Of a stretch of DNA of 64,000 nucleotides, positions 1 through 64,000 are shown piece by piece. Below the pieces are notes generated by a model. The model did not search any database and was not told the DNA's origin. It saw only the letters and a program-made list of their open reading frames with translations. The stretch is from Eubacteriales bacterium (GTDB lineage Bacteria > Bacillota > Clostridia > Oscillospirales > CAG-272). The stretch's first letter is position 1, and each line of letters begins with the position of its first letter. A program made the position numbers and the translations under genes. The stretch spans positions 6,774-70,773 of the forward strand of contig JAZRGA010000018.1 of assembly GCA_045643945.1 (NCBI GenBank). The letters run 5' to 3'.

Positions 1-777
1 ATAAGACTTTGTTCCGTCCTGGAAATCGGGAGAGTCGTCGGGTCTGTCACCGGGCTTTCCGATATTACCGTATGCGGTTGTAAGGCTATCTCCCAAGAAT
101 TCTACATAGAAATCCTTTTCCTTAGGCGCTTTACTGAGGATACCCTTTATCTCCAACGTCTTAATAGTTGAAAGCGACCACTTAAATTCAGTCTGTCTTA
201 CGACCTTTATATTATGGAAATAATTGCCCGAAAAGCTTGCGATAGTCAATTTTTCGGTCTTTCCGCTTCCTACCTTAAATCGAGTAGCCGAGCGCTTTCC
301 GTCTATGTAAACAGTGTAATAAGAAAATCCGTAAGCGCCGCCCTTGGAGTTAATCTCGATAACAACGTCGCCCGTAAGATATCCCTCAAACTCTATAGTT
401 GCGCAGGAATTATCAAAAATAAGTCCGTCGCTTGACACCTGAGCGCGTCCCAAGAACTTAAAGTAGGACTGATTTATAGTCGACATATTCGCAAAATTAT
501 AGGTCTTCGAAGTAAGCTTTTCAGTAGTCTTTGAAACACCCGGAATCGGAGCGGTTTCGGTCTTTTTTGCGGTTGTCTTTTTCTCGGTTTTCTTCTCTGT
601 CTTCTTTTCGGTCTGCTTATCCGTAAAAAGCTCCGAGGCATCGGTATAATAATCGCTTGCCGACTCGGAAGAATCCCCCGTACCCTCAAAATCGCATCCA
701 ACGCAAGAAAGCATTGACGCAACGCAAAGAAGAAGGCTTATTACCGCAAGTAATCTTCTTTTTACTGTATTTCTCAT
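1..777 (-). CDS. Secreted lipoprotein with SGNH/GDSL esterase domain (CE2-like jelly-roll plus esterase layout). Only the 5' portion is present; the CDS continues past the window start
   Basis: Absent from the ORF track because there is no stop inside the window. Manual minus-strand translation from the ATG at 775-777 gives MRNTVKRRLLAVISLLLCVASMLSCVGCDF (signal peptide with lipobox Cys). This is followed by a KQTEKKTEKKTEKKT linker, a ~170-aa beta-rich region, then FYVEFLGDSLTTAYGN (GDS block I), still open at base 1. Confidence 0.6.
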   Translation of the reverse strand, partial: MRNTVKRRLLAVISLLLCVASMLSCVGCDFEGTGDSSESASDYYTDASELFTDKQTEKKTEKKTEKKTTAKKTETAPIPGVSKTTEKLTSKTYNFANMSTINQSYFKFLGRAQVSSDGLIFDNSCATIEFEGYLTGDVVIEINSKGGAYGFSYYTVYIDGKRSATRFKVGSGKTEKLTIASFSGNYFHNIKVVRQTEFKWSLSTIKTLEIKGILSKAPKEKDFYVEFLGDSLTTAYGNIGKPGDRPDDSPDFQDGTKSY

Positions 778-809
778 AATATATTATCCTCCGTAAAATT
801 ATTTATGCT

Positions 810-1511
810 TTAATCCTCGCTAAGCAATTCCGCCTCTGCCCAAATCATATAATGGTCGGAATGGCTTTTTTTAACCACGTTTATATCCCCAAAGCGCCAT
901 TTATCGGTTGAATAAAGGATATTATCAATCGATATTCCGTCCTCGGGAAAGGTAATTACGGGCGTTTCCTTCTTATTTATTCTCGCAACGCCCTGCATTT
1001 CGTCAAGAGCGCCAAGGTCGGAGGTATTAAAATCCCCCGAAAGTATAAATCCCTTTTTGCTCGACAGAATTTCCGCTACGTCACCAAGCTGAGCCTCTCT
1101 GATAGACGGAGTATCAAAGGTGAGATGCGTAACCAAAAAATCCACCACCGTACCGTTTACGTCGATTTTCGTAAAGCCTATTGCTCGCTGCTCGGATTTT
1201 CCCGAATTAAGCAGCACCTTGTCTGTTGCTATTATAGGATAACGGCTAAGCACCGCAATACCGTAATCACCGCCGCCGAAATCTATCGTTTTAAAAAAAG
1301 CATAATACCTATATCCCGCCGCCTCGGAAAGCTCCTTTAATATATCCCGACCGCCGCATCTTTTAGTACCGATATCGACCTCTTGAAGTCCTACGACATC
1401 AATGTCATTCTCGGTTATATTGCTTGCTATTCTTGACATATCGTATTCTGCGTGTCCGCCGTGATAGATATTATACGAGGCGAAGCGCATTTTTTGATTT
1501 GCCAAACTCAT
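810..1511 (-). CDS. Endonuclease/exonuclease/phosphatase (EEP) family protein, no signal peptide
   Basis: 233 aa with the motifs FASYNIYHGG, VVGLQEVD, SGDFNT and SDHYMIW, typical of the EEP fold. Confidence 0.8.
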   Translation of the reverse strand: MSLANQKMRFASYNIYHGGHAEYDMSRIASNITENDIDVVGLQEVDIGTKRCGGRDILKELSEAAGYRYYAFFKTIDFGGGDYGIAVLSRYPIIATDKVLLNSGKSEQRAIGFTKIDVNGTVVDFLVTHLTFDTPSIREAQLGDVAEILSSKKGFILSGDFNTSDLGALDEMQGVARINKKETPVITFPEDGISIDNILYSTDKWRFGDINVVKKSHSDHYMIWAEAELLSED

Positions 1512-1563
1512 AGTTTTAATTTACCGTCCTTTTTAATTTTATTGCTTTTATTTTATCGCTTTA

Positions 1564-2508
1564 TTATTTTTTCTCGGTATAAGTTCCCATCGAATGTATC
1601 ATATAATGGTCGGAATAGCTATCGGTTACTACGTTTATAACGCCAAGCTTCCAATTTTCGGTAGAATATACGAGATTGTCAAGCGGAGATCTTCCGTCGG
1701 GATAGGTCACCTTTGGGTCTTCCTTGGTATTAACGAGTGCCGAGCCCTCAATTACGTTATATTCATCGAGATTTCTTGTATTAAAATCGCCCGAAAGCAC
1801 GAAATTATCATATTTTGCAAGCTCTGCCGCAATCTCCGAGAACTGCTTTGAGCGACTTGAGCCTCCGCCCTCTCCGTCATAGGAAAGATGCGTTACGAAG
1901 AAATTTATCATCGTTCCGTTTACGTTTATCTTGGTATATCCGAGAACTCTCTGCTCTGCCGAGCCCGAGGAAAGATTTATCTTTTTTGACTCCTCGATAG
2001 GATACTTACTCAAAATAGCCGTGCCGTACTCGCCTCCGTCGTGCGTTATAGCCTTGAAAAATTTATAATACTTGTAGCCCGTAAGCTCGCTGAGTCGCTT
2101 TACCTGATTTACCTTGCCCGAGCGTTTGGTATTATTGTCGACCTCTTGAAGTCCGACTATCTCGATGCCGTTATTTTTGATATTGGCGGCAATCTTCTTT
2201 AAATCCGTATTATTGCCCGCATGCATTATATTGTACGAAGCAAATCTGACGTTAAAGGTAAGAGGCGCTTCGGTCTGCTTTTCGGTTCTTTTTTCGGTTT
2301 TCTTCTGCGTTTTCTTCTCGGTCTGCTTTTCTGTTTCGCCTAATCCAAGCGTGCCCGACTCGGTAAACGCACCGCTTGCGTCACTGTCGCTCTCTCCGAA
2401 TTTATCATCAAAAGCCGTGCATCCAACGCTTGAAAGCATAGCCGAAAAGCACAAAATTGCGCTTACAAGGGCAAAAATTATCCTCTTTAGTTTTTTTATA
2501 TTTTTCAT
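1564..2508 (-). CDS. EEP family lipoprotein (secreted paralog of 810..1511)
   Basis: 314 aa. Signal peptide plus lipobox (MLSSVGCTAF), TEKQTEKKTQKKTEKRTEKQTE linker, then FASYNIMHAG, GLQEVD, SGDFNT and SDHYMI. Confidence 0.8.
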   Translation of the reverse strand: MKNIKKLKRIIFALVSAILCFSAMLSSVGCTAFDDKFGESDSDASGAFTESGTLGLGETEKQTEKKTQKKTEKRTEKQTEAPLTFNVRFASYNIMHAGNNTDLKKIAANIKNNGIEIVGLQEVDNNTKRSGKVNQVKRLSELTGYKYYKFFKAITHDGGEYGTAILSKYPIEESKKINLSSGSAEQRVLGYTKINVNGTMINFFVTHLSYDGEGGGSSRSKQFSEIAAELAKYDNFVLSGDFNTRNLDEYNVIEGSALVNTKEDPKVTYPDGRSPLDNLVYSTENWKLGVINVVTDSYSDHYMIHSMGTYTEKK

Positions 2509-2713
2509 ACGCCCCTCCGAGCCTTAAAATATATATAAATATCATTTATTTCTCTATAAATTATAACACCAAAAAATAAAAAAATCAATCTTGTACCGAC
2601 TTTTTCGCCTTTTGTAATATATTTTCGGCATTTTAAATAAAAAAGAAGTCCTCTTTTATCTAAGTATCACAAAGCAAGAGGACCTCTGATTTATTTTATA
2701 TCTTTACGCTTGA

Positions 2714-4705
2714 TTATTTAATTAACTCATTGAGCCTTGGTATAAGCTTATCCGCCATTTCAAGATAACCCTTATCGTTAGGATGATAACGGTCGGCAAA
2801 GTTTTCCTCAAGCGGAGAAACCATATCACTGCCGTCTATATACTCAATACCGTATTTTTCATATGTACTGCCGATAAATTCTCTAAAGATATCTCTTTCG
2901 GCTTTACGTCCCGAGCGACCGCTTATAGGAGTAAGTCCTATTATCTGCGAATTTTTATAAACAGATAAAAGCTTATCCAAAAACCTCGGCATATTTTCCT
3001 TAAGAGCGTCTATTCCCTTTCCGTAATCGTTTGCGCCAAAGGCAACTATTACAACGTCGGGATGATAAACGTCCTCGCTCGGCAAAATGCTCTCGTGGAA
3101 ATAAGCGCCGCCAACTCCAAAGATAACGGTATCGGCATCGTATCGGAGCGACACCTGATATGCATAAGAATTTGAATCGCTTACCGTATCCCAGCCCTGT
3201 GTTATCGAGTCGCCCAAAAAGAGTATTTTTTTACCGTAGGTATGCTTATACGGTTTGAAATACGCACCTCTTGAAAGCATCACCTTTGAAATAACGCCTG
3301 CCTCGTGGCTTGGGTATATAAGTGTAATTCTGTTTTCGCCCTTTGAGGTATCAAGCGTTTTTTTGAATATATCACCCGAGGACAGCTCTATATGGTCCTC
3401 CTTTACACCGTTAACGAAAAGCTCATATTTTTTGCCCTCGTCAACGCAAAAGCCGAAGAAATTTGAATTGGTAACGAAATCAAGCCTTACGCCGTTCGTG
3501 CGTCCCGACCATTCACCGAGCGTTTTTGAAAGCCTTGAATAAGCCTCCATCTGCTCTCTCGTGCATCTGTAAAAATGAATTTTTCCACGCGCATCCATCT
3601 CGTAATACACAGAGCCTACCGCAATACTCACCAAATCCTCATTTGAAATCACAAATGCCTTACCGTCCGCCAACAACAAAAGCTGATCCATAAGTTGCTC
3701 CTTGCTCGGCATTTTCTTATTTCCCTTTGTGGTTTCGTAATTTCCGTAATAATGATTGTCTGGCTTTAAAACCTCTATAATCTCATCTATAAGCTCCTTT
3801 GGAACTAAAGCGCTTACCGAGTCTATACCGTAGATAAACGAATACTCAAACAAATAATTCATATAAGTAGATATTCTTCTCAGAAGCTCCTTGTTATCGC
3901 CTACCACACTAAGCAAAAAGTAGATAACGGGAAGAAGGTCGTTATTAAGCTTATCAAGCTCGCAACGAAGCCTTTCGGGGCAAAGGTCACGAATAGACTC
4001 GGAATAACGACCCTTCTCGAACTTATCCTCGAGGTGAGAAAGCCTTTCATCCTTAACGCCTCTTTCATCGTCTGTAAGCCAATATTTAATTATATCGCAA
4101 GCCGCCATTTTAGCATCAATCCTTACTAAAATATCCTTCTTGAGAGTTGCGCGCTCTAAAAGCAAGGATGCGACAAGTGCAGGATTATTATCGTACTCTC
4201 CGAGCAAAGTATAAAACTCATCCTCGTTCATTCCGAATTTAGTTGCCGAAAGCATAGTCATTTTATACATGTTATCGGTAAGCCTCCTGCTTTCCTCGTC
4301 GATATCATCATCCAAATCGTCTTCATCCCATTCCAACGTTTTTTCAACCTTAGCTGGCTCGTCAAAATCGGCAACTATTGCAGACTCGTCAACGTATTCC
4401 TCGGGATATTTTGCGTCCTCAAACTCGGTAAGATGATAGTAAATATAGGCTCTGCCGTCCCAATTGTCGACGTTATGAGCGTCCGCCATCAAGCCCGCAA
4501 AGGCTCGTTGAGCGCAGCAAACACGTTTACCGTTATTAAGAACGGGAGTGCAGGAGGGATGCTCGTGATGCTCCCAACCGTTAAACTTATAATTATTCGC
4601 GCGGATATCCTCTACGATTGCATTGTACTTTTCATCACTGTCAAGCTCGGTTATGGGATATCTCTCGTCATCGTTATTCGTCCAACCTATTACCTTGTAT
4701 TTCAT
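2714..4705 (-). CDS. Cytoplasmic multidomain protein with C-terminal SGNH/GDSL hydrolase domain; N-terminal ~450 aa of unknown function
   Basis: 663 aa, no signal peptide. The C-terminus carries ILFLGDSITQGW (block I), VAFGANDY (block III) and DRYHPNDKGY (block V). Confidence 0.7.
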   Translation of the reverse strand: MKYKVIGWTNNDDERYPITELDSDEKYNAIVEDIRANNYKFNGWEHHEHPSCTPVLNNGKRVCCAQRAFAGLMADAHNVDNWDGRAYIYYHLTEFEDAKYPEEYVDESAIVADFDEPAKVEKTLEWDEDDLDDDIDEESRRLTDNMYKMTMLSATKFGMNEDEFYTLLGEYDNNPALVASLLLERATLKKDILVRIDAKMAACDIIKYWLTDDERGVKDERLSHLEDKFEKGRYSESIRDLCPERLRCELDKLNNDLLPVIYFLLSVVGDNKELLRRISTYMNYLFEYSFIYGIDSVSALVPKELIDEIIEVLKPDNHYYGNYETTKGNKKMPSKEQLMDQLLLLADGKAFVISNEDLVSIAVGSVYYEMDARGKIHFYRCTREQMEAYSRLSKTLGEWSGRTNGVRLDFVTNSNFFGFCVDEGKKYELFVNGVKEDHIELSSGDIFKKTLDTSKGENRITLIYPSHEAGVISKVMLSRGAYFKPYKHTYGKKILFLGDSITQGWDTVSDSNSYAYQVSLRYDADTVIFGVGGAYFHESILPSEDVYHPDVVIVAFGANDYGKGIDALKENMPRFLDKLLSVYKNSQIIGLTPISGRSGRKAERDIFREFIGSTYEKYGIEYIDGSDMVSPLEENFADRYHPNDKGYLEMADKLIPRLNELIK

Positions 4706-4741
4706 AGCGAATGCTCCTTTTTAAAAAAATTATATTTACCG

Positions 4742-7700
4742 CTATTGCGAAGAATTCGGTCCGTCGACAGAATATTTAGCCTTCAATATTTTATCGTCAC
4801 ATCTAATCGGCTTATCACCAAGCATAATCTGCGCCTCACCGAGCGCTATACCGTCTGCGCCGTAATAAAGATAACCGTGCTGCATCAAGGGATGATTTTG
4901 ATATCCTATCCAAACAATTCCGTTATCTCCCGCGCTTATCCCGTACGAGGATATCCATTCCGCAAAGCTTTGACCCTCTACGGCGGTAAACATACGGTCA
5001 CCTATGTAAAATTCAAAGGTTTTCTGCTCCTCGGGAATTTCTAAAATATCACCGCATTCAACGCAAGCACCGTTTTCGTAAACGTGCGTATGCCCTCCCT
5101 CGCTGACCTTAATGTATTCGATATAGCAATTACCTATCGTATGAGGAGAAGTACCCATATATTGAAACACTAAATCTGCGCCGACCAACCTATTTGCAAT
5201 CATATTTTGGTCTGTTCCGCCTATCCAATAATGATTCATCGCTCCGATTTCCTTGCCGTCAACAAAAAGATAAGGCATATTACGTCCGTTGTCAAACAGT
5301 CGGTTTTCAATTCTGTATGTATGCTCCTTAGTTCCGTCTATTCCGTTTTGAGAAAGTGATACTCCGTAATTATAATATCTTCCTCCCAAAGCCTCGCCAA
5401 AGGCTATGAAATCGCTATTATGACGGCGATACAGATACGGTGTTCCCTCGGTCGTACTATACGATGAGCCTGCAAAAAGTAATGCTCCGTCGGTTGTATC
5501 GCTCCAAGACCCCTCGGATTTCCATTCAATATACCACGGCTTATCGTGCTTTAAAACAATAGGCTCGTCCATTGTGATTTTAACGTTACTGAATTTTCCG
5601 TTTTTTATAGCTCCGGTCATTAGAGTAAGCTCGTTTTTCTTGTAAAAATCATCACTAATACTAACAATAGAATTTTCTTTAGTTTGCCAATAAAAATTGT
5701 CTTTTTCCTCAGTGATTTCTTTCTCCGCTCCGTCCTCACTGACCTTAATATAATCAATATAGCAATTGCCTATCGTATGAGGAGAAGTACCCATATATTT
5801 AAATACTAAATCTCTGCCATCCAACCAATCGACCGTTATTTTTTGGTCTGTTCCGCCTATCCAGTGATGATTCATCGCTCCGATTTCCTTACCGTCAACC
5901 AAAAGATAAGCCATATTGTGACCGTCATTTAGCACTCGGTTTTCAATTCTGTATATATGCTTCTTTATTCCATTGATTCCGTTTTGAGAAAGCGACACTC
6001 CGTAGTTATAATACCTCCCTCCCGAAGCCACACCAAAGGCTATAAAGTCGCTATTATGACGGCGATACAGATACGGAGTATCCGGGGTTGTGCTGTTTGG
6101 TGAGCCTGCAAAAAGTAATGCTCCGTCTGTGGTATCGCTCCAATAGCCCTCGGATTCCCATTCTATGTACCACGGCTTATCGTGCTTTAGAACGATAGCC
6201 TCGTCCATCGTGATTTTAACGTTACTGAATTTGCCGTTTATTATATCTCCGCTCGTTAGAGTGAGATTATTTTTCTTGTAAAAACCGTCACTAATACTCA
6301 GAATTGGATTTTCTTTGGTCTGCCAATAAAAATTGTCTTTTTCCTCAGTAATTTCTTTCTCTGCTCCGTCCTCGCTGACCTTAATATACTCGATGCGACA
6401 GTCGCCTATCGTATGGGGAGATGTACCCATATATTTGAACACCAAATCTCTACCGTTCAACCAATCGACCGCTTTTTTCTGGTCTGTTCCGCCTATCCAA
6501 TGATGATTCATCGCTCCGATTTCCTTGCCGTCAACCAAAAGAAAAGGCATATTGTATCCGTCATCAAACACTCGATTTTCAATTCTGTATGTATGTTCAT
6601 CAATTCCATTAATTCCGTTTTGCTTAAGTGATACTCCGTAATTATAGTATTTTCCGCCCACAGCCATACCGAAGGCTATAAATTCACTTTGATAACGGCG
6701 ATATAAATAGCAATTAGAATTTACGCTTTGGTTAGATTCCGAAAAGAGTAATGCTCCATCGGTGTTATCATACCAAGCGCCCTCGGACTTCCATTCAATA
6801 TACCACGGCTTATCGTGCTTTAGCAGAACAGTCTTTTCCATCTCAATTCGAACGTTTCTGAAATTTCCATTTAATATTGCTCCGCTTTTTAAAGTAAGAG
6901 CGTTTTCTTCATAAAAATCGTCAGTAACGCTTACGATAGAATTTTCTTCGGTACGCCAATAAAAGCTCTCGGGGATTTCTTTTGCTATATAAGCCTTTAT
7001 AAACACATCGTCGCTTACCGACTGAATAATAATTACACCGTTCTCATAGCATTCTGCCGTTATATCCCTGTCCCCCATAAAAACGTTAACCTCAAAATGC
7101 ATCGACGGGTCTATCGCGACAATTTCCGTCTTAAAGGGATGTGCCTCTACCGCAGCCCTTAAAGCTCCCTCCATAGCAACTACGCCGTCAAGCTCAAAGC
7201 GAACGTCGTGAACTTGACTGTACTCAAGGTACTTACTGTTTTTAAGCAAAGCGGAAGTAAAAGCATTTGAAATTGCCTCCATACCCGCACGGTTTGGGTG
7301 TAAAGTATCTCCCATAAACATTTTAAATGCGATGCTATCCGTTAAAATGCCGCAGTTGTAAAGGTCTACAACCTGCGCTCCGTACATTTTGGCAAGGCTT
7401 GCAATATCGGAATTAAATTCAAGCGGTTGAGCCGAGGTGTGAGCGTCAATCCTTTGCAAAAGAGTAAAGCAATACACCTCTGCGTCGGGATATGCTCTGC
7501 TAATCTTATCCAAAATAATAGCATACGCCTCGATAGACGTTTTAGGAGTTGCGTAGCTTACCGAATTTTCTTTTTCGATTATAAGATTATTAAAGTTAAT
7601 ATCATAAAATCTGCCCAAGCTATCTGGGTAGGTGTAAAAATCATTCGTTCCGAGAAAAATCGCTATAATATCCGGACGCTCGCCCGCATTATCACCCGTA

Positions 7701-8095
7701 TCATCGTGAAGCTGAACGCAACGGTCCAAATACGCTCCCACAGTGCCCGAGCGAGTATTTAAAAGGCAAGAGCCGCTCCAAGAATTGTTAACAAGAATCT
7801 CCATACCCAAGCGATCTGCCGTTTTCTTCCACCAAGTATCCTCAACGGCTACGTCAAATCCGCTTCTCGGATAATACACCGCTCCCTTGGCAATAGTTGA
7901 ATTAGTCGTCAATGCCGCAGAGCTATTAGAATAATTTACATAGGTTGATATACTGTCACCGAGAATTGAAATCTTTTTTCCCGTAAAATCTCCAACCTCA
8001 GCATATTCCTCCTTGTGCCATTCAAAAGCAACGCTCGGAAAAACTGCGATAACAACCATAATTACAACGAGAATAAGCGCTATACACTTTTTCAT
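4742..8095 (-). CDS. Secreted SGNH/GDSL esterase followed by three tandem ~212-aa beta-sandwich (LamG/concanavalin-like?) repeats and a Cys-containing C-terminal domain
   Basis: 1117 aa. Signal peptide MKKCIALILVVIMVVIAVFPSVAFE. SGNH blocks ISILGDSISTY, LGTNDF and DTLHPN. Three repeats each contain DKPWYIEW.SEG, YLYRR, FIAFG, YYNYGVSL, YRIENR and HHWIGGTDQ. Confidence 0.75.
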   Translation of the reverse strand: MKKCIALILVVIMVVIAVFPSVAFEWHKEEYAEVGDFTGKKISILGDSISTYVNYSNSSAALTTNSTIAKGAVYYPRSGFDVAVEDTWWKKTADRLGMEILVNNSWSGSCLLNTRSGTVGAYLDRCVQLHDDTGDNAGERPDIIAIFLGTNDFYTYPDSLGRFYDINFNNLIIEKENSVSYATPKTSIEAYAIILDKISRAYPDAEVYCFTLLQRIDAHTSAQPLEFNSDIASLAKMYGAQVVDLYNCGILTDSIAFKMFMGDTLHPNRAGMEAISNAFTSALLKNSKYLEYSQVHDVRFELDGVVAMEGALRAAVEAHPFKTEIVAIDPSMHFEVNVFMGDRDITAECYENGVIIIQSVSDDVFIKAYIAKEIPESFYWRTEENSIVSVTDDFYEENALTLKSGAILNGNFRNVRIEMEKTVLLKHDKPWYIEWKSEGAWYDNTDGALLFSESNQSVNSNCYLYRRYQSEFIAFGMAVGGKYYNYGVSLKQNGINGIDEHTYRIENRVFDDGYNMPFLLVDGKEIGAMNHHWIGGTDQKKAVDWLNGRDLVFKYMGTSPHTIGDCRIEYIKVSEDGAEKEITEEKDNFYWQTKENPILSISDGFYKKNNLTLTSGDIINGKFSNVKITMDEAIVLKHDKPWYIEWESEGYWSDTTDGALLFAGSPNSTTPDTPYLYRRHNSDFIAFGVASGGRYYNYGVSLSQNGINGIKKHIYRIENRVLNDGHNMAYLLVDGKEIGAMNHHWIGGTDQKITVDWLDGRDLVFKYMGTSPHTIGNCYIDYIKVSEDGAEKEITEEKDNFYWQTKENSIVSISDDFYKKNELTLMTGAIKNGKFSNVKITMDEPIVLKHDKPWYIEWKSEGSWSDTTDGALLFAGSSYSTTEGTPYLYRRHNSDFIAFGEALGGRYYNYGVSLSQNGIDGTKEHTYRIENRLFDNGRNMPYLFVDGKEIGAMNHYWIGGTDQNMIANRLVGADLVFQYMGTSPHTIGNCYIEYIKVSEGGHTHVYENGACVECGDILEIPEEQKTFEFYIGDRMFTAVEGQSFAEWISSYGISAGDNGIVWIGYQNHPLMQHGYLYYGADGIALGEAQIMLGDKPIRCDDKILKAKYSVDGPNSSQ
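5060..6964 (-). repeat. Three in-frame tandem coding repeats (periods 633 and 636 bp) inside the 1117-aa esterase gene
   Basis: The marker ccaataaaa (FYW codons on the minus strand) recurs at 6956-6964, 6323-6331 and 5687-5695. Copies 2 and 3 share long identical stretches, including SEDGAEKEITEEKDNFYWQTKEN. Confidence 0.85.
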
Positions 8096-8279
8096 TTTTA
8101 CCTCTACACGTTTTATATTTTTATTCCTTTTTTTACCTTTTTCATTATAGCATAGTAGGACAGAAAAGTCAATAACGCATCGAGCGTCATTTTGAGTCCT
8201 TTTTCCTTATTTTGTCACCGTTTCCAAAACCTTTTTCGTCATTTATTTCATACATTAATAATATATTTATAAATAACTA

Positions 8280-8308
8280 TTGAATTTGCTTTCAAAATAT
8301 GATATAAT
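8280..8308 (+). promoter_or_regulatory. Sigma-70-type promoter for the mdh-fumC-hdr-flx-frd operon
   Basis: TTGAAT (8280-8285), 17-nt spacer, TG-n-TATAAT (TATAAT at 8303-8308), ~120 nt upstream of the ATG at 8431. Confidence 0.55.
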
Positions 8309-8430
8309 ATAGTGAAAAATTTGTCATTTTTTTAACATAGTGCTTCAAGCCTTTACGCAAGACACTTATATAAATTGTTTTTTGAAATATTTTGTTATCC
8401 TAAAAAAATAAAATTCAGGAGAAAAATACT

Positions 8431-9372
8431 ATGCCAAAAAAGGTTACGATTATAGGCGCCGGCTCTGTCGGAGCAACGACGGCGTTTGCGCTTCTTACAC
8501 GCGGAGCCGCCTCTGAGGTGGTCTTAATAGACGTAAATAAGGACAAGGCTCTCGGCGAGGCGCTTGACATCAAGCAAGCAACCCCCTTTATCGACAACTG
8601 CGATATACGCGCAGGTGGATACGAGGATGCACGGGACTCAAATATAGTTATTATCACCTCGGGAATAGGACGAAAGCCCGGTCAAACAAGGCTTGACCTC
8701 GTTCAAACCAACGTGGACATAATAAAGCAGATAGCGCCCGAAATAGTAAAGGTTGCTCCGAACGCAATATACATACTTGTCGCAAACCCGGTGGATATTT
8801 TGACCTATGCATTTTTAAAGTACACGGGACTTCCGAAAAATCAGGTTTTCGGCACGGGAACAGCGCTCGATACCATTCGCTTGCGCACCCGTCTTTCGGA
8901 AATATACAAGGTAAATCAGCAGCAGGTGCACGCAAACGTACTCGGCGAGCATGGCGACACCTCGTTTGTGGCGTGGTCGACCGCAACAATTGCGGGAATT
9001 CCGCTCCCCGAATTTAACAACACCGTAGCGAAAAGAGCCGATTTTCAAAGCACTCTTGACGAGGTTGAGGGCTACGTCAGAAAATCGGGCGGAATAATTA
9101 TCGCTCAAAAGGGTTGTACAGTCTACGGAATAGGAATGACCTGCACTCATCTTGTAAAATCTCTTAGCGGCAGTGAAAAAACCGCTATCGCCATATCCTC
9201 GCTTCACGAGGGAGAGTACGGAATAAGCGACGTATGCTTAAGCTCTCTTTCCTTTATAGACCGAAGCGGAGTACATTCTATAATAACGCAAAGCCTCCCT
9301 CATTCCGAGCTTGAAAAGCTTCACAAATCGGCAAACGCGCTCAAAGAGGTTATTAAGGGCGTTAAATTTTAA
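8431..9372 (+). CDS. mdh: LDH-family 2-hydroxyacid dehydrogenase, predicted LDH-like malate dehydrogenase
   Basis: 313 aa. Rossmann motif KVTIIGAGSVGA and catalytic GEHGDT. The substrate loop ITSGIGRKPGQTRLDL has Arg where canonical LDH has Gln102 (GANQKPGETRLDL). The gene sits directly upstream of fumarase. Confidence 0.7.
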   Translation: MPKKVTIIGAGSVGATTAFALLTRGAASEVVLIDVNKDKALGEALDIKQATPFIDNCDIRAGGYEDARDSNIVIITSGIGRKPGQTRLDLVQTNVDIIKQIAPEIVKVAPNAIYILVANPVDILTYAFLKYTGLPKNQVFGTGTALDTIRLRTRLSEIYKVNQQQVHANVLGEHGDTSFVAWSTATIAGIPLPEFNNTVAKRADFQSTLDEVEGYVRKSGGIIIAQKGCTVYGIGMTCTHLVKSLSGSEKTAIAISSLHEGEYGISDVCLSSLSFIDRSGVHSIITQSLPHSELEKLHKSANALKEVIKGVKF

Positions 9373-9450
9373 AAGGTAAAAAATATTAATCTAAAATACA
9401 GAAAAGCAAGGAATATTCATCCTCGAATATTCAAGAAAGGACGAAAACAA

Positions 9451-10827
9451 ATGGAATACCGTATTGAACATGATTCTATGGGAGAAATGAAGGTCCCCGC
9501 AGACCGTCTTTGGGCGGCTCAAACACAAAGAAGTCACGAAAACTTTGAAATAGGCGTAGGTATTGAAACTATGCCATCCGAAATAATTCACGCATTCGGC
9601 GTACTCAAAAAGGCGGCTGCTATTACCAACAATAAGCTCCGTCCCGAGAAGATGACAAATGAAAAGCTTAGCGCTATCTCTGCGGCGTGCGACGAGGTTA
9701 TGGCAGGAAAATTAAACAGTCACTTCCCTCTCGTAGTATGGCAGACAGGCTCGGGAACACAATCGAATATGAACTCTAACGAGGTTATTGCAAACCGTGG
9801 AAATCAAATTCTCGGAAAGCAGCTTCTCCACCCCAACGACGACTCAAATATGAGCCAATCCTCTAACGACACCTTCCCTACTGCTATGCACATAGCGGCA
9901 GTTATAAGCCTTGAGGACAAGCTTATCCCCGCAGTAAAGGAGCTTATCGCAACCTTTATCCGACTTGAGGCCGAGAACGAGGGTATAGTCAAGAGCGGAA
10001 GAACACATCTTCAGGACGCAACCCCTATCAAATTCAGTCAGGAAATAAGCGGATGGCGCTCAAGCCTTGAGCGTGACGTTGAGCTTATCGAGCGCTCCAT
10101 TGAGCCGCTTCGTGAGCTTGCTCTCGGTGGAACTGCCGTAGGAACGGGACTTAACGCTCCCAAGGGCTTCGACGTTGGCGTTGCCGAGGAGGTATCCAAA
10201 ATAACGGGTAAGAAATTCATTACCGCATCAAACAAATTCCACGCGCTCACCTCAAAGGACGAGCTTGTATTTGCTCACGGTGCTATCAAGGCTCTTGCGT
10301 GCGATATGATGAAGATAGCAAACGACGTTCGTTGGCTTGCCTCAGGTCCTCGCGACGGTCTTGGAGAGATATTCATTCCCGAAAACGAGCCCGGCTCATC
10401 TATTATGCCAGGTAAGGTAAACCCCACTCAGTGTGAGGCGGTTACTATGGTTGCCGTTCAGGTTATGGGTAATGACGTTGCAGTCGCTATGGCGGCTTCT
10501 CAAGGAAACTTCGAGCTTAACGTATTTATGCCCGTATGCATCTACAACTTCCTTCAGTCGGCAAGACTTCTTGCAGAGGCTATCACGTCCTTTAACAAGA
10601 ATTGCGCAGTGGGAATAGTAGCAAACAGAGAAAAAATGCATCACAATCTTCATAATTCCCTTATGCTCGTCACCGCTCTCAACCCCTATATCGGCTATGA
10701 GAATGCGGCAAAAACCGCTAAGAAGGCATTCAAGGACAATATTTCTCTTAAAGAGGCTTGCATTGAGCTTGGCTTCTTAACGGCGGAAAAGTTTGACGAG
10801 GTATTCCACCCCGAGCAGATGGTATAA
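9451..10827 (+). CDS. fumC: Class II fumarate hydratase
   Basis: 458 aa with the signature GSSIMPGKVNPTQCEA and fumarase/aspartase family blocks (TGSGTQSNMN, GRTHLQDATP). Confidence 0.9.
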   Translation: MEYRIEHDSMGEMKVPADRLWAAQTQRSHENFEIGVGIETMPSEIIHAFGVLKKAAAITNNKLRPEKMTNEKLSAISAACDEVMAGKLNSHFPLVVWQTGSGTQSNMNSNEVIANRGNQILGKQLLHPNDDSNMSQSSNDTFPTAMHIAAVISLEDKLIPAVKELIATFIRLEAENEGIVKSGRTHLQDATPIKFSQEISGWRSSLERDVELIERSIEPLRELALGGTAVGTGLNAPKGFDVGVAEEVSKITGKKFITASNKFHALTSKDELVFAHGAIKALACDMMKIANDVRWLASGPRDGLGEIFIPENEPGSSIMPGKVNPTQCEAVTMVAVQVMGNDVAVAMAASQGNFELNVFMPVCIYNFLQSARLLAEAITSFNKNCAVGIVANREKMHHNLHNSLMLVTALNPYIGYENAAKTAKKAFKDNISLKEACIELGFLTAEKFDEVFHPEQMV

Positions 10828-10865
10828 GTCTGCGCTAAATTCCGAGGCAAATTGGAGGTAAATAA

Positions 10866-11657
10866 ATGAAGGTCAGTTATTTTCCCGGTTGCACACTAAA
10901 AAACAAGGCAAAGGATCTTGACGCATACGCACGCAGATCCGCAGAGGCCCTCGGTGTAACCTTAGAGGAAATCGAAGAATGGCAGTGCTGCGGCGGAGTC
11001 TTTACCACCGCAAATAACGAGGCGGCGACAAAGCTTTCCTCGGTTCGCGCGCTCAAATATGCGTACGAAAAAAATCAACCGCTTATAACGGTCTGCTCTG
11101 CCTGCCATAACGTCATAAAGCAAACCAATCACGAATTGCAGGTAAACAAAGCCTTTTGCAATAAGGTAAATCAATATATGGCGGAGGAAAACGAATATCA
11201 CGGTGAGGCCGAGGTATATCACTATCTCGAGATGCTCCGCGATATCGTTGGCTTTGACAAGGTAAAGGAATGTGTTAAAAACAGCCTCAAAGGTAAAAAA
11301 ATAGCGGCATACTACGGTTGTCTGCTCCTTCGTCCTAACAAGGTAATGCGTATGGACGATCCCGAAAACCCCACCGTTATCGAGGACTTAATACGCGCGC
11401 TTGGTGCAGAGGCGATAATATACGCAAGAAGAAACGAGTGCTGCGGAGCATACGTTTCACTTGAAGCTCCCGAAAGCGCAAAAAGAAACGCAAGCGCTAT
11501 TATTCAAAACGCAAAGGCGGCGGGAGCGGAAATGATTATAACCGCGTGCCCTCTTTGCAAATACAATCTTGAAAAATGCGGCGGAGATATTCCCGTTGTA
11601 TATTTTACCGAGATTTTAGCAGAGGCTCTCGGCGTAAAGGAGGATACCGATAATTAA
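10866..11657 (+). CDS. hdrB: Heterodisulfide reductase subunit B-like protein (two CCG domains)
   Basis: 263 aa. CCG motifs at WQCCGG and NECCGAY plus CPLCKYNL. Operon neighbour of HdrC and HdrA. Confidence 0.75.
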   Translation: MKVSYFPGCTLKNKAKDLDAYARRSAEALGVTLEEIEEWQCCGGVFTTANNEAATKLSSVRALKYAYEKNQPLITVCSACHNVIKQTNHELQVNKAFCNKVNQYMAEENEYHGEAEVYHYLEMLRDIVGFDKVKECVKNSLKGKKIAAYYGCLLLRPNKVMRMDDPENPTVIEDLIRALGAEAIIYARRNECCGAYVSLEAPESAKRNASAIIQNAKAAGAEMIITACPLCKYNLEKCGGDIPVVYFTEILAEALGVKEDTDN

Positions 11658-11659
11658 CG

Positions 11660-12049
11660 ATGGAAAACAATAAGTATCTTCGAGAAGAAATTTTAAGAAT
11701 GAGCGGCGTTGACACAAGCAAATGTATGAAGTGCGGAAAATGCTCGGCTACCTGCCCTGCTTACGATGAAATGGAGTATCACCCCCATCAGTTCGTATCT
11801 ATGGTTCAGGAGGGAGATATCGAGCCGCTTATAAAATCCGAATCACTCTATAAGTGCTTATCCTGCTTCGCTTGCATCGACAGATGCCCTCGCGGAGTCG
11901 AGCCTGCAAAGGTGGTTGAGGCGGTGCGTCTTACTGCGGTAAGAAAGCAGGGCGCAAACCGTATGACACCTAACGACGTACCCGCAAGGCTTGATGCGGA
12001 TACGCCTCAGCAGCTTCTTGTAAGCGCTTTTAGAAAATATACTAAGTAA
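11660..12049 (+). CDS. hdrC: Heterodisulfide reductase subunit C-like 2x[4Fe-4S] protein
   Basis: 129 aa with CMKCGKCSATCP and CLSCFACIDRCP. There is a 2-nt gap to the upstream hdrB-like gene. Confidence 0.75.
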   Translation: MENNKYLREEILRMSGVDTSKCMKCGKCSATCPAYDEMEYHPHQFVSMVQEGDIEPLIKSESLYKCLSCFACIDRCPRGVEPAKVVEAVRLTAVRKQGANRMTPNDVPARLDADTPQQLLVSAFRKYTK

Positions 12050-12063
12050 AGGAGGAAGGACAT

Positions 12064-14058
12064 ATGCAAAGAGTTGGAGTTTTTGTATGCTGGTGCGGAA
12101 GTAACATCGCAGGAACGGTTGACGTTGTAGCGGTATCCGAAGCGCTAAAAAATGAACCAGGCGTAGTCTTTTCCGCCAATTATCAATATATGTGCTCTCA
12201 GGCAGGTCAGGATATGATAAAGGATGCCGTAAAGGAGCATAATCTTACAGGAATAGTAGTTTGCTCATGCTCACCGAGAATGCACGAGGCTACCTTCCGT
12301 AAAACCGCAGCCGCGGCAGGTCTTAATCCTTATATGGTCGAAATCGCAAACATCCGCGAGCAATGCTCTTGGGTACATAAGGATATAGCATCGGGAACCG
12401 AAAAGGCTATAATCCTCGGTAAAGCGGCTATTGCAAAGGTTAACCTTAACGCACCGCTCACACCGGGTGAATCCCCCGTAACCAAGCGCGCGCTCGTTAT
12501 CGGAGGAGGTATTGCGGGAATTCAAACTGCCCTCGATATTGCCGATGCGGGATTTGAGGTAGATATAGTTGAGAAGCAGCCCACAATAGGCGGTAAAATG
12601 GCTCAGCTTGACAAAACATTCCCAACGCTCGACTGTGCGGCGTGTATTCTTACGCCTAAAATGGTTGACGTTGCTCAAAATGAAAAAATACGTATTTTCT
12701 CCTACAGTGAGGTTACCGACGTACACGGCTTTGTAGGTAATTTCGACGTAACGATAAAGAAAAAGGCGAGATACGTTAAAGAGGATATCTGCACGGGATG
12801 CGGCGCTTGCGTTGAAAAGTGCCCCATGAAAAAAGTCCCCAACGAGTTCAATCTTGGAATGGACAACCGACGCGCAGTCTATATTCCCTTTGCGCAAGCA
12901 GTCCCCAAGGTTGCAACGATAGACCCTAACGCCTGCAATATGCTTAAGAACGGCAAATGCGGTCTTTGCGCAAAAATCTGTACTGCGGGCGCTATCGACT
13001 ACACTCAAAAGGATGAAATAATCAAAGAAAAATACGGCGCTATCGTCGTTGCCACAGGATTTAATCCTATCAGTATGGAAAAATTCGACGAATTTGCCTA
13101 CAATCAGTCAAAGGACGTTATCACCTCGCTTGAGTTCGAGCGCCTTACCAATGCGGCAGGCCCATCTGCGGGAAAGCTTGTACGTCCGTCAGACGGAAAG
13201 CATCCTCACACGATAGTTTTCGTTCAGTGCGTCGGCTCACGTTGTGAGTCCTGCGCAGAAAAGGGTAAGGAATACTGCTCAAAGATATGCTGTATGTATA
13301 CCGCTAAGCACGCAATGCTTACAAGAGATAAATATCCCGATACCGAGGTTTACGTCTTCTACATTGACGTAAGAACACCCGGAAAGAACTTTGACGAGTT
13401 CTACCGTCGCGCAGTCGAGGAATACGGCGTTAAATACGTCAAGGGTATGGTAGGAAAAATAGTTCCCGAGGGCGACAAGCTCAAGGTTCAGGCATCCGAC
13501 CTTTTATCTAACAAGCAGCTTCACATTGACGCCGACCTTGTGGTTTTGGCTACGGCTATCGAGCCCGACAAATCGGCTCGCTCGCTTGCTACTATGCTTA
13601 CCGCAAGTATGGATACAAACGATTTCTTTACCGAGGCGCATCCAAAGCTTCGACCCGTTGAAAGCCCGACCGCGGGAGTATTTCTCTCGGGCGCTTGCCA
13701 AGGTCCTAAGGATATCCCCGAAACGGTATCTCAGGCGGGTGCGGCAGCATCTAAGGTTATCGGACTTCTTTCAAAGAACAAGCTTACGGGTAACCCCTGC
13801 GTTGCAAGCTCCGACGAGCTTATGTGCAACGGCTGCTCAAGCTGTGAGCGAGTTTGTCCTTACGGTGCTATAACCTATATCGAAAAGGAATTCCGTATGC
13901 CCGACAGAACAACAAAAATAAGACGTGTCGCTTCGGTAAACCCTGCGGTATGTCAGGGATGCGGAGCGTGTACCGTTGCTTGCCCCTCGGGCGCTATGGA
14001 CCTTTTGGGATTTAAAAACAATCAAATTATGGCGGAGGTTGATGCAATATGCAAGTAA
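12064..14058 (+). CDS. hdrA: Heterodisulfide reductase subunit A-like FAD/Fe-S flavoprotein
   Basis: 664 aa. FAD motif VIGGGIAGIQTALDIADAG, TFPTLDCAACILTPKM, and several ferredoxin-type Cys clusters (CTGCGACVEKCP, CNGCSSCERVCP, CQGCGACTVACP). Confidence 0.85.
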   Translation: MQRVGVFVCWCGSNIAGTVDVVAVSEALKNEPGVVFSANYQYMCSQAGQDMIKDAVKEHNLTGIVVCSCSPRMHEATFRKTAAAAGLNPYMVEIANIREQCSWVHKDIASGTEKAIILGKAAIAKVNLNAPLTPGESPVTKRALVIGGGIAGIQTALDIADAGFEVDIVEKQPTIGGKMAQLDKTFPTLDCAACILTPKMVDVAQNEKIRIFSYSEVTDVHGFVGNFDVTIKKKARYVKEDICTGCGACVEKCPMKKVPNEFNLGMDNRRAVYIPFAQAVPKVATIDPNACNMLKNGKCGLCAKICTAGAIDYTQKDEIIKEKYGAIVVATGFNPISMEKFDEFAYNQSKDVITSLEFERLTNAAGPSAGKLVRPSDGKHPHTIVFVQCVGSRCESCAEKGKEYCSKICCMYTAKHAMLTRDKYPDTEVYVFYIDVRTPGKNFDEFYRRAVEEYGVKYVKGMVGKIVPEGDKLKVQASDLLSNKQLHIDADLVVLATAIEPDKSARSLATMLTASMDTNDFFTEAHPKLRPVESPTAGVFLSGACQGPKDIPETVSQAGAAASKVIGLLSKNKLTGNPCVASSDELMCNGCSSCERVCPYGAITYIEKEFRMPDRTTKIRRVASVNPAVCQGCGACTVACPSGAMDLLGFKNNQIMAEVDAICK

Positions 14059-14483
14059 ATGAATATAAGCCCTTAATAGTTGCCTTTTGCTGCAACTGGT
14101 GCTCATATGCGGGCGCTGACCTTGCGGGAAACAACCGTCTTGCATATCCCGCCGACGTAAAAATTATAAAAGTTCCCTGCTCATGCAGAGTTAACCCCAC
14201 GTTTATTCTCCGCGCGTTTCAAAGAGGCGCTGACGGAGTTATAATCTGTGGATGTCACCCCGGCGACTGTCACTATACCTCGGGTAATTACTATACCCGT
14301 CGCCGTATGGCAACTCTTTTCTCTATGCTCGATTTTCTCGGTATTGAAAAGGAGCGCACCCGTGTTGAATGGGTATCTGCCGCAGAGGGAGCAAAGTTTG
14401 CCGCAACTATGAACGATTTCGTTGCAACGGTTACGGCACTTGGAGAAAACAAGAGATTGGAGGACTTAAGATGCAAAAAATAA
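14049..14483 (+). CDS. mvhD: MvhD/FlxD-like [2Fe-2S] protein (methyl-viologen-reducing hydrogenase delta subunit family)
   Basis: 144 aa with FCCNWCSYAGADLAG, VPCSCRVNP and ICGCHPGDCHY. Overlaps the hdrA stop by 10 nt. Confidence 0.8.
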   Translation: MQVNEYKPLIVAFCCNWCSYAGADLAGNNRLAYPADVKIIKVPCSCRVNPTFILRAFQRGADGVIICGCHPGDCHYTSGNYYTRRRMATLFSMLDFLGIEKERTRVEWVSAAEGAKFAATMNDFVATVTALGENKRLEDLRCKK

Positions 14484-15469
14484 CCCGTGAACAGTTAATA
14501 GCAAAAGCCACCGAGCTTTTTGAAAACGGCACTGTAAGCTGCGCTCTCGGTTGGGTCAAGGGTGAATTTGATTATGACGTAGCTCCTACTCTTTTTAAAA
14601 GCATCGACGAGCTTAAGGACGGATTTGTCTGGGGAGATTTCTGCGGTGCAAACTTTGCAAAATATCTTATTTCAAAAACGCAAGGCATTGACGGTAAGCT
14701 TCTTGTTTTCTTAAAGCCCTGCGACACATATAGCTTTAATCAGCTTCTCAGCGAGCATAGATTCGACCGTGAAAAGGTTTACGCCGTCGGAATTCCTTGC
14801 GAGGGTATGGTTGATATTGCAAAAATAAAATCCGTAACGGGCGAGGGTATTTGCAAAATAGAGTGTGAAGGTGATAAAATCAAGGTCACCACGCTTTACG
14901 AGGACGAGCCTATTTCTATTAATTTTTCGGACGTTCTTGCAGAACGGTGCATAAACTGTAAAAGCAAGAAGCACGTTGCTTACGACGAGCTTTTAGGCGA
15001 TGACGGTGACGTTATAGAGTCAAACAGATTTGACGAGGTTGCTCGAATTGAGGCTATGACTCCCGACGAAAGATTTGAATTTTGGCAAAACGAGCTTTCA
15101 AAATGCATCCGTTGTAATGCTTGCCGTGACGTATGTCCCGCTTGCACCTGCGAAAAGTGCGTATTTGACAATCCAAGCTCGGGAATAGAAAATAAATCCC
15201 CCGCAAACAGCTTTGAAGAAAAAATGTTCCATATTATAAGAACCTTTCACGTTGCGGGCAGATGCACAGACTGCGGTGAATGCTCGAGAGTATGTCCTCA
15301 AAATATTCCTCTCCACCTGCTCAACCGCAAGTTTATAAAGGATATAAACAATTTTTACGGTGAGTATCAGGCTGGCGAGGAGGTAGGCTCACGTTCACCG
15401 CTCGTTGATTACACACTTGACGACCTTGAGGCAAGTGAGATTTTTGACAGGAGGGATAAAAATGCTTAA
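14471..15469 (+). CDS. Fe-S subunit, FlxC-like (4Fe-4S dicluster protein)
   Basis: The ORF track starts this at 14369. I prefer the ATG at 14471 (MQKITREQ) because GGAGGA lies 6 nt upstream. Cys clusters: CIRCNACRDVCPAC and CTDCGECSRVCP. Confidence 0.6.
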   Translation: MQKITREQLIAKATELFENGTVSCALGWVKGEFDYDVAPTLFKSIDELKDGFVWGDFCGANFAKYLISKTQGIDGKLLVFLKPCDTYSFNQLLSEHRFDREKVYAVGIPCEGMVDIAKIKSVTGEGICKIECEGDKIKVTTLYEDEPISINFSDVLAERCINCKSKKHVAYDELLGDDGDVIESNRFDEVARIEAMTPDERFEFWQNELSKCIRCNACRDVCPACTCEKCVFDNPSSGIENKSPANSFEEKMFHIIRTFHVAGRCTDCGECSRVCPQNIPLHLLNRKFIKDINNFYGEYQAGEEVGSRSPLVDYTLDDLEASEIFDRRDKNA

Positions 15470-16490
15470 ATGCTCTCTTGATAAAATTCAAAGCCTTTTT
15501 GCCGAAATAGCTAAAGGCGCAAGACTTTATATGCCCGTCGACAACGCCGATAAAAGCGCATCCTACGCAGAATGGAGCGAGGGTGTTGAATGGTCGAGGG
15601 CACTTAACACAACGAAAAGTCCCAAGGATTTCTTCTTTCCTCAAACCGAGGATTTAATGAGATTTAAAACCGAGGGAAAGAGCATCGAGGTAATTGATAT
15701 ACGCCGTGAGCTTGAGGATTTCGTTATATTCGGAGTCCGTGCCTGCGACGTAAAAAGCTTTGATATTCTTGATAAGGTTTTCCTCTCCGAGCCACGCGAC
15801 AGCTTTTATGCTATGAAGCGTGAAAAAGGAATAATAGTTTCACTCGCTTGCTCAAGACCTGCCGAAACCTGCTTTTGCTCTACGTTCGGAATTGATGCGG
15901 CAGACCCCGCGGGCGACGTTACCGCTTGGAGATGCGAGGATGCTATTTATCTTCGCGCCAACACAGATAAGGGTGAAGCTCTCCTTTCACGTCTTAGCGG
16001 CATTCTCGAGGAATGTGACGATAGCGCAGTAAATGCCGAGAAGGAAAAAATCGCAAAAATAATGAATAAGCTTCCCTTAAAGGACCTTTCCACAGACTCC
16101 TTTGGTGGAGGCAAAACGATGGAAATTTTTGACGACCCCGCTTGGGAGGAGCTTTCAACGGCTTGTCTTGGCTGCGGAACGTGTACCTTTGTTTGCCCAA
16201 CCTGCCAGTGCTATGATATAAAGGATTTTAACACAGGCAACGGCGTTATACGTTACAGATGCTGGGATTCGTGTATGTATTCCGAATTTACAAAAATGGC
16301 TCACGGAAACAACAGACTCACGCAAAAGGAGCGATTCCGTCAAAGATTTATGCATAAGCTTGTATATTTCCCCGAAAACAACGACGGACTCTTCAGCTGC
16401 GTCGGTTGCGGAAGATGCCTTACAAAATGTCCTATTTCTATGAATATAGTTAAGGTAATGAAGAAAATAGGAGGAAATAAAGATGAATGA
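15462..16490 (+). CDS. Fe-S subunit, FlxB/AsrA-like (anaerobic sulfite reductase subunit A / sulfhydrogenase beta family)
   Basis: Start moved to the ATG at 15462 (MLKCSLDK), preceded by AGGAGG, overlapping the upstream stop by 8 nt. Motifs: GVRACD, CLGCGTCTFVCPTCQC and CVGCGRCLTKCP. Confidence 0.65.
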   Translation: MLKCSLDKIQSLFAEIAKGARLYMPVDNADKSASYAEWSEGVEWSRALNTTKSPKDFFFPQTEDLMRFKTEGKSIEVIDIRRELEDFVIFGVRACDVKSFDILDKVFLSEPRDSFYAMKREKGIIVSLACSRPAETCFCSTFGIDAADPAGDVTAWRCEDAIYLRANTDKGEALLSRLSGILEECDDSAVNAEKEKIAKIMNKLPLKDLSTDSFGGGKTMEIFDDPAWEELSTACLGCGTCTFVCPTCQCYDIKDFNTGNGVIRYRCWDSCMYSEFTKMAHGNNRLTQKERFRQRFMHKLVYFPENNDGLFSCVGCGRCLTKCPISMNIVKVMKKIGGNKDE

Positions 16491-17343
16491 TATAAATAAT
16501 TTTAATGATATAAATATTGCAAACGATACTTTAATTCCTTTGGTTGGCGTCATTACCGACGTAAGAATTGACACTCCCGACATAAAGACCTTCCGCGTTG
16601 TAACCGTAGACGGTAAAAAGGCATTCGACCACCGTCCCGGACAGTGCGCTATGCTCTCTATTCCCGGTGTTGGCGAGGCTATGTTTTCTATAACCTCATC
16701 GCCTACAAACACCGAGTATATGGAGTTTGCAATTAAAAAATGCGGATGCGTTACCGATTGGCTTCACCAAGCCGAGGTAGGTCAACAGATTACAATACGC
16801 GGTCCTTACGGAAAGCCCTTTCCCGTAGACGACGTGTTCGCAGGAAAAAATCTTCTGTTTATAGCAGGCGGTGTCGGACTTGCTCCGCTTCGTTCGGTTA
16901 TAAACTACTGCCGCCACTATCGCGAGCGCTACGGTGATATCGATATAGTTTACGGCTCACGCAGTAAGGAGGACCTGCTTGATTACCGTGAAATTATTGA
17001 GGAATGGTCGACCGACGCAGGCGTTAACGTCCATCTTACGATAGACAATCCGCAAGAGGATTGGAACGGTCACGTCGGCTTTGTTCCCAACTATGTAAAG
17101 GAGCTTGGATTTGACACCGACAAAACCGCTATAATCTGCGGTCCTCCAATTATGATAAAATTCACACTTGAGGGACTTGTTGACCTCGGATTTGACAAAA
17201 CGCAGGTTTATACAACGCTCGAGCTTAGAATGAAGTGCGGAGTCGGTAAATGCGGCAGATGCAACGTAGGCGCTAAATACGTCTGCAAGGACGGACCCGT
17301 GTTCAGATGTGACGAGCTTGAAGAGCTTCCGAGCGAATATTAA
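16483..17343 (+). CDS. FAD/NAD(P)H-binding oxidoreductase with C-terminal [2Fe-2S], FlxA/AsrB/PyrK-like
   Basis: 286 aa. Ferredoxin-NADP reductase-type fold (RPGQCAML, FSITSSP, LLFIAGGVGLAPL) and C-terminal CGVGKCGRCNVG. Overlaps the upstream gene by 8 nt. Confidence 0.75.
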   Translation: MNDINNFNDINIANDTLIPLVGVITDVRIDTPDIKTFRVVTVDGKKAFDHRPGQCAMLSIPGVGEAMFSITSSPTNTEYMEFAIKKCGCVTDWLHQAEVGQQITIRGPYGKPFPVDDVFAGKNLLFIAGGVGLAPLRSVINYCRHYRERYGDIDIVYGSRSKEDLLDYREIIEEWSTDAGVNVHLTIDNPQEDWNGHVGFVPNYVKELGFDTDKTAIICGPPIMIKFTLEGLVDLGFDKTQVYTTLELRMKCGVGKCGRCNVGAKYVCKDGPVFRCDELEELPSEY

Positions 17344-17360
17344 AGGAGAAAAGAAAACAA

Positions 17361-18035
17361 ATGGAAAAAACGGTAAATATATTTCTTTTCGGTAAAAAAT
17401 ACGCAGTACCCGAAAATCTTACTATTATGACCGCTATGGAATATGCAGGCTATCAGCTCGTTCGCGGATGCGGCTGCAGAAACGGCTTTTGCGGTGCTTG
17501 CGCTACGATTTATCGAATAAAGGGTGACAAGGAGCTTCACGCCTGCCTTGCGTGTCAAACCAAGGTTGAGGACAATATGTATATCGCTACCTTGCCCTTC
17601 TTCCCTCTCGTTAAAGAGGTTTATAATATTAACGAAATTCCCGTAAACGAAACCGTTATGATGCAGCTTTACCCCGAGGTTTACGCATGTATCGGATGCA
17701 ACGCCTGCACAAAGGCTTGCACACAGGGACTCAACGTAATGCAATACATAGCATACGCTCAGCGCGGAGATTTTGAAAAATGTGCCGAGGAGTCCTTTGA
17801 CTGCGTTATGTGCGGAGTTTGCTCGTCAAGATGCCCTGCGGGTATTTCACATCCTCAGGTTGCTATGCTTGCAAGAAGAATAAACGGAAAATATCTCGCT
17901 CCGGGATGCGGTCACCTTGAGGACCGTGTTAAAGAAATAGAAAGCGGTGATTTTAATGAGCTTATAGAAGCTCTTATGCAAAAGCCCATCGACGAGATGA
18001 AAGAGCTTTACAACAACCGTGATATAGAAAAATAA
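17361..18035 (+). CDS. Succinate dehydrogenase/fumarate reductase iron-sulfur subunit-like protein
   Basis: 224 aa. N-terminal plant-type [2Fe-2S] pattern CGCRNGFCGACA..C, followed by CIGCNACTKAC and CVMCGVCSSRCP. Confidence 0.7.
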   Translation: MEKTVNIFLFGKKYAVPENLTIMTAMEYAGYQLVRGCGCRNGFCGACATIYRIKGDKELHACLACQTKVEDNMYIATLPFFPLVKEVYNINEIPVNETVMMQLYPEVYACIGCNACTKACTQGLNVMQYIAYAQRGDFEKCAEESFDCVMCGVCSSRCPAGISHPQVAMLARRINGKYLAPGCGHLEDRVKEIESGDFNELIEALMQKPIDEMKELYNNRDIEK

Positions 18036-18048
18036 GGAGGACGCATAA

Positions 18049-19647
18049 ATGTATTCTGAACAGTTTAAGGCTTCACTTGCGCTTGTTGAAGCGGCAAGAG
18101 AAAAGAATATTGCTCTTGAGCCTACCCGAATGACGGCAGAGCAAAAGGAAACAGTGCTTGCGTCATTCCACCCCGACTACAAGGTTGACGAGTTTACTAC
18201 TCTTTCAATAGGCGCAAACAAGGGCGACAAGGTTCCAAAGGAGCTTGCCGAAATTCTTCAGGCTCATAGCCGTATAAACGCAGATAGCGTTGACCTCAGC
18301 GCTCCCGATTACGAAACCGACGTTCTCGTTATCGGAGGAGGCGGAGCGGGTGCTTCTGCGGCAATCGAGGCTCACGAGGCAGGTGCAAGTGTAACCGTTG
18401 TAACCAAGCTCCGTATGGGCGACGCAAATACGATGATGGCAGAGGGCGGAATTCAAGCGGCAGATAAGCCCAACGATTCCCCTGCAATCCACTTTATAGA
18501 CGCATTCGGAGGCGGTCACTTTGCCGCAAAGCGCGAGCTTCTCTCAAAGCTTGTATGCGATGCTCCCGAGGCGATAAAATGGCTCTCCGAGCTTGGCGTT
18601 GAATTTGACAAGGAGCCTGACGGCACTATGGTAACCACCCACGGAGGCGGTACGTCACGCAAGCGTATGCACGCCGCTAAGGACTATTCGGGCGCAGAAA
18701 TTATGCGCACGCTTCGTGATGAGGTATTAAATCGCAATATTCCCGTAATAGACTTTACCGCCGCTATCGAGCTTATACTCGACGAAAACGGTAATGCGGC
18801 AGGCGCGGTGCTTATGAATATGGAAACTAAAGAGCTTCTCGTTGCAAAGGCAAAAACGGTAATCATCGCAACGGGCGGAGCGGGTAGAATGCACTATCAG
18901 GGCTTCCCCACCTCCAACCACTACGGAGCAACCGCAGACGGACTCGTTCTCGGCTACCGCGCGGGCGCAAAGCTTCTTTATGCAGAAACACTTCAATATC
19001 ACCCCACGGGCGTTGCATTCCCCGAGCAGATATTCGGAGCGCTTGTAACCGAAAAGGTGCGCTCTCTCGGAGCAAAGCTCGTTAACAAAAACGGAGAGGT
19101 GTTTATGCATCCTCTCGAAACCCGTGACGTTACCGCAGCATCTATTATCCGTGAGTGCAACGAGCGTGATAACGGAATCGATTGCGGAAACGGCAAGGGC
19201 GTTTGGCTCGATACGCCTATGATAGAAAAAATAGGCGGCGAGGGTACTATTATGAAACGTATTCCCGCTATGTGGAGAATGTTCGATAAGTACGGAATTG
19301 ACATAAGACGTGAGCCTATTCTCGTTTACCCAACGCTTCACTATCAAAACGGCGGTCTTGACATTACCGACGACTGTATGACTACAAACGTAAAGAATTT
19401 ATTCGTTGCGGGCGAAGCGGTTGGCGGAATACACGGCAAGAACAGACTTATGGGTAACTCGCTTCTCGATATTATCGTATTCGGCAGAAGCGCAGGAAAG
19501 AATGCGGCGGCAAAAGCAAAGGAAACCACCGTTGGAAAGCTTAGCCTTGCGCACGTTGCAAGCTTTGAAGCAGAAATCAAGGCGGCGGGAATTACCACCG
19601 ACGTAGTTTCTCCCAAGCTTCTCCCCGACTATACTCGAAGGGTCTAA
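18049..19647 (+). CDS. Fumarate reductase/succinate dehydrogenase-family flavoprotein subunit, soluble type
   Basis: 532 aa with DVLVIGGGGAGASAAIEA, LQYHPTG, HYQNGG and RLMGNSLLDIIVFGRSAG. No His at the covalent-FAD position (GDANTMMAEGG). No membrane-anchor gene is adjacent. Confidence 0.75.
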   Translation: MYSEQFKASLALVEAAREKNIALEPTRMTAEQKETVLASFHPDYKVDEFTTLSIGANKGDKVPKELAEILQAHSRINADSVDLSAPDYETDVLVIGGGGAGASAAIEAHEAGASVTVVTKLRMGDANTMMAEGGIQAADKPNDSPAIHFIDAFGGGHFAAKRELLSKLVCDAPEAIKWLSELGVEFDKEPDGTMVTTHGGGTSRKRMHAAKDYSGAEIMRTLRDEVLNRNIPVIDFTAAIELILDENGNAAGAVLMNMETKELLVAKAKTVIIATGGAGRMHYQGFPTSNHYGATADGLVLGYRAGAKLLYAETLQYHPTGVAFPEQIFGALVTEKVRSLGAKLVNKNGEVFMHPLETRDVTAASIIRECNERDNGIDCGNGKGVWLDTPMIEKIGGEGTIMKRIPAMWRMFDKYGIDIRREPILVYPTLHYQNGGLDITDDCMTTNVKNLFVAGEAVGGIHGKNRLMGNSLLDIIVFGRSAGKNAAAKAKETTVGKLSLAHVASFEAEIKAAGITTDVVSPKLLPDYTRRV

Positions 19648-19662
19648 GAAAGGACATTATCT

Positions 19663-20925
19663 ATGCAATTATTTGGCGGACTTATCTCTATTAGCAATAT
19701 ATCAACACTTCTTCTCGTTATTTTCTCGGTTTTACTCGCAGGATATGCGCTTGGAAGAATAACTGTAAAAGGCATTTCACTTGGCGATGCAGGCGTATTT
19801 ATAGTAGCGCTTTTGTGCGGAGCATTATTCTTTGGAGTAAACGAAAGCGGCGCTCTTGTATTTGACGCATCGACAAAGCCTTACGATTTTTCGTCAGGAC
19901 TCTCAATAATCGAAAGCCTCGGACTTATCTTGTTCGTAACCTCTGTCGGATTTATCGCAGGACCGAAGTTTTTCGGCAATTTTAAGAGAAACTTTAAGTC
20001 CTACGTTTTGCTCGGAGTTATAATTATACTTGCGGGCGGACTTGCGGCTGTCGGATGCATCTATCTTGGTGAGCTTATAGGTTACGGCTCAACGATTACC
20101 GACCAAGACGGCTTTGTAGCGATGATAGTAGGCTTGCTTTCGGGCTCGCTTACCTCAACTCCTGCATTCTCTGCGGCAAAGGCTACCGTCGACCCGCAAT
20201 ATACGGGACTCGTTTCGGTTGGACACGGAATTGGTTACATCTTCGGTGTTATCGGAGTTGTTCTTTTCGTTCAAATCATTCCCAAGCTTTCAAAGGCTAA
20301 TATGGAGGAGGAAAGAGCAAAGCTTACCGTAGCGGCAACAGAAGAAAAGAAAGAATACAAGGGCAAGCTTTTCCACATCGACCATATGGGAATAGCAGGC
20401 TTCTCTCTTGCGGCTGTGCTTGGCGCATTTATCGGACAGATAAAAATACCGCTTTCGGCAGACGGCTTTAGCGGCACTTGCTTTTCCCTTACAACCACGG
20501 GCGGATGCTTGCTTGTAAGCTTAATTCTTGGACATTTCGGACGCTTTGGACGTGTTAGCATTATGCCAACGCAAAGCACGCTTAAGCTTTTCCGTGAGCT
20601 TGGACTCGTTCTCTTTCTCGTAGGAGCGGGAATTCCCGGAGGCGCAGAGTTTGTTGCAAACTTCGACCCGATGTACTTCGTTTACGGAATTTTAATGACC
20701 ATCGTTCCCTTGATAGTCGGATTTATCTTTGCGAAATACGTTCTTAAGCTCAGTCTTCTCAACAACCTCGGCTCTATTACAGGTGGTATGACAAGTACAC
20801 CCGCTCTCGGAACGCTAATTTCCACCGCAGGAACAGAGGACGTAGCGGCGTCATATGCGGCAACCTACCCCGTAGCGCTCATCGCAGTAGTTCTCGTTTC
20901 ACAGTTTATAGTAATTTTACTATAA
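19663..20925 (+). CDS. AAE-family (AspT/YidE/YbjL/SucE-like) transporter, short form; candidate dicarboxylate (succinate) exporter
   Basis: 420 aa. Two polytopic membrane halves joined by a short charged linker (KANMEEERAKLTVAATEEKKEYKG). Glycine-rich motifs GSLTSTPA and GGMTSTPALG are repeated in each half. Last gene of the operon. Confidence 0.55.
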   Translation: MQLFGGLISISNISTLLLVIFSVLLAGYALGRITVKGISLGDAGVFIVALLCGALFFGVNESGALVFDASTKPYDFSSGLSIIESLGLILFVTSVGFIAGPKFFGNFKRNFKSYVLLGVIIILAGGLAAVGCIYLGELIGYGSTITDQDGFVAMIVGLLSGSLTSTPAFSAAKATVDPQYTGLVSVGHGIGYIFGVIGVVLFVQIIPKLSKANMEEERAKLTVAATEEKKEYKGKLFHIDHMGIAGFSLAAVLGAFIGQIKIPLSADGFSGTCFSLTTTGGCLLVSLILGHFGRFGRVSIMPTQSTLKLFRELGLVLFLVGAGIPGGAEFVANFDPMYFVYGILMTIVPLIVGFIFAKYVLKLSLLNNLGSITGGMTSTPALGTLISTAGTEDVAASYAATYPVALIAVVLVSQFIVILL

Positions 20926-20956
20926 CGCAAGGTATTTATATAATAATGTAAAAAGC

Positions 20957-21000
20957 AACCGCTTTATTATCATTTTTCGGTGATAGTAAAGCGGTTTTTT
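20957..21000. terminator. Bidirectional rho-independent terminator between convergent genes
   Basis: AACCGCTTTATTATCA / TGATAGTAAAGCGGTT stem (one mismatch), flanked by an A-run upstream and a T-run downstream. Confidence 0.75.
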
Positions 21001-21014
21001 ATTATTTATTTTAT

Positions 21015-23738
21015 TTAATTTAAATTATCAAGAATTGCTTTAATTTCAAGCGCATTTTTTGAGTCTGCGCCCTCGGTTTCACTGTAATAGCGATACAAAA
21101 TTTTATATACACGGCTTGCTTTATTGTGTTCCTCGGTTTCAAGAAACAGCTTTGCCATATCCGTCAAAATTTCTAACACCTTACCGTTATAATCGGCAAG
21201 AAGCTGATTTGAAAAAGCCGCAATATCATTTTCCTCTATAAGCATAAAGCATACTCTGAAAAGCAAATCTACCGTTTCAAACGACTCGATACTCTCGCCG
21301 CCGTGAGCCTCACATTGGACAACGTATTTTTTAGCAATAAATCTAACTGCCATTCTGTAATTTTGTGAATTTACACTTATTGAAACTAAATTATTCAGCG
21401 TATTCATAGCCTCATTGGAGATATTTCCGAACACCTCGCATTGGTCCTTATATAAGAAGTCAAAGCATTCAATCGCTTCCTCGATTTTACCGAGCTTATA
21501 ATTCATAATAGCTATATCGTTTTTAGAAATCAAGGTATCCTTATGCTGCGCACCCAAATATGCGCGCCTAAGCTCACAAACCTGCTCCTGTATCATAAGC
21601 GCGGCGCTTATATTACCGTTATTAAATTCTTCAAGCGATTTATCGTTTATACGGTGAATATAAAATTCTATTTTCTTCTTAGCATCCTCGGCATGACCTG
21701 CATACTCGGGAATATCGCAGGTTGATTGATAGACTGTATCGAGCCATTTTATAGCGGCGGGATACCATTCGTTATTAGCGCATACCGTGGCAATAGTCTG
21801 CGCTATATTGACGTTTTCAATGCTCAGCTCACCAAATAGCCTTTCTCGACATTTATATAATTTTTCAAGTGAAGCAACTATAAGCTTATTATCTCCAAGC
21901 TCAACGCAAACTCCAAAATAATTTTCAAGCGTTGCAAGCATATCGGGGTGATTATAGCCTAACTTTTTTTCGGTAAGGTCTATTACCCTCTCATAAAGCG
22001 CATACGCCTTTTCAAAATCACCGAGATTTGAATAAATCATCGCTATCTCGTGCAAGGTATCCAAGGTGTGCGGATGGTCCTCACCGAACACTCTACGCTT
22101 TACCTCATACAACGGCTCGATAATTTGAAGCGCCTCACCGTATTCCTCAAGCTGTATTTTAAGAGAAGCGATATTACCCAAGCAAATCAAGGTGGTAGGA
22201 TGCTCATCTCCGAGAAGTGACTTTAAATCCTTATATAATTCCTCAAATATTTGCTCCGCTCTTTCAACGTCCCCTGCGCTACGGTATATCATCGCAAGAT
22301 TGTTAAGAGCAGTAAAGGTATCGGCATCCTCCGAGCCGAAAGCCGTAATATAAAATTTAACGACGTCCTCTTGAAGCTCTATCGCCCTTTCGTAATCGCC
22401 TAACTCACATAAAACAGAGCTAAGCTGATTAGAAAAATATTTTATCATTAAATTAGAGGTATTCTTATCGATAATTTCTTTTGAAATATCGAATCCCCTC
22501 TCGCAGATAGGTAATGCGGATTTAAAATCCCCCAGACTCATATACATATCGGCAATCTTAATTCTTGACGCAAGCGCTCCTAAGCCACTCTCGCCCTCAA
22601 GCTCGGTATAATACTCCAGCTCTTTTTTTGCAAGCTCAAGCGCCTTACCGTAATTTAGCGGAACGTGCGTTCCGTTACTGTAAAACTCATAAAGCGAGTC
22701 GATTGCCGAAATATCGCCCCCCTCTGCCGCCTCCTCTATAAGAGCAATCCCACGCTCTCTGTTTATCTCAACGTCAACGCCCTCAAGATACGCAAGCCCT
22801 ATCAAATACTTATGCTCGGGAGAATTATTTTCCTGAGCGCCGATAAATCCGTCAAGAAGCTCTTGTAATTTTCCGTCAAGCAAATCGCTGTCCTCAGGGT
22901 CGATACATTCCGGAATATTTAAATAGCTTTCCTTAAGCGCGACTTTATCGGTTTTCACCATTTCCGCAGGAAGAATAGGCATATTTGCTCCGAGCGCTCT
23001 CGGATATTCCTCGTTCATTACGTAATTTGACCCCTCAAGAATATTAGGTGTAACCAAAAGCGCAAAAAGAGCGCTTTCCTTCATCATTTTTTCAATATTT
23101 TCCTGAAAGCTCTCTCCGGGAGTCAAAAATTCGTCGTACCATATAGCGATATCTCTGTATTTCTTGTTTTTATGGATAAGACGCATAAGCTCGTTTGCGT
23201 ATTTTCTATCCTTTTTTCGATAGCTTAGGAAAATATAAGCCTCGAATGCCGCCCGTATTTTTTTTGCGGTTTCGTTTGAAATAAGCATAGCCGAAAGATA
23301 TTTTTTCAGCTTTTCCTCATAGCTTATTTCGGTCGGATCGTCCGAATCACGGTTTAAATACTGAATCTCACCGAACGCCTCGGGACGAGAATACGGTATA
23401 TCTATCCCACGTTCAAGCATAATCGGCAAGATGGGAATATGATGTTCCTTTGCATAGGCGATATCAACGCTCATAGCGCGGCTTTCTTCAGTCAAAAGCT
23501 TAAGAGTAATCGGAACAACGAACAAATTATATCTTCCAAGCTCGATATCGATTTCCTCGGGAGAAAAAGGCGCTATCATACTCTCGGTATAATAAATAGC
23601 GCAATCCCGCGTTGCAAAAATATCCTTGCATATCATTTGGAAGCACGCCTCAAAATCCTTTGAATGACAGGTAAAATAAACTCTCGGCTTTCCGTTTGGA
23701 GAGGAATTACCGCGTGTTACATACTTAATCTGCGACAT
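21015..23738 (-). CDS. TIR-domain protein with Sel1-like and TPR repeat array
   Basis: 907 aa. The TIR-like block is YIFLSYRKKDRKYANEL...IAIWYDEF...ALFALLVTPN...SNYVMNEE, preceded by a second TIR-like/DUF1863-like N-terminal domain (PRVYFTCHSKD...NLFVVPIT). Sel1-like YLIGLAYLEGVDV follows, then more than 10 TPR-like units (e.g. LNNLAMIYRSAGDVERAEQIFEEL). Confidence 0.65.
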   Translation of the reverse strand: MSQIKYVTRGNSSPNGKPRVYFTCHSKDFEACFQMICKDIFATRDCAIYYTESMIAPFSPEEIDIELGRYNLFVVPITLKLLTEESRAMSVDIAYAKEHHIPILPIMLERGIDIPYSRPEAFGEIQYLNRDSDDPTEISYEEKLKKYLSAMLISNETAKKIRAAFEAYIFLSYRKKDRKYANELMRLIHKNKKYRDIAIWYDEFLTPGESFQENIEKMMKESALFALLVTPNILEGSNYVMNEEYPRALGANMPILPAEMVKTDKVALKESYLNIPECIDPEDSDLLDGKLQELLDGFIGAQENNSPEHKYLIGLAYLEGVDVEINRERGIALIEEAAEGGDISAIDSLYEFYSNGTHVPLNYGKALELAKKELEYYTELEGESGLGALASRIKIADMYMSLGDFKSALPICERGFDISKEIIDKNTSNLMIKYFSNQLSSVLCELGDYERAIELQEDVVKFYITAFGSEDADTFTALNNLAMIYRSAGDVERAEQIFEELYKDLKSLLGDEHPTTLICLGNIASLKIQLEEYGEALQIIEPLYEVKRRVFGEDHPHTLDTLHEIAMIYSNLGDFEKAYALYERVIDLTEKKLGYNHPDMLATLENYFGVCVELGDNKLIVASLEKLYKCRERLFGELSIENVNIAQTIATVCANNEWYPAAIKWLDTVYQSTCDIPEYAGHAEDAKKKIEFYIHRINDKSLEEFNNGNISAALMIQEQVCELRRAYLGAQHKDTLISKNDIAIMNYKLGKIEEAIECFDFLYKDQCEVFGNISNEAMNTLNNLVSISVNSQNYRMAVRFIAKKYVVQCEAHGGESIESFETVDLLFRVCFMLIEENDIAAFSNQLLADYNGKVLEILTDMAKLFLETEEHNKASRVYKILYRYYSETEGADSKNALEIKAILDNLN

Positions 23739-23924
23739 TTTTTGTTTTCCTTTCTATCAAATATTTTTAAATTTTTTAAGCGAATATTCTTAATAAAGCT
23801 CTTTCATTTACAGTATATCACAAGTTTTTTATCACTTCAATACAACTTTTCCATTTTTTCATAAAAATCAATAAATTTTAGGAAAAATCCTTTTCTGCGC
23901 AGGCTTTTTTGCCTTCTTTAAGTG

Positions 23925-23953
23925 TTGACAAAAGGTTTAATGTGTGATACAAT
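23925..23953 (+). promoter_or_regulatory. Sigma-70-type promoter for ileS
   Basis: TTGACA (23925-23930), 17-nt spacer, TACAAT (23948-23953). Confidence 0.6.
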
Positions 23954-24019
23954 AATATAGATAATATCAAAATATAAATATGATAATTATAACATTAAAA
24001 AATATAGGAGTAATGCTTT

Positions 24020-27000
24020 ATGAAGTATTCTGAATTGTCTTCAAAGCCCGATTTTTCCGAAATTCATGCCGAAACAGAAAAATTCTGGTCTGAAAACAAA
24101 ATTTTCGAAAAGTCGGTAGAAAAAAACGCCGATAACGAGGTTGTATTCTACGACGGCCCTCCATTCCCGACGGGTAAGCCTCACCACGGTACGGTTCTCG
24201 TATCCTTTATTAAGGATATGATTGCAAGATACCAGACTATGAAGGGTCATAGCGTGCCCAGAGTTTGGGGTTGGGACTGTCACGGTCTTCCCATTGAAAA
24301 TCAAGCCGAGGCCCTTATGGGAATTACCGATAAAAACGAGATTGAGGACTCTATCGGTATCGACAAATTCAATGAAAAGTGCTTTGAAATAGTATCAAGC
24401 AACAACGAATCTTGGCGCGATTATATCCGTCAGATGGCACGTTGGGTTGACTATGATAACGCATATAAAACTATGCACCCCTCCTTTATGGAGAGCGTTA
24501 TGTGGGCGTTCAAGACCTGCCACGATAAGGGTCTTATTTACAAGGATTACCGTGTAACTCCCTACTGTACGCACTGCGAAACCTCCCTCTCTATCTCGGA
24601 CACCAGAGAATCCGACTCTACCCGTCCCCGTCAGGACAGATGGGTGGTAGTTAAGTTCAAGACTGCTGACGTTATCGACGGCAAGCCCGTTTATTTGCTT
24701 GCTTGGACAACCACTCCTTGGACACTTCCCTCTAATATGTGTCTTGCAGTCGGAGCTTCTCTTACCTACGCTTACGTTGAGGTAGAAAACGAGATATTCG
24801 TTGCGGGCAAGGAAACGCTTGCTAACTTTGAAAAGGTATTTGGCAAAGAGCCTAAGATAATCAAGGAATGCCTCGGCGCAGACCTTGTAGGAAAGTCCTA
24901 CGAGCCTTTGTTTAACTATTTTGAGGGCGAAAAGGCGGCTCACCCCTCGGTATTTACCGTTGTTACCGCAGACTACGTTGGCTCTGAGGAGGGTGTTGGT
25001 ATAGTTCATACCGCTCCCGCATTCGGTGAGGATGACTACTGGACCTGCAAGAACAATCAAGTTCCGCTTGTTAACCCCGTAGACGCAAAGGGTAGATTTA
25101 CCCCCGACGTTACCGACTTCTATCCGCTTCAGGGTGAGAAGAACGTTATCGAAATGAATCCCATCGTTATTCGCTTCCTTTATGAAAACGGAAAAGCGGT
25201 TACCGACGGAACTATCGAGCATAACTATCCTCACTGCTGGCGTTGTAAGCGTCCTCTTATCTACAAGGCTATGGATGCTTATTACTTCGATATCGGTAAA
25301 ATCAAAAACCGCTTAATAGAGCTTAACGAGGGCATCAACTGGATTCCCGAAACCGTTAAGCACGGACGCTTCGGTAACTGGCTTGACGGCGCTCGCGACT
25401 GGAACATATCGCGTAACCGTTATTGGAGTACGCCTATTCCGATTTGGAAGTGTGAGGACGAGGGCTGCGACCATCAAGAGGTTCTCGGCAGCATCGAGGA
25501 AATCTATCAGAGATCGGGCGTAAGACTCACCGACCTCCACAGACAGTTTATGGACGAGGTTACCTTTACCTGTCCCAAGTGCGGCAAGACTATGCGCCGT
25601 ATTCCCGAGGTTCTTGACTGTTGGTTTGAAAGCGGAAGCGTTCCCTTTGCTCAAAAGCACTATCCCTTTGAAAATAAGGATTGGTTTGACAGTCACTTCC
25701 CGTCAGACTTTATCGTTGAATATACAGGTCAGATACGTTGCTGGTTCTACTACCTCCACGTTCTTGCCGTTGCTCTCTTTGACCGTCCCGCATTCCAGAA
25801 CTGCGTAGTTCACGGAACAATACTTGCTAAGGACGGTAAGAAGCTTTCCAAGTCCTCAAAGAACTACACCGACCCGATGGAGCTTATGCAGAAGTACGGC
25901 ACGGACGCATTCCGCTTGTACCTCTATCAGACAAACGCTATGCTCATAGGCGACCTTCTCTTTGACGATAACGGAATAGTTGATTCCTATCAGCAGCTTA
26001 TTCTTCCCTTCTGGAACGCTTGTAACTTCTATATCTCCTATGCAAATATAGACGATTACCGACCCGATGCTAATATCCTCCCCAAGAGCGATAATCAGCT
26101 TGATAAGTGGGTACTTGCAAAGCTTTACCAGACCGAGAAGGCTATCACCGAAAATATGGATAACTACCAGATCAACCATTTCGTTGAGCATTTGCTCTCC
26201 TTGGTTGACGGTATAACCAACTGGTACATTCGCCGCTCGAGAAGAAGATTCTGGACAACAGGTCTTACCGAGGACAAGAAGCAGGCGTACGATACGCTTT
26301 ACTACGTTCTCGTTAACACCGCAAAGCTCTTTGCCCCCGTTGCTCCTATAATCTCCGAGAAGATATACAAGATACTTACCGACGATTACTCGGTTCACCT
26401 TGCAGATTGGCCTACTATCCCCGAGGAATTTAAGAACGAGGAGCTTGTTGCAAGCATTGATCTCGTTCAGGATATTATTTCTCTTGCACGCTCTATCCGT
26501 AACAAGAACAGAGTTAAGAACCGTCAGCCCTTAAGTGAGCTTAAGCTTGCGGTTTCCGATTCGAGCCGTCTTGCAAGCATTTCCGAGTTCACCGACGTTA
26601 TCGCCGAGGAGCTTAACGTAAAGCAGGTCGTTCTTGCAGAGGACGTAAGCGCTATCGCTACCGTTAAGTGCGATCCTAACTTTAACGAGATACGCAACCG
26701 TTATCCCACTCGCATTCCCGATATCATTAAGGCGGTTAAATCCAACAAGTATCGCATTGAGGGCGATTTTGCAATACTTAACATAAACGGAAATGAGGAA
26801 AGCTTTGATAAGGCAATCATCCTTGTAACCTATATTGCAAAGGAAGGACTTTTCGTAGCAAGCCAGAACGGTATAGTAGTATCCCTCGACCTCACAATTA
26901 CCGATGAGCTTCGTGCAGAGGGTGTTGCGCGTGAAATCGTTCGTAACATTCAGGATACGAGAAAGAAGATAGGCTATGAGATAATGGATAAGATTATGAT

Positions 27001-27157
27001 CTACTCCACAAGCACCGAAGCCTTCCCCACAGAATGGACAGATTATATCTGCTCCGAAACTATGGGTATGTACGGAGAGGTAAGCGATCCCGATGCTACC
27101 ATTAAGGTCGCTATCGACGATGATAAGATTATTGAAATCTTAATCAAAAAAGCTTAA
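24020..27157 (+). CDS. ileS: Isoleucine--tRNA ligase, type 2
   Basis: 1045 aa with PPFPTGKPHHGT (HIGH region), KLSKSSKN (KMSKS) and WDCHGLP. Length and termini fit type-2 IleRS. Confidence 0.9.
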   Translation: MKYSELSSKPDFSEIHAETEKFWSENKIFEKSVEKNADNEVVFYDGPPFPTGKPHHGTVLVSFIKDMIARYQTMKGHSVPRVWGWDCHGLPIENQAEALMGITDKNEIEDSIGIDKFNEKCFEIVSSNNESWRDYIRQMARWVDYDNAYKTMHPSFMESVMWAFKTCHDKGLIYKDYRVTPYCTHCETSLSISDTRESDSTRPRQDRWVVVKFKTADVIDGKPVYLLAWTTTPWTLPSNMCLAVGASLTYAYVEVENEIFVAGKETLANFEKVFGKEPKIIKECLGADLVGKSYEPLFNYFEGEKAAHPSVFTVVTADYVGSEEGVGIVHTAPAFGEDDYWTCKNNQVPLVNPVDAKGRFTPDVTDFYPLQGEKNVIEMNPIVIRFLYENGKAVTDGTIEHNYPHCWRCKRPLIYKAMDAYYFDIGKIKNRLIELNEGINWIPETVKHGRFGNWLDGARDWNISRNRYWSTPIPIWKCEDEGCDHQEVLGSIEEIYQRSGVRLTDLHRQFMDEVTFTCPKCGKTMRRIPEVLDCWFESGSVPFAQKHYPFENKDWFDSHFPSDFIVEYTGQIRCWFYYLHVLAVALFDRPAFQNCVVHGTILAKDGKKLSKSSKNYTDPMELMQKYGTDAFRLYLYQTNAMLIGDLLFDDNGIVDSYQQLILPFWNACNFYISYANIDDYRPDANILPKSDNQLDKWVLAKLYQTEKAITENMDNYQINHFVEHLLSLVDGITNWYIRRSRRRFWTTGLTEDKKQAYDTLYYVLVNTAKLFAPVAPIISEKIYKILTDDYSVHLADWPTIPEEFKNEELVASIDLVQDIISLARSIRNKNRVKNRQPLSELKLAVSDSSRLASISEFTDVIAEELNVKQVVLAEDVSAIATVKCDPNFNEIRNRYPTRIPDIIKAVKSNKYRIEGDFAILNINGNEESFDKAIILVTYIAKEGLFVASQNGIVVSLDLTITDELRAEGVAREIVRNIQDTRKKIGYEIMDKIMIYSTSTEAFPTEWTDYICSETMGMYGEVSDPDATIKVAIDDDKIIEILIKKA

Positions 27158-27176
27158 AATCCTTTAAAACAGAAAC

Positions 27177-27211
27177 GAGCAGCTGCTCCCATAACGGGCG
27201 CAGCTGCTTTT
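27177..27211 (+). terminator. Rho-independent terminator of ileS
   Basis: GCAGCTGC ... GCAGCTGC stem (27179-27186 / 27200-27207) followed by TTTT. Confidence 0.75.
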
Positions 27212-27368
27212 AATTTATTATATTAAATTTAATTAATCAAATTGATACAGAATATATATGCCTACCGCTCCGATACAAATTAAAATACGCATAAAATAAT
27301 ATTTAATTGATATCAATTTCGCATAATTCCTTCAAATAGTCAAGACATATTATTACAACGCTAAGGGA

Positions 27369-27397
27369 TTGACAAAAATACCCTTACATAGTATAAT
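27369..27397 (+). promoter_or_regulatory. Sigma-70-type promoter for the hexosaminidase gene
   Basis: TTGACA (27369-27374), 17-nt spacer, TATAAT (27392-27397), 30 nt upstream of the ATG at 27427. Confidence 0.6.
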
Positions 27398-27426
27398 TAA
27401 TACATAACTAAAAGGAGCATTCTGCT

Positions 27427-29061
27427 ATGAAACAAACGAACAATTCTTACCGCACGCTCGGTGTTATGATAGATATGTCACGAAATGCCGTTATGAGCCT
27501 CGACGGTCTTAAGCGCTTTTTGCCACTGCTAAAAAAAATGGGCTACAACTGCGTTATGCTTTATACCGAGGATACCTATGAGGTCGATAACGAGCCATAT
27601 TTTGGATATATGAGAGGACGCTACACTAAGGAGGAAATGAAGGAAATCGACGCCTTTGCCGCATCGCTCGGTATATCGGTTATCCCTTGTATTCAAACCC
27701 TTGCGCATCTTAACGCAATATTCAGATGGAAAAAATTTCCCAACGATTGCGACGATATTTTGCTGACAGATGACGAGCGCACCTACGAGCTTATCGAAAA
27801 TATGCTTTCTACCCTTTCGGAATGCTTCACCTCACGCAAAATACATATCGGCATGGATGAGGCTAATATGCTCGGCAGAGGTAGACATCTTGATAAGCAC
27901 GGATACGAAACCGTTAACGCAATAATGAAGCGCCACCTTGAAAGAATTTGCGAAATAGCAAAAAAATATGACTACGAGCTTATGGTTTGGTCGGATATGT
28001 TCTTCCGTCCGTGGAATAACGGTGAATACGTAATACCTAAAAAGGAAATTCCAAAGGAGGTAATAGACTCTCTGCCAAGCTCGGTAATACCCGTTTATTG
28101 GGACTATTATCAAAGTAAGATATCTGTCTATGACGATATGCTTGAAAATCATAAGCAGCTATCCAACAAGACATGGTTTGCGGGGGGCGCTTGGTCATGG
28201 CTTGGATTTGTTCCATTCAATCAATTCACCTTAAAAACAATGATTCCCGCGCTTCACGCCTGCAAGGAGCATCAAATTAAGGATATAATCTTTACAATGT
28301 GGGGCGATGATGGAGCGGAATGCTCGCATTTCTCACAGCTCCCCTCTCTATTTTACCTTGCCGAATATGCAAAGGGAAATACCGACGAGGCAAGCATAAA
28401 AGCAAAATTCAAGAAATTCTGCGGAATAGACTTCGATGAATTTATGCAAATCGACTGCCCGAATAATATTATCGAGCATAACGGTATGCCTGCAAACCCC
28501 TCAAAATATATGCTCTATTCCGATTGCTTTAACGATTATTTAGACTATACGGTAACAGAGGGCGTGGGTGAAAAGTATAAGGAATACGCAAAAGCGCTCC
28601 ACGAAACGGCAAGAAAAAGCCTTAAATACCGATATGTATTTGATACCGCGGCAAAGCTTTGCGAGGTTTTGGAAATCAAATACGAATTAGGCTTGCGAAC
28701 ACGAAAAGCGTATGAGGCGGGCGATAAGACCGAGTTAAAACGTCTTGCGGAAAATGAATATGCAGAGGTTAAAAAACGTCTTTCGGTGTTTATTAGAGCC
28801 TTTGAAAAACAATGGATGAGGGATAACAAGCCTCACGGATTTGACGTTCAGGAAATGCGACTGGGCGCACTTCTTTACCGCATAGACTCCTGCCGACGTC
28901 GAATTTTAAGCTACGCAAACGGCAAAATCGATAGAATAGAGGAGCTTGATGAGAAGCTGCTCCCTTATAAGAAGAAAAACTCGATTTTCCAGTTTAATCA
29001 AGCCCCCATAACCGCAACGGTAAATACTATACACCATAATCATAATAGCCCGACAGAGTAA
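27427..29061 (+). CDS. Glycoside hydrolase family 20-like beta-N-acetylhexosaminidase (intracellular)
   Basis: 544 aa with GVMIDMSRNAV, GYNCVMLYTEDTYEV and IHIGMDEA (H-x-G-x-D-E catalytic pair region). No signal peptide. Confidence 0.65.
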   Translation: MKQTNNSYRTLGVMIDMSRNAVMSLDGLKRFLPLLKKMGYNCVMLYTEDTYEVDNEPYFGYMRGRYTKEEMKEIDAFAASLGISVIPCIQTLAHLNAIFRWKKFPNDCDDILLTDDERTYELIENMLSTLSECFTSRKIHIGMDEANMLGRGRHLDKHGYETVNAIMKRHLERICEIAKKYDYELMVWSDMFFRPWNNGEYVIPKKEIPKEVIDSLPSSVIPVYWDYYQSKISVYDDMLENHKQLSNKTWFAGGAWSWLGFVPFNQFTLKTMIPALHACKEHQIKDIIFTMWGDDGAECSHFSQLPSLFYLAEYAKGNTDEASIKAKFKKFCGIDFDEFMQIDCPNNIIEHNGMPANPSKYMLYSDCFNDYLDYTVTEGVGEKYKEYAKALHETARKSLKYRYVFDTAAKLCEVLEIKYELGLRTRKAYEAGDKTELKRLAENEYAEVKKRLSVFIRAFEKQWMRDNKPHGFDVQEMRLGALLYRIDSCRRRILSYANGKIDRIEELDEKLLPYKKKNSIFQFNQAPITATVNTIHHNHNSPTE

Positions 29062-29131
29062 TTTTATCGGCATAATCGCTATAATTAAATCACACTCTTA
29101 AAAAAATAAATTAACGGAGAAGGTAAACGGT

Positions 29132-31804
29132 ATGAAAAAAATATTATTTTTATTTTTAAGCATTTTACTTGCATTTTCACTATTCTCTTGCTCAGAGGAT
29201 GCACCAATTGAGGATGATAAGCAGGTTCCTATCTATGAGGGCATGACAATTTCATCCGCTATTAAAGTGGATACATTGAGCAAAGCCACTTATGCAAGGA
29301 CAAAAGCGCTCGCAAAGTCAACATCATCAATAAACTTAAACAAGAATTTTAAAGATATTGAAATAACATCTTCCAACTATTACGCCGACCTCGGTGAAGA
29401 TATATTTATTACCGTTCATATTAAAAATCCCGACAAATTTGAAATCTTGTCCTTTACTCTGAACGGAGAAAAATATTCAAGCTATATGTTTGAACGTGGC
29501 TCTAATATGGAAACAATTATCATTAAATGCAATGTCGGACGCAAAAGCGGAAAGCACAATTATACTATCGATGCAATAAAATACGTTGATAAAAGTGCTA
29601 TAAAAGACGTTGTTATCGGCGGAAATCAAACTATAACTGTTATCGTGTCCGAATATGAGCATGAGGCCAATTGCAAGCACGACAACGCAAGCAAAATCAC
29701 CGTGTTTGAGGCTATAACCCCCACATGCGAAATAGCAGGCTTGACAGAGGGCAAAAAGTGCGAAATGTGTAATACAGTTATCGTTGAGCAAGAGCCTTTG
29801 CCTGTGCTTGAATGTACCCCCGGTGATTGGATTATAGACAAAGCTGCAGCTCCAAACGAGGACGGCTTAAAGCATACCGAATGTACTGCTTGCGGTAAAG
29901 TGGTAAACAAAGAAATTATTAGCGCAATAGTTTCTCAAGGTCTTGACTATTTACCAAACCCCGACAAAAAAAGTTGCACGATAATCGGCATCGGCACTTG
30001 CACAGATTTAGATATAGTTATTCCCGAATATATTGAAGGATATAAAGTAACCGCAATAGGTGAGAACGCATTTAGGGATTGCAAATCAATTACAAGCATT
30101 GTAATTCCGCAATATGTTTCGGAAATCGGCACTCGCGCATTTATGAGTTGTGAGGCAATGAAATCCGCAACTCTCCCCGCAGCCCTCAAGGTAATAGGTG
30201 AGGAAGGCTTTTACCTGTGCTCATCGCTCAAAAATGTCTATTATGAGGGTGATGTCGAGGGCTGGTGCGCTATCGATTTTGTTACCGGCTGGAGCTCTCC
30301 CATAGGACACTCCTCTAATCTTTACTTTAGCGGTACGCTTGTTACAGATCTCGTAATACCCGATACCGTTACAAAAATCGATAATCACGCTTTCTTTGGA
30401 TGCAACTCTATTACAAGCGTTATAATTGGAAACGGCGTAACTGTGATTGGAGATCAAGCATTCTCGAGCTGCAGAAATCTTTCGCAACTCACATTAGGAA
30501 ATTCAGTAAAAATCATTGAGGATTGTGCATTTGAGGTAGCCCCTATCACAAGTATAGTAATTCCCGATTCGGTTGAATACATCGGTTGCGAAGCATTTTT
30601 CTACTGCAAATCCTTGAAAAATGTTATATTGGGAGATTCCGTAAGATACGTACACGTCGGAGCATTTTTGGACGCTCCGTTAATCGAATATAATACCTAT
30701 AATAATGGATTATATCTCGGAACAAAAAACAACCCCCATCACTTACTCGTTTCGGTTATAGACAAAACAGTATCAAGCTTTGAAATAAACGCAAATACAA
30801 AAGCCATTATAGGTGAAGCATTTTTCGGTTGCACACGCCTCACAAGCATAGCTATACCTAACGGTATTACCCATATTAGCTGGCATGCTTTTCAGGGTTG
30901 CAGTTCATTGATTAGCATAACCCTGCCCGAATCTCTTACGAGTATAGACGAAATGGCATTCTATAGCTGCAGCTCTCTTACAAATATAGTTATTCCCGAA
31001 GGAGTTACAAATATAGGAAATAGTGCGTTCAGCTATTGTTCATCTCTCCCAAGTATTAACATTCCTGCCTCGGTAACAAATATCGGCGATAATGCTTTTG
31101 CTAACTGCGGTTCGCTCACTGAAATAAATGTTGATGAAAATAATGAATATTATAAATCAATAAATGGAATCTTATGCTCGGCAGACGGTAAAACCTTAAT
31201 AAAGTACGCTTCAAAGGAAAACACTTCGACGTACACGATTCCCGACGGTATACTTTATATCGGCAAAAATGCATTTTCGGGACGCTCTGAGCTTGTCGAA
31301 ATAACAATTCCTAATAGCGTAATTTCCATAGGAAGTTATGCTTTTAGCGATTGCACCTCACTTAAAAGTATAGTAATTCCAAACACTATTACGCGCATAG
31401 AGGAATTTACGTTTGAGGGATGCACTTCTCTTACAAGTGTAATTATTCCAAGTAGCGTAATTTCTATAGGACGTTCTGCTTTTAGCGATTGCACCTCACT
31501 TAAAAGTATAGTAATTCCAAACACTATTACGCGCATAGAAGGATTTACGTTTGACGGATGCACTTCTCTTACAAGCGTAGTTATTCCAAGCTCGGTAACA
31601 TTTATCGGAGATCGAGCATTCATGGATTGCACCTCTCTTACAAGCATAGTAATTCCTAAATCCGTAGCAACCGTTGAGATTTGGGCGTTTAGAGATTGTA
31701 AATTGCTTACAATATATTGCGAGGCAAAATCTAAGCCTACTGCTTGGAGCAATCAATGGACTTACAATAATAAGTCAGTCATTTGGGGTTACGTTGTAAA
31801 ATAA
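29132..31804 (+). CDS. Surface lipoprotein with BspA-type leucine-rich repeats
   Basis: 890 aa. Signal peptide plus lipobox (LAFSLFSCSED), a Cys-rich segment, then more than 15 LRR_5-like units (e.g. IPxxVTxIGxxAFxxCxSLTSIxIP). Confidence 0.8.
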   Translation: MKKILFLFLSILLAFSLFSCSEDAPIEDDKQVPIYEGMTISSAIKVDTLSKATYARTKALAKSTSSINLNKNFKDIEITSSNYYADLGEDIFITVHIKNPDKFEILSFTLNGEKYSSYMFERGSNMETIIIKCNVGRKSGKHNYTIDAIKYVDKSAIKDVVIGGNQTITVIVSEYEHEANCKHDNASKITVFEAITPTCEIAGLTEGKKCEMCNTVIVEQEPLPVLECTPGDWIIDKAAAPNEDGLKHTECTACGKVVNKEIISAIVSQGLDYLPNPDKKSCTIIGIGTCTDLDIVIPEYIEGYKVTAIGENAFRDCKSITSIVIPQYVSEIGTRAFMSCEAMKSATLPAALKVIGEEGFYLCSSLKNVYYEGDVEGWCAIDFVTGWSSPIGHSSNLYFSGTLVTDLVIPDTVTKIDNHAFFGCNSITSVIIGNGVTVIGDQAFSSCRNLSQLTLGNSVKIIEDCAFEVAPITSIVIPDSVEYIGCEAFFYCKSLKNVILGDSVRYVHVGAFLDAPLIEYNTYNNGLYLGTKNNPHHLLVSVIDKTVSSFEINANTKAIIGEAFFGCTRLTSIAIPNGITHISWHAFQGCSSLISITLPESLTSIDEMAFYSCSSLTNIVIPEGVTNIGNSAFSYCSSLPSINIPASVTNIGDNAFANCGSLTEINVDENNEYYKSINGILCSADGKTLIKYASKENTSTYTIPDGILYIGKNAFSGRSELVEITIPNSVISIGSYAFSDCTSLKSIVIPNTITRIEEFTFEGCTSLTSVIIPSSVISIGRSAFSDCTSLKSIVIPNTITRIEGFTFDGCTSLTSVVIPSSVTFIGDRAFMDCTSLTSIVIPKSVATVEIWAFRDCKLLTIYCEAKSKPTAWSNQWTYNNKSVIWGYVVK
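31340..31615 (+). repeat. Recent 138-bp (46-aa, two-LRR) tandem duplication within the LRR lipoprotein gene
   Basis: gcttttagcgattgcacctcacttaaaagtatagtaattccaaacactattacgcgcataga begins at both 31340 and 31478. About 110 bp are nearly identical between the copies. Confidence 0.85.
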
Positions 31805-31840
31805 ATTTTTCAAGGAAAGAAGACAACAATAAGCAACAAA

Positions 31841-32599
31841 ATGGGCAAGCTAATTATCTTTAATTTATTTCTTATAGCCTTAATCGCGCTTGGGTTATGG
31901 CTCGTCAAAAAAAGCGTCAAGAAAGAGCGAACACGAAACGTCATTCTTATAGCCGCCGCGCTTTTTACTATCGTATTCCATTACAGCTCGTTTATTTTCA
32001 AGCTCTTATCGGGCGGAAATGCAATTGAATACTTAGGCGAAACCCCTAATTTAATTCTGCCTATATATCCTTGCAACGTAGTAATGTGGTCGGCTCTAAT
32101 CTTTGCTTTTATAAAGAACAAAAAATCAAGGGTCGCAGAGTTCTTCATCGATTATCTGTTTTGGTTTGGTATAGCTTCAACCCTTGTCGGTATGTTTGCA
32201 AACGTCGACTTTATAATGAATCCCACGCTTGCCGACTATGAGAATTTTAAGAGCATAACGGCACACGCAACGCTTCTATTTAATATTCTCTTGCTCCCCA
32301 TCTTCGGCTACATAAAAATCGACGTAAAACGAAACATTATAAACATAATCATCTCAATTTTTGTAATGGCGGCTATCGGTTGTTACTGCAACCTTGTTTT
32401 CCATGCACTCGTATCCGAAGCGGCGGCGTATGACGTCAATTCAATGTTCTTAATACACTCACCGTTTGAGGGGCTTTACTTCTTGACGTATCCTGTAATT
32501 TCTTTGATAGTAATACCAATTTATTTCGCAATATTCGTCATCTGCGATTTGTGCGCACATAAAAATGGTCAAAGATTTTATAATAAGGTAAAAAAATAA
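31841..32599 (+). CDS. Polytopic integral membrane protein, function unknown (possibly YwaF/TMEM164-like)
   Basis: 252 aa with about 7 hydrophobic segments and no soluble domain. Confidence 0.6.
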   Translation: MGKLIIFNLFLIALIALGLWLVKKSVKKERTRNVILIAAALFTIVFHYSSFIFKLLSGGNAIEYLGETPNLILPIYPCNVVMWSALIFAFIKNKKSRVAEFFIDYLFWFGIASTLVGMFANVDFIMNPTLADYENFKSITAHATLLFNILLLPIFGYIKIDVKRNIINIIISIFVMAAIGCYCNLVFHALVSEAAAYDVNSMFLIHSPFEGLYFLTYPVISLIVIPIYFAIFVICDLCAHKNGQRFYNKVKK

Positions 32600-32710
32600 T
32601 TTAAAGAAGCTTCAATCTACGGTATTTTCAACTACTATTAAAGCCGTCTTGAACAATCGCTAAAATAGAACAACATTTAGCTTATCGCTTCTATTTATTC
32701 TATATAAAAA

Positions 32711-32747
32711 AACGGGCTGTTTCAAATTTGCATTTGAGACAACCCGT
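32711..32747. terminator. Bidirectional rho-independent terminator
   Basis: AACGGGCTGTTTCAAAT / ATTTGAGACAACCCGTT imperfect stem. A-run on the left (T-run for the minus strand) and a T/A-rich tail on the right. Confidence 0.7.
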
Positions 32748-32822
32748 TTAATTATAATTTTATTATAAGCTTAATATGACATAATCAAATTTTTATTATT
32801 CAACCCTTTACATTCAGCGTTA

Positions 32823-32918
32823 TTACGTCGGTTGTGATTTGATTTCCGCAAAAGCTATCATAGGAGTAATGCAAAGCAACATTACAAGAAATAAAAGCAG
32901 CGATAATATTTTTTTCAT
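32823..32918 (-). CDS. Unannotated small ORF: 31-aa secreted pre-peptide (signal peptide plus 7-aa tail)
   Basis: Manual translation: MKKILSLLLFLVMLLCITPMIAFAEIKSQPT*. The ATG lies 17 nt after the stop of the 1017-aa gene and the ORF ends ~75 nt before the terminator at 32711-32747. The RBS (AAAGG) is weak. Confidence 0.35.
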   Translation of the reverse strand: MKKILSLLLFLVMLLCITPMIAFAEIKSQPT

Positions 32919-32935
32919 GCGTAAACCTTTTTTTC

Positions 32936-35900
32936 TTAATTATTCTTTTTTCTTCTCTTTCTCAATGTCAGTGCGCCCACTATGCACACAGCAGTGAGTA
33001 TTGGAGCATGAGCTGATGCTTTGCAACCTTTTTTCTTTTTTGGGGAGGCATCGCTCTCGGTATCGTCTAATTTGCTTTCAGTATCATCTGATTTGCTCTC
33101 GGAGCTATTGCTTTCGCTTTCCTTGTCCCCCCCATTGACATTATCGGTATTATCATCAGTAAAATCTTCGTTGCTTGATTCGCCGTCCTTGATGCTATCG
33201 TCATTTTCTTTATCATCCTCGTTCGACGGCTCTTCCCTCTCATTTTCGTTTGAATTGTCTGGATTTTCCGGTGTTGGTTTGGGCGTGGGAATTGGGTCTT
33301 GCGGTTGCTCTGATTCTTCCTCGAATATGATTTTACCGTCACCGAGCTTCCATTCCTCGATGTCGACCGTTATAAGTTTACTGCATTCCTCGTTCTCGTA
33401 ATAGTATCCGCAAGAGCATTTATAATAGTTCATCCATCCCGATTCGCTCTCGGTTGCCGATTTTCCTTGATATTCTGTTATCGAATGAGGTGCGGCGTTC
33501 TTAAAATAGCTTTCATTATCGTACGATATTGGGGTGTTGGCGTTATTTATGTTGTATATTCCCTCATAGCTCGGTCCGTTTTCGGTAAATTCAAGCAGAT
33601 TAGCGCTACCCGCGGGAGCAAACCAAAGATATTCTGATATCGACATAGCTTTTTTATTTGCTCTTATATGATAATTTGTTGTCTGGGCATCGAAGTAGCT
33701 TGCTTTTTTCGTTGACAGATTGGAAACAAAAACTCCCTTTGCCGCAGTAAGCTCATATACCTCTGCCTCTGTTCCTACGTTTGCGTGATGCGCAAGCTGA
33801 ACAACATCGCTCTTGAGATATCCACCGTATGAAGCGCAGAGATAGCGTCCCGCGTTTACCTGCGAGTCGCCGAGAAAGAGTAGACTGCTTGTCTTTTCAC
33901 CCTCTCGGAAATTGAAGCGTATAACTGTATTGGTGTCATTGGAGTTAGTAACCTTTATAGGCAGATGGTCCTCGACAGTCATAAGGACCTCAAGCTCGAC
34001 GTTCGCAAAATACAACTTTTGTCCGCTATGAGCCTTTATGTATTTACAGTCGTAAAGCTCCTTAAGAAAGTCTATGTTCTGCCTTTGGCTTGAAAAAGCT
34101 GCCGTTTGCCCGCCCTCATAGAGAGAAATAGTATACTCATCTATTCCGTTTGCAACAAGGTATTCAAGCTCTATATGCTCTGCGTATTTGCTTGACATAT
34201 AATAAAATTCATAAAAATGATCGCTATGCGCGTGAGTTACATACCAAGCGGCTATTTTTATTTTTTCGCCTGCCTGCCATTCCTTCCCATAAACCTTTTT
34301 ATAAGATGCCTTGAGCGCCGTCCAAAGAGCCTCACCCGAATGACCCTGCCCTGCATCAACTACAATAAATCTGCCATCCTTAAGAGCAACAATATAGCTC
34401 ATACCTGGGTGACTTACACCTACCGCCGTAACAAACGAGGTGTTGGTTATTTCGGTATAGCTTGGGCTTGGATTGCTTATATTATCGTCGGGAAGCGTGT
34501 TTGTCAAAAGAGGTGTCGTAACTATTCTTATACACTCGTTAAATTCAGTTCTGTAGCTATCGTTGATGTGACCGTACATTTTATCGGCATATTTGAAGCC
34601 GTTATACGCTACATATACCGAGAAGCCTGCCGATAAGCTTTTAAGAGTTGCGAATTTATTTTCCTCCACGGTATTACTCCAGACCTCAACAAATCCGTTG
34701 CTCTTGAGCATTGAGATATATGAGTCAAACGCAGATGAGTCGAGAGTACCGTTGTTGGCGTAATAAAGATATTGAAGTGAGTCATCGTTTACATACTGAG
34801 ATGCAACAAGCTTAAGACCGTCAGGTCTTGGAAAATCAAAGGTAAGGTTTGGAATCGCAGTGAAGATATGATTTCCGACGGGGAGTGACGGAGAGGGGCT
34901 TTTCAATAGCTTAAGAAACGCCTTTAGAGCAACGCTTAGCATCTTATCGTTTTGCGCTATTATGTAAACATCTCCGTCATTTTCAACTGTTATTGAATAT
35001 TCATCTGCGTCTATTTCCCTTACCCAAGAGTCTGCCTTTGAGTCGACTACTCCTACGAAAACGTAATTTACACGAAGGCTTGAGGAAAACGGATTCGGCT
35101 TTACGTTGGGTACGGCAACACCGCTTTGCGAGGTTGTTCCGCTGAGAATCATAGCTATCTGCCACGCTCCGTGGTATTCGTGACCTGCTTGAGTATATTT
35201 TCCCGTTGCCGTTGGAATCCCTATCGAGGTGAGATTTTCCGATATAAACGTGTCTGCTGGATAGCAGGTTTTATATGCGGATGTTATTGATTTTTTAGTT
35301 CCGCTCAAGGAATTAAAATAATCTGCAAGGGATCGGGTATAACTTCCGCCAACGCTTATAGGCTCTCCGTCGGCGTTGAGGATAAAGCCTGCAAGCTTAG
35401 CATTTTCCGTTGATGTAAAGCTTTCATTTACCGTAATTCTTGATTTATCCAGATTTGCGTTCAGTATATCGCAAACACCGTTTACCTCAAATTGAATATC
35501 GGTAAGATTTAAGACGCAAGAGTCAACCCATGCATTACTTCCCTGCGAGCCTCCGAAATTCAGAATGGCGTTGCCATCGGTAGTGTTGCCGAATTTACAG
35601 TTGGTAATATTCACTGTGAGATTGCTTGAATTATAGGCATAAATCGCGCCCGAGGCGTTTTCAAAAAAAAGCTCTGTATTCTTGAGAGCTACGGTGTAAG
35701 GCTTTCTTGAGCTGTATTCGCCTTGACCTACCGTAATAAGATTTTTTCCGTTACAGTTTTTAAAGCTTATATTCTCAAGTGTAAGAGAAGCACCACCAGT
35801 AAGCTTAAATACGGGGCTTGCCGAGGGAATTACCGTGACCGTTGATACTCCTTTAACCGTTATGCTCTTGCCCGATACGCTAACCGAGGAAAGAGAGCGT

Positions 35901-35989
35901 ATTTCTCTAAGAAGATAAACGGTACTTCCGTCGTCGGCATTTTTCACCGCTTCAGGTAGATTATCGTAATATTTAACCTCGCCCCCCAC
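32936..35989 (-). CDS. Large cell-surface protein: beta-helix-like N-terminal region, metallo-beta-lactamase-fold domain, acidic low-complexity stalk and C-terminal TM anchor. The 5' end is disrupted
   Basis: 1017 aa. MBL motif YVTHAHSDHF. D/E/S/N-rich region. C-terminal ILTAVCIVGALTLRKRRKKNN. The track start is a GTG with no signal peptide. A signal peptide is encoded upstream in another frame (36015..36110). Confidence 0.65.
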   Translation of the reverse strand: MGGEVKYYDNLPEAVKNADDGSTVYLLREIRSLSSVSVSGKSITVKGVSTVTVIPSASPVFKLTGGASLTLENISFKNCNGKNLITVGQGEYSSRKPYTVALKNTELFFENASGAIYAYNSSNLTVNITNCKFGNTTDGNAILNFGGSQGSNAWVDSCVLNLTDIQFEVNGVCDILNANLDKSRITVNESFTSTENAKLAGFILNADGEPISVGGSYTRSLADYFNSLSGTKKSITSAYKTCYPADTFISENLTSIGIPTATGKYTQAGHEYHGAWQIAMILSGTTSQSGVAVPNVKPNPFSSSLRVNYVFVGVVDSKADSWVREIDADEYSITVENDGDVYIIAQNDKMLSVALKAFLKLLKSPSPSLPVGNHIFTAIPNLTFDFPRPDGLKLVASQYVNDDSLQYLYYANNGTLDSSAFDSYISMLKSNGFVEVWSNTVEENKFATLKSLSAGFSVYVAYNGFKYADKMYGHINDSYRTEFNECIRIVTTPLLTNTLPDDNISNPSPSYTEITNTSFVTAVGVSHPGMSYIVALKDGRFIVVDAGQGHSGEALWTALKASYKKVYGKEWQAGEKIKIAAWYVTHAHSDHFYEFYYMSSKYAEHIELEYLVANGIDEYTISLYEGGQTAAFSSQRQNIDFLKELYDCKYIKAHSGQKLYFANVELEVLMTVEDHLPIKVTNSNDTNTVIRFNFREGEKTSSLLFLGDSQVNAGRYLCASYGGYLKSDVVQLAHHANVGTEAEVYELTAAKGVFVSNLSTKKASYFDAQTTNYHIRANKKAMSISEYLWFAPAGSANLLEFTENGPSYEGIYNINNANTPISYDNESYFKNAAPHSITEYQGKSATESESGWMNYYKCSCGYYYENEECSKLITVDIEEWKLGDGKIIFEEESEQPQDPIPTPKPTPENPDNSNENEREEPSNEDDKENDDSIKDGESSNEDFTDDNTDNVNGGDKESESNSSESKSDDTESKLDDTESDASPKKKKGCKASAHAPILTAVCIVGALTLRKRRKKNN

Positions 35990-36014
35990 CGTTGCGCAAG
36001 CAACTGCCGATGAG

Positions 36015-36110
36015 CTATCGATCTCGACGGCGAGAGAGTATAGGAGTAGCTAAAATCATAGATACGGTAAGTATAATTGCTATAACCGAGCGTATAAAAA
36101 CTAATTTCAT
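36015..36110 (-). pseudogene. Orphaned signal-peptide exon of the surface-protein gene, separated by a 1-nt frame difference
   Basis: Manual translation MKLVFIRSVIAIILTVSMILATPILSRRRDR*. The downstream gene's frame is open from 36049 and reads ..LAVEIDSSSAVACATVGGEVKYY. The frames meet in a ctctctc tract (plus-strand gagagag at ~36031-36037). Confidence 0.5.
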
Positions 36111-36344
36111 TAGCGGACATATCCTTTCCTTATAATTATAACGGTGAGCTTTAAAATTTTTCGCTCTTTTATTTTATTATAGCATAAGACCCTTGCAAAA
36201 TCAATACAGATACCGCATAATGGTTTTTCAATTATGTAATGTTACAATAGATGTGAGACCAAAATAAAAAAAGGTATAGAAAAAGTGATTGAGTCATGTT
36301 AAAATAATGTTACCCCTAACAAAACCTAACAGGAGGAAAAAAGA

Positions 36345-36527
36345 ATGAAGCAGTCAACATTTAAAAGCCGCGATGATATGCCTATGTTCCTTACCGTGAT
36401 GGACGTGGCAAATTTACTCGGCATCTCCCGTGCAAGTGCTTATGAGCTTGTGCGTGAGGACAACTTCCCGAAGCTGAAAATTGTTCAGGGACGTACTATT
36501 ATTCCTCGTGACCGACTCCTCGAATAG
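36345..36527 (+). CDS. Excisionase-family helix-turn-helix DNA-binding protein
   Basis: 60 aa. FLTVMDVANLLGISRASAYELVREDNFP is typical of Xis/MerR-like excisionase HTH. GGAGGA RBS. Confidence 0.7.
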   Translation: MKQSTFKSRDDMPMFLTVMDVANLLGISRASAYELVREDNFPKLKIVQGRTIIPRDRLLE

Positions 36528-36881
36528 CTCGACGAGCAGACGAGATATGACCAAATTTAGCGACTTAATCAGCGTGTAAATCTTGCCGTATTTTTTTGCA
36601 GGATAAAGCCGTGTCTAATCCACGGCACATCACATCGGACGGCAACACCGAGCGTTCAAGGAGTTTGCGACTTTTTTAGGCTTGCACAAAAAATTAAGCA
36701 ATAAAAGCATATTGCACAAGAAGCACTCAAACACCAAGAAATATAAAGATTTATCTTGCGCAAATCCCTCAATTGACATAAAATCTATGTCCTAATTGAT
36801 AATTCTTTGCAAAAATGCTGGATATTCTCTCGAACCTGTGGTATGGTTGTGGTAAAAAAAACAAATGAAAGGAGAAAAAAT

Positions 36882-37362
36882 ATGCCAAACAAACGCAGAC
36901 CGCAAGGCGACGGTACAATACGAAAAAGAACTGACGGACGTTGGGAAGGACGAATTGTTGTAGGTCACAAAAAAGACGGCTTGCCCATATATAAATCGGT
37001 GTTCGGTAAAACGCAAAAGGCAACTCTTAAAGAGCTTCACAAGCTAATAGACCTTTACCGTGACGTTGACCTAACCGAAAATTGCCGAATGACGCTCTGC
37101 GAATGGATGGACTTTTGGTATCAGACCTACTGTAAGCCCGGAATCCGACCTACCACGCAATTAGGATATGAGGATAGGATCTGCATGTTATTCCTTCAAT
37201 CGGCCATATTCCGTTAAACAAACTAACACAGACCGATCTGCAACAATTCTACGCAAAGTTAAAAACAAGCGGTCGTCTGATACGGCAAGAAGCATACGGA
37301 GAAGGTCTTTCCGACCGTATGATACGATCTTGTCACGCAAGCTGTCGGATCGGCTCTTGTAA
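36882..37362 (+). pseudogene. Tyrosine-type integrase, frameshifted and 3'-truncated (only the N-terminal SAM-like/core-binding part remains)
   Basis: MPNKRRPQGDGTIRKRTDGRWEGRI...TLCEWMDFWYQTY... stops at 37217. It continues in another frame as IPSIGHIPLNKLTQTDLQQFYAKLKTSGR...GLSDRMIRSCHA and ends at 37362, before any catalytic R..H-x-x-R..Y region. Confidence 0.7.
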
Positions 37363-37392
37363 TTAAGAAGAAAGAAGATTAAATAAAAAAAC

Positions 37393-37433
37393 ACCGCTTT
37401 ATTATCTCAAAAAGATAGTAAGGCGGTATTTTT
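37393..37433. terminator. Bidirectional terminator hairpin
   Basis: ACCGCTTTATTATC / GATAGTAAGGCGGT stem, A-run upstream, ATTTTT downstream. Confidence 0.6.
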
Positions 37434-37540
37434 AGGTAGAAACTCTTACAAATTTTAATTTTTTATGTAATTTTTAGTCGCATTTTTGCCATCTGTCATA
37501 CCTTTCGGTAAAAACAAATATTATTAAGCCATCTTAGATA

Positions 37541-38158
37541 TTATGCTTTCCAATTTTCACATTCCCACATAAGAGGACAGTATCCCACGGGCATAGCATT
37601 CCGCAGACGGTCTTCATAAGTAGAAATATCAGCAAAATTATCTGTTTTTGACCAAGCATTTGGCATAGGTTTAACCTTCAATTTCTTTTTTGCAATCTTC
37701 ATTATTACGCCATCTATCGGAATATACGCTATTTCAAATATGTGCAGTGTGCAATCGATATTATCTGCGGAAAGAATATATTTTATCGTCATTGACAACA
37801 GCTTCTGAGCATTACCGTATGTGTAGTCAGTTATTCCGTGATCTCTATATGATTTGCGTATTTTTTCACAGACATTTTCTGCCCAATTATTATAATCTTC
37901 AAAAGTGAAATCTTCTTTATGAAGAATACCAATTATTTCTTTCGACAAATATTTTTTCACTTCCTGTCGGGGAGCTTTGGTGGACTGGCCATTTTCAAGC
38001 TTTAATCCTCTTTGAACACTCGGTTGATGAGCTTTGTCAATAGCAAGGTTTATAGTCTCTTTTTCTGTTGCGCAACCCATGATAGAAAGATGCTTACTTT
38101 TTGTGCACCAGGTTTTTCTCCAATTTGAGATGATATCCAAATATTTTTCCGTATTCAT
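37541..38158 (-). CDS. Hypothetical protein (orphan cargo gene)
   Basis: 205-aa ORF in an AT-rich island. I recognise no motif. Confidence 0.5.
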   Translation of the reverse strand: MNTEKYLDIISNWRKTWCTKSKHLSIMGCATEKETINLAIDKAHQPSVQRGLKLENGQSTKAPRQEVKKYLSKEIIGILHKEDFTFEDYNNWAENVCEKIRKSYRDHGITDYTYGNAQKLLSMTIKYILSADNIDCTLHIFEIAYIPIDGVIMKIAKKKLKVKPMPNAWSKTDNFADISTYEDRLRNAMPVGYCPLMWECENWKA

Positions 38159-38213
38159 ATGTAATTCTCCTTTATATTTTGATTATCGAGTATCTGTCAA
38201 AAATTATCAACAC

Positions 38214-38528
38214 TTAACAAATTTCATCATTGTCAAGGAACAATACAAGGTTCTTCGGCTTTCTGCCATTTTTCTTTACATCCTCGTAAGCGGAATACAG
38301 AAAGGCTTCAAGCAATGCCGACCAAACGTCAGGCGCGTTTTCACACATATAGCGAAGCTCGTCACGGTGCAACGTGTAATCATTATTTTTAACCATATGG
38401 TCAAAAATAAAAACACAAGACGACCATTCTTCTTTAATTTGCTCACGGTAATAGTCCAGAGCAGGTTTATTGTACTTTGCGGGAAATGTACAACCAAAAC
38501 GTGCGGATACAACCTCATTGAGTTTCAT
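38214..38528 (-). CDS. Hypothetical protein (orphan cargo gene)
   Basis: 104-aa ORF, 55 nt upstream of 37541..38158 on the same strand. I recognise no motif. Confidence 0.45.
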   Translation of the reverse strand: MKLNEVVSARFGCTFPAKYNKPALDYYREQIKEEWSSCVFIFDHMVKNNDYTLHRDELRYMCENAPDVWSALLEAFLYSAYEDVKKNGRKPKNLVLFLDNDEIC

Positions 38529-39068
38529 ATTTTGTTACCTCCAAAACAATATAGAATATAAAATTAACCTAAGTATGTTCTTACATAATTTCATTATACT
38601 ATTTAAAATCAAAATCAAATTAAAAGAGAAGATAACAATAAATCCGCTCTCTAAAAATTGTGTATTAATTTATTGAAAATATTTTAACACATTTGATCCA
38701 AAAAATCTCCTGTTTGCTCGTAAACAATTTATTAATTTTGTAAACAATTCATTAATAAAATGAACAGAATATAAACAACATCGTGATTTTCAAATAATTA
38801 TTTAAAATACTTCATCCTATATCATTTTTCAATACAAATATTAATATTTTAATAGATATCCAATCGTAAGAAAGCTCTTCTATTTAAAACTAGTTAAATA
38901 TCCCTTGTATAAATTTATACTTTCAAACAAGGTGTGACGCAATAGAGTATATCCCAACGGCGATATAAGACAAATAAAATAAGAAAAAATAAAAGTAAAA
39001 AGTAAAAGTAACCACAAGCAAAAAGAAATCGAGTGTCCATAACTCAGATGTGTTATGAACACTCGATA

Positions 39069-39162
39069 TGGTCGAGGTGCAACATTCGCCGAATGGCGAA
39101 ACAAGGTAACTACGCTTCGCTCCGTGATTCCTTCGGAATACGAACTTGCGACTTCTACGTCC
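39069..39162 (-). pseudogene. Displaced tRNA-Pro 3'-half copy interrupted by a 61-nt insert
   Basis: 39141-39162 is identical to 39398-39419 (22 nt: anticodon stem, variable loop, T-stem). 39069-39079 is identical to 39379-39389 (acceptor 3' strand plus CCA). The T-loop is replaced by a 61-nt hairpin-rich insert. Confidence 0.6.
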
Positions 39163-39262
39163 TCGTTCGGTCAAAAACATAGTCGTCTATGACACTATCG
39201 TGTCCTATACTCCTTGTTTTTTCCCTTGTCGCACTCGCTTCATCTCGCACTGCGAGCGCTCG

Positions 39263-39284
39263 TGCTCCAAGCATAGCGCTCTAC
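39263..39284 (-). pseudogene. Fragment resembling the D-stem/anticodon arm of a tRNA-Pro(UGG)
   Basis: The minus strand reads GTAGAGCGCTATGCTTGGAGCA. It shares TAGCGCTCTAC with the intact tRNA. A CTTGGAG loop is present, but the 3' stem strand and the rest of the cloverleaf are missing. Confidence 0.4.
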
Positions 39285-39340
39285 GGTAGAGCTTTGTAGC
39301 TCGGGCGTAAATATCACAATTTCAAAGCATATGCACAAGC

Positions 39341-39378
39341 AAAAATCAAAGGGGAGCAAATGCTCCCCTTTGATTTTT
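39341..39378 (-). terminator. Rho-independent terminator downstream of tRNA-Pro
   Basis: TCAAAGGGGAG / CTCCCCTTTGA stem followed by TTTTT on the minus strand. Confidence 0.75.
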
Positions 39379-39455
<77 letters not shown>

Positions 39456-39590
39456 TTATTTAATTTTTTGAGCGCCACGCGCTCTCCCTGTTGTGACTAA
39501 GCCTCTGTCTTCGTTGCTTTGCAACTTGCCAATCGGCAAGTCACTGCCACTCCTTTTTGTTCGCTTCTTCCGCCACGGCGGCGCTCACAA

Positions 39591-39616
39591 ACGTCCCCAA
39601 GCTGAGCCACACCTCG
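39591..39616 (-). repeat. Partial tRNA-Pro 5' copy with internal deletion
   Basis: 39597-39616 is identical to 39436-39455 (20 nt: acceptor 5' strand plus D arm). It is joined directly to ACGTCC (compare 39414-39419), skipping ~16 nt. Confidence 0.6.
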
Positions 39617-39701
39617 TTTTGCACGAAACATCTGCACAAGCGATGCGCAACTGTATCTCATACCCATATATTATAACACAATTGCGCCGCTTTGTCAACA
39701 T

Positions 39702-40493
39702 TTATTTTAAGTCTTCTGCGTTTCTTTTCAAAGTTTCTATAAATCCCGTTCCCGTATATATTGTATAACCAAAAAGTCTCTCGCCCGACCCCGTTGGAAT
39801 CACCACTCCATCGCTTCCCTTTCGCTCGATGTTCATTACTGCCGGATTTATCAATACAGCTCTTACCGTATACTTATCCTTATCATCTATTCCCTTTGGA
39901 AATTCAATAGGCATTGTGCGAGTTATATCCTTTAAATCAAATATAATTGAAAATCTATTTTTTCTTGCTATTTTTGTATATTTCATTTGATTTTTAGAAA
40001 CAAAAGTAAAGCTCGACAAAAAGCGCCTTGAAGTAGCAAATTTTACATAATACGTCCATTTCCCCGCCTTGACTGTAAAATCAACTGTGCTATCCTCTGC
40101 CCAAGAAAGTGATTTAAAAAATCCTCTCTTAAACTGAAGTCTATATCCGTTTTTCTTGCAGGTTTTTTTCAGCTTACTAAGAAAGCTCAACCGTCTTCTC
40201 AAAAGCTTAGTCGCATTAAAGAAAAATATTGAAAACAAAATTAAAAACAAAACCGTAGCAATCAGCACGTCAGTATAAAATGCGAGCATCGCCGTAGTCA
40301 ACAAAATCAGTGCAAGCTCGAATGCCAAAAGAATTACCGTCAGCGCCTTAGCAAAAAAATCTCTTATTTTCCGTGCTGTTGGATTTACTTTTTTTGTTAC
40401 GCCATACGAGCGGTAAAGCGGCACGTCTTCGGTTTCGGCAACGCAACGCTTATCATCATCAACATTCTGTGTTTGTGATTTTTTATCCTTCAT
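39702..40493 (-). CDS. Membrane protein with two TM helices and a C-terminal soluble domain of unknown function
   Basis: Start moved to the ATG at 40493 (MKDKKSQ), preceded by AAGGAGGG. TM region ALTVILLAFELALILLTTAMLAFYTDVLIATVLFLILFSIFFF. Confidence 0.6.
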   Translation of the reverse strand: MKDKKSQTQNVDDDKRCVAETEDVPLYRSYGVTKKVNPTARKIRDFFAKALTVILLAFELALILLTTAMLAFYTDVLIATVLFLILFSIFFFNATKLLRRRLSFLSKLKKTCKKNGYRLQFKRGFFKSLSWAEDSTVDFTVKAGKWTYYVKFATSRRFLSSFTFVSKNQMKYTKIARKNRFSIIFDLKDITRTMPIEFPKGIDDKDKYTVRAVLINPAVMNIERKGSDGVVIPTGSGERLFGYTIYTGTGFIETLKRNAEDLK

Positions 40494-40529
40494 TTTACCC
40501 TCCTTGCACATATAATATAAATTATGACC

Positions 40530-40577
40530 TAAATTACAAATAGACTATTGCAAAGCAAGTCACTCTGCAATAGTCTA
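40530..40577 (-). terminator. Terminator of the TasA-like/SipW operon
   Basis: Perfect 12-bp stem TAGACTATTGCA / TGCAATAGTCTA (40541-40552 / 40566-40577), followed on the minus strand by TTTGTAATTT. Confidence 0.6.
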
Positions 40578-40587
40578 TATTTTTCAC

Positions 40588-43500
40588 TTATGCACCGATA
40601 AATTTATCTAAAATCGAATAATCTATCAATACATTTGACTTAAACGCTCCAAGCGAAGCATTTGGAACACTTATCTTAAGCAAGGTATTTGCGCCGAGGA
40701 AGATATCTCTGCCTGCGAACACGCTTGCAGTAGAGCTTGTAAACTTAATTGTAGAAATTCCTACCGATTCAAAGGCTTGATCTCTTACAGTTACAACGCC
40801 CGCAATAGTAAGGGTTTCGATATTCTTTGCATTATAGAATGCGCGATAAGCTATCTCGGTAACGCTGCTTTCAACGGTAAATGCGGTTGCAAGCTTTGCC
40901 TTAGGATAAATATACAATATCTTGCCGTCCTTGCTATAAAGAACTCCGTTTGCAGTCTTAAACTTAGCATTGGAAGTAGATATTTCGATTTCACGAATAG
41001 TGCTTGCCAAATCAGAGGTATCAAACTCAAGATATTCCATATTATCGGGAAGCTTGATTTTCGTTACGCCCGAAAGTGCCGCAATCGTATCCTTGCTAAC
41101 CGAAACTACCTTATATCCGCCTATTTCCGAGGGGAAATTAAGAGTGGTCGGGAGTGTACCCTCGACATAATCTATATACGCCGTCTTATCCGCCTCGCTA
41201 AGTACGTTCCAGTAGTAAGTAAGTCCGTTCACCATAGAGGATGCGCCGAATTTTTGGAAGTGCTCACTTGAAATACCGCCAAAGCCCGATGTAGATTTAT
41301 ACGTTGAAACATATGCACTATGGATAATGGCCGGAACGTATACATAAACCTGATCCTCATAATTAGCAATCAACTTTGCAGTTGTACTGTTAAGAGTTAC
41401 CACATCCACTGTATTAAGAATAGTAATCTTCTTAAGATTCTTTGAGCCTTGGAACATAGCATTATAGAATTTTTTAGCATGTTCTCCAAATGTAGCGCTT
41501 TCCAAAGAAATACAACCGTTAAACACTGTAGTACCCGTTGCCTCTACAAATTCAGGGAGATATACGTTTTTCAAATTAGAACATCCCGAAAATGCTCCTT
41601 CTGCCAAGATTGCAAGCTTATTTGCAGTCAAACTATACATCATACCATCTCTGCAAGCGCTCTTTCCAAGCACTTCTACGTTAGCAAGGTTCAAATGTTC
41701 TACCTTCTTTAACATCGTTTCGGTAGAGTTACTGGTTATAAATGCCGTTCCGTAAAGACCGTAATCACCTATCTCCTTTATATTTGAGCCTATCGTAAAA
41801 TTGTCCAATCCGTTAAAGCTTGCAGCACCGTAAGAATATCTACCAATCTTTGTAACCTTGAAAACCGAATCCGTGCCGTTATCTATAGCGGTAAGCTCGC
41901 CGTTTTCGAGATAAAGCTCGTTAGGCGTGGTATAATCCTTTCCACTCTCTCCATAATCACAGTACAAAACTACGTCAGGAGATACAGCAAATAAAGTAAG
42001 ATTACCGTCTGCCTCCTCGAAATAAATGTATCCGGGAAGTATGATATTCTCTGTCATTCCCGAAAGCTTTACGGTATACGCATAATAATCTGATAAATGA
42101 ATATTGTCAAAATCAGAATTTACGTTAACGTGATTGCGGTAGAATGTAGAGGTAGGCGTTGCACTGAATGAATTTATTACAGTGTTAAGATTCGGAATAC
42201 TAATCAAGCTATCGGTATTTTGAACGTTAATAAACCTTACATATCCTGCTTTTCTGGTTTCATCTCCGTCAAAGAGTATATCCTTAGATATACTTGTATA
42301 AGCAATTCTCAAGCTTACGCAGTTTTTAAATACCGTATAAGTTGTAGACGTAGTACCTGCAGGACGGCTTCTTGAAAGCAACGGAAGTCTTGCAACAATC
42401 AAATTTTGATTACTTGTAAAGGTATCCTCTCCAACCTCCTCAAGCTTTTCACCTACAACTCTTGCCATATCCATATAGTAGAAAGCAGACTTTCCTGCCT
42501 TATCTACGTTTCCAAGATTAAAGGTGATGCAGTATTTCTTAAATGCATCCTTTCTGGAGTCGAATGCATACGCACCTATTTCATCGACACCGTCACTTAT
42601 AGTTATATTCTGCGCAATCATATAAGTAAAATGATATGCCGCAGAGCCTATGCGAGTAACGGGGTAAGTAATACCGTTATGCTTAAACGAGGATACTGTT
42701 ATATAATCATTACCGGCTTCATTAATTTCAGAAAGCAAGCAAGCAACCAAATGTGCCTCGTTTCCGTCGATAACATAATAATAAGCATGCTGCTTACCTG
42801 ATACAAGATCATTACCGTAGACATCAGCTGCTATAAGAGCAGATAACGGATTTTCACCCATTTCGGTAACACCTGTATAATTGGGGGTGTACGTGGTTTT
42901 ATAAAGCTTTGCATAGCTTTCCTTAACGAAAATATATCTATAATCCGCAGCAAGAGCAACCTTATAAGCGCTTACGTCATTTGCATACTCGGTATGAACA
43001 AAGAACCTTGTGAAGAAATAATCATCCTGCGATGTATAGAAATTTTTATTGCTTTCAGTTCTTTCTATAACGCCTATATCAACTCTTTCAAGCTTAGGAC
43101 ACTTTGCTAAATCGTTAGCGCCCTCAACAACGCTAAGCTTAGGCATATACACCGTTTTAAGTACGTTATTATTTGAAAGATTGTTACCACCCTTAAGAGA
43201 GGTAAGCTCAGGAGCGCTAAAAGAGGTAAGAGCATCATTATAAGTGAATGCATTTCCCATTATTTCGGGATTTCCCTCAATAGTTACCTTTTCCAAGCCA
43301 ATTGAGGTATTCATATTAGGTCCGCAAGCAAATGCTCTTTCACCTATATACTTTACGTCACTCGATATCACAACCTCAAGTGATTCCTCACAGACAAGCT
43401 TATCAAAGAATGCATACGGGTCAAACGATTCAATCGTATAGAATTTTCCGTTTATATTTATTCTTTGGAAATTAAATCCACAATTGTTGTATTCATTCTC

Positions 43501-45984
43501 GACCCACTTTTGAAGCTGACCGTTTTCATTTAATCCACCCGTAAATACAACAAACTCACACGTTGGGAAAGGCTCTGTTGTATTAGGATCGTATCTAAGG
43601 AAATAATCGTTAAACTGTCTTACACCGTTATCGATAAATATCTTTGAGTGCCAATATACATTGCTATAAAGCGCTCTATATTCGTTATAAGCGTATTCAT
43701 CTGGGGTAAACAAATATTGCTTTGACGAGGGGGTGAGATGGAATCCATCAACAACCGTTATAGATGTGTAAACATATTTTATACCGTCAAGCGATTGCTG
43801 ACTATCTACGTTTCCTACTCCGTTTCTATGATTATCCAGCGTCGTAAGTGACTGAGGGAATGTTATTTCGTCGACTGCCGTACCTGTAAAGAGGAACTTG
43901 CCCCAAACGGTATCGCTCTCTGACATTTTAATTTCATTAAGCGCCGACATTCCCTTGAATGCATTATCCGGAACCTTTTTATTATCCGAAACTGCATCGG
44001 CTAAATCAAGCTTTGTGAGTGCGGTCATAGACTTAATAAAGTTATAATCGTACTCGAGTCCCGTTTCATAAACGCTTGTAGAATTCTGCTTCAAAGGCGG
44101 AGCTGTAAGAGCCTTATTACCGTAACAGATGATAGTAACCTCTTTAAGCTCATTTGCAGCCAAGATATCGCCCTTTGCCGCATAATAATCTATGTAGCTC
44201 TTGAGTGTATTCAATGCCGCAAGGTCCTTGTAACGGTCCTCATTAAGAATTATCTGCGCGGGAGCTTCATAATGAATTACTACCTTAGACTTATCTCCGC
44301 CAACTGCTTCAACAAACTGTGTACGAAGCATATAATCGATGTCATCGCGATATCCATTCTCCTCCTTATCACCTCTGGAGTAGAAGAACTTACCGCTATT
44401 AACTATCGAAGCCGAATCATTAAAGCTATTATTCGGAGTAATTGCGAGCATCTTACCCGAGCCCTTATTTGCAATTATGTGAGTATTATCGGACGCCGAT
44501 GATGTATCGTCCTTATCAAATTTAATCGACCATTCAGGTAAAAGAATTACATCGCCGTCCTCTACGTTAGGATTATCATTCTCTCCTCTGGTTACAGTAC
44601 CGAGAGTTCCCGCGTTATCAATAAGAATTGCGGGGGAGTTAAGCAAAGTAACGTCCTGCGTCATAGCGCTAAGGTCAAGCTTCTCAATATAACCGTTATT
44701 CTCGAGAACAAACTTACGGCAATAGAAGTTTACCGAAAGCTTACCAAGTCTTGTACGGTTAGAAATAGAAATTCTCGACGAGCCGTTAATAAGTATAGGC
44801 TTAAGGTCTGTGGTATAATTATATACACCCTCGTTAACCTCTATATTACAAATACGCGCGCCTCTGAACAAAAGTCCCTCGCCCTCAAGCTTTGACGCAT
44901 TTGCGGTGAAGCTTCCCTCAACGTAAATATCCGCCTTACCCGCGGTATCGTTATTTGCGCCCGCAATCTCAATAGTGGTATTGGGCAGGTCTATCTGGAA
45001 ATTACCGCCGGAGTTTTTGTTCTTTTCAATTCTTATATGACCGTCACTGACCGTGTTAAGCGTAAACTTATCTCCGTACATATAAGAGAAGACAAGATTT
45101 CCCTTCAAGGTAAGAGTTGAACGAATAAGCGTAATGCTGCAAGGACGGGTAAATACAAGGTCACCCGTATAATTTATGCTCTGCGTGATATAAATTTCAT
45201 CACCAAAGCCGTACTTCTGCATTGCGTTTTCAAGAGTTGTTACGTCATCAACATAGAATTTATCTACGTTCATATCATCTGGAAGCGCATCCTTCTGAGC
45301 CACACAAAGTCCAATTCTGAACGGGAAGTGAGCGCCCTCAAGATCTGCAGAAGCTCCTGCATTCTTAGAAAGCTTAAAACGAACGAGTGCATATTTTTGA
45401 TCGAGTGAAAGCGAAGTCTTTTGCACCGTATTCCAAATATTTCCGAGATTTTTAGTCTGCGCATCGTTTACGTTAGGCGCTTTAAGATAAGCCTCGAGCG
45501 CCGCCTGAGAGCTAATACCCGAAATAGCTTCGGAATCATCCTTGAGCGCAAAATTCATTTGACCGATAGAATTGAAATTCTCGGGACGTCCGTCATTATC
45601 AAAGGAAATCGCAACGTCAAACGCTATCGAATCATCATATCTTTCTATAACGAAGAATATTTCCTCGTCACTGTCTACGTTTATCAAGGGACTCTCAATT
45701 CCGAGGTCCTTTTCTATCTTAGCCTCTGAGTTTCCACCCTCGGCATCCTTTTGATTATTGGTATCGAAAAACGTTACGGGAGTAACAACTCCGTTTTTGA
45801 CGCGGTAAAGCTTAAAATTATAAAGCATTTTACCTGTCGTTACTTCAACGTTATCGACGTCAACGTAATTTCTTATCCACGCAAACGAAAACGCGCCGAG
45901 CGCCACAAGCAAAGCTAAGGACAGCGCAACTATCACTATCACCCGCTTAGCAGAGCCTTTATTCAATTTCTTCTTCATTTTCAT
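40588..45984 (-). CDS. Giant secreted adhesin: SipW-class signal, TasA/camelysin-like N-terminal domain, then ~1550 aa of BspA-type LRR/beta-solenoid repeats
   Basis: 1798 aa. N-terminus VALSLALLVALGAFSFAWIRNYVDVDNVEVTTGKM. A TasA-like closing strand LEGAHFPFRIGLCVAQKD lies near aa 230. Many LRR_5-like units follow (IGERAFACG, IGAYAFDS, LAEGAFSGCSNLKNVYLP, IAYRAFYNAKNIETLTI). Overlaps the upstream sipW by 26 nt. Confidence 0.75.
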   Translation of the reverse strand: MKMKKKLNKGSAKRVIVIVALSLALLVALGAFSFAWIRNYVDVDNVEVTTGKMLYNFKLYRVKNGVVTPVTFFDTNNQKDAEGGNSEAKIEKDLGIESPLINVDSDEEIFFVIERYDDSIAFDVAISFDNDGRPENFNSIGQMNFALKDDSEAISGISSQAALEAYLKAPNVNDAQTKNLGNIWNTVQKTSLSLDQKYALVRFKLSKNAGASADLEGAHFPFRIGLCVAQKDALPDDMNVDKFYVDDVTTLENAMQKYGFGDEIYITQSINYTGDLVFTRPCSITLIRSTLTLKGNLVFSYMYGDKFTLNTVSDGHIRIEKNKNSGGNFQIDLPNTTIEIAGANNDTAGKADIYVEGSFTANASKLEGEGLLFRGARICNIEVNEGVYNYTTDLKPILINGSSRISISNRTRLGKLSVNFYCRKFVLENNGYIEKLDLSAMTQDVTLLNSPAILIDNAGTLGTVTRGENDNPNVEDGDVILLPEWSIKFDKDDTSSASDNTHIIANKGSGKMLAITPNNSFNDSASIVNSGKFFYSRGDKEENGYRDDIDYMLRTQFVEAVGGDKSKVVIHYEAPAQIILNEDRYKDLAALNTLKSYIDYYAAKGDILAANELKEVTIICYGNKALTAPPLKQNSTSVYETGLEYDYNFIKSMTALTKLDLADAVSDNKKVPDNAFKGMSALNEIKMSESDTVWGKFLFTGTAVDEITFPQSLTTLDNHRNGVGNVDSQQSLDGIKYVYTSITVVDGFHLTPSSKQYLFTPDEYAYNEYRALYSNVYWHSKIFIDNGVRQFNDYFLRYDPNTTEPFPTCEFVVFTGGLNENGQLQKWVENEYNNCGFNFQRININGKFYTIESFDPYAFFDKLVCEESLEVVISSDVKYIGERAFACGPNMNTSIGLEKVTIEGNPEIMGNAFTYNDALTSFSAPELTSLKGGNNLSNNNVLKTVYMPKLSVVEGANDLAKCPKLERVDIGVIERTESNKNFYTSQDDYFFTRFFVHTEYANDVSAYKVALAADYRYIFVKESYAKLYKTTYTPNYTGVTEMGENPLSALIAADVYGNDLVSGKQHAYYYVIDGNEAHLVACLLSEINEAGNDYITVSSFKHNGITYPVTRIGSAAYHFTYMIAQNITISDGVDEIGAYAFDSRKDAFKKYCITFNLGNVDKAGKSAFYYMDMARVVGEKLEEVGEDTFTSNQNLIVARLPLLSRSRPAGTTSTTYTVFKNCVSLRIAYTSISKDILFDGDETRKAGYVRFINVQNTDSLISIPNLNTVINSFSATPTSTFYRNHVNVNSDFDNIHLSDYYAYTVKLSGMTENIILPGYIYFEEADGNLTLFAVSPDVVLYCDYGESGKDYTTPNELYLENGELTAIDNGTDSVFKVTKIGRYSYGAASFNGLDNFTIGSNIKEIGDYGLYGTAFITSNSTETMLKKVEHLNLANVEVLGKSACRDGMMYSLTANKLAILAEGAFSGCSNLKNVYLPEFVEATGTTVFNGCISLESATFGEHAKKFYNAMFQGSKNLKKITILNTVDVVTLNSTTAKLIANYEDQVYVYVPAIIHSAYVSTYKSTSGFGGISSEHFQKFGASSMVNGLTYYWNVLSEADKTAYIDYVEGTLPTTLNFPSEIGGYKVVSVSKDTIAALSGVTKIKLPDNMEYLEFDTSDLASTIREIEISTSNAKFKTANGVLYSKDGKILYIYPKAKLATAFTVESSVTEIAYRAFYNAKNIETLTIAGVVTVRDQAFESVGISTIKFTSSTASVFAGRDIFLGANTLLKISVPNASLGAFKSNVLIDYSILDKFIGA

Positions 45985-46537
45985 CTGCCACCTCTTTCTC
46001 TTTTTTCAGTTCCTTAACCAAAGAAACTATTTCGGATATAATCAACAGAGCAATCGGCGTAAATATAAGCAACCAAAAGCCCCAAGTAGTTGATATTATC
46101 ATATATATTTTATCTATAATAACGGCTTTGTGTACCATAACCGCTTCAATTTCATCCTTAGTTATTGGGGAATCGTCGCTATTATTATAATCACCGCGCG
46201 TTACGATAAGCTCCCCCTCTGTCCTTACGACTCTGTGAGTTATCATTTCGACGTTTCCGTTGACCTCACCGTAATAAGTTACAACGTCGCCGTTCTCTCC
46301 CGCAATAAGCTCGCCGCCATCATATTTTTTTGAGATTATTACATCTCCGGGCTCAAGATAAGGCGACATACTACCCGTTCGTATAAAGTACATTTGATGT
46401 CCGAAAAGCGTGGGGGGATTTCCCTGCACCTTTGAAATCACCAAAAAGATTATTATTATTACTTCGAAAATGACAAGTGCTGCGCTAAGCACACGTCCGA
46501 TAATGCTAAATGCTTTTTTAACGCCTTGACTACTCAT
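45959..46537 (-). CDS. sipW: Signal peptidase I, SipW (ER/archaeal) type, copy 1
   Basis: 192 aa. N-terminal TM, catalytic RTGSMSPYLEPGDVII and ITHRVV, C-terminal TM plus acidic tail. Confidence 0.8.
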   Translation of the reverse strand: MSSQGVKKAFSIIGRVLSAALVIFEVIIIIFLVISKVQGNPPTLFGHQMYFIRTGSMSPYLEPGDVIISKKYDGGELIAGENGDVVTYYGEVNGNVEMITHRVVRTEGELIVTRGDYNNSDDSPITKDEIEAVMVHKAVIIDKIYMIISTTWGFWLLIFTPIALLIISEIVSLVKELKKEKEVADENEEEIE

Positions 46538-46549
46538 AAGCTATTCCAA

Positions 46550-47188
46550 TCACTCTATTCTGAACGCCATAGCCTGTATCGATTTATTCTGATACTCGGC
46601 GGTTGCGTTCTGGTCATAATAAAAGCTGCAATCAAGTGTAACGTACTCATTCTCGGCGGTGGTAGGAGGAATAACTATCTCCTTGCCGTCACCGTAAATC
46701 CAGAGAAAATATTCTCCGCTATCCGAAGCTCCAACACGGCTTGCAGTGCTAAGCTTCACGAAAACGTGATGGTTATTACCGTCCTTAAAGCCGCTACCCG
46801 CAACAACGTCAAGATAAAGCACATCGAGAATATTAAAGTCGACGTTTTCAGTGGGGTCAATACGAATTGCCACACCAAGCTTTGCCTTGCGCTCGGCAGT
46901 TTCGGAATTGTTTTTTATTTTTATCTTAAATGGAGTTATCGAATCGGGAACCATCTGTCTTTTATCAAATGCAAAGGGTCCCTCGGGGATTTCGGTAAAC
47001 GTACCGTCTGCGTCGGGCGTTTCAATATGAGCATCAAAGTCAAGATTTACAACGCTAAGCGCTCCATCCCTAAAATCAACCGATATATATTCATCTACAT
47101 AATTTGCCTGGAAGTTTGAAAGCCAAGCAAAGCTTGCGGTTACGCACAAAAGAAGAGCGTAAAATATTATAAGTATTCTCTTTTTCAT
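46550..47188 (-). CDS. TasA/camelysin-like secreted protein, short paralog
   Basis: 212 aa. Signal ALLLCVTASFAWLSNFQANYV. Shared family block KLGVAIRI. Confidence 0.6.
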   Translation of the reverse strand: MKKRILIIFYALLLCVTASFAWLSNFQANYVDEYISVDFRDGALSVVNLDFDAHIETPDADGTFTEIPEGPFAFDKRQMVPDSITPFKIKIKNNSETAERKAKLGVAIRIDPTENVDFNILDVLYLDVVAGSGFKDGNNHHVFVKLSTASRVGASDSGEYFLWIYGDGKEIVIPPTTAENEYVTLDCSFYYDQNATAEYQNKSIQAMAFRIE

Positions 47189-47234
47189 TGTACGCTCCTC
47201 CTTTGTAAAAATTTTAATTTAATATTTTAAGCGT

Positions 47235-48200
47235 TTATTTTATATCCTTTGCCGAGAACTGCAAAAGAAGATCAAGTCCCGAGTCGGCGATATCATCCTC
47301 ACAGTTGGGGTCCTCGCCCTCAAGCCATATACGAACCGTTACGGCTCTCGTTGTATTTTTTTCGAGAACGAACAAGGGCGTTGTTTCAAAATCAGCAAAT
47401 GTATTTATATCGGGAGTAGTAACCTTAAGGTCCTCCTCCTGCATTGCCGCATTTACCTCAAACACAACCGTCTTTGCAAGCTCCGGAGGATTTTTAGTTC
47501 TATCGTATCTCGCAGCGCCATCCGCAACGTATCCGTATCCGTCAACGTGCTTATTTGTAATACCTGTATGAGATGTAGCGTTCTTTGCAAAAATCGTAGT
47601 GCTTTCAGGCAAGGTATCCGTTTTGTGAGCAGTAATAGAAATTCTTACTGCCTCTGCCGCCTTTGCATTTCTATTCGTAAGCGCTTCATTTCCGTCTACA
47701 ACAACTCCGTTTATAAAGGAATCCGCAAGATAAATATTCTTACTGTAAACGTCACCGCCTGCCGACGCTATATGGAAGGTAAGCTCAACGTAGCCGTATT
47801 TTATACCAAGCTCTGTATATTTTGTAGTAGAATTCTGAAGCTCCTCATCAAGCTCTAAAAGCGATATCTTCTTAAAGGTATCGTAGTAAGGTCCTTGTGA
47901 GCTATAATCAAGAGCAAAGAAATCCTCACTCTTACCCGTAGAGTTGGAAATAGATTTGAATACAAAATTCTTCTCACCGAGAAGCTCGTTTACCGAGATA
48001 TCGTCTATTTCATCCTCACCGTAAATAAAGGTGAGCGACGAGCCCGCAACGATTTTTACGTTTTCCTGATGAATCTTCGGCTTCCAGTCACGCTTTAACC
48101 ATGCGTAAGTAGCACAGGACAAAAGGAAAACCAATGCAAGTGCAAGCGCAACAGGACGAAGCACGCGAATCCAACGTATTTTTTGTTTAGCGTTATTCAT
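47235..48200 (-). CDS. TasA/camelysin-like secreted protein
   Basis: 321 aa. Signal LSCATYAWLKRDWKPKIHQENVKIVAGSSL. C-terminus VRIWLEGEDPNCEDDIADSGLDLLLQFSAKD. Confidence 0.65.
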   Translation of the reverse strand: MNNAKQKIRWIRVLRPVALALALVFLLSCATYAWLKRDWKPKIHQENVKIVAGSSLTFIYGEDEIDDISVNELLGEKNFVFKSISNSTGKSEDFFALDYSSQGPYYDTFKKISLLELDEELQNSTTKYTELGIKYGYVELTFHIASAGGDVYSKNIYLADSFINGVVVDGNEALTNRNAKAAEAVRISITAHKTDTLPESTTIFAKNATSHTGITNKHVDGYGYVADGAARYDRTKNPPELAKTVVFEVNAAMQEEDLKVTTPDINTFADFETTPLFVLEKNTTRAVTVRIWLEGEDPNCEDDIADSGLDLLLQFSAKDIK

Positions 48201-48231
48201 TTCCTTTCTCCCTTCTGCTTATTTATAAAGC

Positions 48232-49347
48232 TCATTTTACCGAAATCTCCTTAATAGAACCCACTTTCTCGTTTGCGGTTTCTCTTGCGCGCACATAAAG
48301 CGTTTCATTTCCGTTTGCCAACGGTGCGCCCGTGCTGTAAGGTGTCCAGCTCTCTGCATCTCTGCTATAAAGTATCTCCGAGCCAACCTCTGCTCCGTTT
48401 GACGCATAAACGAGAGCGCCCTTTTGGTACTCAACGTCTGCTATATCCACAACGGAAGGAGCTTTGCTCTCTATACCTACAAATTTAAGATTAAACTTAA
48501 GTGAGCCGCCGCTAAGAACTGTATTAGCCTCACGGTCGGAGCCCTCAACCCAAACGTAAACGGTAAGCTTCTGCTCGCCCGCATCTGAAAAGCTAAGCAA
48601 GGGCTTTGCCTCGTTTATGCTATTGTCGCTTGCAAGCACGTTATCGCCTACTGTAATCTTATTGGGGTCCCACTCGAGGTATTCATTACCTGCATTAACG
48701 GTTTCATCCACTACGTTAAGATATTTGTACTTTTCCTCAGCTTCACCGTCAAATTCAAAGCCGTTAACTCCGTTTTCATCAGACAAAAGCTGGAATTTCT
48801 CATTAGGAACCCAAATTGTCTTCAAGCCTTCTTCATCAAAGAAGCCTACGCGAGCCGCACCCGCTATCGCATCCTTGCTGAACATTTTATTGGCGTCGGT
48901 CTTATCCATATTAACGCCCTCTATGTAAGAGTCGCTATGAAGATAAACGTCAAGCCCCTTGCTTGCGCGGACCTTAAGATTTAACTTAAGGAAATATCCT
49001 TCCTTTTCGGTGACGTTATCATAAACGCCCTTGCCCTTTTCTCCAGTGAAAAGCTGATCGCCCTCGTCAAGAGAAATAGGATACCAAACAGTACCGTCGG
49101 GCGTTACCGAAACGTCGGGATACTGAACGGGGTCTGCAAGCTTCATATCGGTAACCCAATTATCCTCACCGTTGTCAATGCATATCTCAAGATATTCACC
49201 TGCAACGATTTTTGAGTTTTCCTCAGTTGTAATTGTTGCGCTCTGTTTAAAAACAAACCAAGCAAGAGTGCCAACAAGCGCCACACTAAGTATAACTATA
49301 TATAAAATTATTGATAGCTTTACGTATCTTTTAGTGTTTTCTTTCAT
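48232..49347 (-). CDS. TasA/camelysin-like secreted protein with extra C-terminal domain
   Basis: Start moved to the ATG at 49347 (MKENTKRY), preceded by a GAGGAG RBS; the track start at 49362 is a GTG. Signal LVGTLAWFVFKQSATITTEENSKIVAGEY. Motif VYVWVEGSDREANTVLSGGSLKFNLKF. Confidence 0.65.
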   Translation of the reverse strand: MKENTKRYVKLSIILYIVILSVALVGTLAWFVFKQSATITTEENSKIVAGEYLEICIDNGEDNWVTDMKLADPVQYPDVSVTPDGTVWYPISLDEGDQLFTGEKGKGVYDNVTEKEGYFLKLNLKVRASKGLDVYLHSDSYIEGVNMDKTDANKMFSKDAIAGAARVGFFDEEGLKTIWVPNEKFQLLSDENGVNGFEFDGEAEEKYKYLNVVDETVNAGNEYLEWDPNKITVGDNVLASDNSINEAKPLLSFSDAGEQKLTVYVWVEGSDREANTVLSGGSLKFNLKFVGIESKAPSVVDIADVEYQKGALVYASNGAEVGSEILYSRDAESWTPYSTGAPLANGNETLYVRARETANEKVGSIKEISVK

Positions 49348-49358
49348 AAAATCTCCTC

Positions 49359-50306
49359 TCACTCGTCAGCGCCGTCTGAAATAGCCTCGGGAAGGAACAT
49401 AAGCGTAGCAACTACCTCTTTATCAAGAAGCTCGTAATCGCACTCTCTGTCATTTCCGTCAAGCCATACCACGCAACGGAAATACTCCGTTCCTTCAAGC
49501 TCGCCTACAAGAACCTTATTTTGATTATTTACGTCTATCTGTCCCCAAGCGTATCTTACGTTATTAACGGTTTTAGTACCGTGCTCGGAGGTGATTTCGA
49601 TTTTTTCCTCCTTAACGGCATCGCCATCGGGATAAACAACGGTAAACTCACTGTCAAGCTCTCCCTCGCTCCCCTTTTTAGAGGTAACGTCGGGAAGCCA
49701 TACAAGGCAAAGCTCATATTCTTGAGTTTCCTCGTTCAATTTTAGCACGGCAACTCGAATAGCGCCCTCTAAAAATTCTGCGCCCTCGCCTACGGGCTTA
49801 ACACCCGAGCCGTTTACCAAATATACGTTATGCTTGCCGTTGATGCTAAGATTAAAATCCATAATCAGCACGTTATCGGCAACCGATTCGGTAGCAATCA
49901 CCTCGTCCTGCGTAGGCTCATACTCACCGCTCTTTACGGGTCTGTAAAGGTTAAATCCATCGCTATCGCCAACCTTTTGCTCTGCCCACAAGGGCTTGAA
50001 AAAGCTTGTTCCATTACCCGCGATAGAGTCTATCATACCCTTAGAGGTAAGTCCGCCCGCAACAAGGTTATTAGGGTCTGCAACATTAACCTTAACCTTT
50101 GCGCGCGCTTGATCTGCCACGGTAAACCAAGAATAAGTGAGTGAAATCATAATAAATATAATCGATATTATGAACATCACCTTAATCAGTGATTTTCGGG
50201 TAAATCTCCTTTTTTTCTTCGGAGCGTTGCTTTCGCTAACCTCTGCACCGACGGGCGCTTCGGAAATAGCAGACGCATCCTTCCTGATTTTATCGTTTTT
50301 CTTCAT
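49359..50306 (-). CDS. TasA/camelysin-like protein with a ~40-aa cytoplasmic N-terminal extension
   Basis: 315 aa. Signal FIMISLTYSWFTVADQARAKVKV. Motif VVWLDGNDRECDYELLDKEVVATLMF. Its ATG lies 2 nt after the stop of the upstream gene. Confidence 0.65.
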   Translation of the reverse strand: MKKNDKIRKDASAISEAPVGAEVSESNAPKKKRRFTRKSLIKVMFIISIIFIMISLTYSWFTVADQARAKVKVNVADPNNLVAGGLTSKGMIDSIAGNGTSFFKPLWAEQKVGDSDGFNLYRPVKSGEYEPTQDEVIATESVADNVLIMDFNLSINGKHNVYLVNGSGVKPVGEGAEFLEGAIRVAVLKLNEETQEYELCLVWLPDVTSKKGSEGELDSEFTVVYPDGDAVKEEKIEITSEHGTKTVNNVRYAWGQIDVNNQNKVLVGELEGTEYFRCVVWLDGNDRECDYELLDKEVVATLMFLPEAISDGADE

Positions 50307-50308
50307 GC

Positions 50309-51907
50309 TCAGTCACCCTTAGGCTCTCTGCGCACTGCGCGATAAATCTTCTTTTTGCCGTCGGTAGCGCCACTCAAAGCCGCAATTCTTGCCGCTCTGC
50401 GAGCCTCTAAGCGCTCTGCCTCACGCTCCGCAGCCTCTTTTTCTTCCTCAGCAATACGAGCCGCAACTCGTACCTCTGCCTCTGCCTCCTCACGCGCAAG
50501 TCTTTCCGACTCACGAATCTCGGCAGCTGCTTCCTCCTCGATTTGACGAGCCGCATCACGCTCCTCGGCAATAGCCTCGAACTTAGTGCGTACCTCGTTT
50601 TCAATTCTTGAGGTTTCCTTTTCCAAGAATTCGGTGCGTATGCGCTTAAGCTCTGCCTCATGCTCTGCCTTCTTACGCTCCTGCTCCTGCTTCTCGGCAA
50701 TTCTGTCGGCTCTCGTCTTTCTATGCTTTGCATCGATTGCCATTCTTGTATTTTCAAGTGTCATAGCACGGGAAAGCACAGACTCAACCTTTGCCGAATC
50801 ATCGTATTTATTTTTCTGAGCCTCCTCAGCTCTCTCAACGAAAATTCTCTTCACCTCATCAATTTCAAGGTCATAATTTTCGATGATCTTATCAATATCT
50901 TTTCTTACAATATTAGGAAGAATTTCCTTTCTGCGTGCCATATAATCGTCGTGCTCCTCGGTCCTACCCGAATTGTTCTTTGAAATAACGTACTGTAAAG
51001 CGATTACCGAAAGCATTTCATCAAGAAATTTATCGGTGGGAACTGCTTCACGCTCAACCTGACTTACGTTGTAGCCCTGATCCTCATATCTCTCTATGAA
51101 CATCCAAAGCTCAACGGCTTTTTTAAAGTCCTGATTTTTCGTAAGAACGTTAGTCATTGTAAGGGGAGGACGAACAAGCGCGCATCCCTCAAGCGTACGA
51201 ATAAGCTGAGAGCCCATAAAATCGTAAAGAATTCTGCGGATACGCTCAACTCTCTGCATTGAGCTAAGTGTTGAAACGTCTGCGTTTATCTTAAGGTCCT
51301 CGTCGGCTAAATCAACGTGGGGAGTCGTGTAAGAAAATTCAAGCTTATACGCTACTTGGTCCTTACCCATGTCAAAGCTTCCGTCAAGTCGCATTTCAAG
51401 CACGTCCTGCGCGCCCGTCTTAGCCATAAGAGCCTGCAAGCGCTTATCAAGGAAATACTGAAGCTTCTGCAAAAGCGTATAGATAAATCTATTTTCATAG
51501 GTTTCAAAGCTTTCCTCCTTGTGAATGTTAAGCATTCTCTGCGGAGTAACCTCGTCACCCTTAACGGTTGCTATCATATTGGTATGCTGCGCCAAGTGTC
51601 TTATACCCTCGGTCGTAACGTTTTTAACCATTTCGATAGGCAAAATTTCTTCTTCGTTCTTTATAAATCTTCTCGGGTTACGAATAATTGTATCAAGCGG
51701 AATTATCGTCTGCTCTATCATTTCAACCCAGTTAAGATCAACGTTTCTCTCTATGTACTTTTCATAAAGGTAGACGTTTCTCTCTCCGCTCTTTAGCGCA
51801 TTCATAAAGAACGCAAAGAAATCGTCGGTACGGAGCTCGCCCAAAAAGCCGTCGGTAAAACGATCGTACATCTTTTCTATTTTATTGTTAGTCATACGCT
51901 CAGACAT
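50309..51907 (-). CDS. McrC-like/DUF2357-like N-terminal domain fused to a long E/A/R-rich coiled coil; no nuclease motif seen
   Basis: 532 aa. SFETYENRFIYTLLQKLQYFL resembles McrC/DUF2357 N-terminal regions (weak, from memory). The last ~170 aa are heptad-like EAEAEVRVAARIAEEEKEAAEREAERLEARRAARIAAL. I found no PD-(D/E)xK pattern. Sits immediately downstream of the McrB-like gene. Confidence 0.45.
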   Translation of the reverse strand: MSERMTNNKIEKMYDRFTDGFLGELRTDDFFAFFMNALKSGERNVYLYEKYIERNVDLNWVEMIEQTIIPLDTIIRNPRRFIKNEEEILPIEMVKNVTTEGIRHLAQHTNMIATVKGDEVTPQRMLNIHKEESFETYENRFIYTLLQKLQYFLDKRLQALMAKTGAQDVLEMRLDGSFDMGKDQVAYKLEFSYTTPHVDLADEDLKINADVSTLSSMQRVERIRRILYDFMGSQLIRTLEGCALVRPPLTMTNVLTKNQDFKKAVELWMFIERYEDQGYNVSQVEREAVPTDKFLDEMLSVIALQYVISKNNSGRTEEHDDYMARRKEILPNIVRKDIDKIIENYDLEIDEVKRIFVERAEEAQKNKYDDSAKVESVLSRAMTLENTRMAIDAKHRKTRADRIAEKQEQERKKAEHEAELKRIRTEFLEKETSRIENEVRTKFEAIAEERDAARQIEEEAAAEIRESERLAREEAEAEVRVAARIAEEEKEAAEREAERLEARRAARIAALSGATDGKKKIYRAVRREPKGD

Positions 51908-51949
51908 ATAAGCTTACTCCTTTGTAAATCTTTTTATTTTAAAGCTAAA

Positions 51950-53485
51950 TTATACCAATCTCTTGAGTCTTCTCAAGTATTCCTTAGCTTCCTGCATATT
52001 TTCCTCTCCAAAGAGCTCGGAAAGGTAATCTATAAGTCCGTCAATTTCATCTCTGATGAACGCAAGGTTAAGAGCCTCGAACTTACGGAATATCTTGTTG
52101 GTAAGAACGTAGTCAAGACCGTCAACCTCTGTACCGCCGCAAGCAACGTATGCGGGAACGAAGTCACGAAGCTGCTTAACAATACGGTTACCGAATGCAA
52201 GACGGAAATGCTCGATTACGTAATCGTCAAGCTTTCCAATCTTTTCAAGCGACTCATCGCTAACCTTGTACTTTTCTCTTGCCTCGTTGAACATAGCCTC
52301 AAGGTGCTTATAAGAAAGATTGAGGTTTTCGGTGTAAGGCGCGTCGAACTTAATACCCTTAGTATTAATGTTTATCGGGATCGCACGGTCGTAAACCTTA
52401 TCGGAAATTGCGAAGGTCGAGTCGTCGTTGTTTGCCGTACCAACGTACCACATATTTTCGGGAAGCTTGAAGCGTCCGTCAAAAAGGTGCTTAGGGTCGG
52501 TGGGCCATCCCGAGGGAACGAGGTCAACTACCCATTCATCTCTCGAGGGCATTTCAAGAATTGAAAGCATTTCCGCAAAGTAATACTCTACTCGCGCGAT
52601 ATTCATTTCGTCGAGGATAGTGAGATATACCTTATCGGTGTAGGTCGATTCATACATACGCTTAAGAACCTCGGTTTCCGAGAAGCGCTTTGTAAATTCG
52701 TTAAAATAACCGAAAAGCTCGGAGCGGTCACGCCACGAGGGCTGTACCGATGCTATCTGCGTATCGTTCTGCAAGAACTTACCCCAAGCGTAAGGAAGTG
52801 AGGTCTTACCTGTACCCGAAATACCCTGAAGGATTATAAGACGGGTCGACGAGAATGCAGCAAGGAAAAGGCGGATAACTCTGGGCTCATAGTAAAGTCC
52901 CATACGCGAGCAAGCGTAGTTTCTGAACTGATCGCAGATTTCCTCAAGAGTAATCTCGTTATTAAACTCCTCTGCCTCGCGGTCGTATTCCTTATAGTCT
53001 TCATCTATCTTGGTAAGCTTATAGAAGCGGCTCTCGCCCTCCTTAAGAACGCTATCACTGTCATTCTCCTCAGTACCCTCACCCGTACCGTAGTTCGAGA
53101 AAGGAAGATCGGGAGCGCCCGCCTTTATAGCAAGTATCTTATCCTTTTCCTTGGTAAGACGGATAACCTGATTGTTAAGCTTGCCAACCTCCTCAAGAAG
53201 AGCAACCTGATTTTTAAGCTTATTTTTGTTATCGATTTTCTTTTTAATAAGAATAACCGCCAAAACTACTATTGCAACGAGTATAGCGACTAAAACGAGC
53301 AAGCAAAGGATAGCAAGTATCCAGCCTCCTACGCCAAATCCGCCGTTGTACGTTTCAACAAGCTCTGCGTAAGCGGGAATGTTTACGAGGTCAAACGCGC
53401 CTCCGAATACACCCGCGATAGCTTTCCAGAAGCCTCCAAAAAATTGTGCTAAAAGCTCATATAAGAATTTTACAAATGATTCCAT
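51950..53485 (-). CDS. Membrane-anchored McrB-like AAA+ (COG1401-type) NTPase
   Basis: 511 aa. TM helix WILAILCLLVLVAILVAIVVLAVILI followed by KKKIDNKNK and a coiled coil. Walker A ILQGISGTGKTS. Walker B plus McrB signature LTILDEMNIARVEYYFAEMLSILE. YVGTANNDDSTFAISDKVYDRA. Confidence 0.7.
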   Translation of the reverse strand: MESFVKFLYELLAQFFGGFWKAIAGVFGGAFDLVNIPAYAELVETYNGGFGVGGWILAILCLLVLVAILVAIVVLAVILIKKKIDNKNKLKNQVALLEEVGKLNNQVIRLTKEKDKILAIKAGAPDLPFSNYGTGEGTEENDSDSVLKEGESRFYKLTKIDEDYKEYDREAEEFNNEITLEEICDQFRNYACSRMGLYYEPRVIRLFLAAFSSTRLIILQGISGTGKTSLPYAWGKFLQNDTQIASVQPSWRDRSELFGYFNEFTKRFSETEVLKRMYESTYTDKVYLTILDEMNIARVEYYFAEMLSILEMPSRDEWVVDLVPSGWPTDPKHLFDGRFKLPENMWYVGTANNDDSTFAISDKVYDRAIPININTKGIKFDAPYTENLNLSYKHLEAMFNEAREKYKVSDESLEKIGKLDDYVIEHFRLAFGNRIVKQLRDFVPAYVACGGTEVDGLDYVLTNKIFRKFEALNLAFIRDEIDGLIDYLSELFGEENMQEAKEYLRRLKRLV

Positions 53486-53558
53486 TATATTGCCCTTTCT
53501 TGATTTGTAATTTTTATATATAATTAAGGTTTAAAGCCGTTAATTTCAAATTTAAGAT

Positions 53559-54272
53559 TTAAGATTTATTATTTTTACTGTCTGCATCATCGCTTTCCTT
53601 TTCCTGCGCCCTTTGCTTTGCAAGATATTCTGCGATAATTGCGTTCTTTTCCTCCTCGGATATCTCCGATTTGGCACTTTGCGTGCTCTTAATCTGCTCT
53701 GCCTGCTCGTCAAGCTCTGCTTGCTTGCTCTTAAAGAACAAAATTATAAGCTTGTACGCCTGCCAGCAAATAAATGACAGAAGCGGAATTACAAGAGTTA
53801 CTATAAAACCGAATGGGGTTTTAAGAAAGTCTATAAATTTTCCCAAAAAAGGTATTCTGAATTTGTAGACAGATTGAATATCGTCGCGCGATTTTACAAT
53901 ATCGTCCGACATTTTTTCGTTATCTCCCTGCGTTATGTAGCCCGGATCGGTATTCGGGTCGAGAATTTCAACAACACGGTGAGTAATAACTATCTGCTTT
54001 CCTTTAAAATAATCATAAAAGGAAATTATATCTCCCTCTTTGATTTCTGTGTTATCATCGATGAGTCTGCCAACAACAAAGTCACCCTTATTAATAGTTC
54101 CCTGCATCGAATTTGTTTGTACGCTTGAAAAGACGTAGCCGAAAACGCTTGGCTGACCGCCCGTTCTGTTTGCCGTTATGCTCGCTATGACAACAATGGT
54201 AGAAACTATAAAAACTATTACGATAAGGATATCGACAAATATCGAGCCTATCCTTTTCAAAACTTCCTTCAT
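53559..54272 (-). CDS. sipW: Signal peptidase I, SipW type, copy 2, with a long charged C-terminal tail
   Basis: Start moved to the ATG at 54272 (MKEVLKRIG), preceded by AGGAGA; the track start at 54311 is a TTG inside a hairpin. Catalytic SVQTNSMQGTINKGDFVV and VITHRVV. C-terminal TM plus the KSKQAELDEQAEQ... tail. Confidence 0.8.
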   Translation of the reverse strand: MKEVLKRIGSIFVDILIVIVFIVSTIVVIASITANRTGGQPSVFGYVFSSVQTNSMQGTINKGDFVVGRLIDDNTEIKEGDIISFYDYFKGKQIVITHRVVEILDPNTDPGYITQGDNEKMSDDIVKSRDDIQSVYKFRIPFLGKFIDFLKTPFGFIVTLVIPLLSFICWQAYKLIILFFKSKQAELDEQAEQIKSTQSAKSEISEEEKNAIIAEYLAKQRAQEKESDDADSKNNKS

Positions 54273-54289
54273 AATTTCTCCTTTTTTTC

Positions 54290-54314
54290 CACTTGGGCGC
54301 TTAGCGCCCAAGTG
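54290..54314 (-). other. GC-rich intercistronic stem-loop between the candidate major subunit gene and sipW copy 2
   Basis: Perfect 11-bp stem CACTTGGGCGC / GCGCCCAAGTG with a 3-nt loop. On the minus-strand transcript it is followed by GAAAAAAAGGAG, with no U-tract. Confidence 0.6.
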
Positions 54315-54353
54315 AAATCGTGTCTTTTTTAAATATCAAGGTTGCGAAAAATC

Positions 54354-55289
54354 TTATTCGCCTTCTACCGCTGCCTCGCCGCCGCTAATCTTTGTGAACA
54401 TGATATTTGCGGAATAAGGCTTACCGGAAATGTTGTTCTGACAGTCGGGATCCTGTCCCTCGAGCCATACATAAAGAGTGGTTCTGAGATAGCATCCTGC
54501 AGGAACTTCGATTATAACGTTGTTAGCGTCGGTCTTAAGCGCAGTGCTTGTAGACATATCGGTAAGCTGAGCGGGGCTACCCTCGTTAAAGCGGTTAACG
54601 TCAGTTCCTACCGAATTTACCGCAAAATACTTATAGGTATCTGTGTTAGACGCATTAGGATTAACGAAATTCTTGTATTCGTTGATACCCGTTTGAGTAT
54701 GCGAACCGGCATTGTTCTCGAATATCTGCACGTTTGCATTGTTCGTAGTTGTAGGATATGGTGTAACGGCGTTAAACTGCTCCTGAGTAATAGAACCGTG
54801 AGTTACGATTGCTACTCTTGCTGCAAGGTGTGTATTTCTTGCTTCGTCGGCGGGAACTATTTCTGTTCCTTTCAAAGAAATTCTAACGGGAGTGCTACCC
54901 GTGGAGTTATCAAAGTAAACGTCCTGCATTATGAAGTAGTTACCGGGGTCGGAAATTGCTTCAATATCAAGCGTTCTGTCTGTAGGTGAATCAAGGAAGC
55001 CGTTAAAGAACTTAAGCTTTCCGTTTTCATCAAGCTGACCTGCCGTTGATGCGGGGTTATAAACTGCATCTTGAGGCGGAGTAATGGTTATAGATGTACC
55101 AAAGTCGGAATAAGGCATTGTGGATACGTAAACACCACCGTCACGGGAAACTACTTCCATAGTAAGTCCGTTAACTTCAGCTTCATCCGATTTTGAAAAC
55201 CACGCGTAGGTTACGCCTGTAAGAGATACAACGCCCATAAGCATCATAGCTATTGTGCATATCATAGCTCTTCTTATCTGTTTCTTCAT
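54354..55289 (-). CDS. TasA/camelysin-like secreted protein, candidate major fibre subunit
   Basis: 311 aa. Signal MMLMGVVSLTGVTYAWFSKSDEAEVNGLTMEV. C-terminus LYVWLEGQDPDCQNNISGKPYSANIMFTKISG. It has the best RBS in the locus (AAGGAGGA), a 99-nt upstream spacer and a downstream stem-loop. Confidence 0.7.
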   Translation of the reverse strand: MKKQIRRAMICTIAMMLMGVVSLTGVTYAWFSKSDEAEVNGLTMEVVSRDGGVYVSTMPYSDFGTSITITPPQDAVYNPASTAGQLDENGKLKFFNGFLDSPTDRTLDIEAISDPGNYFIMQDVYFDNSTGSTPVRISLKGTEIVPADEARNTHLAARVAIVTHGSITQEQFNAVTPYPTTTNNANVQIFENNAGSHTQTGINEYKNFVNPNASNTDTYKYFAVNSVGTDVNRFNEGSPAQLTDMSTSTALKTDANNVIIEVPAGCYLRTTLYVWLEGQDPDCQNNISGKPYSANIMFTKISGGEAAVEGE

Positions 55290-55388
55290 TATTTTTCCTC
55301 CTTATTTTATTAATCATCATCATATACGGTTTTGTTGTGTTGTTTTAGTTTGTTTAGTTAAATTTACCTAAGCTTTTTGTTTTTGTTA

Positions 55389-56153
55389 TCAGGTTTCGGC
55401 GTCTTCGAGTGAAAACGTCAAAGACATTTTCACGTTGCCTCCCTTGATATCATCGACACACTCAGGATCATCGCCCTCCAACCAAACAACAACCGTATAT
55501 TTAATAATTTCTTCGGGATCTACGTCCTCCTCTACAACCGAGAATACCTTTCTGTTCTCGGCAAAGGGGGTCGTATTATATTCGGGCTCGCCATTCTTCG
55601 CAAGCTTTGCGTAAGTAGTATCGTTACCGTTGCGGTAAACTCTTACTCTTATTGCGTCCTCTGCACCGTAAAGCGCAGATTTTATATTAAGCTCAGAGCG
55701 TATATCAGCCGCCTCTGTGCCCGAATTCTTTAAATAAAAGGTATACGCAAGATAATTTTGACCGTTATGACGTCCGCCCTCCGACTCAAAGCTTTCGGGA
55801 AGATCAAGGACCGAAATATTTGTCATTTCGGCAATTCCGCCCGCATCAAGTCTTACGGTAGGACTCGAGAAATCGGCGCTCTCGGAAAGAGATATAGCCG
55901 CCTTATCCTCCTTGTCATCGCTTATAGCAACGGTAAATCCGCTCTTTTCGGCAAAGAGCATCGCCGCTCCGTAAAATATAAGCAATATAACGAGAAGCGT
56001 TGCCAGAACTATCTCGCAAATTCTGAACCACGGCTTTCTTCCCACCTCTCCGATGAAGTCCCAAGCCCTATCAAAGAAATTCTTCTTCGACTTAGGCGCT
56101 TTTGGAGCTTTTGGCTCTTTGGGAGTCTTTGGAGCTTTTTCTTTATTACTCAT
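55389..56153 (-). CDS. Membrane-anchored TasA-like paralog with a Lys/Pro-rich cytoplasmic N-terminus
   Basis: 254 aa. KAPKTPKEPKAPKAPKSKK, then TM ICEIVLATLLVILLIFYGAAMLFAEKSG. C-terminus VVVWLEGDDPECVDDIKGGNVKMSLTFSLED. Overlaps the upstream gene by 8 nt. Confidence 0.6.
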   Translation of the reverse strand: MSNKEKAPKTPKEPKAPKAPKSKKNFFDRAWDFIGEVGRKPWFRICEIVLATLLVILLIFYGAAMLFAEKSGFTVAISDDKEDKAAISLSESADFSSPTVRLDAGGIAEMTNISVLDLPESFESEGGRHNGQNYLAYTFYLKNSGTEAADIRSELNIKSALYGAEDAIRVRVYRNGNDTTYAKLAKNGEPEYNTTPFAENRKVFSVVEEDVDPEEIIKYTVVVWLEGDDPECVDDIKGGNVKMSLTFSLEDAET

Positions 56154-57552
56154 CAGCCGCTACCTCCCCGTCAGATTCATCATCGCCGCGAAGTACACCG
56201 ATGGTTAAAGGCTCGCCGTAAAGCTCACCCGCAAAATAATCAATTCCGATAGCCGCAAGAAGCTCAACCTCGCTCTGCTTGCGAACGTTTGAAAATTCCG
56301 CCTTAATTCCCATAGACTCAAGAGTCTTGCTAAGACCTATAACGTAAGCCTTAGTCTTTGTATTTGTTCCCATCTTATCAAGCAAATGCTTCTTTAAGCA
56401 AACGCTCTTTATGGGAAGCTCATCGAGATACGGGAAAATCGAGAACTTATCTCCAAATTCGTCGACCTCAAAGGTAAATCCCGCATTAATATAGGAATCG
56501 AGAACCGTGTTCCAATCTATACCCGATCTAATCATATCTGCTTCAACGAGTGAGAAGCAGATCTTTGACGGGTCTATCTCGTAGCTTTCTGCCGTTTCTG
56601 TTACATAACGGTAGAAATCCTTATTTTTAAACTGCTGCGCCGAAACTCCGAATACAACGCTTGGAATATCGCTATCGGGAGTCCAAAGACTGTCAAGGTC
56701 CTCACAAAGCTTTTTAAACGCAAGCTTTTCAAAACGAACTATCTGTCCGCTCTGCTCACCGATAGGAGCAAGTATATCCGCCTTGAGCGTTCCGTAATAC
56801 GCATCGTTTACCTTGACCTTTACTCGGTAAGAATCGATATTCTTCTCTCCTGCCTTATATCTCTTGCGATACTCAAGCTTAATGCCGTATGTATCAGGAG
56901 TAGGCTTGCTCATTTCGGTCTTGTAAATATCGACCGTATATTCACGCAAAGCGTCTATATCCGAAAGGAAGATATTTATAAGTCGCTTATCGAGTGCGCC
57001 AATCGAGCCGCGAAGCTCCTCAACCGCACTGTCAAAGTCAAACGTACCCATAGCGCCCACAAAGAGCATATTATCGAATCTGTCAACGATAGCCGCAATT
57101 CTTCCGACAATAGAAATGCTTCGCGCATCCTTTGCCTCGGGGAAGCCTCTGCCTGTAAGCTCCTCGTGATGCTCGGTTATTGCCTTAGCAAGACACCACT
57201 CAAAGCTTGGACGGTCATACGCAGGAAGATAATACAAAAGCTCCTCCTTAACCGCCTCTATGCCCTCGCTTGCATGGCTCTCATACTTTTTTCTTCTGTG
57301 CGGAGCGGTACAATAGAATGAATGATGATAATCTCTTTCTATGCGAGTCTTTCCGATATCGTGATAGTAAACCGCATCAACAATGTTCTGCGGCTCTATT
57401 CCAAGCTTTACGAACCAATCCTTGTCCTTGAGTCGCTCTACAAGGAATGAAGCAAGTAACGCACTTCGCTCGCTATGCTCCCTTATCGGAGAAGGCAGCT
57501 TCATAATAAGCATATTCAATTCTTTCTTGGTCAGTTTACGCTCGTTATCCAT
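56146..57552 (-). CDS. Cytoplasmic HD-GYP-like domain plus degenerate EAL-like domain protein (c-di-GMP turnover or sensing)
   Basis: 468 aa. YYHDIGK and EHHEELTGRGFPEAK (HHExxxGxGFP variant of HD-GYP). The C-terminal half carries EAL-like remnants: FSLVEADMIR, FEVDEFGDKFS, IKAEFSNV. Confidence 0.55.
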   Translation of the reverse strand: MDNERKLTKKELNMLIMKLPSPIREHSERSALLASFLVERLKDKDWFVKLGIEPQNIVDAVYYHDIGKTRIERDYHHSFYCTAPHRRKKYESHASEGIEAVKEELLYYLPAYDRPSFEWCLAKAITEHHEELTGRGFPEAKDARSISIVGRIAAIVDRFDNMLFVGAMGTFDFDSAVEELRGSIGALDKRLINIFLSDIDALREYTVDIYKTEMSKPTPDTYGIKLEYRKRYKAGEKNIDSYRVKVKVNDAYYGTLKADILAPIGEQSGQIVRFEKLAFKKLCEDLDSLWTPDSDIPSVVFGVSAQQFKNKDFYRYVTETAESYEIDPSKICFSLVEADMIRSGIDWNTVLDSYINAGFTFEVDEFGDKFSIFPYLDELPIKSVCLKKHLLDKMGTNTKTKAYVIGLSKTLESMGIKAEFSNVRKQSEVELLAAIGIDYFAGELYGEPLTIGVLRGDDESDGEVAADE

Positions 57553-57686
57553 TTTTCTGCCACTCTCTCTTTCTGTCTTTAAAACTGTTTTATAGATGAT
57601 TTTATGAATATTTTATCGAAAAAAATCCATTAAATCACCTCAAAAAAGGCGTGAAAAACCAAATGGGACAATGACCCATTTTTTAG

Positions 57687-57715
57687 ATTATAACACAATA
57701 GAAAAAATTTTTCAA
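57687..57715 (-). promoter_or_regulatory. Strong sigma-70-type promoter for the 12-gene TasA-like/SipW operon
   Basis: The minus strand reads TTGAAA (57715-57710), 17-nt spacer, TG-t-TATAAT (TATAAT at 57692-57687), ~130 nt upstream of the ATG at 57552. Confidence 0.6.
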
Positions 57716-57928
57716 GTCTTTTTTTAAATATTGTGACCTTTTTATGATTTTTTTTGAAAATTATGTTTATTTTCACCAATTATTTTTTAAAAAAATTTTT
57801 CAACTATATGACTCAAGGGAGAAAGCCCTCTTTTAGAAAAGTTTCTCCCTTGCGTATTGATATTTTTTTAATATAATGATATAATTAATAAAATGTTATA
57901 AATTTAAACTGTAAATCGGAGATTTAAA

Positions 57929-58777
57929 ATGTATTCAAGAGCATACGTTGAAATAATAAATACCTGCAATATGCACTGCTCGTTCTGTCACGGAACAAAG
58001 CGAGAGAGCCGAATGATGTCGCTCGGAGAATTTGCAAGAATAGTCGGTAATCTTAAGGGCGTTACCGAATATCTGTATTTGCACGTTTTGGGCGAGCCTC
58101 TGACTCATCCAATGCTACCTACCTTTATAGAATACGCAACGAAAAACCGATTTAAGGTTGCGATAACAACGAACGGCACACTGCTTCCAAGGCTTGGCGA
58201 GGCTCTTATAAAATGCGGTGTTTATAAGGTAAACATATCTCTGCACAGCTTTGAACGCTACGGCTCGTTTGACTCTCAAAGAAATTATATTTCCTCCTGC
58301 ATAGACTTTGCGGACAAGGCAAGCAAGAAAGGCGTTCTTTGCGTTCTTCGACTTTGGAATAAAGTGAATAGCGAGGACTCAATCGAGGAAAAGCTTAACG
58401 AATATACTCTCTCACTCTTGCACGAGCATTTCGGTACAGATTGGAGCGACGGCGCGCGCGGAGCAAGAATACGCAATAAGCTTCACCTCGAATACGGCGA
58501 GCGATTTGAATGGCCCGATGAAAAAAGTCAAGATTTAGGCGAGCGAGTTTTCTGCCACGGACTTTCTGACCATTTCGGTATTCTCTGCGACGGAACGGTT
58601 ATTCCCTGTTGCCTTGATGCCGAGGGCGCTATTCCACTTGGGAACGTCTTTGAGAGCGATATTCGTGCAATTCTCAGTTCCGACCGAGCAAAAGCAATCA
58701 AGGACGGCTTTAACAATAAGATTGCCGTCGAGGAGCTTTGCCGCCGTTGTCCTTATGCGAGAAGGTTTAAGATTTAA
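57929..58777 (+). CDS. Radical SAM protein with C-terminal SPASM-like Cys cluster
   Basis: 282 aa. CNMHCSFC (CxxxCxxC) and C-terminal CHG...CCLDAEG...CRRCPYA. Confidence 0.75.
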   Translation: MYSRAYVEIINTCNMHCSFCHGTKRESRMMSLGEFARIVGNLKGVTEYLYLHVLGEPLTHPMLPTFIEYATKNRFKVAITTNGTLLPRLGEALIKCGVYKVNISLHSFERYGSFDSQRNYISSCIDFADKASKKGVLCVLRLWNKVNSEDSIEEKLNEYTLSLLHEHFGTDWSDGARGARIRNKLHLEYGERFEWPDEKSQDLGERVFCHGLSDHFGILCDGTVIPCCLDAEGAIPLGNVFESDIRAILSSDRAKAIKDGFNNKIAVEELCRRCPYARRFKI

Positions 58778-58928
58778 GATTTATTTTTCACCATTATGAC
58801 TGCGTTCGACGGTCGAGCGTACTATGTTATTTAAAGTTCCCCGATTGAAAGTTTTTGGCGCTACCTTTTTTCAAAAAGGTAGCAAAAAACACTTAACATA
58901 AACTAACTATAAAAAGGAGATAGAAAAA

Positions 58929-60362
58929 ATGCAAATATACAATTCATTAACGAGAAAAAAAGAGGAATTTATACCAAACGAGGCAGGAAAGGTAAGTATG
59001 TATACCTGCGGACCAACGGTATATCATTTTGCGCACATAGGCAACTTAAGAAGCTATATAATGGAGGACGTGCTTGAAAAATATCTTCGTTACGGCGGAC
59101 TTGACGTTAAGCGTGTAATGAATATAACCGACGTAGGACATCTTTCAAGCGATGCCGATACGGGCGAGGATAAGATGCTCAAGGGAGCAAAAAGAGAAAA
59201 CAAAACGGTTCTCGAAATTGCAAAATTCTATACCGACGCATTTTTTGAGGATTGCAAAAAGCTTAATATTAAAACTCCCGAGGTAGTAGCACCCGCAACG
59301 CAGTGCATTCCCGAATTTATTTCAACGATAGAAGCGCTTATAGATAAGGGCTATGCTTATGAAGCAGGCGGAAATATTTATTTTGATACCTCAAAGCTCG
59401 AGCAGTATTACGTTTTCAACGATTTCAAGGAGGAGGACCTCGAGGTAGGCGTTCGAGAGGGCGTTGAGGAGGATACCAATAAGAGAAATAAGGCAGACTT
59501 CGTTTTGTGGTTTACTAAGTCAAAATTTGACTCGCAGGAGCTTAAATGGGATAGCCCTTGGGGTATAGGATATCCAGGCTGGCATATCGAATGCTCTTGT
59601 ATCAGTATGAAGCATCTTGGCGAATATCTTGACTTGCACTGCGGCGGAATTGATAACGCATTCCCCCACCACACTAACGAAATTGCACAGAGCGAGGCTT
59701 ATGTAGGTCATAAATGGTGCAATTATTGGTTCCACGTTCACCACTTGAATACAAATTCAGGTAAAATGAGTAAATCAAAGGGCGAATTTTTAACGGTTTC
59801 GCTTCTTGAAAGCAAGGGATATGACCCGCTCGTTTACCGCTTCTTCTGCTTGCAGTCGCATTACCGTAAATCGCTTGTATTCAGCTATGAAAATCTTGAT
59901 AACGCGGCTATCGCTTATAATAAGCTAGTTGCAAGAATTGCGGCTATTATGAAAGACGATAACGGAGAGATAGACAGAGCGGCATTTGATACGCTTAAGG
60001 CGGGATTTGTTGCAGCGCTTGATAATGACCTTAATACATCGCTTGCAGTTACCGCTCTTTATGACGTACTTAAGGCGGATACAACACCCGCAACCAAGCT
60101 TGCACTTATAGCAGACTTTGATAAGGTTCTTTGCGTTGGACTTATTGACGCCGCAAAGCGTGTAAATTCCGAGGAGGATAAGACCGATTCGAGCGTAGAT
60201 AGCGATTTCGTTGCTTATATAAACGATATGATAGCTCAAAGAGCCGCCGCAAAGAAGGAAAAGAACTTCGCGCGCGCCGACGAGATACGCGCAGAGCTTC
60301 TCGCTAAGGGAGTTACTCTTATCGATACCCGTGAGGGAACTAAATTCGAGATTAATAAGTAA
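58929..60362 (+). CDS. cysS: Cysteine--tRNA ligase
   Basis: 477 aa with MYTCGPTVYHFAHIGNLRSY (HIGH), GWHIECS and KMSKSKG. Confidence 0.9.
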   Translation: MQIYNSLTRKKEEFIPNEAGKVSMYTCGPTVYHFAHIGNLRSYIMEDVLEKYLRYGGLDVKRVMNITDVGHLSSDADTGEDKMLKGAKRENKTVLEIAKFYTDAFFEDCKKLNIKTPEVVAPATQCIPEFISTIEALIDKGYAYEAGGNIYFDTSKLEQYYVFNDFKEEDLEVGVREGVEEDTNKRNKADFVLWFTKSKFDSQELKWDSPWGIGYPGWHIECSCISMKHLGEYLDLHCGGIDNAFPHHTNEIAQSEAYVGHKWCNYWFHVHHLNTNSGKMSKSKGEFLTVSLLESKGYDPLVYRFFCLQSHYRKSLVFSYENLDNAAIAYNKLVARIAAIMKDDNGEIDRAAFDTLKAGFVAALDNDLNTSLAVTALYDVLKADTTPATKLALIADFDKVLCVGLIDAAKRVNSEEDKTDSSVDSDFVAYINDMIAQRAAAKKEKNFARADEIRAELLAKGVTLIDTREGTKFEINK

Positions 60363-60425
60363 GATAGTTAGAGTATAATTAAGGCGGGGAAAGAAAACTT
60401 TTTAAAAAAAGCTTTTCTTCCCCCG

Positions 60426-60470
60426 AACCCCCATCTTTCAAAAATTTTGAAGCGTGGGGGTTATTTTTTT
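60426..60470 (+). terminator. Rho-independent terminator of cysS
   Basis: AACCCCCA ... TGGGGGTT stem with inner TCAAAA/TTTTGA pairing, followed by TTTTTTT. Confidence 0.7.
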
Positions 60471-60911
60471 GCCGTAATAAGTGCGCTCGACGGAGGAAAT
60501 ACAGCTTTAATTTTGAAAAAAGGCTAACAAAAAGCCTTCTCCTTGAGGAGAAGGTGTCAACCCAAGGGAGCGAAGCGAGTGATGCGGTTGACGGATGAGG
60601 TGGAAAAAACTTGAAATTTTGCTTTTCTCCATTCATAACGCCTTCGGCTACACCTCATCCGCCTCGCAGGCTCGGCACCTTCCCCTCAAGGGGAAGGCTT
60701 TGAGTTTGCTTTTTGTCAAAAGATGAAATATGATAGCTGTATTAAAAAACGTATACATTTGATAGAAGACACCTCATCTGTCAAGCGCTTGACGATTGAG
60801 TGCCAATAGAACGGTGGCTTACTGCCGCCAAAAATAACCGGTATAAATAATAATATGGCGGGAGATAACCCCCGCCAATAATATTATTCTATTTTTTTGC
60901 AAAAAGCAATT

Positions 60912-61781
60912 TCAAAGTCTTCTCGCTGCTCTGCACGCGCCCACCACGGGAGGAACTGTCAGCAAGGAAAGCGGAGCTTTGGTTTTTTCAATCAAAAGCT
61001 CATAAAAAAGCGTAGAATTAAAGAGTCCGCCTGCGCAAATGATTTCCTCTATTCCGCACATTTCGCAAGCCGTATTAAGAGCCGATTCGATGCGCTCTGC
61101 GACCGTTGCGACGTTTCTTTCGATTATCTGACGCGCCATAGAGTCACCCTGCTCGCACGCCTTGAAAACGAGCGGAGAAAAAGACGCAACGTAAGTCTTT
61201 CCTTTTTTATAAAAATCGCTCAAAGCATCGTGTGCCGACGAGCCGAGCCTATCAAGCAGCAATCTGCAAAGCGGAAAATCGAGCATTTGAGTCGATTTTT
61301 CCTCGCAATCAAGCAAAAAACGCAACGCCTCTCTGCCTATATCGTACCCCGAGCCGCCATCGTCGAAGAAATGTCCCCAACCGCCAAAGCGCAAAAGTCT
61401 GCCCTCGGTACGCAAAAACAGAGCGCTTCCCGTTCCGCAAATCAGTGCGCCCGCATTTTCAAAGCGAGAGCAGTTTATCAAATTCAATGCGTCGGTACCG
61501 TTATCGACCTTAGCCTCGGGATAGCGATTTTTCAAAAATTCCTTAATTTTTATCGCATTTTCACCGTATCCGCCGCCCGAAACACCCGCAAAAACGGCAT
61601 CGGGCGCAATATTTTCGCATAATTCGTCAAGTCCCTGCGATAAAAGCGAGATGCATGCGTCAATTCCTATATCGTTAGGATTTCCCGCTCCTAAAATTAC
61701 CCTTTTTAACTGATTTTCATTCTCGTCGCAAAGCAAAAAATCGCTTTTCGTTCCGCCTACGTCAATTCCTACAAGGTGCAT
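60912..61781 (-). CDS. BadF/BadG/BcrA/BcrD-type ATPase, N-acetylglucosamine kinase-like
   Basis: 289 aa with LVGIDVGGTKSDF, GVSGGG and DDGGSGYDIG. Confidence 0.7.
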   Translation of the reverse strand: MHLVGIDVGGTKSDFLLCDENENQLKRVILGAGNPNDIGIDACISLLSQGLDELCENIAPDAVFAGVSGGGYGENAIKIKEFLKNRYPEAKVDNGTDALNLINCSRFENAGALICGTGSALFLRTEGRLLRFGGWGHFFDDGGSGYDIGREALRFLLDCEEKSTQMLDFPLCRLLLDRLGSSAHDALSDFYKKGKTYVASFSPLVFKACEQGDSMARQIIERNVATVAERIESALNTACEMCGIEEIICAGGLFNSTLFYELLIEKTKAPLSLLTVPPVVGACRAARRL

Positions 61782-62545
61782 TATTCGACCTCGATAAATG
61801 CGCAGACGGGTAAATGGTCGGAATAATAAGTTCCGTCGGGCGCTTCATCGCAAAAAGCAAAGGATTTCGTTATGTCGCAAGGCATATTTGTAAAAATATA
61901 GTCAATTTTTGCCATTTTTTCCATTTTACCGTAATCGTGGAAAGTGCCCTCTATACCCGAAGTACAATCAACAAGCCTCAGATGCTCGTTGGCGCTAATT
62001 GCGCGTATTTCCTTTGACGCAGGACCTGCATTAAAATCACCCGTTAGAATACACGGCTCACGCTTTTCGCTTATATACTGCATAAGCTGCGTAACACCAA
62101 GCAAGCGCGCGGTGCTACCGATATGGTCGAGGTGCGTATTAATAAACCAAAAGGGCTTTGCACTATGCTTTAAGCTAAGCAAAAGCGCGGTAGTTATTCT
62201 CGGGCATTTGCTTTGGTCCTCACCGTAGCGACTTGCGGGAATGCGCGGAGTTGCCGAAAGCCAAAAATTATCAAGGCTTATAAGCTCAAATTTATCAATT
62301 CGGTAAGCAACCGCCGCCGATTCGCCACTGTAATCGCTATCTCTGCCGCATCCGAGAACGTAATAGCCGTCAAGCATCTTTGCAAGCTCACTGCGCATCA
62401 TTCCCGTAGCCTCTTGAAATCCCACGATATCGGGCTTTTCGGTGTTTATAAGCTCTGCAATTCTATGCTTGCGAAGCTCAAAATCATTTTGTCCCTTGTC
62501 AACGCAAACACGAATATTAAAAGTAAAAATTTTCAATTGTTCCAT
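61781..62545 (-). CDS. Endonuclease/exonuclease/phosphatase (EEP) family protein
   Basis: 254 aa with IFTFNIRV, IVGFQEA, TGDFNA and YSDHLPV. Its stop abuts the start of the kinase gene. Confidence 0.8.
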   Translation of the reverse strand: MEQLKIFTFNIRVCVDKGQNDFELRKHRIAELINTEKPDIVGFQEATGMMRSELAKMLDGYYVLGCGRDSDYSGESAAVAYRIDKFELISLDNFWLSATPRIPASRYGEDQSKCPRITTALLLSLKHSAKPFWFINTHLDHIGSTARLLGVTQLMQYISEKREPCILTGDFNAGPASKEIRAISANEHLRLVDCTSGIEGTFHDYGKMEKMAKIDYIFTNMPCDITKSFAFCDEAPDGTYYSDHLPVCAFIEVE

Positions 62546-62667
62546 TTTCTTTTTCCTTTCTTAAAATCGTAAAAATCATTATTTTCAAGATTATTTTACA
62601 ACATATAAGCAAAAAAGTCAATAAAATAGCGATTTTTTTGGATTTTTTTAAAAATCGCGCAAAGCTA

Positions 62668-62696
62668 TTGACACTCGATTTTTAGCGTGCTATAAT
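62668..62696 (+). promoter_or_regulatory. Sigma-70-type promoter for the GNAT gene
   Basis: TTGACA (62668-62673), 17-nt spacer, TG-c-TATAAT (62691-62696). Confidence 0.6.
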
Positions 62697-62730
62697 TTTT
62701 GTAATAAATTATTAAAAACGGAGATAAAAA

Positions 62731-63213
62731 ATGAAAATACGCGCCGCGAGTTACGCAGACCTTGACCAAATTATAAGCATTTACGCCCGCGCCCGCCAAT
62801 TTATGCGTGAGCATGGCAATCCGACCCAATGGGGCTATTCCTATCCCTCAAATGAGCTTATTATTTCCGATTTGAAGCATGGGCGCCTATTCTTAGTCGT
62901 CGACAACGAAAATGCGATTGCAGGCGTTTTTTCCTGCTTTGTCGACGGTGACCCCGATTATGACGTTATAAAGGGCGCTTGGCTTAACGATAAGCCTTAT
63001 ATCGCCATTCACCGAATTGCAAGCGCGGGAACGCATAGGGGAATTTTTACGCATATTCTCAATTATTGCCTTACTCTTTCAAGCAATATAAAGATAGATA
63101 CGCACGAAAACAATACCGTTATGCAGTCAGTGCTTGAAAAGCACGGCTTTAAGCGTTGCGGAATTATCACCGCCGACGGACTTGAATTTATCGCCTTTCA
63201 GTTTTCTAAATAA
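62731..63213 (+). CDS. GNAT family N-acetyltransferase
   Basis: 160 aa. The layout is typical of a small GNAT (IRAASYADLDQIISIY...HRIASAG..RGIF...). This is a family-level call only. Confidence 0.7.
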   Translation: MKIRAASYADLDQIISIYARARQFMREHGNPTQWGYSYPSNELIISDLKHGRLFLVVDNENAIAGVFSCFVDGDPDYDVIKGAWLNDKPYIAIHRIASAGTHRGIFTHILNYCLTLSSNIKIDTHENNTVMQSVLEKHGFKRCGIITADGLEFIAFQFSK

Positions 63214-63235
63214 TAAAAACAAATAATATTACGCA

Positions 63236-63267
63236 AAAAGAACGCCGCAGGCATAAGCCTGCGGCGT
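63236..63267 (-). terminator. Rho-independent terminator of the solute-binding protein gene
   Basis: ACGCCGCAGGC / GCCTGCGGCGT perfect 11-bp stem, followed on the minus strand by TCTTTTTG. Confidence 0.75.
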
Positions 63268-63308
63268 AATTGCTATCAAATATTCAGTTTTTTAATTAAA
63301 CCGAACTA

Positions 63309-64000
63309 TTACGACAATCCGAGCCAGCTATCAACTGCAGCGATATCACTGTCATACATAGCCTGTTCAGACTCGTATGCGCCCTGTGCGGTAGTAGCAC
63401 CACCTGCGTGTACGCCTCTAACAACGTCTCTCCAGCACTGGTTAAGAACGCCGTTAAGCTGAGGTGCGTAAACGGAAATGAAGGTGAACTCTACGTTATC
63501 TGCGATAATGTTGAAGATAGCGATAGACTTGGTTACAGAACCGTTAGTATCGTCAGTACCGAAGTACTTAGGCTTAACTATTCTGTTGATGTAGTAACCA
63601 CGAACGTTGGTGTAAGACTCCTCAGTAGAGTACTGGAGGTAAGCGGAAACCATCTCACCCTTGGTAGGAACAGAGCTCTGCGAGTGATCGATTACAGTCA
63701 TAAGAGTGTAAGCGTCATGTGCGGTTGTACCGTAGTTCAACTGCTCTGCATCGTACTTAGGCATAGGAAGAAGTCCGAACTCAGCTTCCATCTCACGGAG
63801 AGTGGTGTTATCTGTCTCATTGTTGTAAAGAATGTGGAGAGCGAAGATGCTCTTGTTTGCAGCAAAGTGAGAGATAGGCTCAGAGTAACCACCAAGTGAG
63901 CAGTTACCTGTATCGTCATCATTACATACACCTACGGAAATCTGACCGTTGAGAAGGTTCTGTGCCTTAGTAATAGCTTCCTCGATCTTGGTGTTACCTA
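63309..64000 (-). CDS. ABC transporter extracellular solute-binding protein, C-terminal part (5' end outside the window)
   Basis: The frame stays open upstream of the track's Met (63791) to the window end (..GNTKIEEAITKAQNLLNGQISVGV..). The C-terminal sequence PMPKYDAEQLNYGTTAHDAY...DSWLGLS is reminiscent of large sugar-binding lipoproteins. This is a family-level guess. Confidence 0.55.
   Translation of the reverse strand, partial: GNTKIEEAITKAQNLLNGQISVGVCNDDDTGNCSLGGYSEPISHFAANKSIFALHILYNNETDNTTLREMEAEFGLLPMPKYDAEQLNYGTTAHDAYTLMTVIDHSQSSVPTKGEMVSAYLQYSTEESYTNVRGYYINRIVKPKYFGTDDTNGSVTKSIAIFNIIADNVEFTFISVYAPQLNGVLNQCWRDVVRGVHAGGATTAQGAYESEQAMYDSDIAAVDSWLGLS

What the first reader, a model, noticed from the sequence alone, without database searches (positions are those of the whole stretch)
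8280..20925. mdh-fumC-hdrBCA-mvhD-flxCBA-like-frdBA-like-transporter operon: candidate soluble, flavin-based electron-bifurcating NADH:fumarate reductase pathway
Twelve genes with 2-40 nt gaps or 8-13 nt overlaps encode a complete reductive route from oxaloacetate to succinate: LDH-like MDH, class II fumarase and an FrdA/FrdB-like pair. A full HdrABC-MvhD set and FlxA/B/C-like subunits sit in the middle (FAD/NADH-binding AsrB-like, AsrA-like, and a 2x[4Fe-4S] protein).

Two things are established. FlxABCD-HdrABC is a proposed NADH-dependent bifurcating module in Desulfovibrio and other anaerobes. In methanogens, fumarate reduction is tied to Hdr-type CCG domains (TfrB).

Here the two ideas are physically merged, and there is no membrane anchor for the fumarate reductase. 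The inference is as follows. Exergonic fumarate reduction (E0' about +30 mV) with NADH could drive ferredoxin reduction, analogous to Bcd-Etf or Mvh-Hdr. The final AAE-family transporter could then export succinate. I am not aware of a characterised enzyme with this composition.
Basis: partly seen in the sequence, partly recalled or inferred. Interest (0 to 1): 0.8.

Follow-up and report, generated by a model that had tools for sequence, protein, structure and literature searches.

The report
Hdr-Flx-coupled soluble fumarate reductase operon
A gut or rumen Clostridia bacterium carries one operon for turning oxaloacetate into succinate, in which a membrane-free fumarate reductase is wired to an NADH-oxidising, probably electron-bifurcating Hdr-Flx module; this design has been proposed in the literature but never proven biochemically.

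Summary
Twelve co-directional genes (8431-20925) lie between a promoter-like site (8280) and a strong terminator (20957). In order they are:
- an LDH-family malate dehydrogenase (Arg at the specificity position)
- class II fumarase
- HdrB, HdrC, HdrA and MvhD
- three Flx-like NAD(P)H/Fe-S proteins
- a 2Fe-2S/2x[4Fe-4S] protein
- a truncated FrdA/TfrA-like flavoprotein
- an AAE-family transporter

The flavoprotein keeps every fumarate-binding and catalytic residue. It lacks the covalent-FAD histidine and the L-aspartate-oxidase glutamate. None of the eleven enzymes has a predicted membrane helix.

The nine-gene core hdrBCA-mvhD-flxCBA-frdBA is colinear in 54 of 55 species-level genomes that have enough flank. 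These include Ruminococcus flavefaciens MAGs and the isolate Yeguia hominis.

The idea is not new. The same "succinate operon" was described in Pseudoclostridium thermosuccinogenes (2019 preprint, cited in a 2020 paper). A tfrAB-flx-hdr-kor cluster was described in tubeworm symbionts (2019, 2024). A 2026 survey still calls the bifurcating complex "suggested".

Verdict: a new member of a known, proposed but uncharacterised kind. Bifurcation to ferredoxin is plausible but untested.

The parts
8280..8308 (+). sigma-70-like promoter (TTGAAT, 17 nt, TATAAT, TG-extended -10)
   Evidence: It lies in the 335-nt AT-rich gap after the divergent gene that ends at 8095. This is a consensus match only.
8431..9372 (+). 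LDH-family malate dehydrogenase (313 aa)
   Evidence: Pfam Ldh_1_N and Ldh_1_C. NCBIfam L-LDH models score above their cut-offs, while the MDH subfamily scores 276.8 against a cut-off of 283. The substrate-discriminating position has Arg: GIGRKPG, where Enterococcus LDH 3wsv has GVNQKPG. Arg is kept in 42 of 43 upstream homologues in related loci.
9451..10827 (+). class II fumarate hydratase FumC (458 aa)
   Evidence: TIGR00979 scores 711 bits, above its cut-off of 664.75. Lyase_1 and FumaraseC_C domains are present. The gene is upstream of hdrB in 50 of 53 related loci.
10866..11657 (+). HdrB-like subunit with two CCG domains (263 aa)
   Evidence: PF02754 matches twice. The protein aligns at full length to methanogen HdrB 8rvv_B (E 8e-37). 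Both C...CC...CxxC motifs are intact. It also matches positions 262-486 of the TfrB profile.
11660..12049 (+). HdrC-like 2x[4Fe-4S] subunit (129 aa)
   Evidence: Fer4_8/17 domains. It matches the HdrC models TIGR03290 and NF041779 below their cut-offs. It matches TfrB profile positions 132-220.
12064..14058 (+). HdrA flavoprotein, the presumed bifurcating FAD site (664 aa)
   Evidence: NF040770 HdrA2 scores 781 bits over positions 1-641. phmmer gives 697 bits to 5odc_A, residues 3-661 against 5-648.
14049..14483 (+). MvhD/FlxD [2Fe-2S] connector (144 aa)
   Evidence: PF02662 FlpD, E 6.5e-55. It overlaps hdrA by 10 nt.
14471..15469 (+). FlxC-like Fe-S protein (332 aa)
   Evidence: Fer4_8/9 domains. 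Its C-terminal part resembles FdhB of the Fdh-Hdr complexes 7bkb_E and 8rvu_E, E about 1e-20. The start codon is shared with relatives.
15462..16490 (+). FlxB-like AsrA/HydB-type Fe-S protein (342 aa)
   Evidence: Fer4_22. Sulfhydrogenase beta models score 183-188 bits. PDB 9nez_B matches at E 8e-54.
16483..17343 (+). FlxA-like NAD(P)H-binding flavoprotein with [2Fe-2S] (286 aa)
   Evidence: FAD_binding_6, NAD_binding_1 and DHODB_Fe-S_bind domains. It resembles AsrB and HydG.
17361..18035 (+). FrdB/TfrB-N-like iron-sulfur subunit: [2Fe-2S] plus two CxxCxxCxxxC motifs (224 aa)
   Evidence: Fer2_4/Fer2_3 plus Fer4_9. It matches TfrB profile positions 19-148 and has weak SdhB matches. It is always immediately upstream of the flavoprotein. 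In P0122 the two are naturally fused.
18049..19647 (+). FrdA/TfrA-like flavoprotein, the fumarate-reducing subunit (532 aa)
   Evidence: FAD_binding_2 only, with no Succ_DH_flav_C domain. The best NCBIfam match is TfrA, 345 bits against a cut-off of 718. H318, E335, R338, R359, H431 and R466 are invariant. Asn127 replaces the FAD-linking His. Gly stands at the position of NadB Glu121. The AF2 model has pLDDT 85.8, and its best fold match is E. coli FrdA 1kf6_A.
19663..20925 (+). AAE-family (Asp-Al_Ex) transporter, candidate succinate exporter or C4-dicarboxylate exchanger (420 aa)
   Evidence: PF06826 matches twice. TIGR01625 scores 117.8 bits, above its cut-off of 71.95. About ten hydrophobic segments. 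It sits immediately downstream of frdA in 43 of 63 related loci.
20957..21006 (+). intrinsic-terminator-like hairpin (18 pairs) followed by a T-run

Best explanation
The operon encodes the reductive branch oxaloacetate -> malate -> fumarate -> succinate, plus a product transporter. Its fumarate reductase is a soluble, quinone-independent multi-subunit enzyme.

Proposed electron path (inferred, not shown):
1. NAD(P)H is oxidised at FlxA (FAD, 2Fe-2S).
2. Electrons pass through the Fe-S proteins FlxB and FlxC, then MvhD, to the FAD of HdrA.
3. At HdrA each electron pair is split.
4. The high-potential electron goes through HdrC and HdrB to the FrdB-like clusters and on to the non-covalently bound FAD of the FrdA-like subunit, which reduces fumarate.
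5. The low-potential electron leaves through the ferredoxin-like domains of HdrA to ferredoxin.

Net reaction: 2 NADH + fumarate + 2 Fd(ox) -> 2 NAD+ + succinate + 2 Fd(red). This is about -49 kJ/mol at E0' values of -320, +33 and -420 mV. The reduced ferredoxin can then be spent on H2 formation or on Rnf-type ion pumping.

What is shown here: the gene identities, the cofactor motifs, a fumarate-type active site, the absence of an anchor, and the conserved gene linkage.

What is inferred: that the eleven proteins assemble physically, that the donor is NADH rather than NADPH, and that ferredoxin is reduced.
For: 1. All pathway parts are present and tightly packed, with overlaps of 8-13 nt from hdrA through flxA.

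2. The flavoprotein has the complete Frd/Sdh dicarboxylate site. H318, R359, H431, R466, E335 and R338 are invariant in the family. Its best structural match is E. coli FrdA.

3. Asn replaces the covalent-FAD histidine in every family member. From established knowledge, this is the pattern of soluble enzymes that only reduce fumarate.

4. HdrA is a full-length, close homologue of the structurally characterised bifurcating HdrA (697 bits to 5odc_A). HdrB keeps both CCG cluster motifs.

5. hdrBCA-mvhD-flxCBA-frdBA is colinear in 54 of 55 species genomes. fumC is upstream in 50 of 53. An Arg102-type MDH gene is upstream in 41 of 53.

6. A gene-fusion (Rosetta-stone) argument supports Fe-S/CCG/flavin connectivity. 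The methanogen TfrB profile (488 positions) is covered colinearly by three separate proteins here: FrdB-like (19-148), HdrC-like (132-220) and HdrB-like (262-486). So this connectivity already exists within one polypeptide elsewhere.

7. The operon has only one HdrB and no second CCG protein. A free thiol/disulfide shuttle between two separate enzymes is therefore unparsimonious (inference).

8. The Hdr-Frd linkage recurs in a distant lineage with 55% identity, next to 2-oxoacid:ferredoxin oxidoreductase genes (L082).

9. In one close relative, a group B monomeric [FeFe]-hydrogenase sits in the same operon (L001). A 2025 study ties this group to fermentative H2 production coupled to PFOR (PMC12578642). 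This fits a ferredoxin output.

10. Independent literature reaches the same model. The homologous P. thermosuccinogenes 'succinate operon' is up-regulated about 4-fold as a unit under CO2 limitation, although not significantly for every subunit. H2 addition abolishes succinate formation there (PMC7282089). The Endoriftia rTCA/Hdr-Flx gene cluster behaves like a co-expressed operon, but the authors except tfrAB from the shared pattern (PMC11636981).
Against: - No biochemical data exist for any member. A 2026 survey still says 'suggested'.
- More distant FrdAB-like pairs have no Hdr or Flx neighbours. These are L085 and L087, at 46-58% identity, and L022, a close relative. L083 is instead followed by a NuoF-like gene. 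The reductase module is therefore portable and does not intrinsically need Hdr.
- The characterised soluble NADH-dependent fumarate reductase of Hydrogenobacter thermophilus (Miura 2008, from my own knowledge; the paper is not held) is not reported to need ferredoxin. Not every soluble NADH-linked fumarate reductase bifurcates.
- NADH versus NADPH cannot be read from the FlxA sequence.
- No ferredoxin, Rnf or hydrogenase gene lies in this operon or in this 64-kb window.
- Subunit contacts were not modelled.
Confidence: 0.55

Rival explanations
1. A non-bifurcating soluble NAD(P)H:fumarate reductase. The Hdr and Flx proteins act only as an electron wire from NAD(P)H to FrdAB. All electrons end on fumarate, and no ferredoxin is reduced. 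This would be analogous to the five-subunit NADH-dependent fumarate reductase (EC 1.3.1.6) of Hydrogenobacter thermophilus.
For: - NADH-to-fumarate electron transfer is exergonic on its own.
- Family members are found with a simple NuoF-like partner (L083/L084) or with no partner at all. FrdAB therefore accepts electrons from varied donors.
- A characterised soluble NADH-dependent enzyme exists (cited in PMC13147460).
Against: - Carrying a full-length canonical HdrA, with all its Fe-S domains (697 bits to 5odc_A), plus MvhD merely as a wire is hard to rationalise.
- These genes are strictly conserved in 54 of 55 genomes.
- From my own knowledge, every HdrA-containing complex characterised so far is bifurcating or confurcating.
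Confidence: 0.2
2. Two separate enzymes share one operon. Flx-Hdr bifurcates NADH electrons to ferredoxin and to a disulfide, either a DsrC-like protein or a low-molecular-weight disulfide. The resulting thiol, or the reduced ferredoxin, then feeds a free-standing FrdAB.
For: - FlxABCD-HdrABC was proposed to act on a DsrC-type disulfide in Desulfovibrio (Ramos 2015, as cited).
- Stand-alone FrdAB pairs exist.
Against: - The FrdB-like subunit has no CCG domain, and CCG is the thiol-oxidising site in methanogen TfrB.
- The operon has a single HdrB and no DsrC-like or thioredoxin-like gene.
- Feeding fumarate reduction with the reduced ferredoxin that was just made would waste the energy gained.
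Confidence: 0.12
3. The flavoprotein does not reduce fumarate. It could be an L-aspartate oxidase, an AprA-like enzyme, or a urocanate or other enoate reductase. In that case the operon serves another acceptor.
For: - NCBIfam NadB models score nearly as high as SdhA/FrdA models (278 against 283 bits).
- No family-specific cut-off is reached.
- The C-terminal Sdh/Frd domain is missing.
Against: - The Glu121 position of NadB is Gly here, and Gly, Ala or Ser across the subfamily members that carry the N-terminal extension. The reference sequence was verified against 1chu_A.
- The best NCBIfam match is TfrA, and the best fold match is E. coli FrdA.
- fumC lies directly upstream in 50 of 53 genomes, and an Arg102 MDH in 41 of 53.
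- No nadA or nadC genes are adjacent.
- AprA-type proteins do not appear among the matches.
Confidence: 0.05
4. The complex runs in the oxidative or confurcating direction, that is, succinate oxidation coupled to ferredoxin oxidation and NAD+ reduction.
For: Hdr-type complexes are reversible in principle.
Against: - FAD is non-covalent (Asn at the His site). From established knowledge of Sdh/Frd, this disfavours succinate oxidation.
- The neighbouring genes are MDH, fumarase and an exporter-family transporter.
- The hosts are fermentative gut Clostridia, including labelled R. flavefaciens, a classical succinate producer (the physiology is from my own knowledge).
Confidence: 0.03

Closest known systems
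'Succinate operon' of Pseudoclostridium (Clostridium) thermosuccinogenes, CDQ83_RS03365-03315. Sources: Koendjbiharie & van Kranenburg 2019 preprint; Koendjbiharie et al. 2020, PMC7282089.
   Same: - Same gene content and order as described in the paper: fumarate hydratase, seven Flx-Hdr genes, two fumarate reductase genes, then a putative succinate transporter.
- Same hypothesis: fumarate reduction coupled to ferredoxin reduction.
- Same class (Clostridia) and the same kind of physiology (succinate fermentation).
   Different: - The window adds an Arg102-type MDH gene as the first gene.
- The host is a mesophilic gut or rumen Oscillospiraceae-like lineage.
- Sequence-level homology to the P. 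thermosuccinogenes proteins could not be checked here, because that genome was not among the 80 loci returned.
tfrAB-flxABCD-hdrABC-korABCD rTCA gene cluster of Ca. Endoriftia persephone and Thioflavicoccus mobilis. Sources: Rubin-Blum 2019, PMC6315080; Mitchell 2024, PMC11636981.
   Same: - A two-subunit Tfr-like fumarate reductase is interleaved with Hdr-Flx genes.
- It is proposed to form an electron-bifurcating complex that reduces fumarate and ferredoxin.
- Locus L082 (55% identical flavoprotein) shows this kor-hdr-frd arrangement.
   Different: - There it is part of autotrophic CO2 fixation in Gammaproteobacteria, with 2-oxoglutarate:ferredoxin oxidoreductase as the ferredoxin consumer.
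- Here it sits in a fermentative Clostridia operon with mdh, fumC and an exporter, and no kor genes.
FlxABCD-HdrABC of Desulfovibrio vulgaris (Ramos et al. 2015)
   Same: The same seven protein types are present: FlxA (FAD, NAD and 2Fe-2S domains), two Fe-S proteins, an MvhD-like FlxD, and HdrA, HdrB and HdrC.
   Different: - The gene order is reversed (hdrBCA-flxDCBA).
- The proposed high-potential acceptor there is a DsrC-type disulfide. Here an FrdAB pair is attached.
- That system is itself supported by genetics rather than by a purified enzyme (my own knowledge).
Thiol:fumarate reductase TfrAB of Methanothermobacter (Heim et al. 1998)
   Same: - TfrA is the best NCBIfam match of the flavoprotein.
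- The TfrB profile is covered colinearly by FrdB-like, HdrC-like and HdrB-like proteins.
- It is soluble and independent of quinone.
   Different: - The TfrA score is far below the equivalog cut-off (345 against 718 bits), and the C-terminal domain of about 120 residues is missing.
- TfrB is split into three proteins here.
- The donor in methanogens is CoM-SH plus CoB-SH, which bacteria lack.
- HdrA, MvhD and Flx are additions.
MvhAGD-HdrABC and Fdh-Hdr complexes of methanogens (PDB 5odc, 7bkb, 8rvu)
   Same: HdrA, HdrB, HdrC and MvhD are close, full-length homologues. This is the paradigm for bifurcation at the HdrA FAD.
   Different: - The donor module is a Flx-type NAD(P)H dehydrogenase, not a hydrogenase or formate dehydrogenase.
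- The acceptor is fumarate via FrdAB, not the CoM-S-S-CoB heterodisulfide.
Soluble five-subunit NADH-dependent fumarate reductase of Hydrogenobacter thermophilus (Miura et al. 2008; EC 1.3.1.6)
   Same: It is a soluble, NADH-linked, multi-subunit fumarate reductase with no membrane anchor. It is the only biochemically characterised enzyme of this general sort (cited).
   Different: As far as I recall, it has no HdrA or MvhD and shows no ferredoxin dependence. The paper is not held, so the subunits were not compared here.
Membrane quinol:fumarate reductase FrdABCD/FrdCAB (E. coli, Wolinella)
   Same: - The flavoprotein fold and the catalytic residues are the same. The best Foldseek hit is 1kf6_A, TM-score 0.70.
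- The Fe-S subunit begins with a 2Fe-2S domain.
   Different: - There is no membrane anchor and no quinone site.
- There is no covalent FAD.
- A third CxxCxxCxxxC-type motif predicts a [4Fe-4S] cluster where classical FrdB has a [3Fe-4S].
- The flavoprotein lacks the C-terminal domain and has an N-terminal extension of 88 residues.

Membership tests
Sdh/Frd/NadB flavoprotein superfamily, fumarate-reducing type | FAD_binding_2 domain with an N-terminal GxGxxG dinucleotide fold | tested here: met
   PF00890, E 9.6e-70 over residues 91-472. The motif VIGGGGAG is present.
Sdh/Frd/NadB flavoprotein superfamily, fumarate-reducing type | Dicarboxylate-binding and catalytic residues: His (HPTG), the proton-shuttle Arg, a second His and a second Arg, equivalent to E. 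coli SdhA H242, R286, H354 and R399 | tested here: met
   H318, R359, H431 and R466 align to these residues in 1nek_A. They are invariant in 14 family sequences.
Sdh/Frd/NadB flavoprotein superfamily, fumarate-reducing type | Histidine for the covalent 8-alpha-FAD link, typical of membrane Sdh/Frd | tested here: not met
   Asn127 aligns with SdhA His45. Asn is found in all subfamily members. This matches soluble, reduction-only enzymes.
Sdh/Frd/NadB flavoprotein superfamily, fumarate-reducing type | C-terminal helical domain (Succ_DH_flav_C) | tested here: not met
   There is no PF02910 hit. Matches to the TfrA, SdhA and NadB models stop at about profile position 425.
L-aspartate oxidase (NadB) | Conserved Glu121 (E. 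coli numbering) that binds the substrate amino group | tested here: not met
   Gly in the window protein. Gly, Ala or Ser in subfamily members with the N-terminal extension (Cys in P0162), and Phe in classical Sdh-like sequences. The NadB reference was verified as 1chu_A.
L-aspartate oxidase (NadB) | Score above the NCBIfam nadB cut-off | tested here: not met
   TIGR00551 scores 278 bits against a cut-off of 452.75.
Thiol:fumarate reductase TfrAB | TfrA equivalog score | tested here: not met
   NF004900 is the best hit but scores 345 bits against a cut-off of 718. Only profile positions 6-425 of 546 are matched.
Thiol:fumarate reductase TfrAB | TfrB: one polypeptide carrying 2Fe-2S, 4Fe-4S clusters and two CCG domains | tested here: not met
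   It is split here. FrdB-like covers profile positions 19-148, HdrC-like covers 132-220, and HdrB-like covers 262-486 of NF004898.
Thiol:fumarate reductase TfrAB | CoM-SH/CoB-SH as electron donor | not testable with these tools
   This needs an enzyme assay. Bacteria of this class are not known to make these coenzymes (my own knowledge).
HdrABC-MvhD | HdrB with two CCG motifs (Cx31-39CCx35-36CxxC) for the non-cubane [4Fe-4S] clusters | tested here: met
   C9...C41C42...C77xxC80 and C152...C192C193...C227xxC230. PF02754 matches twice. The protein aligns at full length to 8rvv_B.
HdrABC-MvhD | Full-length HdrA with its FAD domain and ferredoxin-like domains | tested here: met
   697 bits; residues 3-661 align to 5-648 of 5odc_A. 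The NCBIfam equivalog cut-offs are not reached. This is partly expected for the HdrA2 model, which includes a fused MvhD part (positions 643-774) that is a separate protein here.
HdrABC-MvhD | MvhD/FlpD domain protein adjacent to HdrA | tested here: met
   PF02662, E 6.5e-55. The gene overlaps hdrA by 10 nt.
HdrABC-MvhD | Heterodisulfide reduction activity | not testable with these tools
   This needs biochemistry.
FlxABCD-HdrABC | FlxA with FAD, NAD(P) and 2Fe-2S domains, two Fe-S proteins and an MvhD-like FlxD, encoded next to hdrABC | tested here: met
   All seven genes are contiguous, and the arrangement is conserved in 54 of 55 genomes.
FlxABCD-HdrABC | NADH oxidation coupled to reduction of ferredoxin and of a high-potential acceptor | not testable with these tools
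It has also not been shown with a purified enzyme for any Flx-Hdr, to my knowledge.
LDH-like malate dehydrogenase | Arg at LDH position 102 (Gln in lactate dehydrogenases) | tested here: met
   GIGRKPG here against GVNQKPG in LDH 3wsv. Arg is found in 42 of 43 syntenic homologues.
LDH-like malate dehydrogenase | NCBIfam MDH model score above its cut-off | tested here: inconclusive
   NF004863 MDH scores 276.8 bits, just below its cut-off of 283. The L-LDH models NF000824 and TIGR01771 score above their cut-offs. Overall similarity says LDH clade; the specificity residue says MDH.
Class II fumarate hydratase | TIGR00979 equivalog score, with Lyase_1 and FumaraseC_C domains | tested here: met
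   711 bits against a cut-off of 664.75.
AAE (aspartate:alanine exchanger) transporter family | Two Asp-Al_Ex membrane repeats | tested here: met
   PF06826 matches in two stretches. TIGR01625 scores 117.8 bits against a cut-off of 71.95. At 420 aa it is shorter than the 553- to 562-position AspT/YidE/YbjL models, which it matches only at its two ends. No TrkA_C or other central domain was detected.
AAE (aspartate:alanine exchanger) transporter family | Succinate export | not testable with these tools
   The family includes a succinate exporter (abstract of PMC9527358). The substrate of this protein is inferred only from its operon context.
Flavin-based electron-bifurcating enzymes | Obligate coupling of an exergonic and an endergonic reduction from one two-electron donor | not testable with these tools
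   It is thermodynamically feasible, at about -49 kJ per mol fumarate. The E0' of fumarate, +33 mV, is quoted in PMC5861303. An anaerobic enzyme assay is needed.

The most novel reading that the evidence does not exclude
The complex is a genuine flavin-based electron-bifurcating NADH:fumarate/ferredoxin oxidoreductase. That would be a new acceptor class for HdrA-based bifurcation. It would also be the main route to succinate in quinone-less gut and rumen Oscillospiraceae and Ruminococcus, including R. flavefaciens.

In that case succinate fermentation in these organisms would yield extra reduced ferredoxin. That ferredoxin would be spent on H2 (a group B [FeFe]-hydrogenase sits in the operon of one relative) or on ion pumping. 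This would alter the accepted energy and hydrogen budgets of rumen and colon fermentation.
Probability: 0.5. Interest if true: 0.7.

Novelty: new member of a known kind. Interest (0 to 1): 0.5.

Why it matters
If the proposed mechanism is right, fumarate joins crotonyl-CoA, heterodisulfide and a few other high-potential acceptors that drive ferredoxin reduction from NADH. It would explain how Clostridia that are not known to make menaquinone or cytochromes (my own knowledge) produce succinate and still conserve energy.

This survey shows the operon is common. At least 80 species-level genomes were returned, and the scan stopped at 600 matches. The hosts are gut and rumen Clostridia of humans, yak, sheep, goat, deer and buffalo. 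They include MAGs labelled Ruminococcus flavefaciens and the cultured isolate Yeguia hominis NSJ-40.

That has two consequences:
- It gives mesophilic hosts, at least one of them cultured, in which to test a hypothesis that has stood untested since 2019.
- It bears on hydrogen and methane balances in ruminants.

The finding itself does not add a new concept.

Tried and rejected
- L-aspartate oxidase identity was rejected. The Glu121 position is Gly, the NadB cut-off is not reached, and there is no nadA/nadC context.
- An AprA-like identity was rejected. No such match appears among the NCBIfam or PDB hits.
- A hidden membrane anchor was sought and not found. The hydrophobicity scan shows no transmembrane segment in the eleven enzymes. 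The marginal HdrA segment 6-25 is its Cys-rich N-terminal strand.
- A solved structure of a bacterial Flx-Hdr or Hdr-Frd complex was sought by sequence in the PDB. None was found; only methanogen Hdr complexes and P. furiosus sulfhydrogenase match.
- A biochemical characterisation was sought in five literature searches. None is in the held library. The Miura 2008 paper could not be read.
- Sequence comparison with the P. thermosuccinogenes operon was not possible. The single genome-collection scan returned only the 80 closest loci, all at least 72% identical.
Only the flavoprotein monomer was modelled.
- The rest of the window was checked for ferredoxin, Rnf, PEP carboxykinase or other pathway genes. 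Only housekeeping and surface-protein genes were seen among the large ORFs tested.

Full report
**1. What is in the sequence**

Between a divergent GDSL-lipase gene (4742-8095, minus strand) and a convergent TIR-TPR gene (21015-23738, minus strand) lie twelve plus-strand ORFs from 8431 to 20925. A hairpin of 18 pairs followed by a T-run lies at 20957-21006.

Gene spacings are +78, +38, +2, +14, -10, -13, -8, -8, +17, +13 and +15 nt. The unit looks like one operon.

**2. Identities of the proteins**

Pfam and NCBIfam give:
- an LDH/MDH-family dehydrogenase
- class II fumarase (TIGR00979, 711 bits, above its cut-off)
- an HdrB-like protein with two CCG domains
- an HdrC-like dicluster protein
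- HdrA
- MvhD (FlpD)
- an Fe-S protein whose C-terminus resembles FdhB of Fdh-Hdr complexes
- an AsrA/HydB-like Fer4_22 protein (E 8e-54 to sulfhydrogenase beta 9nez_B)
- an AsrB/HydG-like protein with FAD, NAD and 2Fe-2S domains
- a 224-aa protein with a 2Fe-2S domain and two CxxCxxCxxxC motifs
- a 532-aa FAD_binding_2 flavoprotein
- an Asp-Al_Ex (AAE-family) transporter

HdrA aligns at full length with the crystallised bifurcating HdrA (697 bits to 5odc_A). HdrB aligns at full length with methanogen HdrB and keeps both cysteine motifs. A Kyte-Doolittle scan finds no membrane segment in the eleven enzymes and about ten in the transporter.

**3. The three identities the interpretation depends on**

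*The dehydrogenase.* By overall similarity it scores as L-LDH. The MDH subfamily model scores 276.8 bits against a cut-off of 283. However, it has Arg where lactate dehydrogenases have Gln102: GIGRKPG against GVNQKPG in 3wsv. That Arg is present in 42 of 43 homologues found at the same operon position in relatives. From established knowledge (the Gln102Arg specificity switch), this marks an oxaloacetate-reducing enzyme.

*The flavoprotein.*
- It aligns with E. coli SdhA such that H318, R359, H431 and R466 match H242, R286, H354 and R399. These residues, with E335 and R338, are invariant in the family.
- The histidine that carries covalent FAD is replaced by Asn in every subfamily member.
- The Glu121 that defines L-aspartate oxidases is Gly here. 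I verified my NadB reference sequence as PDB 1chu_A before aligning it.
- The best NCBIfam match is methanogen TfrA, far below its cut-off (345 against 718 bits). The C-terminal Sdh/Frd domain is missing, and an 88-residue N-terminal extension is present.
- An AlphaFold2 model (pLDDT 85.8) matches E. coli FrdA best (1kf6_A, TM-score 0.70).

*The Fe-S subunit.* It is a distant SdhB/FrdB/TfrB relative. It always sits directly upstream of the flavoprotein. In one natural protein (P0122, 727 aa) the two are fused.

**4. Conservation**

A scan of one genome per species with a subfamily alignment hit the 600-match limit. It returned the 80 best loci, with flavoprotein identity of 72-89%.

Nearly all are MAGs labelled Clostridia, Oscillospiraceae, Acutalibacteraceae or Ruminococcus, apart from a few bins carrying other labels (Bacteroides, Bacteroidaceae, Treponema). 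They come from human, yak, sheep, goat, deer, buffalo and horse gut. They include two MAGs labelled R. flavefaciens and the RefSeq records for Yeguia hominis NSJ-40 and Ca. Avoscillospira sp..

tblastn mapping of the twelve window proteins gives these counts:

| Feature | Loci with it | Loci with enough flank |
|---|---|---|
| hdrB-hdrC-hdrA-mvhD-flxC-flxB-flxA-frdB-frdA colinear | 54 | 55 |
| fumC upstream | 50 | 53 |
| MDH gene upstream | 41 | 53 |
| AAE transporter immediately downstream | 43 | 63 |

The single exception, L022, has frdBA alone.

**5. More distant family members vary in their partners**

- A 55%-identical member sits in korDABC-like - hdrA - mvhD - hdrC - hdrB - frdB - frdA (L082).
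- A 47%-identical member, in a cytochrome-c-rich proteobacterial context, is followed by a NuoF-like NADH-binding subunit (L083/L084).
- Others stand alone or are fused (L085, L087).

So FrdAB-like is a portable soluble reductase module. Hdr is one recurrent partner, found in two very different lineages, but not an obligatory one.

A close relative (L001, 91% identity) carries a group B monomeric [FeFe]-hydrogenase where the window has fumC (TIGR04105, 572 bits, H-cluster motifs present).

**6. Most likely mechanism**

The TfrB profile of methanogen thiol:fumarate reductase is covered colinearly by three separate proteins of this operon: FrdB-like (19-148), HdrC-like (132-220) and HdrB-like (262-486). 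FrdA, FrdB, HdrC and HdrB therefore amount to a split Tfr-type core. In that core, Fe-S clusters connect CCG domains to the fumarate-reducing flavin.

To this core are added HdrA and MvhD, the bifurcating flavoprotein and its connector, and a Flx-type NAD(P)H dehydrogenase.

The operon has only one CCG protein and no DsrC-like or thiol-carrier gene. I therefore infer direct electron transfer rather than a free thiol/disulfide shuttle:
- NAD(P)H -> FlxA -> FlxB/FlxC -> MvhD -> HdrA-FAD
- one electron -> HdrC/HdrB -> FrdB -> FrdA-FAD -> fumarate
- the other electron -> ferredoxin

With E0' values of -320, +33 (quoted in PMC5861303) and -420 mV, the reaction 2 NADH + fumarate + 2 Fd(ox) is exergonic by about 49 kJ/mol. 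Physical assembly, the donor nucleotide and ferredoxin reduction are inferred, not shown.

**7. Comparison with what is known**

The idea is already in print.
- Koendjbiharie et al. 2020 (PMC7282089) describe a 'succinate operon' in Pseudoclostridium thermosuccinogenes. It has fumarate hydratase, a seven-gene Flx-Hdr complex, a two-gene fumarate reductase and a putative succinate transporter. [quoted passage not shown] They report that the operon is up-regulated about 4-fold under CO2 limitation, not significantly for every subunit, and that H2 suppresses succinate formation.
- Rubin-Blum et al. 2019 (PMC6315080) and Mitchell et al. 2024 (PMC11636981) describe tfrAB interleaved with flxABCD-hdrABC and korABCD in tubeworm symbionts and Thioflavicoccus. 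They propose the same kind of complex. Mitchell et al. find the cluster co-expressed, except tfrAB.
- A 2026 genome survey still words this as 'it has been suggested' (PMC13147460).
- My searches found no biochemical characterisation and no solved structure of such a complex.

The window is thus a new member of a known, proposed but uncharacterised kind. What is possibly incremental is the MDH gene in the operon. The wide distribution in mesophilic gut and rumen Oscillospiraceae, including R. flavefaciens, may also be new. I did not find either mentioned in the held literature, but I could not read the 2019 preprint.

**8. Rivals**

- A non-bifurcating NADH:fumarate reductase (0.2). It is compatible with the NuoF-linked and stand-alone relatives and with the Hydrogenobacter enzyme. 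It is hard to square with a strictly conserved canonical HdrA.
- Two separate enzymes linked by a thiol carrier (0.12). It is disfavoured by the single CCG protein and the absence of a carrier gene.
- Another substrate for the flavoprotein (0.05). It is disfavoured by the active-site residues and by the fumC/mdh linkage.
- The oxidative direction (0.03). It is disfavoured by non-covalent FAD and by the host physiology.

**9. Verdict**

Gene content, soluble fumarate reductase and conserved coupling to Hdr-Flx are supported. Bifurcation is untested. The novelty is overstated.
- Interest is moderate (0.5). Specialists already hold this hypothesis, but the locus family offers abundant, partly cultured hosts in which to test it.

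Noticed in passing
L001:1312-2739 (ENA ERZ28633523 scaffold_3): In a close relative (flavoprotein 91% identical), a group B monomeric [FeFe]-hydrogenase gene sits between mdh and hdrB, where the window has fumC. It scores 572 bits on TIGR04105, above the cut-off, and has the H-cluster motifs TSSCCP, GPCTAKK and MACVGGC. This is a circumstantial hint that the complex produces reduced ferredoxin.
   Followed up: partly
L022:9247-11605 (Congzhengia sp. MAG): This is the only one of 55 loci in which frdB-frdA stand alone. The 9 kb upstream carries pyrimidine-biosynthesis-like and other genes, with no hdr or flx. Whether hdr-flx lies elsewhere in that genome is unknown.
   Followed up: partly
P0122 / L085:5250-7433: A natural fusion of the FrdB-like Fe-S protein and the FrdA-like flavoprotein in one 727-aa polypeptide. 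No hdr or flx genes lie on the 7.7-kb contig.
   Followed up: partly
L083 and L084: 9366-12891: A 47%-identical FrdB-FrdA pair is followed by a NuoF-like gene (Complex1_51K plus NADH_4Fe-4S). The context has GC of 53% and is rich in cytochrome c. This may be a simple soluble NADH:fumarate reductase without Hdr.
   Followed up: no
L082:811-9771: Four-subunit 2-oxoacid:ferredoxin oxidoreductase genes lie directly upstream of hdrA-mvhD-hdrC-hdrB-frdB-frdA. This is the rTCA-type arrangement described for tubeworm symbionts. No flx genes are on the 10-kb contig.
   Followed up: partly
window 21015-23738 (- strand): A 907-aa protein with a TIR_2 domain and many TPR repeats lies convergent to the operon end. 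It may be a defence or signalling protein.
   Followed up: no
window 2714-4705 and 4742-8095 (- strand): Two large proteins in tandem (663 and 1117 aa) carry GDSL lipase/acylhydrolase domains.
   Followed up: no
window 29132-31804 (+) and 40588-45984 (-): BspA-type leucine-rich-repeat proteins of 890 and 1798 aa. The ORFs at 32936-35989 (1017 aa) and 51950-53485 (511 aa) have no Pfam match. The ORF at 50309-51907 carries DUF2357.
   Followed up: no
window 17361-18035: The FrdB-like subunit has two complete CxxCxxCxxxC motifs. It is therefore predicted to carry a [4Fe-4S] cluster where classical FrdB/SdhB has a [3Fe-4S], as in methanogen TfrB and type E enzymes (the comparison is from my own knowledge).
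   Followed up: no
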